From Alistipes timonensis JC136 (GTDB lineage Bacteria > Bacteroidota > Bacteroidia > Bacteroidales > Rikenellaceae), in contig NZ_FNRI01000006.1 in assembly GCF_900107675.1 (NCBI RefSeq), positions 161,761 to 193,760 of the forward strand: a DNA stretch of 32,000 bases. Direction: 5' to 3'. Positions within the stretch are counted from its first letter, which is position 1. Every line of letters begins with the position of its first letter. The translations under genes and the position numbers were made by a program. Below are positions 1-32,000 of this stretch, one piece after another. The notes beneath the pieces are model-generated. The model worked only from the letters and a program-made list of their open reading frames with translations. It was not told the DNA's origin and did no database searches.

Positions 1-1442
1 AACTCGTCGTAGGTCAGCGAGGTCCGGGCGCCGTTCCACATTTTGACCGACAGCGGCGCGACGGCGTCGAAAATGCGGTGGTGTACGTCCTGGACGCTGA
101 TGCCGTTGCCGGCATGGTCGTTCCAGAGCGCGAACAGACCGCCTTTGAGCCGCGGGTCCGCCGGGTCGAAGGTTTGATTGCCGACGTTGGCCGGAGTCCA
201 GCTCTCATAGAGCGTTTTGGTGTCGAGGTAGTCGTGGTAGTAACCTGCGGCGGGGACAATGTAGACCTGATCGTCGGGGACGCTCAGGATGTCGTATCCC
301 AGCGCGTACATCTCTTTCGGGTCGGCATAACCGTTGTACCAGCAGTTCATCAGGATTCCGTCCGATTTGACCGGGGTGGCGCCCTTGGCGTGGGTCAGCG
401 CGCCCCAGAGCATCGGCTCCTTGCCGAACGACTCGACGTAACGGAGGTAGCGGTCGGTGAATGCGCGGAACTGTTCGACCACCAGCGAATCCTTGTTGCT
501 GTATTCGTCGGTGCCGATGTGCACCTTTTTGCCGACGAACACGGGATCGTCGCCCGAGAGGTATTCGCGCCAGAGGGCGTCGAGGAACTCATAGCCCTCG
601 GGATTGAAGAGGTCCATGTGGTCCTTGCCGTAGATGTCGCTTCCCAGCGAGGGCTTGTAGTGCGAGAAAGAGAGGGTGTGCGCCGGAGTGTCGATCTCGG
701 GGATGATGGTGATGCCCTGCCGGAGCGCCTCTTTCTGAAACTCGCGGAAGGCTTCCTGGGTGTAATGACCGTCTTTCGACGCCAGTCCGGGGAACGTTTT
801 GCTCTCGATCCGGAAGCCCGACGGGGTTTTGGTCCAGTCGTTTTCGAAGAGCTCCTGCATGCCGTTGTCGTTGAGGTGGACCTGGAACGTGTTCATCTTG
901 TAGTAGGCGAGCACTTTGACGAGGTCTTCGAGGTAGGAGAGGTCGAAATATTTGCGGGCCACGTCCAGCATGAAACCGCGCATCGGGAAAGCGGGGTAGT
1001 CGACGGCCGACCCGCAGGGCAGGGCGGTCGACTGCTCGGCCATTTGGAGGAGCGTTTTGGTGGCCCAGATCGCTCCCAGCGGCTCGTTGGCGCATACCCT
1101 GACGTTCCTGCCGATCGAGAGGGCATAGCCTTCGGCGTTGTCGGTGCCGCACTTGCCGGGGGTGACGGCCAGCGAGATGACGCCGGATTTCTGCCGGTTC
1201 CGCTTCGCCGGAACCACCTGCGGGGCAAAGCCCAGCAGTTCTTGGCATTCGGCGGCGAAACGTTCGGCGACGGCTGCCGTGGCCTCGTCATGGGTGATGA
1301 CGGTGGCGGAAGAGAGCGTGAAATGGCCGTTGCCGCCCTCCCAGCTGACGAGCTCGGGGATGACGAACGGTTTGGGATTCCCGGCCGCAGCCGCCAGTGT
1401 GCAGAACAGCGCGCAGAGGATTAAAGCAAATTTTCGTTGCAT
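1..1442 (-). CDS. GH20-type beta-N-acetylhexosaminidase, secreted; the 3' end runs off the window start
   Basis: Absent from the supplied ORF track because the frame is open at position 1. Manual minus-strand translation from the ATG at 1442-1440 gives MQRKFALILCALFCTLAAAAGNPKPFVIPELVSWEGGNGHF (signal peptide). It continues with RGFMLDVARKYF, MNTFQVHLNDN, IIPEIDTPAHT and VHIGTDEY (Asp-Glu pair), which resemble GH20 catalytic-domain motifs. There is no stop down to position 3. The start overlaps the 3' end of the upstream epimerase gene by 22 nt. Confidence 0.8.
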   Translation of the reverse strand, partial: MQRKFALILCALFCTLAAAAGNPKPFVIPELVSWEGGNGHFTLSSATVITHDEATAAVAERFAAECQELLGFAPQVVPAKRNRQKSGVISLAVTPGKCGTDNAEGYALSIGRNVRVCANEPLGAIWATKTLLQMAEQSTALPCGSAVDYPAFPMRGFMLDVARKYFDLSYLEDLVKVLAYYKMNTFQVHLNDNGMQELFENDWTKTPSGFRIESKTFPGLASKDGHYTQEAFREFQKEALRQGITIIPEIDTPAHTLSFSHYKPSLGSDIYGKDHMDLFNPEGYEFLDALWREYLSGDDPVFVGKKVHIGTDEYSNKDSLVVEQFRAFTDRYLRYVESFGKEPMLWGALTHAKGATPVKSDGILMNCWYNGYADPKEMYALGYDILSVPDDQVYIVPAAGYYHDYLDTKTLYESWTPANVGNQTFDPADPRLKGGLFALWNDHAGNGISVQDVHHRIFDAVAPLSVKMWNGARTSLTYDE

Positions 1443-2647
1443 AAGGTTTCGGTTTTAGGGGTTGGGGTAATCAGGGTTGCCTTGCGGTCGATCCGTTCGA
1501 GGGTCTGCCAGCATTGGTACAACCCGCGCGGGACGTGGAAGCAGCCTTTCCACTTGCCGCCCTTGAGGTCGATCAGCACCTCGCCCCGGCGGTTGAGGTA
1601 GCCGAACCATTCGGGGTATTCCGGGTCTTTGAAGTGATCCCACGTGTAGGCGTGGACCCGTTCGAACCACTCCAGACACCGCCGGTCGCCGGTCAGCTCA
1701 TAGCCTTTGAGCAGCGAGATGAGCGTCTCGATATGCACCCACCACAGTTTTTGGTCCCACTCCAGCTGGAGCGGCGGGCAGCCCTTGCGGTCCATGAAAT
1801 AGAAGATGCCGCCGTAGGTCGTGTCCCAGCCGTATTCGACCATCCGCAGGGTGATGTTTTTGGCCTGTTCGATCAGCTCGGGGCGTTTGAGCCGCCGGCC
1901 GATGTCCATGACGAACCACATCGCCTCGATGGCATGGCCGGGGTTGACCGAGCGGCCCTCGAACGTGTCCGAGAGCTGGTTGTCGGCCGTGAGGTTCTCG
2001 ACCACGATGCCCAGTTCGGGGCGGTAGAAGACCTCCATCACCTGATGCACGCACTCCTCCATGCGGGCGTGGAGGATCTCTTCGCTCAGGAGGTGCTCGA
2101 TCTCCATGGCCAGGTTGCAGAGGATCATCGGCAGTGCGAAGCCTTTAAGCGTCCGGCTGCCGGGTGACGCTTTGCTCCATTTGCCCTTAGGGTTGGAGGC
2201 TTTGGAGAGGATGATTTCGAAAGTCCGCCGGGCGATGTCGGCGTAGCGGGGATTTCCGGTCGCCTTGTTCAACTGCCCGAAGGCCATGGTGGCGAAGGTG
2301 TAGGAGAAGATGTTGTAGGGCTCCACCAGCGGTGCGCCCCGGCGGTCGAGGGCGAAATACCAGTTGAGGGCGCCGTCGTGGCCGTGCTTCTCGAGGAACG
2401 CGGCGCCGTGGATGGCGGCGTCGAGCCACTCTTTGCGCGGCTCCACATTATTATATAGCATCGAAAAGAGCCAGACTTCCCGCGCCTGAAGCCAGATGAA
2501 TTTGTCGGTATCGTACACGTTGCCTGTGCGGCCGAGGCAGGTGAAATAGCCTCCGCACTCCCGGTCGAGGGAGTGATTCAGCCAGAAAGGTATCACATTT
2601 TCAAATAGTTCCGTCTTGTAAAGCGCAGCCAGCGAGTTGAAATTCAT
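1421..2647 (-). CDS. N-acylglucosamine 2-epimerase (AGE / renin-binding-protein family)
   Basis: 408-aa ORF with no signal peptide. The sequence (FWLNHSLDRECGGYF, DKFIWLQAREVW, NPGHAIEAMWF, WDQKLWWVHIETL, GEVLIDLKGGKWKGCFHVPR) matches the (alpha/alpha)6-barrel AGE family. The exact substrate (ManNAc/GlcNAc versus other aldose-ketose or 2-epimerase activities in this family) cannot be fixed from sequence. Confidence 0.8.
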   Translation of the reverse strand: MNFNSLAALYKTELFENVIPFWLNHSLDRECGGYFTCLGRTGNVYDTDKFIWLQAREVWLFSMLYNNVEPRKEWLDAAIHGAAFLEKHGHDGALNWYFALDRRGAPLVEPYNIFSYTFATMAFGQLNKATGNPRYADIARRTFEIILSKASNPKGKWSKASPGSRTLKGFALPMILCNLAMEIEHLLSEEILHARMEECVHQVMEVFYRPELGIVVENLTADNQLSDTFEGRSVNPGHAIEAMWFVMDIGRRLKRPELIEQAKNITLRMVEYGWDTTYGGIFYFMDRKGCPPLQLEWDQKLWWVHIETLISLLKGYELTGDRRCLEWFERVHAYTWDHFKDPEYPEWFGYLNRRGEVLIDLKGGKWKGCFHVPRGLYQCWQTLERIDRKATLITPTPKTETLCNENLL

Positions 2648-2733
2648 GGTTAGTCGGTGTTAATTTCCAACAAAATAAGTAATAAAATTCAACATTATCA
2701 ATTTTTAGAGTAAAAATAATTATTAAAATATTC

Positions 2734-2763
2734 TTTGTAGGTAAATTATTTTATTTATATTTG
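2734..2763 (+). promoter_or_regulatory. Bacteroidota sigma-A type promoter (-33 TTTG at 2734-2737, -7 TATATTTG at 2756-2763)
   Basis: Exact TAnnTTTG box 27 nt upstream of the ATG at 2790, with a TTTG 18 nt upstream of it. It lies inside a strongly AT-rich divergent intergenic region. Confidence 0.5.
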
Positions 2764-2789
2764 TGCAGACAATAATTGTTTTGGGTATC

Positions 2790-3864
2790 ATGAAATTGAA
2801 CAGAACTATTTTTCTGACTGTCGCCGCCGCTATTATAATAGGTGCGTTCGCCGGATGCAGTTCCGACGACGACGGAGGCGTGCAAATTCCCCCCCCCCTC
2901 CACGGGCGGCGATCTTGTTGATGCTCCTTATGAGGACCCTGAGGGTCTGACCATTACCAAACGGTACGACGGCTATCCCGAGGGAGTCTACGTCCGTTCA
3001 TTCGAAATGCCGCTTTCCGGCGGCCAGAAGATCGTCGGCTACTATGCCGTGCTGGATTTCGTCGAAAATCCCGACCTTCAGTTTCTTCCCCGATTCTCCG
3101 CGGGAAAAAAGCCTACCAAATATTTCAGCGACCACCTCGCCGAAGGTGCGGACAATCCGTTCCTGGCGGTGAACGGCGGTTTCTTCGTCATGACGGCGCC
3201 GCCCCGCTCCTACTGTCTGCTGGTCAGCGACGGTGTGGTGAACTCGCGCCCCGATCCCTACGAGTGGACCGGGCCTTCGTCGTCGCCTTACCAGTTTTTC
3301 CCCGTGCGCGGAGCCATGGGCCGCATGGCCGACGGCAAGTTTGAAACGGCATGGGTGTATTGTGTCGCTGACGATGCGCAGCGTCCCTATGCGTTCCCTT
3401 CGCCGCTGGACAATGACGAGCGCATTCCCTCCTTCATGCCTTCCGCACCGACCTCGAAAACCCCGGGCGCCGAGCTCTGGGAGCCGCAGCAGGCCATCGG
3501 TGCCGGTCCGATGCTCGTCAGGGACAGCCTGAACGTGGCGGAGGATTCCTATTACCGGGAGGTGCTTCACTATATGGGGCAGGGGATCAACGGCATGGGA
3601 CGCCGCCCCCGCACGGCGCTCGGAACCACCCGTTCGCAGCGCCGGATGGTGGTCGTCGTCTGTAACGGCGACAAGGTGCAGTCGAGCGCCGGAATCACGC
3701 TTCCCGAGCTGGGCGACCTGTTCCTGCGATTCGGATGCGTGATGGCCGTGAACCTCGACGGAGGCGGTTCCTCGGCCTTCGTGGGACGCGAGGGGACCCT
3801 GCTGAACGGATTGCCGGCGGAGCGGACCATGCCGACGGCGGTGATTTTCGCCGAGAAGAAGTGA
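2790..3864 (+). CDS. Phosphodiester glycosidase family (NAGPA / DUF2233-like) lipoprotein; reading frame interrupted at a C10 tract
   Basis: The ATG at 2790 encodes MKLNRTIFLTVAAAIIIGAFAGCSSDDDGG (a classic SPII lipobox). That frame stops at 2919-2921. The long ORF 2842-3864 (GTG start, +1 frame) carries AVNGGFF, AIGAGPMLV, PRTALGTT and VNLDGGGSS, which are typical of the phosphodiester glycosidase (uncovering-enzyme-like) family. A C9 tract would fuse the two frames into about 357 aa. Confidence 0.75.
2889..2898 (+). repeat. Homopolymeric C10 tract at the signal-peptide / mature-domain junction
   Basis: Counted directly: ...caaatt CCCCCCCCCC tccacg. It is the point at which the two reading frames of the 2790-3864 gene diverge. 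Confidence 0.9.
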
Positions 3865-3895
3865 TTGTTAACCTTAAAACCATGCAATAATCCAA

Positions 3896-5113
3896 ATGAA
3901 ACCGAACAACCCTGCCGGCATTTCCGGACTGATGTGCAAACTGCTGTTGCTGTTCGTGCTTTGCATCACAGCCTGCAAGGGTGAGGAGACAAAGGGCGTC
4001 ACTCCCGAAGGACCCTCCACCGACGAGCCCGTACCCTATGGGACGGCCTGTATTTCCGACCTGGCGCTGATTTACGGCGGCGGCCATCACCGACAGGTCG
4101 TGTGGAACGAGGCGAGCTTCGGGCCGCACGTGGTCTACACCGATCGAAACGACAACAAGTACTGGCTGTTCGACTCGTTCCTGCTGATCGAGTTCACGCT
4201 GGGCAAAGGCGGGCAGACTACGAACCAGATCTTCGCCACGGGTTATTACGGGCTTCCGGCGCGGAAGGCCGAGTGGCAGGAGTTGCTGGACTACTATTTT
4301 ACGAAAGACGTGAGCGTCGATGCCCTGGACAAGACCGTCGGCAAGCAGATCGGGCAGATCGGACGCCCGGCCTACAAGCGGCAGGTGGTGCTGACGCTTC
4401 CCGAGCCGATCGTGGGCGGCGCCGGATCGAATTATCCGACCCTCGCAAAGGATTACTGGGGCGTGGTGGAAGGCCGGAAGCTGGATTTCACCCGTCCGGC
4501 AGACCGGCTGACGGCCTGCAAATGGTACATTGACAAAGCCTGCGAGATGTTCGATGCCGGTGGTTATGAGCATGTGGAGCTGGCGGGTTTCTACTGGGTC
4601 GCCGAGGAGATGTACCACTCGTCGGGCATCATCGAGGGCGTGGCCGAATACCTTCATTCGAAAGGGCTGCGGTTCGAGTGGATTCCCTATTGGAAAGGCG
4701 AGAAGGACTGGCAGGGCAACGATCCCGACTATTTCACCTGGAAAGATTACGGGTTTGACCAGGCTTATCTCCAGCCCAACTATTTCTTCAACGAGTCGGT
4801 GCCGGCCAGCCGGTTGACGGATGCCGTAAAAGTAATCAACAAGTACGACCTGGGTTACGAGGTGGAGTTCGACGAGAAGGCTATCGAGAGTCTGGGCGGA
4901 ACCAAGCGGTCGCGGCTGTACGACTACATGAAGGCTTTTAAGGAGAGCGGCGTCTATGCGAAACAGCCGTTGGCCTACTACATGAGCGAGAATGCGTTCT
5001 GCCAGCTTTCCGAGGCTGCGCTAAGCGTCGACCGCAAGACTTTCGACGACCTTTGTACGTTTATCATCGCTCACCAGCAGGCCTACCTGAACGAAAAGAA
5101 AAAGACGAAATAA
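3896..5113 (+). CDS. Uncharacterised lipoprotein, probably DUF4855 family
   Basis: 405-aa ORF with a lipobox (LFVLCITAC). The family assignment is from memory of similar Bacteroides proteins and is low confidence. The gene is tightly packed, with the next gene starting 2 nt after its stop. Confidence 0.7.
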   Translation: MKPNNPAGISGLMCKLLLLFVLCITACKGEETKGVTPEGPSTDEPVPYGTACISDLALIYGGGHHRQVVWNEASFGPHVVYTDRNDNKYWLFDSFLLIEFTLGKGGQTTNQIFATGYYGLPARKAEWQELLDYYFTKDVSVDALDKTVGKQIGQIGRPAYKRQVVLTLPEPIVGGAGSNYPTLAKDYWGVVEGRKLDFTRPADRLTACKWYIDKACEMFDAGGYEHVELAGFYWVAEEMYHSSGIIEGVAEYLHSKGLRFEWIPYWKGEKDWQGNDPDYFTWKDYGFDQAYLQPNYFFNESVPASRLTDAVKVINKYDLGYEVEFDEKAIESLGGTKRSRLYDYMKAFKESGVYAKQPLAYYMSENAFCQLSEAALSVDRKTFDDLCTFIIAHQQAYLNEKKKTK

Positions 5114-5114
5114 G

Positions 5115-6149
5115 ATGAAAAAGAACCTTTTGCTGAAAACTTTTGCGGCGCTGCTCCTGCTGCTGACGACGACTGCGGCCCAGGCTGCGGAACCGATGCT
5201 GGCATTGGAGAAATACACGGTGCCCGTCGGGGTGCCGGGTGCGGCGGTGGGACGTTTCTCCACGGAGGTGCCTGTCGTGCTCGCCGACGATCCCTCGGGG
5301 CTCTTCGAGATCGCGGACAACCGGCTGAAACTCCGCAAAAAAGCGGTCGTGACGGCTTCGTCGCCCATCCTGTTCGAGATCGAGGTCGCATGCGGCGATG
5401 CGCAGAAGCGGTTCACCATTGTCAAAGACGAGTTTATCCGCAACAAGGTAGTGGCCCACCGCGGCGCATGGAAAGGCTATGGGTATCACCAGAATTCGCG
5501 CCATTCGCTGCGCAAGGCGATCGAACTGGGATGCGAAGCCTCGGAGTTCGATGCCTGGCTCACGAAGGACAAGTACATCGCCATCAATCATGATTACGAG
5601 TACGACGGCATGATCGTCGAGCTGTCGAAACTGGCCGACATGCGGCGCGTGATTCTGGAGCAGGGCGAAGTGATGGCGACGCTGGACGAGTATCTGGATA
5701 TCATCCGCGGGCAGAACCGGACGCGGCTGGTGCTGGAGCTGAAATCCATGCCGACGAACAAAATAGGCCTCGAACTGGCCGACGCCGCCGTGGCGATGGT
5801 GCACAAGATGGGCGCACAGGCATGGGTCGACTACATCAGCTTCGACTACGAGGTGCTGAAACGGGTGCGTGCGCTCGATCCCACGGCGCACATCGCCTAC
5901 CTGGGAGCCGTCGTGCCGATGGATCAGCAGAAGATCGAGGGTATGAACGGCATTGACTACCATTTTTCGCAGTTCGACAACATGCCGCGGCTCTACGACC
6001 GGGCGCGGATGCTGGGGCTGACGATCAACGTCTGGACGGTCAACGACCCGAAGATCATGGAGCGCATGCTCGACATGGGGGTCGATTTCATCACCACGGA
6101 CGAGCCCGCGATGCTGCTGGAGATGATTGAAAAACGGAACGAACGATAG
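5115..6149 (+). CDS. Glycerophosphodiester phosphodiesterase (GDPD) family protein, secreted
   Basis: 344-aa ORF with a signal peptide (LLLLTTTAAQA) and an extra N-terminal domain of about 110 aa. The GDPD signature follows: VVAHRGAW...NSRHSLRKAIELGCEASEFDAWLTKDKYIAINHD, with a C-terminal INVWTVND. Confidence 0.85.
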   Translation: MKKNLLLKTFAALLLLLTTTAAQAAEPMLALEKYTVPVGVPGAAVGRFSTEVPVVLADDPSGLFEIADNRLKLRKKAVVTASSPILFEIEVACGDAQKRFTIVKDEFIRNKVVAHRGAWKGYGYHQNSRHSLRKAIELGCEASEFDAWLTKDKYIAINHDYEYDGMIVELSKLADMRRVILEQGEVMATLDEYLDIIRGQNRTRLVLELKSMPTNKIGLELADAAVAMVHKMGAQAWVDYISFDYEVLKRVRALDPTAHIAYLGAVVPMDQQKIEGMNGIDYHFSQFDNMPRLYDRARMLGLTINVWTVNDPKIMERMLDMGVDFITTDEPAMLLEMIEKRNER

Positions 6150-6194
6150 TAACACGTAACAAGTAATACAACAGCCAAATAACCTTAAAAAAGA

Positions 6195-7694
6195 ATGATT
6201 ATGAAACGATTGTTTTTAACCCTGGCACTTGGTGCGATGGCCGTTTTCGGCCTGAATTCGTGCTCGGACGACGACTCCGAAGGAGGAGGCGAGAAGCGTC
6301 CGTATTGTGAGATCGAGAAATTCTCGGTTTCCGTTCCCAACGTCGATGTCAAGATCGACAAGGACAAAGCCGTTGTGGAACTCTATGTGGCCCCCGACCT
6401 GCTGGAGCTGCTCTCCGATGTGACGCCTACGGGCGAGCTCTCCATCGGCGCTACGGTGGTTCCCGCGTTCAGCGTGAAGCAGGACTTCACCAAGGAGGTG
6501 ACCTATCTCGTGACTGCCGAGGACGGCAAAACGCAGAAAACCTGGACCGTGAAACCCGTCGTCAGCAAGTATGTGGCTCAGGGTATCGGTACGGTGAAAC
6601 TGCTTTGGGCGAAGAAAGCATCGGAAATCGGCCTCACGGTCAACGAGCCTACGATCGCCTCGTTTGAGGACAAGGTGGTTGTTTCCCGCCCGGGTATGAT
6701 TATCGACGGCACTACCGGCGAGAACACCGGCGAGACGCTCAATATCGATGGTATCGAGTGTAATCCTGCGAATGCTGCAACACTGCTTCCTTTTGTCGTT
6801 GCCAACGACAGCAAAGGCAATCTGCTGGGTGCGACACTGGGCGCCTGGGCTCTGAATAACAATCCCTGGAAGGTCTACAAATGGACCGCACTGAATGCCG
6901 CTCCCGTGGAGGTGCTCAGCTACGAGCAGTCGGCAACGGAGAGCTTCGGTCGTCGTCTGACGGCTGTCGGCGATGTCAACGGCAATGCGATCATTACGTC
7001 GCTCAGCGTGACCGATTATAACCTGAAACCCAACAATAATCCTGCTGCCGCACCCGCAGCCCACTACTGCTGGAAGATAACCAACGGTGTCGTCAATACG
7101 AAGCCGGAATTGGTCGCCGTGCCGGCCGGATACCGTGCCGGCAATATGTATCAGGTGCTTTGGCCCGCCAGCGAACTGGCTGTCAAGCCGTTCTATTTCA
7201 GCGATCCGGGCGCTTCGAACGCCGTGCCTGTGACCCGTCTGGGTTATGTGGGTCTCGACGACCAGATCGTTTACTTCAAGGGCGGCGTGAACCCGAGCGA
7301 CATCATGGGCGGCGGCGACGAAATGTTTAAGGAGACCGGCTACGGCCGCAAGGTGCTCCAGAGCCAGCCGTTCACGTTCAACGGTGTGAATTACCTCGCC
7401 GTATGTGCATTCTACAGCACCGAGATCGGTACGAACGGCGCTACCGAGGACAAGGTTTACCTCTACACGCAGTTGCTCGAGGTTTCGGGCAAGGACTACA
7501 AGGTTGCCTATGTCGGCAAGGATGTCTTCGACGGCAAGGTGTCGGTGCTTAACCCCAACGGAACGGGCGGTCTGGCCATCAGCGTGGTTGCCGAGGGCAG
7601 CGGTGACGACGAAGGCGAGCTGAGCTGCCGCGTTTACAACCTCCTGTCGGGTGTCGGCATGGTCGGCTACGAGATCAACAACGTCAAGGAGTAA
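6195..7694 (+). CDS. Uncharacterised surface lipoprotein (N-terminal Ig-like module, C-terminal repeat/propeller-like body)
   Basis: 499-aa ORF with lipobox VFGLNSC followed by an acidic DDDSEGG linker typical of surface-exposed Bacteroidota lipoproteins. The N-terminal module (IEKFSV...DFTKEVTYLVTAEDGKTQKTWTV) resembles the Ig-like modules of PUL-encoded glycan-binding proteins. No catalytic motif was recognised. An alternative start lies at 6201. Confidence 0.75.
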   Translation: MIMKRLFLTLALGAMAVFGLNSCSDDDSEGGGEKRPYCEIEKFSVSVPNVDVKIDKDKAVVELYVAPDLLELLSDVTPTGELSIGATVVPAFSVKQDFTKEVTYLVTAEDGKTQKTWTVKPVVSKYVAQGIGTVKLLWAKKASEIGLTVNEPTIASFEDKVVVSRPGMIIDGTTGENTGETLNIDGIECNPANAATLLPFVVANDSKGNLLGATLGAWALNNNPWKVYKWTALNAAPVEVLSYEQSATESFGRRLTAVGDVNGNAIITSLSVTDYNLKPNNNPAAAPAAHYCWKITNGVVNTKPELVAVPAGYRAGNMYQVLWPASELAVKPFYFSDPGASNAVPVTRLGYVGLDDQIVYFKGGVNPSDIMGGGDEMFKETGYGRKVLQSQPFTFNGVNYLAVCAFYSTEIGTNGATEDKVYLYTQLLEVSGKDYKVAYVGKDVFDGKVSVLNPNGTGGLAISVVAEGSGDDEGELSCRVYNLLSGVGMVGYEINNVKE

Positions 7695-7708
7695 CCTCCT
7701 TTCGATTG

Positions 7709-7749
7709 CCGGAGGGGTTCCGCCTGTGCGGTCACTCCTCCGGTTTTTT
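7709..7749 (+). terminator. Intrinsic terminator / attenuator hairpin upstream of susC
   Basis: CCGGAGG (7709-7715) pairs with CCTCCGG (7737-7743). There is an inner CCGC/GCGG stem, and the hairpin is followed by TTTTTT (7744-7749). Confidence 0.55.
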
Positions 7750-7789
7750 CAGTTAATCGCCGCTGTTAAAGGCTGAGACAAATTTTTGT

Positions 7790-10700
7790 ATGAAGAAATT
7801 AGCACTCCTAATCCTGCTTTTGGTCGGCTGCGTGTCGTTGCATGCGCAAACCGCGTCGAAACCGGCCTCCAAAAAGCTGACCCTGACGGGTAAGGTCGTC
7901 TCCTCTGCCGGAGAGCCCGTGATCGGTGCGACGATCGTCGTCGAAGGTTCGAAACCGATGATCGCAACGGCCGCGGGCGTGGATGGGTCCTACTCCATCA
8001 CGCTGCCCTCCGGGTCGGTCTCGCTGACCGTCAGCTCCATCGGCTACAACAGCCGTACCGTTCCGGTGAACAACCGGACCCGGCTCGACATCACCCTCGA
8101 AACCGAGGACCGGCAGATCGACGACGTGGTCGTGGTCGGATACCAGGTTCAGAAAAAGGTCACCCTCACCGGCTCCGTCTCGGCGATCTCCGGAAAGGAC
8201 ATCGTCAAACGCGATGCTCCCAACCTCTCCTCGGCCCTTCAGGGATTGATGCCCGGTGTCAGCGTCGTGCAGGGATCGGGACGTCCCGGCGCCGACGGCG
8301 GCCAGATCACCATCCGCGGTATCGGTTCGATCAATTCGAGCACCAGCCCGCTGATCCTGATCGACGGTGTCGAAGGCGACATCAATCAGGTCGACATGAA
8401 CAGCGTGGAGAGCATCTCCGCCCTGAAAGACGCATCGGCGGCTATTTACGGTTCGCGCGCCTCGAACGGCGTCATTCTCGTCACCACCAAGCGCGGCAAG
8501 AGCGAGACGCCCCAGTTCACCTACACGGGTTACTATGCCATTACCGCTCCGACGGAGATGCCGACGCCCGTTTCCGGAGCCGAATACATGGAGTATATGA
8601 ATATCGCGGCCCTGAACTCCGGGCAGAGCATCCGTTTCGACCCCGCCTACATCGCCGAGTACAAGCGTTACGGCGCCGACAACTGGACGACGTTCGATAC
8701 CGACTGGAAGAAGGAGATGCTCAAAAAGAGTTCCTACATGCACCGCCACGCGCTGAGCATTTCCGGAAAGGGCAATATCTGCTCCTACTACATCGACGGT
8801 TCGTACCAGTTCCAGGACGGCCTGATCGAGAACAACAACTTTTCGCGCAAGACCTTCCGTGTGAATACCGACATGAACCTCGCCAAATGGGCCACCCTGA
8901 GCGTGGATTTCAGTGCTTTCGGAACCTCGGAGACCGTGCCGTCGATCTCCACTCCCGAGAAGCTGATCGGCGAGGCGCTGACCTACACCCCGACGCTGGC
9001 CGGCATCAACCGCGACGGCACTTGGGGCGAGGGTCTCAACGGTTACAATCCCATCGCCATCCTTAAGGTGGGCGGTACGCAGCGTAACGACGTGACCGGT
9101 TTCAATCCCAAGGCGAACCTGACGGTCAAACTGCCTTACAACCTCGAATTCAAAACGCTGTTCAGTTATCGCTACCAGCACGACAACCAGAAGATCGTGA
9201 CCAAACCCTACGATACTTACACGCAGGGCATGCTGAAATATACTTATCCCGACACGACGCCGGACGGAAAGGTCTCGATGTACTGGAAGAAAAATCAGCA
9301 GATCCAGTTCAACGCCAGCTTCTCCTATAAGAATACTTTCAGGGAGAACCACAATTTCAGTGCGCTGGCCGGCGTGCAGCTCGAAACGCTTCTTTCGCAG
9401 AGCCTTTCGGGTTCGCGCGAGGGATTCTTCATCCCCGGGTACGACGAGATGGGCGTCGGGTCGAAAACCCAGACCAGTTCGTCGGCGCGGGACGAGTGGG
9501 CGATGCTCTCGTATTACAGCGTGCTCAACTACAACTACAAGGAGAAATACCTCATCGAGCTCACCGGGCGTCTCGACGGTTCGTCGCGCTTCATGCCGGA
9601 CAACCGCTGGGGCTTCTTCCCCGGAGGTTCGGTGGCTTACCGTATCTCGCAGGAGCCGTTCTGGCAGTCGGTGGAGAAGTATGTCTCCTCGCTGAAGATT
9701 CGTGCCTCCTATGCGCACTTCGGCAACCAGTGGCTCAACGACTACTATCCGTTCGCGAGCCAGATGAACACTAACCTCTGGAACGGTTATTTCTTCAACG
9801 GCGAGCAGTTCTTGGGCAGCATTCAGGAGAAGCTCTTCAATGCCGACATCTCGTGGGAAACCTCCAAGCAGGCCAATATCGGTCTGGATATGGGATTCCT
9901 CGGCGACAAGCTCACGCTGACGGTCGACCTTTTCAACCGGAAGATCTCGGACCTGATCCAGGTTCCGACGATCCCGACCTTTGTCGTCTACAATGCCCCG
10001 TATTTCAATATCGGAAAGATGCAGGCGCGGGGTTATGACATTTCGATTTCGTACCGCGGCTCGTCGAAGAACGGCAACTGGCGCTATTCGTTCACGGGCA
10101 ACTTCTCCGATGCCAAGAGTACAATTCTCGAAGTCGCGGACATTGCCGATACCAATGATATTACGGCGCTGCGCCCCGGTGAACTCCGCAACGCCATCCG
10201 CGGCTGGAAGACCGACGGTTTTTACCGCGACCAGGCCGACATCGACGCTTCGCCGGCGTTCAACAACGACAAGACGAACCTCAAACCCGGTGACGTGAAG
10301 TACCGCGACAAGGACGGCAACGGCGTGATCGACTACAACGACGTCTATACGCTGGGCGACGGAAGTCCCCGCTACCTATACAGCCTGACGGCCAACATCT
10401 CGTGGAAGAATTTCGACCTTTCGGTCTTCATCCAGGGGGTCGGCGAGCGGATGAAGCGCTACAACGGCGCCGGTATCGTCCCGTTCGACAACGGACGTTC
10501 GATGTTCGAAAGCCAGACCGACTATTGGCGCGAGGACAACCTCAATGCCAAGTTCCCCCGGCTGTCGATCAACAACAAGAACAACTACTACTCGTCCGAC
10601 GTCTGGGTGAAGAATGCCGGTTACGTGCGTCTGAAGAATGTGTCGCTGAGCTACCGCATTCCCAAGAAGGTCATCTCGAAGCTCCGTCTCCAGAGCGCGC

Positions 10701-10840
10701 GCGTCTATGTCACCGGGCAAAACCTCTTCACGCTCTCCGATGCTTTCGAAGGGTTCGATCCGGAGGGTAACAACTCTTACGGTTCCGAGTTCTATCCGAT
10801 CATGCGTGTATTTACCGTCGGTCTTGATTTACGCTTCTGA
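7790..10840 (+). CDS. susC: SusC/RagA family TonB-dependent outer-membrane transporter
   Basis: 1016-aa ORF with a signal peptide and a carboxypeptidase-regulatory-like domain (LTGKVVSSAGEPVIGATIVVEGS). It has plug motifs (IRGIGSINSSTSPLILIDGVEG, ISALKDASAAIYGSRASNGVILVTTKRG) and a C-terminal beta-barrel ending in F. There is no STN (anti-sigma signalling) extension. Confidence 0.95.
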   Translation: MKKLALLILLLVGCVSLHAQTASKPASKKLTLTGKVVSSAGEPVIGATIVVEGSKPMIATAAGVDGSYSITLPSGSVSLTVSSIGYNSRTVPVNNRTRLDITLETEDRQIDDVVVVGYQVQKKVTLTGSVSAISGKDIVKRDAPNLSSALQGLMPGVSVVQGSGRPGADGGQITIRGIGSINSSTSPLILIDGVEGDINQVDMNSVESISALKDASAAIYGSRASNGVILVTTKRGKSETPQFTYTGYYAITAPTEMPTPVSGAEYMEYMNIAALNSGQSIRFDPAYIAEYKRYGADNWTTFDTDWKKEMLKKSSYMHRHALSISGKGNICSYYIDGSYQFQDGLIENNNFSRKTFRVNTDMNLAKWATLSVDFSAFGTSETVPSISTPEKLIGEALTYTPTLAGINRDGTWGEGLNGYNPIAILKVGGTQRNDVTGFNPKANLTVKLPYNLEFKTLFSYRYQHDNQKIVTKPYDTYTQGMLKYTYPDTTPDGKVSMYWKKNQQIQFNASFSYKNTFRENHNFSALAGVQLETLLSQSLSGSREGFFIPGYDEMGVGSKTQTSSSARDEWAMLSYYSVLNYNYKEKYLIELTGRLDGSSRFMPDNRWGFFPGGSVAYRISQEPFWQSVEKYVSSLKIRASYAHFGNQWLNDYYPFASQMNTNLWNGYFFNGEQFLGSIQEKLFNADISWETSKQANIGLDMGFLGDKLTLTVDLFNRKISDLIQVPTIPTFVVYNAPYFNIGKMQARGYDISISYRGSSKNGNWRYSFTGNFSDAKSTILEVADIADTNDITALRPGELRNAIRGWKTDGFYRDQADIDASPAFNNDKTNLKPGDVKYRDKDGNGVIDYNDVYTLGDGSPRYLYSLTANISWKNFDLSVFIQGVGERMKRYNGAGIVPFDNGRSMFESQTDYWREDNLNAKFPRLSINNKNNYYSSDVWVKNAGYVRLKNVSLSYRIPKKVISKLRLQSARVYVTGQNLFTLSDAFEGFDPEGNNSYGSEFYPIMRVFTVGLDLRF

Positions 10841-10842
10841 TT

Positions 10843-12690
10843 ATGAAAAAGTTCATTAAATATCCGATCCTGCTGCTCTGCCTGCTGTCGATGACATCCT
10901 GCGCGGAGGACTTCCTGAACCGCTACCCGTCGAAACCCACCACGGGAGACTTCTTCAAAAGCGAGGAGGCCGCCAAACTGGCGCTGACGGGAATCTACAA
11001 CGGCCTCTACCTCTGGTCGAGCGGCGCCGCCATCGGCTATATGCTCCCCGGGCCCGCCTCTTACGACGCCCTGACCGGGTTGGTGATGACCCGCGACGAG
11101 AACGAAACGCTCGGTTCCGGCCGGATCTGGCCCGACGACAGCACGATTCTCGCCTACTGGAAATCGTGGTATGTCATCATCCAGCGTGCCAACACCATGC
11201 TGGTCAATGCCGATCCCTCGCAGTCCGGGAACATGGCGCGTCTTACGGCCGAAGCCCGTGTGCTCCGGGCCATGGCTTACTACTACCTGATCTCGATGTT
11301 CGGCGACGTGCCCTTCTTTACCGCGCCGCCGGCGTTCGAGGATTTCAAATGTCAGCGCACGTCGAAGGTCACGATCCTCGACTTCGTACTCAGGGAGTTG
11401 GATGAGGCGGCCGCGATCCTTCCCGAATGGACCGCTTCCGAGCGGGGCCGGGTCGACAAGGCTGCGGCCTACGGCATCCTGTCGCGCGCCGCGCTGATGG
11501 GCGGCAGTTTCAACTACAACAATGATGCGGCTCATTACTTTAAGATCGCCGCCGATGCGGCCGAGAAGGTGATCGGCAAGCGCGGATTGTGCAAGGACTT
11601 CGGATCGCTCTTCACCACGACGGGACAGGCGCAGCCCGATGCCCGCGATGAGCTCATTCTGGAAATTGCATTCTACAACACGGGAGAGGCGAAGTTTCAT
11701 TATGTGGGCTATACCGAGACGAGCCGTTTTGTCGGGCAGACCAGCCGTTATCCGACCCAGACGCTCTTCGATACCTTCGAGTGCATCGACGGCAAACGGA
11801 TCGACGAGTCGCCGCTCTACGATCCCACCGACCCGAAAAAGAACCGCGACCCGCGGCTCCGGTCCTCGATCTTCATCACGGGCGACACCATTACGGTTAA
11901 TACGGGCAGCGGCAAGGTGAAGGCGATCCTCAATGCCTACGAGGGTGATTCGAACGATAAGGAGAATTATCGTAAGACGTTGAAATACAATTATGATACG
12001 CAAAAGTGGGAGAAGACGGACAACCTCGATTTCACCGATCCGTCGGCATTCACCAGCTTCGCCAATGCGGGCAAAGGCTATATGTGCGGCAAGTTCCAGC
12101 GCGACAGTACGGAGAACATCAGCCAGTCGACCGTCAACTTCCCGATCCTGCGTTATGCGGAGGTGCTGCTGAACTTCGCCGAAGCGAAGATCGAGCTCTG
12201 GGCCCTGGGCGCCGAAGCCGAGGACGACCGCATCTATACGGCGATCAACGAGGTCCGCAACCGCGTCGGCATGCCCGACGTGTCGAGCGACCGGGTCGGC
12301 AATGTGGAGAAGATGCGCCAGTTGGTGCGCCGCGAGCGCAAGGTGGAACTCGCATTCGAGGGGCTTCACCTGATCGACCTGCGCCGCTGGGACATCGGCG
12401 ACCTGGAGAACTCGCAGCCGGTCTACGGCATGCCCGAAGAGAAATACGGCGGGTTCAAGGCCCCGTATCCTTCGGTCCAAAAGCTGCCGGTGTTCAATAA
12501 GACCGCCCGCCACGACCTGAACGACATTGCGACCTATCCGGATGCCGAAATCCGCCTCGTGCGCGACAAGAACCGCAAATGGGAGTCGCATTACCGCCTG
12601 TGGCCCATTCCGCAGTCGGAGGTCAGCAAGACCGGCATGTCGCAGAATCCCGGATACGCCGGAGGGGCGACCGATACGTCGAATCAGTGA
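10843..12690 (+). CDS. susD: SusD/RagB family nutrient-binding outer-membrane lipoprotein
   Basis: 615-aa ORF starting 3 nt after the susC stop. It has lipobox LSMTSC followed by AEDFLNRYP, the canonical SusD N-terminus. TPR-like helices follow (RVLRAMAYYYLISMFGDVPF, LRYAEVLLNFAEA, RERKVELAFEGLHLIDLRRW). Confidence 0.95.
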   Translation: MKKFIKYPILLLCLLSMTSCAEDFLNRYPSKPTTGDFFKSEEAAKLALTGIYNGLYLWSSGAAIGYMLPGPASYDALTGLVMTRDENETLGSGRIWPDDSTILAYWKSWYVIIQRANTMLVNADPSQSGNMARLTAEARVLRAMAYYYLISMFGDVPFFTAPPAFEDFKCQRTSKVTILDFVLRELDEAAAILPEWTASERGRVDKAAAYGILSRAALMGGSFNYNNDAAHYFKIAADAAEKVIGKRGLCKDFGSLFTTTGQAQPDARDELILEIAFYNTGEAKFHYVGYTETSRFVGQTSRYPTQTLFDTFECIDGKRIDESPLYDPTDPKKNRDPRLRSSIFITGDTITVNTGSGKVKAILNAYEGDSNDKENYRKTLKYNYDTQKWEKTDNLDFTDPSAFTSFANAGKGYMCGKFQRDSTENISQSTVNFPILRYAEVLLNFAEAKIELWALGAEAEDDRIYTAINEVRNRVGMPDVSSDRVGNVEKMRQLVRRERKVELAFEGLHLIDLRRWDIGDLENSQPVYGMPEEKYGGFKAPYPSVQKLPVFNKTARHDLNDIATYPDAEIRLVRDKNRKWESHYRLWPIPQSEVSKTGMSQNPGYAGGATDTSNQ

Positions 12691-12713
12691 CGGATCGCCG
12701 TCGATCGATAATT

Positions 12714-12758
12714 GGCAAGAGGAGTTTTTGACAGGAAAATTCCTCTTGCCTGATTTTC
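12714..12758 (+). terminator. Hairpin / partial terminator downstream of susD
   Basis: GGCAAGAGGA (12714-12723) pairs perfectly with TCCTCTTGCC (12741-12750) and is followed by TGATTTTC. Confidence 0.5.
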
Positions 12759-12778
12759 AAATGCAACAGATTAATCCT

Positions 12779-14977
12779 ATGAAGTCATTTTTTGCAATCC
12801 TCGCGCTGCTGGCCGCGGTCGTGTCGTTGCCGGCAGGGTGCGGCCGCCCGGACGCCGACGTCGCCGCGGCACAGGGATTGGCCGGACGCATCGTCCCCGG
12901 CTACGCTTCGAAGATACGCTTCGAGAAGCTGGCTCCCGCGGCGGATTCCACGGACCGGTTCGAACTGGAGACGGTCGGCCGAAAGCTGGTCGTCCGGGGC
13001 AACAACGCCAACTCGATGGCCGTGGGCCTGAACCATTTCCTGAAATATTACGCCCGCACGAGCGTCTCGTGGTTTGCCGGCCAGCCGGTCGAGGTGCCCG
13101 CGGAGATGCCCGTGGTGGCGGAAAAGGTCGCGCACAGCGCTCTGCTTGACGACCGCTTCTTTTTGAATTACTGCACGTTCGGATATACGATGGTGTGGTG
13201 GCAGTGGCGCGACTGGGAGCGGCTGATCGACTGGATGGCGCTCAACGGCGTGACCCTTCCGCTGGCGATCACGGGGCAGGAGGCCGTGTGGGCGCGGGTG
13301 TGGCAGAGACTCGGGCTCACCGACGAGCAGGTCCGCAGCTATTTCACCGGTCCGGCCCATCTGCCGTGGCACCGGATGTCGAATCTCGACTACTGGCAGT
13401 CGCCGCTGCCCCAGAGCTGGCTCGACGCGCAGGTGGAGCTGCAGAAGCGGATCGTGGCCCGTGAGCGGGAGCTGAACATGAAACCCGTGCTTCCGGCCTT
13501 CGCCGGACATGTCCCCGCGGAGCTGGGTGAAATTTACCCGGAGGCCAAAATCTCGCGCATGAGCAAATGGGGCGGTTTCGAGGATCGTTACCGCAGCCAT
13601 TTCCTCGATCCGCTCGATCCGCTCTTCGCGCGGATTCAGCGGGAGTTCCTCGCCGAGCAGACCGCACTCTTCGGCACGGACCATATTTACGGTGCCGATC
13701 CGTTCAACGAGGTCGATCCGCCGAGCTGGGAACCGGAGTTCCTCGCCCGGGTCTCCCGGACGATTTACGACACGATGACCGAAGCCGATCCCGAGGCCGA
13801 ATGGCTCCAGATGACGTGGCTGTTCTACCTCGACCGCGACAAGTGGCACGACGACCGGATCGAAGCGTTCGTCACGGCCGTACCGCAGGACAAGATGCTG
13901 TTGCTGGACTATTATTGCGAGAATACGGAGGTGTGGCGCCAGACCCATAGCTACCACGGGCAGCCCTATTTCTGGTGCTATCTGGGCAATTTCGGCGGCA
14001 ACACGATGCTGGTGGGCAATTTCGACGAGGTCTCGAAGCGTATCGACGGAGTGCTGGCCGAAGGCGGGAACAACCTGCGGGGTCTCGGTTCTACGCTCGA
14101 GGGGCTGGATTCGAACCCCTTCATGTACGACTATGTTTTCGAACGTGCGTGGGATTTTCCGGTCGATGACGACCGGTGGTTCGACGCGCTGGCCGACCGT
14201 TACCTGGGGTATGAGGATACGGGCTACCGCCGGGCCTGGGACGCCCTGCGCAAAAATGTCTACATCACCTCTTCGAAATACGGCCACTGTCCGCTGCTGA
14301 ATGCCCGGCCCACGCTGGAGGGCATTCTCACGGGTACCACCGATGCGGAGATCAAATACGACAACGACGAGCTGTTCGAGGTCTGGGCGAAGATGATCGA
14401 CGCCGGGGATTCCGGGCGCGACACCTATCGCTATTGGCTCGTGAATGTCGGCCGGCAGACTTTGGGCAACCTTTTCCTGCCGCTGCGCGACGGGTTCACG
14501 GCGGCTTGCCGGGCGAAGGATCTCGCACGGATGAAGGAGCTGCGGAGCGAAATGCTGGAACTGGCGGCGGACCTCGAGACATTGACGGCGCAGCACGGCG
14601 CCTTCTCGATGCAGAAGTGGATCGACGACTCGCGCTCCTTCGGCACGACTCCCGAAGAGCGGGATTACTACGAGGTGAATGGCCGCACGCTTCTCACGAC
14701 GTGGGGCGACCGGGCGCAGAGCATCAACGACTACGCCAACCGCACGTGGTCGGGGCTGGTGGCGGATTACTACGCCGAGCGCTGGCGGATGTTCCTCGAT
14801 GCGGCGGTCGGAGCCGTCGAAGCGGGGCGGAAGTTCGATGAAGAGGCGATCTTCAACGCCATGGCCGATTTCGAAAAGGAGTTTGCCGGCAGCACGAAGC
14901 CGCTGACGCAGACCCCCGCGGGCGATGTCTGTGAGATCGTCCGGGAGCTTTACCTGAAATACAAACCCGAATCATGA
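12779..14977 (+). CDS. Alpha-N-acetylglucosaminidase (NAGLU-like, GH89), lipoprotein
   Basis: The track ORF begins at 12527, but that extension overlaps the susD 3' end and the hairpin. The ATG at 12779 gives MKSFFAILALLAAVVSLPAGCG (lipobox). The body matches the NAGLU N-terminal, TIM-barrel and C-terminal domains (FLNYCTFGYTMVWWQWRDWERLIDWMALNGVTLPLA, FTGPAHLPWHRMSN, KPVLPAFAGHVP, WCYLGNFGGN). Confidence 0.9.
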   Translation: MKSFFAILALLAAVVSLPAGCGRPDADVAAAQGLAGRIVPGYASKIRFEKLAPAADSTDRFELETVGRKLVVRGNNANSMAVGLNHFLKYYARTSVSWFAGQPVEVPAEMPVVAEKVAHSALLDDRFFLNYCTFGYTMVWWQWRDWERLIDWMALNGVTLPLAITGQEAVWARVWQRLGLTDEQVRSYFTGPAHLPWHRMSNLDYWQSPLPQSWLDAQVELQKRIVARERELNMKPVLPAFAGHVPAELGEIYPEAKISRMSKWGGFEDRYRSHFLDPLDPLFARIQREFLAEQTALFGTDHIYGADPFNEVDPPSWEPEFLARVSRTIYDTMTEADPEAEWLQMTWLFYLDRDKWHDDRIEAFVTAVPQDKMLLLDYYCENTEVWRQTHSYHGQPYFWCYLGNFGGNTMLVGNFDEVSKRIDGVLAEGGNNLRGLGSTLEGLDSNPFMYDYVFERAWDFPVDDDRWFDALADRYLGYEDTGYRRAWDALRKNVYITSSKYGHCPLLNARPTLEGILTGTTDAEIKYDNDELFEVWAKMIDAGDSGRDTYRYWLVNVGRQTLGNLFLPLRDGFTAACRAKDLARMKELRSEMLELAADLETLTAQHGAFSMQKWIDDSRSFGTTPEERDYYEVNGRTLLTTWGDRAQSINDYANRTWSGLVADYYAERWRMFLDAAVGAVEAGRKFDEEAIFNAMADFEKEFAGSTKPLTQTPAGDVCEIVRELYLKYKPES

Positions 14978-16266
14978 AAAAGAGTATTGTTTTTGCCTTG
15001 CTGGCATTGCTGGGCTGCACGCAGTTGTCGGCGCAGGGGAGCGCCCAGACCCCGATGGTCAAAGTGCGCATCACGCCGACGAACGGCTCGTGGGACTACC
15101 GCGTCGGGGAACGGATCAAAATGGCGGTGAGCGTGGAACTGAACGAGCTTCCGCTCCGCGATGTCGCGTTCACCTATGAAGCCGGTCCGGAGCTGGTCGA
15201 ACCGACGGTGACGGGGCAGGCGACGACCAAAGACGGCTCCGTGACGCTGGACCTCGGACGGATGGACAAACCCGGATTTTTCAACCTCGATGTCCGCGTC
15301 AGGGTGAACGGGGTGGACTACCGTCAGTGGAAAACCGTCGCCGTGGACAAGGAGCGCATCGAACCGACGGTGACGATGCCGGCCGATTTCCAGTCCTACT
15401 GGCAGTCGCAGCTCGACGCCGATGCGGCCATGCCCCTCCGGCCCCGGATGGAGCTGCTTCCCGAGCGCTGCACCGACAGGACCGATGTCTACGAGGTGAG
15501 CTATCTCTACACGCCCCAGGGAGGGCGCTTCTACGGCATTCTGTGCGTGCCGAAAGCCGAGGGGAAATACCCGGCCGTCCTGCGCGTTCCCGGAGCGGGC
15601 GTGCGGAGCTATCAGGGGAGCGCCTGGCAGGCCGACAAGGGCTTCATAACGCTCGATGTCGGCATTCACGGCATTCCGGTCACGCTCGAACCGGTCGTCT
15701 ACGAACGGCTCTTTGCGGGGATTCTCAACCGCTATTACACGATGAACCTCGAAAGCCGCGACGATTACTATTACAACCGGGTGATCCGGGGCTGCAAACG
15801 GGCCGTCGACCTTATCTTCACACTCGACAAGTTCAACGGCAGGATAGGCGTTCAGGGCAGCAGCCAGGGCGGCGCCCTGACGGTGATGGTGGCGGCGCTC
15901 GATCCGCGGGTGTGCTGCGCGGCGGCGGCCCTGCCGGCGATGAGCGACATGACGGGGTATCTTCACGGCCGTGCCGGAGGATGGCCCCAGATTTTGAAAA
16001 ATCCCGCGGAGTGCATCTATAACCGGAAGGAGATCGTCAATACGCTGTTGTATTACGACACGGTCAATTTCGCGCGTCTGCTGAAAATCCCGATCTATTA
16101 CATGCTGAGTTACAACGACAAGGTGTGCCCTCCGACCTCGACGTTCTCGGTTTACAATGCGACTGCGGCGCCCAAGCGGATGCAGCTCACCCACGAAACC
16201 GGCCACTGGTACTATCCCGAGCAGGCCGGGCAGATGGATACTTATATCGAAAAGGCATTGCAGTGA
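14974..16266 (+). CDS. CE7-type acetyl esterase (acetylxylan esterase / cephalosporin-C deacetylase family) with N-terminal Ig-like domain
   Basis: 430-aa ORF whose ATGA start overlaps the GH89 stop. It has a signal peptide, a GSSQGG nucleophile elbow (the GxSQGG hallmark of CE7), and later YNDKVCP (Asp) and THETGHW (His). Confidence 0.85.
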   Translation: MKKSIVFALLALLGCTQLSAQGSAQTPMVKVRITPTNGSWDYRVGERIKMAVSVELNELPLRDVAFTYEAGPELVEPTVTGQATTKDGSVTLDLGRMDKPGFFNLDVRVRVNGVDYRQWKTVAVDKERIEPTVTMPADFQSYWQSQLDADAAMPLRPRMELLPERCTDRTDVYEVSYLYTPQGGRFYGILCVPKAEGKYPAVLRVPGAGVRSYQGSAWQADKGFITLDVGIHGIPVTLEPVVYERLFAGILNRYYTMNLESRDDYYYNRVIRGCKRAVDLIFTLDKFNGRIGVQGSSQGGALTVMVAALDPRVCCAAAALPAMSDMTGYLHGRAGGWPQILKNPAECIYNRKEIVNTLLYYDTVNFARLLKIPIYYMLSYNDKVCPPTSTFSVYNATAAPKRMQLTHETGHWYYPEQAGQMDTYIEKALQ

Positions 16267-16277
16267 CCCCGAACGAA

Positions 16278-16309
16278 AAAAAGAGTTGTACAAGTGTACA
16301 ACTCTTTTT
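16278..16309. terminator. Bidirectional intrinsic terminator between the esterase gene (+) and tRNA(CAT) (-)
   Basis: AAAAAGAGTTGTAC / GTACAACTCTTTTT forms a perfect 14-bp stem with loop AAGT. The A-run and T-run flank it, so it can terminate transcription on both strands. Confidence 0.7.
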
Positions 16310-16318
16310 CGGTGAATG

Positions 16319-16392
16319 TGGGCCCAGAGGGGCATGATCCCACGACCTTCGGATTATGAGTCCGCTGCTCTGACCAACTGAGCTATGGGCCC
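16319..16392 (-). tRNA. tRNA with CAT anticodon (elongator Met or lysidine-modified Ile2); not an initiator
   Basis: The reverse complement is GGGCCCATAGCTCAGTTGGTCAGAGCAGCGGACTCATAATCCGAAGGTCGTGGGATCATGCCCCTCTGGGCCCA. It folds as a 7-bp acceptor, a GCTC/GAGC D-arm, anticodon loop CTCATAA and a 5-nt variable loop. The 1:72 pair is intact and there is no GGG/CCC anticodon stem, so it is not tRNA-fMet. The T-loop is non-canonical (see findings). Confidence 0.8.
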
Positions 16393-16423
16393 GGTCCAAC
16401 GCCTGCGGGGCGCTTTTGTGGCG

Positions 16424-16431
16424 CAAAGATA
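16424..16431 (-). promoter_or_regulatory. -7 promoter box TATCTTTG (minus strand) for tRNA(CAT)
   Basis: Plus-strand CAAAGATA is the reverse complement of the TAnnTTTG consensus. It lies 32 nt upstream of the tRNA 5' end. Confidence 0.4.
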
Positions 16432-16516
16432 GAAAAACTATCCGGATTGCGCAACCCCGCGACGCATCGGGTGTGAAAAAATTTACGCGCAGGCTTGTTT
16501 GTTGCGAATTAATTCG

Positions 16517-16524
16517 TACCTTTG
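16517..16524 (+). promoter_or_regulatory. -7 promoter box TACCTTTG for the L31 gene
   Basis: Exact TAnnTTTG 38 nt upstream of the ATG at 16562, with a TTTG at 16498-16501 upstream. Confidence 0.5.
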
Positions 16525-16561
16525 TCGCGCTTAAGCATTAATTAAATACAAAAACGACGAA

Positions 16562-16828
16562 ATGAAAAAGGGTATTCATCCGGAGAATTATCGTTTAGTG
16601 GCGTTCAAGGACATGTCCAACGACGTCGTGTTTTTGTGTCGGTCCGCCGTTTCGACAAAAGAGACCATCGAAGTGAACGGCGAAACCTATCCCGTGTATA
16701 AGATGGAAATTTCCAACACGTCGCACCCGTTCTACACCGGTAAGATGAAGTTGGTTGACACCGCTGGTCGCGTCGATAAGTTTATGAGCCGCTACGCAAA
16801 ACGCTACGATAAGAAAGGCGCGAAATAA
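16562..16828 (+). CDS. rpmE2: 50S ribosomal protein L31, type B (no zinc-ribbon cysteines)
   Basis: 88 aa beginning MKKGIHPENYRLVAFKD, with SHPFYTGKMKLVDTAGRVDKF. It lacks the CxxC pairs of type A L31. Confidence 0.95.
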   Translation: MKKGIHPENYRLVAFKDMSNDVVFLCRSAVSTKETIEVNGETYPVYKMEISNTSHPFYTGKMKLVDTAGRVDKFMSRYAKRYDKKGAK

Positions 16829-16852
16829 TCACATTGCGCGCTTTGATCCCAA

Positions 16853-16890
16853 AACGGGCTGCAACCGGAGGTTGCGGTCCGTTGTTTTTT
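16853..16890 (+). terminator. Intrinsic terminator after rpmE2
   Basis: AACGGGCTGCAACC / GGTTGCGGTCCGTT forms a 14-bp stem with two G-U pairs and loop GGA. It is followed by GTTTTTT. Confidence 0.65.
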
Positions 16891-16963
16891 GCACGCCGGG
16901 AGTGCCCGGAACAAAATTTGCGGCAGGTGACAAAATAGTTGAACAATCTGCTGATTTTTAATC

Positions 16964-16971
16964 TATATTTG
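16964..16971 (+). promoter_or_regulatory. -7 promoter box TATATTTG
   Basis: Exact TAnnTTTG 45 nt upstream of the ATG at 17016. Confidence 0.45.
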
Positions 16972-17015
16972 TACCTGCAGGCAAACGAGATTTTAGAATC
17001 TTAATGTAACGAATT

Positions 17016-17888
17016 ATGAAAAACTGCATGAAACATACCCTGTTTGCCGCGGCGCTGGGCGTCGCGGCCGTCCTTACGTCGTGCGTAAGCCGGCAGGTCG
17101 TCGTCGAGGCCGAAAACCAGCGGGATTCGCTGGCAACGGTCGTCAGTGCGAAAGACTCGCTCATCAATGCGGTCTTTGCGGACATCAACTCCATTTCGGA
17201 AAATCTCGCGCTGATCAAGTCGCGCGAAAACCTGATCACCATGGCCGGGGCGGCCGAAGGTGGCCGCCGTCCCGTCGCGGAGATCAACAGCGACATCGCC
17301 GCCATCGACCGGCTGCTGAAGGAGAACAAGGAAAAGATCGCTTCGCTGCAGCGTTCCGCAGCCCTGCTGCGCAAGGCCAACCTGCACGTCGCGAGCCTGG
17401 AGAAGATGATCGCCGATATGAACGGGCAGCTTGCGGAGAAGTCTGGCGAGGTGGACCGGCTGCGCGAAAAACTGGCACAGATGGGCATCGAGGTCGAGAG
17501 TCTTTCCCAGGAGGTCGCCGTGCGGAGCGCCGAGGTCGAGAACCTCAGCAGCGAGAAGGTCGAGTTGCAGAACCAGCTGCATACGGTCTATTACATCGTG
17601 GGCCCCGAGAAAGAGCTGCGCGACGCGCAGATCATCGACAAGCAGGGATTCATCGGCCGTACGCTGACGGTGGGAAAGAACGGTAATCTGGACAGTTTCA
17701 CGTCGGCCGATTCGCGCCTGTTGTCGGAGATTCCCGTCGGGCAGAAAAAGGCTTCGGTCGTCACGTCGCATCCCGAGGATTCGTACGAGCTGGTGGCAGG
17801 AGGCGACAAAATGGTCGAGAAATTGCTCATCACCGATCCCGTGCGGTTCTGGGAGTCGTCGAAGGTGCTTATAATCAGCTATAAATAA
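17016..17888 (+). CDS. Coiled-coil lipoprotein of unknown function (possibly Cbp1-like adhesin family)
   Basis: 290-aa ORF with lipobox AAVLTSC. It has a long heptad-like central region (IAAIDRLLKENKEKIASLQRSAALLRKANLHVASLEKMIADMNGQLAEKSGEVDRLREKLAQMGIEVESLSQE) and a globular C-terminal domain. The Cbp1-like suggestion is from memory of similarly sized Bacteroides proteins and is low confidence. Confidence 0.75.
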   Translation: MKNCMKHTLFAAALGVAAVLTSCVSRQVVVEAENQRDSLATVVSAKDSLINAVFADINSISENLALIKSRENLITMAGAAEGGRRPVAEINSDIAAIDRLLKENKEKIASLQRSAALLRKANLHVASLEKMIADMNGQLAEKSGEVDRLREKLAQMGIEVESLSQEVAVRSAEVENLSSEKVELQNQLHTVYYIVGPEKELRDAQIIDKQGFIGRTLTVGKNGNLDSFTSADSRLLSEIPVGQKKASVVTSHPEDSYELVAGGDKMVEKLLITDPVRFWESSKVLIISYK

Positions 17889-17921
17889 GGTATTCAAAGC
17901 CTGTTTGCAATGTCTTTTGGA

Positions 17922-17952
17922 GTCCCTGCCGACAACGGCGGGGACTTTTTTT
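17922..17952 (+). terminator. Intrinsic terminator
   Basis: GTCCCTGCCG / CGGCGGGGAC forms a 10-bp stem with one G-U pair and loop ACAA. It is followed by TTTTTTT. Confidence 0.7.
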
Positions 17953-17995
17953 GCCTTTCGCCGCGCCTATGGGGTTGGCTTTCCGAATTTTTTTG

Positions 17996-18003
17996 TACTT
18001 TTG
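17996..18003 (+). promoter_or_regulatory. -7 promoter box TACTTTTG for the AraC-family gene
   Basis: Exact TAnnTTTG 25 nt upstream of the ATG at 18028. Confidence 0.5.
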
Positions 18004-18027
18004 TCCCAAATCTCACATTCGTACTTT

Positions 18028-18942
18028 ATGGATTATCAACCCCAACCGCAGTTTGTGGAGTCGTCACTAAAAGAGAGTTGCACTGCGGATTGTAGTAGTT
18101 GTCCCACATTCCCTGCACCGTTTCGCCGCATCGGCGACTCGACCTACTGCAGGTTTTCGGAGCTGACCTTTGCGGCGGGAGAGGGTGCGTCCTTTCCGGC
18201 TGACCGCATGGTGCGCATTCTTTTCATTCTGTCGGGGTCGCTCAAACTCGAGCACGGCGCCGATACGGTCCGGCTGGTGACCTCGAAGCAATGCGTGTGC
18301 CTGGCCCGCAACGAGAACTTTTTGGCCACGGCCCAGGATGACGATACCCATGTGGTCGTGCTGTCGCTCATCCATCGGATCGAGTTTTGCGAGCAGGATA
18401 TTTTCGACAAGGTGATGCCTTACGATTCGGTTATCCCGACCGAGATCGTTCCGACACTTTCGATGCATTCCTCCATCGAGCATCTTTTGGGTTCTATCTT
18501 TACGATCCGGCAGATGGCCAACTGCGTTCGGTTCCACCGGATGAAGGCCACGGAGCTCTTTATGATGATCAAGGTGCTCTACACGCCGACCGAGCATGCT
18601 TATTTCTTCCAGTCGATGATTCAGCCGCAGGACAATTTCCGCGTCTTCGTCTGCAACAACTACGACAAGGCGCAGGGCGTGGCCGAACTGGCTTCGCTGG
18701 CGGGCATGAGCCTTTCGGTCTTCAAACGCCGTTTCGCCGAGCATTTCAACGACAGCGTCTACCACTGGATGATGCGCCAGAAGGCCCTCAAAGTCTTCTC
18801 CGACATTCGTGACGGCGAGGACAGCACCAAAGCGCTGATGAACAAGTACGGGTTCCGCCACTATACGCAGTTCAGCCGTTTCTGTAAGAATTACCTGCAG
18901 GCAACGCCCGCCCAGCTGATCGCTTCGATCAAAAAGAAATAG
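18028..18942 (+). CDS. AraC family transcriptional regulator
   Basis: The track ORF starts at 17905, but that extension covers the upstream terminator and promoter, so the ATG at 18028 (MDYQPQPQ) was chosen. The C-terminal dual HTH is VAELASLAGMSLSVFKRRFAEHF...KALMNKYGFRHYTQFSRFCKNYLQATPAQL. The N-terminal sensing domain was not recognised. Confidence 0.85.
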   Translation: MDYQPQPQFVESSLKESCTADCSSCPTFPAPFRRIGDSTYCRFSELTFAAGEGASFPADRMVRILFILSGSLKLEHGADTVRLVTSKQCVCLARNENFLATAQDDDTHVVVLSLIHRIEFCEQDIFDKVMPYDSVIPTEIVPTLSMHSSIEHLLGSIFTIRQMANCVRFHRMKATELFMMIKVLYTPTEHAYFFQSMIQPQDNFRVFVCNNYDKAQGVAELASLAGMSLSVFKRRFAEHFNDSVYHWMMRQKALKVFSDIRDGEDSTKALMNKYGFRHYTQFSRFCKNYLQATPAQLIASIKKK

Positions 18943-18966
18943 AACCCGGCTGCGGTTCTGATTCGC

Positions 18967-18995
18967 AGGAGGCTTCCCGGGAAGGGTGGCCTCCT
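18967..18995. terminator. Hairpin between the convergent AraC and GNAT genes
   Basis: AGGAGGC (18967-18973) pairs with GCCTCCT (18989-18995), enclosing the palindrome CTTCCCGGGAAG. The T-run downstream is weak (CACTTTTT). Confidence 0.4.
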
Positions 18996-19003
18996 TGCAC
19001 TTT

Positions 19004-19525
19004 TTACCGCTCCAGCACGTAAACGTTCAGGTCGATCCACTCTCCGTCGGAGAGCTCCTCGCCCCGCGGTTCCACATGGCTGAGCCGGAATCCGAGCCGC
19101 CGGGGAATGGCGTTGCTCGGCAGGTTGCCCACGCCGCAGCGGATTTCGATACGCCGCATGCCCATCTGCGTAAAGGCCCTGCCGCAGAGCGCCCGCACGG
19201 CCGCCGTCATGATTCCTTTTCCCTGCTGCTCTTCACGCAGCCAGTAGCCGATCTCGACGCTGTGCTTTTCGGCGTCGGCCGATTTGAAGCCGATCAATCC
19301 GGCAAAGGCCCCGCCGTCGCGGATCGTGTAGACCGGGTTGGCCGTGTCGGCGAGCATTCCGGCCACCACCGCTTCGCTTTGTTCGACGCAGTGGGTCTCG
19401 GCGACGAAAGGGAGCCAGCGGCCGAGGTGCCGGCGCTGGGTGTCGATCGAGCGGAAAATATCCGCGGCATCCTCCGGACGGAGCTGCCGGAGTGCGTAGG
19501 GGCCGAAAAGGGGAATCGTATTCAT
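19004..19525 (-). CDS. GNAT family N-acetyltransferase (RimJ/RimL-like)
   Basis: The ORF has a GNAT core (IGYWLREEQQGKGIMTAAVRALCGRAF...SNAIPRRLGFRL). The track start at 19543 is a TTG. The first ATG (19525, MNTIPLFG) sits 23 nt downstream of a TATCTTTA box on the minus strand, so it is preferred. Confidence 0.85.
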   Translation of the reverse strand: MNTIPLFGPYALRQLRPEDAADIFRSIDTQRRHLGRWLPFVAETHCVEQSEAVVAGMLADTANPVYTIRDGGAFAGLIGFKSADAEKHSVEIGYWLREEQQGKGIMTAAVRALCGRAFTQMGMRRIEIRCGVGNLPSNAIPRRLGFRLSHVEPRGEELSDGEWIDLNVYVLER

Positions 19526-19893
19526 AGTGGGAGCGGTTTTCAAAATTTAAAGATAGTGAAAAGAACGGAGGGGTCCAAACCGCACTGCAGGCGGTCGGCG
19601 AGACCTTACGGCCTTCCAAAAGCGCCGTCACGGCACGAAAGATAGTGAAAATATGCCGGAGCGCATATTAAAATAGGTGTGCCGGGTCCGGAAATAAGCT
19701 GTCCGGGAGGGGCGCGAATGCCGGCCGGACCGGCGGATGGCATAGTTGGACGAGAAAGACGATATTTTTTGCGGAAGCTGTTGCGTTATCCAAAACTTTT
19801 CCTATCTTTGCACCCGATTTCGCCCGTGAACCAACGGCGTTCGGGCGCGGTTCTTTGAGAAGAGTTAAAAAGTAGAAAATTTATCCCGAATAA

Positions 19894-19925
19894 TTTGCGC
19901 GGTAAATTTTTTATGCCTACTTTTG
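19894..19925 (+). promoter_or_regulatory. Promoter of the tRNA-tuf operon (-33 TTTG at 19894-19897, -7 TACTTTTG at 19918-19925)
   Basis: Both consensus elements are present with a 20-nt spacer. The -7 box is 22 nt upstream of the tRNA-Thr 5' end. Confidence 0.55.
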
Positions 19926-19946
19926 CAATCCAAAACGGTGAATACT

Positions 19947-20020
19947 GCCGATGTAGCTCAGTTGGCCAGAGCAGCTGATTTGTAATCAGCTGGTCGGGGG
20001 TTCGAATCCCTCCATCGGCT
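19947..20020 (+). tRNA. tRNA-Thr (anticodon TGT)
   Basis: GCCGATG-TA-GCTC-AGTTGGCCA-GAGC-A-GCTGA-TTTGTAA-TCAGC-TGGTC-GGGGG-TTCGAAT-CCCTC-CATCGGC-T. This is a canonical 74-nt cloverleaf. Confidence 0.95.
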
Positions 20021-20062
20021 CGGAAGGCCGACGCAGGGAGGAGCGGCGGCAGTGCAAGACAA

Positions 20063-20145
20063 GGGAAGTTACCAGAGTGGCCAAATGGGGCAGACTGTAA
20101 ATCTGCTGGCTTACGCCTTCGGTGGTTCGAATCCATCACTTCCCA
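20063..20145 (+). tRNA. tRNA-Tyr (anticodon GTA), long variable arm
   Basis: The acceptor is GGGAAGT/ACTTCCC and the anticodon arm is GCAGA-CTGTAAA-TCTGC. It has a long extra arm and T-loop TTCGAAT, 83 nt in total. Confidence 0.95.
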
Positions 20146-20237
20146 CTAAAGAAGAGTGCCGGTTGGAGTTGCTGGGTCCTGAACGCTGTTGAAAAACGGC
20201 GCAAGGGAAAGGATGACTCTGATACGGTTATGTTTTT

Positions 20238-20310
20238 GCGGAAGTAGCTCAGTTGATAGAGCATCAGCCTTCCAAGCTGAGGGTCGCGAGTTTGAGCCTC
20301 GTCTTCCGCT
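20238..20310 (+). tRNA. tRNA-Gly (anticodon TCC)
   Basis: GCGGAAG-TA-GCTC-AGTTGATA-GAGC-A-TCAGC-CTTCCAA-GCTGA-GGGTC-GCGAG-TTTGAGC-CTCGT-CTTCCGC-T. A genomically encoded CCA follows at 20311-20313. Confidence 0.9.
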
Positions 20311-20440
20311 CCACTGCGCAGCAGCGTGTGATGCGAACGCCTCCGTCGAACGGAAGGGAGTTTGCGTCGCTCGCTTGTTCTGCGGAATGAATTTTAAAAC
20401 TTTAGGACAATTTTTAACAATACTTTAAATACTTAATACT

Positions 20441-21628
20441 ATGGCAAAAGAAAAATTCGACCGGTCGAAACCGCACGTAAACATCGGTACCATCGGTCAC
20501 GTAGACCACGGTAAGACCACCCTTACCGCAGCTATCACGACTGTTCTGGCTAAGAACGGCCTCTCGGAGCTCCGTTCGTTCGACTCGATCGACAACGCTC
20601 CCGAGGAGAAAGAGCGTGGTATCACGATCAACACCTCGCACGTTGAGTACCAGACGGCCAACCGCCACTACGCTCACGTAGACTGCCCGGGCCACGCCGA
20701 CTATGTGAAGAACATGGTAACGGGTGCCGCTCAGATGGACGGCGCTATCCTGGTTGTTGCCGCTACGGACGGCCCGATGCCCCAGACCAACGAGCACGTA
20801 CTGCTCGCCCGTCAGGTGAACGTGCCGCGCATCGTTGTTTTCCTGAACAAGTGCGACATGGTTGACGATCCCGAAATGCTCGACCTGGTTGAGATGGAGG
20901 TTCGCGACCTGCTTTCGAAATACGAGTACGATGGCGACAACGCTCCCATCATCCGCGGTTCCGCACTCGGCGGCCTGAACGGCGAGCCCAAGTGGGAGGA
21001 GAAGATCATGGAGCTGATGAACGCTGTCGACGAGTACATTCCCATTCCCCCGCGTGAGAATGAGAAGCCGTTCCTGATGCCTGTCGAGGACGTGTTCTCG
21101 ATCACCGGCCGCGGTACCGTTGTAACGGGCCGTATCGAGACCGGTGTCATCCACGTAGGTGATCCCGTTGAGATCGTAGGTCTCGAGGAGAAGATTTTGA
21201 CTTCGACCTGTACGGGCGTCGAGATGTTCCGCAAGCTGCTCGATCAGGGCGAGGCCGGCGACAACGTAGGTCTGCTGCTCCGCGGTATCGACAAGAAGGA
21301 GGTAAAGCGCGGTATGGTACTCGCAGCGCCCAAGTCGATCACCCCGCACACCGAGTTCGAGGCTGAGGTCTACATCCTGAAGAAAGAGGAGGGTGGCCGT
21401 CACACGCCGTTCCACAACAACTATCGTCCCCAGTTCTACCTGCGTACGATGGACGTAACGGGTGAGGTTCACCTGCCCGCCGGCGTCGACATGGTTATGC
21501 CGGGCGACCACGTAACCATCTCCGTGAAGCTGATCTATCCGGTGGCTCTGAACGAGGGTCTGCGTTTCGCAATCCGCGAGGGTGGCCGTACGGTAGGTGC
21601 TGGTCAGATCTTGAAAATCGTGAAGTAA
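20441..21628 (+). CDS. tuf: Translation elongation factor EF-Tu
   Basis: 395 aa beginning [28 protein letters not shown], with DCPGHADY and NKCD G-motifs. Full-length similarity to bacterial EF-Tu. Confidence 0.99.
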
Positions 21629-21646
21629 TTCACGATCAGATATCCC

Positions 21647-21678
21647 GGGAGGCGGTGAACCGTATCGCCTCCCTTTTT
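21647..21678 (+). terminator. Intrinsic terminator-like hairpin after tuf, abutting tRNA-Trp
   Basis: GGGAGGCG (21647-21654) pairs with CGCCTCCC (21666-21673) and is followed by TTTTT. The tRNA-Trp 5' end follows immediately at 21679. Confidence 0.6.
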
Positions 21679-21749
21679 AGGAGCATAGTTCAAGGGTAGA
21701 ATAGCGGTCTCCAAAACCGTTGATGGGAGTTCGAATCTCTCTGCTCCTG
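21679..21749 (+). tRNA. tRNA-Trp (anticodon CCA)
   Basis: AGGAGCA-TA-GTTC-AAGGGTA-GAAT-A-GCGGT-CTCCAAA-ACCGT-TGAT-GGGAG-TTCGAAT-CTCTC-TGCTCCT-G. An encoded CCA follows at 21750-21752. Confidence 0.9.
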
Positions 21750-21770
21750 CCAAGAATAAAGGAAGAAGAT

Positions 21771-21968
21771 ATGTTGAATTACATTAAAGAATCCTATAAC
21801 GAGCTTGTAAACAAGGTGACGTGGCCTACGTTCCCGCAGCTCCAGAATTCGACGGTCGTTGTGATGGTGGCTTCGGCCATCTTTGCCGTTGTCGTGCTGG
21901 CGATGGACCTGACGTTCGAGAACATGATGGCCGCCATCTACAAGACCCTGGGTAATCTTGGTCGTTAA
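21771..21968 (+). CDS. secE: Preprotein translocase subunit SecE
   Basis: The track ORF (21720) overlaps tRNA-Trp. The ATG at 21771 gives a 65-aa protein, MLNYIKESYNELVNKVTWPT, with a single TM helix (VVVMVASAIFAVVVLAMDL). It sits in the canonical position before nusG. Confidence 0.9.
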   Translation: MLNYIKESYNELVNKVTWPTFPQLQNSTVVVMVASAIFAVVVLAMDLTFENMMAAIYKTLGNLGR

Positions 21969-21982
21969 TTTCTGCTGAAACG

Positions 21983-22543
21983 ATGAGCGAGATTAAGAAA
22001 CAGTGGTATGTAGTCCGCGCTATTGGTGGCAAGGAGGCGAAGGTGAAAGAGTATATCGAAGCCGAAATTCGCCACAACCATCTCGAGGACTACATCTCTC
22101 AAGTGCTGATCCCTACCGAAAAAGTCTATACCATCCGCAATGGTAAGAAGGTCTCGAAAGAGAAGGTTTCTTATCCGGGCTACGTGTTGGTGGAGGCCGC
22201 TTTCGTGGGGCAGATTCCCATTATAATTCGTAATACTCCCAATGTGCTGGGCTTCTTGGGCGACACCAAAGAGGACAGTCGCAAGATGAATGCCACGCCC
22301 CTGCGTCCGCAGGAGGTTGCACGCATCCTGGGCCGCGTCGACGAGATGAACGCCATGGAGGAGGAGAACGAAATACCATTCTTTGTCGGCGAGACCGTAA
22401 AAGTTACGGACGGTCCTTTCTCGAGCTTCCAAGGTACTATCGAGGCAGTCGACAACGAGCGCAAGAAACTCACGGTATCGGTGAAGATATTCGGGCGCAA
22501 AACTCCTATGGAGTTGGGTTTCACTCAAGTAGAAAAAGAATAA
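21983..22543 (+). CDS. nusG: Transcription termination/antitermination factor NusG
   Basis: 186 aa with an NGN domain (KKQWYVVRAIGGKEAKV) and a KOW motif (FFVGETVKVTDGPFSSFQGTI). Confidence 0.97.
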   Translation: MSEIKKQWYVVRAIGGKEAKVKEYIEAEIRHNHLEDYISQVLIPTEKVYTIRNGKKVSKEKVSYPGYVLVEAAFVGQIPIIIRNTPNVLGFLGDTKEDSRKMNATPLRPQEVARILGRVDEMNAMEEENEIPFFVGETVKVTDGPFSSFQGTIEAVDNERKKLTVSVKIFGRKTPMELGFTQVEKE

Positions 22544-22559
22544 TTAACCAAGGAAAACT

Positions 22560-23000
22560 ATGGCAAAAGAGGTTGCTGCATTTATTAAATTGCAGATCAA
22601 AGGTGGTGCCGCCAATCCTTCGCCCCCGGTTGGTCCCGCATTGGGTTCTAAGGGAGTCAATATCATGGACTTCTGCAAGCAGTTCAATGCACGTACGCAG
22701 GACAAGGCGGGAAAGGTTCTTCCGGTCATCATCACGGTTTACAGCGACAAATCGTTTGATTTCGTTGTAAAACAGCCGCCCGTAGCCGTTCAGCTCAAGG
22801 AAGCAGCCAAGGTGCAGAAAGGTTCCGCACAGCCCAACCGCGACAAGGTGGGACAGGTGACGTGGGATCAGGTCCGCGAGATCGCTCAGGACAAGATGCC
22901 CGACATGAACTGCTTTACGCTGGAGGCCGCGATGCGCATGGTTGCCGGTACTGCCCGCAGTATGGGTATCAATGTCGTCGGAGAATTTCCTAATATGTAA
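22560..23000 (+). CDS. rplK: 50S ribosomal protein L11
   Basis: 146 aa, [29 protein letters not shown]. Confidence 0.98.
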
Positions 23001-23011
23001 TTGCGAAGAAG

Positions 23012-23710
23012 ATGAGTAAGTTGACAAAAAATCAAAAGATCGCCTACGCAAAGGTGGAAGCCGCCAAGGTTTACAAACTCCCGGAGGCCGCCGCTCTTCT
23101 GAAGGAAATTACGTTTACGAAATTCGACGCTTCGGTAGATATCGACGTGCGTTTGGGCGTAGATCCGCGTAAGGCGAACCAGATGGTCCGCGGCGTGGTG
23201 ACGCTGCCCCACGGAACCGGCAAGACGGTGCGTGTGCTGGTGCTCTGTACTCCCGAGAAGGAGGCCGAGGCACAGGCCGCAGGCGCCGACTATGTAGGTC
23301 TGGACGAGTATGTTGACAAGATCAAGGCCGGCTGGACCGACGTTGACGTGATCATCTGTACTCCCAATGTGATGGGTAAGGTAGGTGCGCTGGGCCGTAT
23401 TCTGGGTCCCCGCGGACTGATGCCGAACCCCAAGACTGGTACGGTGACGATGGAAGTCGGCAAAGCCGTAGGCGAGGTGAAGGCCGGTAAGATCGACTTC
23501 AAGGTCGACAAGTTCGGTATCATCCACACGACGGTGGGCAAGGTGTCGTTCTCGGCAGAGCAGATCGTGGAAAACGCGAAAGAGGTGCTGAATATGATCA
23601 TCAAGCTCAAACCGGCTGCTGCCAAAGGTTCTTATGTGAAGAGTATCTATCTCTCGACCACCATGAGCCCCGGCGTGCAGATTGATTCCAAATCAGTAGA
23701 AACCAAATAA
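23012..23710 (+). CDS. rplA: 50S ribosomal protein L1
   Basis: 232 aa with [24 protein letters not shown] and GKTVRVLV. Confidence 0.98.
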
Positions 23711-23727
23711 GAAGGAGGAGAGAAGAG

Positions 23728-24252
23728 ATGACTAAGGAAGAAAAACTGGTTGTAATTAACAACCTCGCCGAGCAGCTCCAGGCTTATCCTCACTTCTACA
23801 TCGCCGACATCGAGTCGCTGAACGCCGAGCAGACCGCTGCCCTGCGCCGTAAGTGCTTCGAGAGCGACGTGAAACTGGTGGTGGCTAAGAACACCCTTCT
23901 GGGCAAAGCCCTCGAGAAGGTGGAGAAGGCCGATGCTGATCTGGTAAAAGTATTGGAGGGTCCTACCTCGATTATGTTCGCCCATGTTGCGAAAGCTCCC
24001 GCTGTGCTTATCAAGGAGTTCCGCAAGAAATCGGACAAACCCGTCCTGAAAGCGGCTTTCGCCGAAGGATGCGTTTACGTGGGTGACGATCAGCTGGACG
24101 CTCTGTGTAACATCAAGTCGAAGGAGGAGCTTATCGGCGATATCATCGCTCTGCTGCAGTCCCCGGCGAAGAATGTTATCTCTGCATTGCAGGCTAATGC
24201 AGGCCAAAAGATTGCGGGCATCGTGAAGACGCTCGAATCGAGAAACAATTAA
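23728..24252 (+). CDS. rplJ: 50S ribosomal protein L10
   Basis: 174 aa, in the conserved position between rplA and rplL. The sequence is L10-like ([20 protein letters not shown]). Confidence 0.97.
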
Positions 24253-24295
24253 TTTCACAAACAAGAATCAAAAACAAATTAATAAGCTTACAACT

Positions 24296-24673
24296 ATGGC
24301 AGACGTAAAGAAACTTGCTGAAGAACTGGTTAACCTGAAGGTTACCGAGGTAAACGAACTCGCTCAGATCCTCAAGGAGGAGTATGGCATTGAGCCGGCT
24401 GCTGCCGCTGTTGCCGTTGCAGCCCCCGCTGCAGGCGCCGGTGAGGCCGCTGCTGCCGAGAAGTCGACGTTTGACGTGATCCTGAAGAGCGCAGGCCAGG
24501 CCAAGCTCCAGGTTATCAAGGTCGTGAAGGACCTCGCAGGTCTTTCGCTGGGCGACGCCAAGGCTCTCGTTGACGGTGCTCCCAAGGCTGTTAAGGAGGG
24601 TGTCTCCAAGGAAGAGGCTGAGCAGATCAAAGGCCAGCTCGAGGAGGCAGGTGCAGAAGTTGAGCTCAAGTAG
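24296..24673 (+). CDS. rplL: 50S ribosomal protein L7/L12
   Basis: 125 aa with an N-terminal dimerisation helix, an Ala/Pro-rich hinge and a C-terminal domain ([40 protein letters not shown]). Confidence 0.98.
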
Positions 24674-24703
24674 CATTGCTGCTTAGGTCTCAGCAGACAA
24701 TCA

Positions 24704-24745
24704 GGTATAGGGCTAACCGGAGGTGTTAGCTCTATGCCTTTTCTT
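24704..24745 (+). terminator. rplL-rpoB intergenic attenuator / intrinsic terminator
   Basis: GGTATAGGGCTAAC (24704-24717) pairs with GTTAGCTCTATGCC (24725-24738) in a 14-bp stem with two G-U pairs and loop CGGAGGT. It is followed by TTTTCTT. Confidence 0.65.
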
Positions 24746-24905
24746 GGTCTAAAGACTGGAAGTGCCGATTAGGAGCTGTGTCCGGTTTTTGGAAGAAAAT
24801 GCTCCCGGGGCGAAGGACGCCTGAATACGGGGGCATTGGCGGGATAGAAGGCCCGCGATTTTGGGGAGCGTAACCCATTACACTTCAACTAATTTGGATT
24901 TTACG

Positions 24906-27900
24906 ATGTCCGCAGCAAAAACACAACAGAGAATTAGCTTTTCGACAGTCATAAACCGGGTTCCCTATCCGGATTTGCTGGAGATACAGCTTAAATCATT
25001 CCGGGACTTTTTCCAGATGGATACTACGGCCGAAAACCGTAAGAACGAGGGCCTTTACAAGGTCTTTCAGGAAAATTTCCCCATCACGGATACCCGGAAC
25101 AACTTCGTTCTGGAGTTCATCGACTACTATATCGACCCGCCCCGCTACTCGATTGAGGAGTGTCTGGAGCGCGGTCTGACGTACAGCGTCCCGCTGAAAG
25201 CAAAGCTGAAACTTTACTGCACGGACGACGAGCACGAAGATTTCGGCGTGGTCGTCCAGGACGTTTACTTCGGTACGATTCCCTATATGACCGAGCGTGG
25301 AACGTTCGTCATCAATGGCGCGGAACGTGTCATCGTATCCCAGCTGCACCGCTCGCCGGGCGTGTTCTTCGGACAGAGCATGCACACCAACGGCACCAAG
25401 CTCTACTCGGCGCGAATCATTCCGTTCAAAGGTTCGTGGATCGAGTTCGCTACGGACATCAACAACGTGATGTACGCCTACATCGACCGTAAGAAGAAGC
25501 TGCCCGTCACCACGCTGCTGCGTGCCATCGGTTACGAGGCGGACCAGCAGATTCTCGAGATCTTCGACCTGGCGGACGAGGTGAAGGTCAACAAGGCCAA
25601 CCTCAAGAAAGCCGTAGGCCGCAAGCTGGCTGCGAGGGTGCTCTCGACGTGGGTCGAGGACTTCGTGGACGAGGATACGGGCGAGGTGGTTTCCATCGAA
25701 CGAAACAACGTCATCGTGGACCGCGAAACGGTCCTCGAGGAGAACCATATTGACGAGATTCTCGAGAGCGGCGCCAAGACGATCCTCCTGCATAAGGAGA
25801 ATCTCTCGGGCATCGATTTCTCGATCATTTACAATACCCTGCAGAAAGACCCCTGCAACTCCGAGAAGGAGGCCGTGGTCTACATCTACAGGCAGCTGCG
25901 CGCTTCGGAGCCGCCCGATGAGGCGACGGCGCGCGACGTTATCGAGAAGCTTTTCTTCTCGGACAAACGCTACGACCTGGGCGACGTGGGCCGTTACCGC
26001 ATCAACAAGAAGCTGGATCTGGACATCGATCCGGCTATCCGCACGTTGACGCGCGAGGACATCATCGCCATCATCAAATACCTGATCCAGCTCATTAACT
26101 CGAAGGCCGACGTCGACGATATCGACCACCTGTCGAACCGCCGTGTCCGCACGGTGGGCGAGCAGCTGTCGAATCAGTTCTCGGTAGGTTTCGTGCGCAT
26201 GGCGCGTACGATCCGCGAGCGCATGAACGTGCGTGACAATGAGGTGTTTACGCCGGTGGACCTGATCAACGCAAAGACCCTTTCGTCGGTGATCAATTCG
26301 TTCTTCGGAACCTCGCAGCTCTCGCAGTTCATGGACCAGATCAACCCGCTGGCCGAGATCACGCACAAGCGCCGTCTGTCGGCCCTCGGTCCGGGCGGTC
26401 TGTCGCGTGACCGCGCCGGTTTCGAGGTGCGCGACGTGCACTATACGCACTACGGACGTCTCTGCCCGATCGAGTCGCCGGAAGGCCCGAACATCGGTCT
26501 GATCTCGTCGCTGTGCGTCTATGCGAAGATCTCTCCGATGGGATTCATCGAGACGCCGTATCGCCGTGTCGAGAACGGCAAGGTCGATATGGACAACTCG
26601 CATATCCGCTACTACTCGGCCGAAGAGGAGGAGGACCTGGTGGCCGCACAGGCCAACACCCCGATCGACGAGGAGGGCAACTTCCTGGAGCCCGACCGCA
26701 TCAAGGCGCGTGAAGGCGCCGATTTCCCGGTGGTTACCGCCAGCGAGGTGGACCTGATGGACGTGGCTCCGAACCAGATCGCTTCGATCGCCGCGAGCCT
26801 CATCCCGTTCCTCGAGCACGACGACGCCAACCGTGCGCTGATGGGCTCGAACATGATGCGCCAGGCCGTGCCCCTGGTGACTTCGGAGGCCCCGATCGTC
26901 GGCACGGGTATCGAGAAGGACATGATCACCGACAGCCGCATCCAGATCGTGGCTGAGGGCGACGGCGAGGTTACTTTCGCCGACGCGACGAAGATTCAGA
27001 TCAAATACGAGCGCACGGAGGATGAGATTCTCGCTTCGTTCGCTCCCGAAATTACGACTTACGAGTTGCCGCGCTACCGCCGGACGAACCAGAACACCTC
27101 GGTGACGCTGAAACCCGCGGTGCTGACGGGCGACAAGGTCGTGAAGGGCCAAATTCTGACCGAGGGTTACTCGACGCAGCACGGTGAGCTGGCCCTGGGC
27201 CGCAACCTGAAGGTGGCGTTCATGCCCTGGAAGGGTTACAACTTCGAGGACGCCATCGTGATCTCGGAGCGCATCCAGCGTGAGGATATCTTCACCTCGG
27301 TGCATGTCGACGAGTACATCATGGAGGTTCGCGACACCAAGCGCGGTGTCGAGGAGCTCACGTCGGATATTCCCAACGTCTCGGAGGACGCCACGAAGGA
27401 CCTCGACGCCAACGGTATCGTCCGTATCGGCGCCAACATCCACCCGGGCGACATCCTGATCGGTAAGATCACCCCGAAGGGCGAGAGCGATCCTTCGCCC
27501 GAGGAGAAGCTGCTCCGTGCGATCTTCGGCGACAAGGCCGGCGACGTGAAGGACGCTTCGCTGAAGGCCCAGCCGTCGCTGCACGGCGTGGTGATCGACA
27601 CCAAGCTTTACAGCCGCGCCAACAAGGAGGGCAAGAAGGGCAAGAGCGCCGAGAAGGCGCAGCTCGACAAGCTCGACGAGAAGTTCGCTGCCGAGATCGC
27701 GGAGCTCACGAAGCGGCTGGTCACGAAGTTGTGGACCCTGCTTCAGGGCAAGGCCACGACGGGCATCACCGATTACTTCGGTGTGGAACTGTACCCCGCG
27801 GGTACGAAGTTCTCGCAGAAATTGCTGGAGGAGATCGCCCGCAAGTCGACGGACGAAAAGACCGGCGTGGTGATGGGTTATCTCAATCTCGGCTCGTGCA

Positions 27901-28766
27901 ACTGGACGGGCGACGCGCACACCGATGCGCTGATCGAGGCTACCGTCAACAACTACACCATCGAGTGGAAGAAGGCCGATGCCGCCATCAAGCGTGAGAA
28001 GTACAACATCACCAATGGCGACGAGCTTCCGCAGACGGGCGTTATCCAGATGGCCAAGGTCTACATCGCCAAGAAGCGTAAGCTGAAGGTGGGCGACAAG
28101 ATGGCCGGACGCCACGGTAACAAGGGTATCGTAGCGCGTATCGTGCGCGACGAGGATATGCCGTTCCTCGAGGACGGAACCATCGTCGACATCTGCCTGA
28201 ACCCGCTGGGTGTGCCTTCGCGAATGAACCTCGGCCAGATTTACGAGACCGTGCTCGGATGGGCCGGCCGCGAGCTGGGTATGAAGTTCGCAACGCCGAT
28301 TTTCGACGGCGCTTCGCTCGACCAGATCAACGAGTACACGGCGCAGGCAGGCATTCCGCACAGCGGACGCACGTACCTCTACGACGGCGGTACGGGCGAG
28401 ATGTTCGACCAGCCGGCCACGGTGGGCGTGATCTACATGCTCAAGCTGGGCCACATGATCGACGACAAGATGCACGCGCGTTCGATCGGTCCCTACTCGC
28501 TCATTACCCAGCAGCCGCTCGGCGGTAAGGCGCAGTTCGGCGGTCAGCGTTTCGGTGAGATGGAGGTTTGGGCGCTCGAAGGCTTCGGCGCCGCCAACAT
28601 CCTGCAGGAGATTCTGACGATCAAGTCCGACGATGTGATGGGCCGTGCCAAGGCGTACGAGGCCATCGTCAAGGGCGAGAACCTGCCCAAGCCGGGTATT
28701 CCCGAGGCTATGAACGTGCTGCTGCACGAGCTGCGCGGCCTGGCCCTGTCGGTGAAACTCGAGTAA
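24906..28766 (+). CDS. rpoB: DNA-directed RNA polymerase subunit beta
   Basis: The track ORF starts at a non-ATG codon at 24861. The ATG at 24906 ([15 protein letters not shown]) gives 1286 aa. Conserved beta-subunit blocks run throughout ([55 protein letters not shown]). Confidence 0.98.
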
Positions 28767-28801
28767 GGTGTATTTAACGAGGAAAAGAAAAACGAGAAAA
28801 T

Positions 28802-32000
<3,199 letters not shown>

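Follow-up and report, generated by a model that had tools for sequence, protein, structure and literature searches.

What kind of glycan is served by this locus of Alistipes timonensis JC136? The window, that is, the whole 32,000-nucleotide stretch analyzed, had been described in an earlier note as carrying a polysaccharide utilization locus (PUL) with two phosphodiester-directed enzyme families, alpha- and beta-N-acetylhexosaminidases, and a CE7 esterase. All 10 gene products named there were present at or near the positions assigned to them, and the two phosphodiester-directed families look intact, catalytic residues included. The gene order is identical in Alistipes sp. Zagget8 (L001; 89% nucleotide identity), and a Dysgonomonas MAG (L011) and GCA_031554235.1 (L083) keep largely the same gene set, with 43-60% protein identity for the genes compared. 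The clustering conserved in these three loci exceeds chance. Because all the listed genes are present and the cluster is conserved, the locus is a genuine Alistipes PUL and a functional unit. On the strength of the domains and gene fusions observed, the catalytic motifs found intact, the folds predicted, and the synteny conserved, we propose, with a probability of roughly 45%, that its substrate is a phosphodiester-containing amino-sugar glycopolymer. The features are as follows.

1..1442, minus strand: GH20 beta-N-acetylhexosaminidase with signal peptide (PF00728, 101 bits; PF02838, 71 bits)
1421..2647, minus strand: cytoplasmic N-acyl-D-glucosamine 2-epimerase, AGE (PF07221, E = 9.5e-82)
2648..2789, no strand: AT-rich intergenic region separating the divergent AGE/GH20 unit and PUL operon (sequence read)
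2790..3864, plus strand: NAGPA-like phosphodiester glycosidase, predicted surface lipoprotein, frameshifted (PF09992, 83 bits; cutoff, 25)
2889..2898, plus strand: poly-C tract (C10), on/off frameshift site in the NAGPA-like gene (strain comparison)
3896..5113, plus strand: DUF4855 lipoprotein (PF16147, E = 1.8e-84)
5115..6149, plus strand: secreted phosphodiesterase of the GDPD family, N-terminal domain ~100 aa (PF03009, 71.6 bits)
6195..7694, plus strand: DUF5018 surface lipoprotein, CSDDDSE (PF16410, E = 2.7e-29)
7790..10840, plus strand: SusC-type TonB-dependent transporter (TIGR04056, 874 bits; cutoff, 368)
10843..12690, plus strand: SusD-family lipoprotein (PF07980, E = 4.3e-45; PF14322, E = 1.5e-20)
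12714..12750, plus strand: hairpin between susD and GH89, with a 16-bp stem followed by a T-rich tail
12779..14977, plus strand: GH89 alpha-N-acetylglucosaminidase lipoprotein (PF05089, PF12972, PF12971)
14974..16266, plus strand: CE7-type (AXE1) esterase with signal peptide and an N-terminal extension of ~130 aa (PF05448, E = 5e-33)
17905-18942: AraC-family HTH gene, inside the window and outside the range of the PUL

The NAGPA-like enzyme of the earlier note was confirmed as to family, but it is out of frame in the window. Its gene begins at ATG 2790 with the lipoprotein signal MKLNRTIFLTVAAAIIIGAFAGC-SSDDD, and because of the C10 tract the catalytic ORF (2842-3864) is read in a different frame from this signal peptide. 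A C9 version yields a restored 357-aa protein that is 100% identical to P0241 over 357 aa. The C10 form was found in the window, L080, L081, and a lineage of 90% identity (L090-L092). The C9 form, which is in frame, was found in L001 and in L086-L089, which match the window at 99.2-99.3% nucleotide identity. The AF2 model (pLDDT 84.6) matched only NAGPA/DUF2233 structures (E = 3e-15 to 6e-10). Residues T275, D323GGGS327, and R345 align to the guinea-pig NAGPA motifs RTAIG, NLDGGGS, and CPRR and are all invariant across the subfamily. Mapped through these motifs, they would correspond to T260, D286GGGS290, and R316 of human NAGPA, and E257 tentatively to E226. In the human enzyme, T260, D286-S290, and R316 bind phosphate and GlcNAc (PMC13474241). 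In sister PULs with a window-type NAGPA (L093-L095; 36-45% identity), its partners are MetallophosN/C phosphoesterases, GDSL/CE2 esterases, GH89, ROK, DUF5018, and GHL10-DUF4985, and the sole characterized GHL10 member is the peptidoglycan lytic transglycosylase Cwp19 (PMC6016235).

The GDPD carries an SPI-type signal peptide, MKKNLLLKTFAALLLLLTTTAAQA, and keeps the H/R/E/D/H/E/K catalytic set, with H115, R116, E144, D146, H159, E208, and K210 invariant. Its best PDB matches were 7WW4, a GDPD-beta-1,3(4)-glucanase fusion (E = 1e-57), and 3NO3. The teichoicase GlpQ (5T91) is a distant relative (E = 8.5e-4), which counts against the proposed substrate. A further point against it is that the GDPD subfamily may be a general periplasmic glycerophosphodiesterase, since close homologues (43-44% identity) in B. 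coprosuis and Chitinophaga horti are solitary and lie beside housekeeping genes.

The two lipoproteins that had been listed without a function are indeed lipoproteins, and they belong to the Pfam families DUF4855 and DUF5018. The AF2 model of the DUF4855 protein (pLDDT 84.2) is a TIM barrel, whose best Foldseek matches were GH18 class III chitinases (E = 4e-7, TM 0.42-0.58), followed by BT_0435 and GH20. It is thus predicted to be a glycosidase-like (beta/alpha)8 barrel, and E170, E237, E322, and E324 are invariant. No solved structure was found among its sequence relatives. In L003, L013, L047, L061, and L076, DUF4855 follows SusC-SusD-DUF1735/F5_8C, in the slot that is occupied by GH18 in N-glycan PULs. 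Given the barrel and this position, the backbone enzyme that the earlier note had found missing is probably present, and DUF4855 is the signature enzyme of the PUL family and a candidate backbone cleaver. DUF4855 and GDPD are joined on a single polypeptide in L047 (9920-11695) and L076 (10016-11788), which represent two Alistipes species, and a third cluster, P0385, has the same fusion. In L058, from a Muribaculaceae MAG, a GDPD-Exo_endo_phos fusion adjoins DUF4855 genes arranged in tandem. Other fusions link DUF4855 to GH3, GH43, and, weakly, GH16; together with the GDPD-glucanase fusion 7WW4, they point to beta-glucans rather than teichoic acids. The phosphodiester glycopolymer that we favor gains independent support from the DUF4855-GDPD and GDPD-phosphoesterase fusions, the NAGPA neighbors, the preserved catalytic residues of NAGPA and GDPD, and the phosphoesterases and GHL10 of the sister PULs, and the theme of the earlier note recurs in these fusions and neighborhoods.

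The locus belongs to a widespread, often ROK-associated, and hitherto uncharacterized PUL family centered on a DUF4855 enzyme together with SusC/SusD and the surface protein DUF5018. In line with the earlier note, the literature searched yielded no characterized PUL with such a gene set. L083 reads ROK, then DUF4855-GDPD-AGE-DUF5018-SusC-SusD-NAGPA-FAD_ox, and the Dysgonomonas locus contains ROK, FAD_ox, DUF4434, MFS, AGE, DUF4855, CE7, SusC, SusD, GDPD, and DUF5018. DUF5018 was the most frequent neighbor of DUF4855 (45 of the 79 DUF4855 loci in the all-loci count). Among the 46 DUF4855 loci with full flanks, NAGPA occurred in 15 (33%), GDPD in 5 (11%), and either in 18, as raw counts. GDPD is therefore an accessory rather than a core function, and since GH89 was also infrequent (9% of full-length loci), the combination in the window represents a single variant within the family. 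As many as five DUF4855 paralogues lie in tandem at one locus (L047), which fits a structurally variable substrate class.

The GH20 enzyme is present as listed in the earlier note, but its minus-strand gene is incomplete here: of 651 aa, the window encodes the N-terminal 480, beginning with MQRKFALILCALFCTLAAAAG, and the rest runs off the left edge. The full gene is in L080. A plus-strand ORF at 78-1424 without a family match was rejected as spurious antisense of GH20. The CE7 gene overlaps the GH89 stop codon by 4 nt, and its product has the nucleophile motif GSSQGG and matched cephalosporin C deacetylase best (E = 5e-26), along with acetyl xylan esterases. The AGE is an NCBIfam NF052547 equivalog (714 bits; cutoff, 600) in which no signal peptide was found, bearing out its cytoplasmic assignment; it recurs in 10 of the 46 full-length loci at 57-74% identity. 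AGE interconverts ManNAc and GlcNAc, and its recurrence favors the proposed polymer: bacteria build ManNAc into their glycans, among them some capsules and the linkage unit of teichoic acids, whereas it is not known as a residue of mammalian, plant, or fungal glycans. B. thetaiotaomicron is not known to have a sialate lyase, yet it keeps the cassette with AGE. In classical wall teichoic acid, ManNAc would be a minor component, which counts against that polymer.

SusC has Plug and CarboxypepD_reg domains only, and no STN domain was detected, as had been noted. The hairpin after susD is an attenuator- or terminator-like intra-operon element. The control of the locus, left unsettled by the earlier note, is largely answered by a ROK/NagC-like regulator (399 aa, wHTH + ROK) that lies ~0.5 kb to the left of the window, alongside DUF4434, an MFS transporter of the sugar-porter type, and a periplasmic FAD oxidoreductase. 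The AraC-family gene is probably unrelated to the PUL. The region 2648..2789 presumably holds the promoter and operator. It has an AT-rich 13-mer, TAAAAATAATTAT, in common with the ROK-DUF4434 intergenic region of L080, and the search for an operator gave nothing statistically convincing.

Taken together, the substrate is most likely a HexNAc-decorated, O-acylated, and phosphodiester-bridged glycopolymer, most probably from the envelopes of other microbes. For the specific substrate, where the earlier note had offered teichoic acid, a HexNAc-1-P capsule, or a phosphoglycosylated host glycan, we infer as leading candidates teichoic-acid-type polyol-phosphate or sugar-1-phosphate polymers with a ManNAc-GlcNAc-1-phosphate linkage unit; a teichoic-acid-type wall polymer is our leading guess, although a doubtful one. 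With localization predicted from signal peptides and the order of steps proposed here, the polymer would be bound at the cell surface by SusD and DUF5018, presumed to be a surface glycan-binding protein. With its poly-C tract in frame, the NAGPA-like lipoprotein would cut an alpha-GlcNAc-1-phosphate diester at the glycosidic C1-O bond, uncapping the phosphate or freeing the chain from a GlcNAc-1-P anchor, and DUF4855 would cut the chain to pieces that SusC can import. In the periplasm, O-acyl groups would be taken off by the CE7 esterase and alpha- and beta-linked HexNAc stripped by GH89 and GH20. The exposed glycerophospho- or polyol-phosphodiester bonds would then be hydrolyzed by GDPD, and DUF4434 and the FAD oxidoreductase may act on further linkages. 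Amino sugars would enter the cell via the MFS transporter, ManNAc would be converted to GlcNAc by the epimerase, and the ROK repressor may sense an amino-sugar product.

Compared with known systems, GH89 is of the human-NAGLU-like type (477 bits to 4XWH against 289 bits to CpGH89). It is gapped at 'STwgHS' of CpGH89, chain index 660, which we take to be W685, assuming that the chain starts at residue 26. The mucin-specific clostridial CpGH89 has a Trp685 loop, required to recognize GlcNAc-alpha-1,4-Gal (PMC8225759), whereas the window GH89 does not. This argues against gastric mucin caps, as does the B. thetaiotaomicron GH89 BT0438, which cuts pNP-alpha-GlcNAc and not these caps (bioRxiv 10.64898/2026.03.26.714468). 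Host glycans as inducers or substrates would count against a phosphodiester polymer, and they are suggested by the response of BT0438 to colonic mucin O-glycans and keratan sulfate, by the BT0439 SusC in supernatants on galacto-oligosaccharides/human milk oligosaccharides (bioRxiv 10.64898/2026.03.26.714468; PMC5238430), and by the paralogue BT3590 (52% identity to the window GH89), which cuts heparosan oligosaccharides (PMC8225759). The core ROK-DUF4855-SusC-SusD-DUF5018-GHL10 spans marine-sediment Prolixibacteraceae, termite-gut Bacteroidales, Dysgonomonas, and mammalian-gut Alistipes/Bacteroides/Parabacteroides, so the substrate is not host-specific. The earlier note had looked to a syntenic PUL acting on a non-phosphorylated substrate as evidence against its reading; for the syntenic PUL of B. 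thetaiotaomicron no substrate is known (PMC6989115), and BT0438, its GH89, spares the gastric mucin caps. BT0433 'NanR' is a regulator of the same kind as the ROK protein adjacent to the window (PMC3878776).

The locus is a genuine and conserved PUL whose phosphodiester-cleaving enzymes have a functional link to a glycosidase-like protein, DUF4855, and it is a Sus-like system of known type with unusual enzymology. Our main reading, to which we give a probability of about 0.45, is that its substrate is a phosphodiester-bridged amino-sugar polymer. Domain searches recovered all of the gene products that the earlier note had listed. Ten genes occupy the leftmost 16.3 kb of the window, and the right border is formed by tRNA-Met, followed by rpmE, tuf, nusG, rplKAJL, and rpoBC.

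Features of the locus (window coordinates, strand, product)
3-1442, minus: GH20 β-N-acetylhexosaminidase, start at 1442 and continuing beyond the left edge (PF00728, 101 bits; PF02838, 71 bits)
1421-2647, minus: AGE, cytoplasmic N-acyl-D-glucosamine 2-epimerase (NCBIfam equivalog, 714 bits vs cutoff 600)
2790/2842-3864, plus: NAGPA-like protein (PF09992)
3896-5113, plus: DUF4855 protein
5115-6149, plus: GDPD (PF03009)
6195-7694, plus: DUF5018 protein
7790-10840, plus: SusC (TIGR04056, 874 bits vs cutoff 368; TIGR04057 signature; no STN domain)
10843-12690, plus: SusD (PF07980 and PF14322)
12714-12750: hairpin between susD and the GH89 gene, 16-bp stem and T-rich tail
12779-14977, plus: GH89 (PF12971, PF05089, PF12972)
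14974-16266, plus: CE7-type esterase (PF05448, E = 5e-33)
16318-16392, opposite strand: tRNA-Met

The susC and susD genes are separated by 2 nt, the adjacent pair expected of a Sus-like PUL, and the eight plus-strand genes from 2790 to 16266 have gaps of -4 to 95 nt, in line with the co-oriented secreted enzymes of a PUL. A signal peptide or lipobox was found on each of GH89, CE7, NAGPA, and GDPD. Acidic stretches after the cysteine suggest that the NAGPA-like (C-SSDDD), DUF5018 (C-SDDDSE), and DUF4855 (C-KGEE) proteins are surface lipoproteins, and the signal sequences of GDPD, GH20, GH89, and CE7 suggest a periplasmic location. The GH20 protein contains both the catalytic PF00728 and the GH20b PF02838 domains; it is cut by the window edge and is complete (651 aa) in L080, a longer sister contig. 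A plus-strand ORF at 78-1424 was rejected as the antisense of this real minus-strand gene, having no family match and a Val/Gly/Arg-rich translation. The hairpin at 12714-12750 may be an intra-operon attenuator or RNA-processing site. Gene order is kept in the related Alistipes sp. Zagget8 (L001) at 89% nucleotide identity, and largely the same gene set occurs again in a Dysgonomonas MAG (L011) and in GCA_031554235.1 (L083). To the right of the locus, an AraC-family HTH regulator gene (17905-18942) lies 1.6 kb downstream of the PUL, past tRNA-Met and rpmE. Two further ORFs were located between the PUL and the tRNA/tuf cluster, one of 290 aa (17016-17888; coiled-coil-like, with a sub-threshold GAS match only) and one of 219 aa without a Pfam family (18986-19645).

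The earlier note had found no regulator to account for control of the locus. This gap is probably filled for the most part by L080 (99.35% identity over 14.9 kb), which carries the locus further left and encodes an adjacent candidate regulator, a ROK/NagC-like protein of 399 aa with winged-helix (wHTH) and ROK domains. Comparison of k-mers between the two divergent intergenic regions of L080 yielded only AT-rich matches and no consensus for a shared ROK operator, and palindrome counts over 14 ROK-upstream regions likewise gave no consensus. The region L080:1-5605 comprises the ROK regulator, a DUF4434 protein, a sugar-porter MFS transporter, and a periplasmic FAD oxidoreductase (PF12831). The DUF4434 protein matched 4H41 with 637 bits; 4H41 is its orthologue BT_0435, annotated as a 'putative alpha-L-fucosidase'. 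This ROK-DUF4434-MFS-FAD oxidoreductase cassette was found again with AGE, whole or in part, in L011, L083, and a further locus (L061), and ROK genes were present in 9 of 46 full-length DUF4855 loci.

The GH89 protein contains all three domains of its family (PF12971, E = 2.5e-20; PF05089, E = 4e-141; PF12972, E = 4e-67), and it scored 477 bits to human NAGLU versus 289 bits to clostridial CpGH89. In the alignment to 2VC9 it was gapped at the 'wg' insert at chain index 660, which we take to be W685, and the Trp loop of the mucin-cap enzyme CpGH89 was absent. The Trp685 loop recognizes GlcNAc-α-1,4-Gal (PMC8225759), and BT0438, a GH89 of Bacteroides thetaiotaomicron, cleaves only pNP-α-GlcNAc and not gastric mucin caps (bioRxiv 10.64898/2026.03.26.714468). 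A mucin-cap role is thus argued against, since the window GH89 is NAGLU-like and without the Trp685 loop, and BT0438 is inactive on these caps. The CE7 protein matched 1L7A, 1ODS, and 6AGQ at E of about 5e-26, with GSSQGG as its GxSQG-type motif. The conserved ManNAc/GlcNAc epimerase points to bacterial, not host or plant, glycans.

These results bear on an alternative that we consider unlikely, namely that the locus is a host-glycan PUL. It would act on α/β-GlcNAc-terminated host glycoconjugates as an arm of a NanR-type sialic-acid/GlcNAc regulon, with GDPD and NAGPA as minor accessory or hitch-hiking genes; mucin O-glycans, heparan-sulfate/heparosan-like chains, keratan sulfate, and N-glycans with GlcNAc-1-P-6-Man are the proposed targets. 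The B. thetaiotaomicron counterpart of the locus speaks for it, and its response to host-derived glycans counts against our phosphodiester reading (PMC5238430; bioRxiv 10.64898/2026.03.26.714468). Its ROK regulator BT0433 is predicted to be 'NanR', for use of sialic acid and GlcNAc (PMC3878776), and the counterpart as a whole adjoins a sialidase and N-glycan cluster. Activation of BT0438 occurs on keratan sulfate and on O-glycans from colonic mucin (bioRxiv 10.64898/2026.03.26.714468). BT_0439, which has been called 'implicated in host glycans', was detected with galacto-oligosaccharides as well as human milk oligosaccharides (PMC5238430), and BT0439-0443 have been described as an operon induced in vivo (PMC6989115). 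In addition, BT3590, 52% identical to the window GH89, acts on heparosan oligosaccharides by cleaving GlcNAc-α-1,4-GlcA (PMC8225759), which again weighs against the phosphodiester reading, and DUF1735/F5_8C proteins, typical of N-glycan PULs, stand beside DUF4855 in five loci. However, the locus lacks a sialidase, galactosidase, fucosidase, mannosidase, sulfatase, lyase, or uronidase, its GH89 has no mucin-recognition loop, and the same PUL core is present in marine-sediment and termite-gut Bacteroidota. The induction by host glycans could also reflect a ROK repressor sensing released GlcNAc. A classical host N-glycan or mucin PUL was set aside, because the expected exo-glycosidase families are absent except for GH20 and GH89.

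The NAGPA-like protein matched PF09992 with 83.2 bits (cutoff 25). T275, D323GGGS327, and R345 were invariant across 20 members of its subfamily, and they align to the guinea-pig NAGPA motifs RTAIG, NLDGGGS, and CPRR; a conserved Glu is also kept. We map them to T260, D286-S290, and R316 of human NAGPA, which form the DGGGS loop and the phosphate-binding Thr and Arg (PMC13474241). All Foldseek matches at E <= 1e-9 to its AF2 model (pLDDT 84.6) were NAGPA/DUF2233 structures with the three-subdomain α/β fold (3OHG, 6PKU/6PKY/6PKG/6PKI, 6U11, 5H3K, and 6OZD). The catalytic machinery is intact at the level of sequence motifs and is predicted to act on GlcNAc-α-1-phosphate diesters.

In the window, the NAGPA-like gene is frameshifted, the ATG of the signal peptide at 2790 being out of frame with the catalytic ORF at 2842-3864. 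The cause is a C10 run at 2889-2898, 11 codons downstream of the lipobox cysteine, and removal of one C restored a 357-aa protein 100% identical to P0241, a protein in public assemblies. Thus, an intact exportable ORF was found in the C9 alleles and not in the C10 window. The in-frame C9 form is carried by four independent assemblies (99.2-99.3% nucleotide identity with the window) and by Alistipes sp. Zagget8 (89%), and C10 occurs in the window, in two other assemblies at 99.3-99.4% nucleotide identity, and again in a 90%-identical lineage. Such a distribution resembles on/off switching of a surface enzyme by strand slippage (phase variation), as the tract lies in the first mature residues, where a change in length flips the downstream frame, and C10 recurs at 90% identity. 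The difference may otherwise be an assembly error at the homopolymer. Phase variation in Bacteroidales is usually ascribed to invertible promoters, and a putative poly-C switch in the gene of a surface enzyme deserves notice in its own right.

A second homopolymer-length difference was observed in the operon. The DUF4855 protein is intact in the window (405 aa). In the sister contigs L080-L082, the T4 run of the window (AGGCTTTTAAGG; about 4936-4940 in the window and 11041-11046 in L080) is lengthened to T5, which cuts the protein down to 348 aa and leaves a 43-aa remnant. The two frameshifts together could be taken for a decaying or silent locus, but we give this hardly any credence. The other genes of the locus are all intact, strains at 99% identity carry in-frame C9 alleles, the tract position and the recurrence of C10 at 90% identity fit switching, and the gene order and set are conserved (L001, L011, L083).

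Homologues of the window-type NAGPA (36-45% identity) were also found in three sister PULs (L093-L095), where their partners are MetallophosN/C phosphoesterases, GDSL/CE2 esterases, GH89, ROK, DUF5018, and GHL10-DUF4985. This arrangement is mirrored by BT0446-0453 in B. thetaiotaomicron (PMC10434189). A glycosidase leaving a phosphomonoester, with a phosphoesterase adjacent to it, makes a coherent two-step removal of a sugar-1-phosphate bridge. The only characterized GHL10 member, Cwp19, is a peptidoglycan lytic transglycosylase (PMC6016235), so GHL10 in the sister PULs is a pointer to bacterial cell walls. The contexts of two distant NAGPA homologues (L096, L097) offered nothing informative on Gram-positive wall loci. 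One sister PUL with NAGPA and GHL10 also encodes a fusion of a NagB-like (Glucosamine_iso) domain with a PIG-L deacetylase (L094:2578-4521).

The GDPD protein scored 71.6 bits to PF03009 (cutoff 23.6). H115, R116, E144, D146, H159, E208, and K210, which include both histidines and the metal ligands, were invariant in 20 homologues, and it is by these residues an intact predicted glycerophosphodiester phosphodiesterase. DUF4855-GDPD fusion proteins of about 590 aa were found in two Alistipes species (L047:9920-11695 and L076:10016-11788) and in a third cluster (P0385), and in a Muribaculaceae MAG a GDPD-Exo_endo_phos fusion adjoins tandem DUF4855 genes (L058:13413-14900). As far as such gene fusions can show, the phosphodiesterase and the glycosidase-like barrel act on one molecule, whatever the substrate, and such a pairing is unusual chemistry for a PUL. 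These fusions are hard to square with the incidental phosphodiesterase of a host-glycan PUL. Lone GDPD homologues at 43-44% identity (L085:10001-11014 and L084:10001-11038) weigh against our reading, as they lie beside housekeeping genes. Their sites are directly after rpoB-rpoC in Chitinophaga horti and beside rplM/rpsI in Bacteroides coprosuis; the window PUL is also near rpoBC, which we take as coincidence.

The closest solved relative of the GDPD is 7WW4/7WWC (E = 1e-57), with 3NO3 also near. It is an unpublished Pedobacter terrae protein in which a GDPD domain is joined to a β-1,3(4)-glucanase, crystallized with laminarin; here too a phosphodiesterase and a glycanase are linked in Bacteroidota. 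DUF4855 is itself fused to GH3 (P0386), to GH43, and weakly to GH16 (P0378) in other clusters. Both facts count against the phosphodiester-bridged amino-sugar polymer, and the glucanase, the GH3 and GH16 fusions, and a GH3 gene in locus L077 would suit another scheme. In it, DUF4855 and GDPD would attack β-glucans substituted with phosphoglycerol or with other phosphodiester groups, or fungal wall; cyclic or osmoregulated periplasmic glucans and the glucan-mannoprotein junctions of fungal walls are the proposed targets, and the HexNAc-ases would serve chitin or attached glycans. We regard it as highly improbable; the window locus lacks GH16, GH3, GH17, GH30, and GH18, its recognizable glycosidases are all HexNAc-specific, and a cassette of amino-sugar regulator and epimerase does not match such a substrate.

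The absence of a backbone endo-glycanase, as claimed before, now appears doubtful. DUF4855 was modeled by AlphaFold as a (β/α)8 (TIM) barrel (pLDDT 84.2), and the nearest structures to the model, all distant, were GH18 class III chitinases (E = 4e-7, TM 0.42-0.58), BT_0435 (4H41), and GH20. Taken as a candidate glycoside hydrolase, the predicted barrel has weak GH18, GH20, and clan-A neighbors at TM 0.3-0.58. Invariant glutamates (E170, E237, E322/E324) are placed after strands 3, 4, and 7, a modeled layout reminiscent of retaining glycosidases, though not proof of one. In five loci, DUF4855 follows SusC-SusD-(BT_3987-like_N + F5/8C), the slot of the GH18 endoglycosidases in N-glycan PULs. On the barrel model, its structural neighbors, the invariant glutamates, and the GH18 slot, we think that the missing backbone enzyme is probably present in an unrecognized form, with DUF4855 as the candidate. 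When DUF4855 was searched against the PDB, by sequence and by profile, no related solved structure was returned, and hhalign comparisons with DUF4434 and GHL10 alignments were not significant (short stretches, with probabilities of 0.3% and 44%). At E <= 1e-10, a set of 1.84 billion 50%-identity clusters contains 1,156 representatives of the family. One Alistipes PUL contains five tandem DUF4855 paralogues, the last one GDPD-fused (L047:4680-11695), which suggests diversification against a variable substrate.

A DUF4855 profile was run against GTDB, with each species represented by one genome. There were 491 confirmed matches and 79 returned loci, the ORFs of which were clustered and their representatives annotated; merging with iterative profile searches shifts a few families slightly.

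Families in the 79 DUF4855 loci (number of loci)
DUF5018: 43-45
SusC: 38
SusD: 37
DUF6259: 20
NAGPA: 20
Gfo/Idh/MocA oxidoreductases: 19
GH20: 16
AGE: 13-14
NagA: 12
ROK: 10
FAD oxidoreductase: 8
GHL10-DUF4985: 7
GDPD: 6
GH89: 4

In the 46 loci whose flanks are complete, raw co-occurrence counts were 15 for NAGPA (33%), 5 for GDPD (11%), and 18 for either. GDPD and GH89 are accessory, not core, in the DUF4855 family, a further point against the phosphodiester reading. Two contexts recur in the family. One is an operon without SusC/SusD, as in BT3586-3597, and the other consists of true PULs with one to five DUF4855 copies together with SusC, SusD, and DUF5018, often with the cassette ROK / FAD oxidoreductase-DUF4434-MFS-AGE. 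The closest full matches to the window include L083 (ROK / DUF4855-GDPD-AGE-DUF5018-SusC-SusD-NAGPA-FAD oxidoreductase) and L011, in which the CE7 esterase and GDPD are both present. The core ROK-DUF4855-SusC-SusD-DUF5018-GHL10 was found in marine Prolixibacteraceae, termite-gut, and mammalian-gut taxa.

One more alternative concerns inositol-phosphate glycolipid heads, that is, GPI anchors or plant and fungal glycosyl-inositol-phosphoceramides, which we judge improbable. Here GDPD would cut an inositol/glycerol phosphodiester and GH89 would remove α-GlcN(Ac) from inositol or glucuronic acid. GDPD enzymes include glycerophosphoinositol- and GPI-cleaving members, GlcNAc-α-1,4-GlcA is also the core of plant glycosyl-inositol-phosphoceramides, and the Gfo/Idh/MocA oxidoreductases, frequent neighbors of DUF4855, belong to a family that includes inositol dehydrogenases. 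DUF5009 proteins are related to lysosomal α-glucosaminide N-acetyltransferase. Such a protein is encoded in the neighboring B. thetaiotaomicron cluster (PMC10434189), and BT0438 takes only an artificial aglycone, while BT3590 prefers GlcNAc-α-1,4-GlcA (bioRxiv 10.64898/2026.03.26.714468; PMC8225759). However, all of these substrate links come from general background and are putative, the locus has no known α-glucuronidase, mannosidase, or lipid-handling gene, the ManNAc epimerase would have no role, and the NAGPA-type enzyme would have no obvious target. The remaining probability falls to substrates that we have not thought of.

The phosphodiester-glycan reading proposed earlier is partly supported by the conserved PUL, the intact motifs, and the fusions, and the specific substrate is still inferred. 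That the phosphodiester-bridged polymer is of the teichoic-acid or wall-polymer type is a tentative possibility. More doubtful is the proposal that this is the first recognized PUL family for Bacteroidota feeding on phosphodiester-linked wall polymers of other bacteria (teichoic acids, anchored glycopolymers). In such a system, the surface NAGPA, toggled by poly-C slippage, would act on GlcNAc-1-phosphate diesters, either cutting an anchor or removing a cap. The chain would be fragmented by DUF4855, either as a new glycoside-hydrolase family or as a cleaver of sugar-phosphate bonds, and GDPD would serve as a periplasmic teichoicase. In guts, sediments, and soils, the wall polymers of Gram-positive bacteria amount to a very large store of carbon and phosphorus. 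If they are targeted, bacterial necromass, or possibly live competitors, would be a new nutrient niche for Bacteroidota. Functions would follow for the large families DUF4855, DUF5018, DUF4434, and bacterial NAGPA, and the BT0439-0443 PUL, without a named substrate since it was first seen induced in vivo, would receive one. The candidate substrates for this in vivo-induced PUL would be testable.

The literature searched contained no PUL for teichoic acids or any phosphodiester-linked polymer, and no characterization of DUF4855, DUF4434, DUF5018, DUF6259, or a Bacteroides phosphodiester glycosidase. The nearest named system is BT0433-BT0443, and the PUL type has been catalogued but is functionally blank. 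It shares the ROK regulator, DUF4434, GH89, SusC, SusD, and DUF4855 with the window; BT0438 is the GH89, BT0439 SusC, BT0440 SusD, and BT0442 DUF4855 (PMC10434189). The gene order differs, as GH89 comes before SusC in B. thetaiotaomicron and after SusD in the window. The operon BT3586-BT3597 (L015) comprises a GH2-like protein, GH20, DUF6259, fn3-NAGPA, DUF4855, the GH89 BT3590, MFS, NagA (BT3588), NagB-like BT3587, and Gfo oxidoreductases. Like the window, it has the NAGPA-DUF4855-GH89 trio with GH20, and its setting is one of amino-sugar catabolism; mucin and GlcNAc induce BT3587 and BT3588 (PMC13634575). However, there is no SusC/SusD within 10 kb, it lacks GDPD, DUF5018, CE7, and AGE, and its NAGPA, which includes an fn3 domain, shares only 27% identity with that of the window.

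Vertebrate NAGPA has the same fold as the window protein (Foldseek E = 1e-11 to 1e-13, TM 0.55-0.67), with the DGGGS loop and the phosphate-binding Thr and Arg in common. In contrast, identity is about 20%, and the bacterial lipoprotein of the window has neither propeptide nor EGF stalk; it may have to accommodate a substituted or internal GlcNAc, whereas vertebrate NAGPA takes off a terminal cap. GlpQ and the phage GP-PDE tail enzymes have a role in teichoic-acid degradation. GlpQ of B. subtilis and S. aureus is an exo-acting teichoicase on poly(glycerol-phosphate) (PMC7086022), and it and the phage enzymes have a common fold, catalytic residues, and extracytoplasmic site with the window GDPD. 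The relationship is only distant (GlpQ 5T91, E = 8.5e-4; phage 9F49/9EUL, E = 3e-7 to 5e-6), and the window GDPD, unlike GlpQ, falls in a subfamily of Bacteroidota enzymes that have an additional N-terminal domain, and 3NO3 and 7WW4 are the nearest solved members of this subfamily. The canonical Bacteroides N-glycan PULs (BT3983-3987) have the order SusC-SusD-DUF1735 glycan-binding protein-GH18, in which DUF4855 takes the place of GH18 in the five related loci, although DUF4855 neither resembles GH18 in sequence nor contains a DxxDxDxE motif. The N-glycan PULs carry DUF1735 proteins and are regulated by an ECF sigma factor or a hybrid two-component sensor, whereas the window locus has DUF5018 and a ROK regulator.
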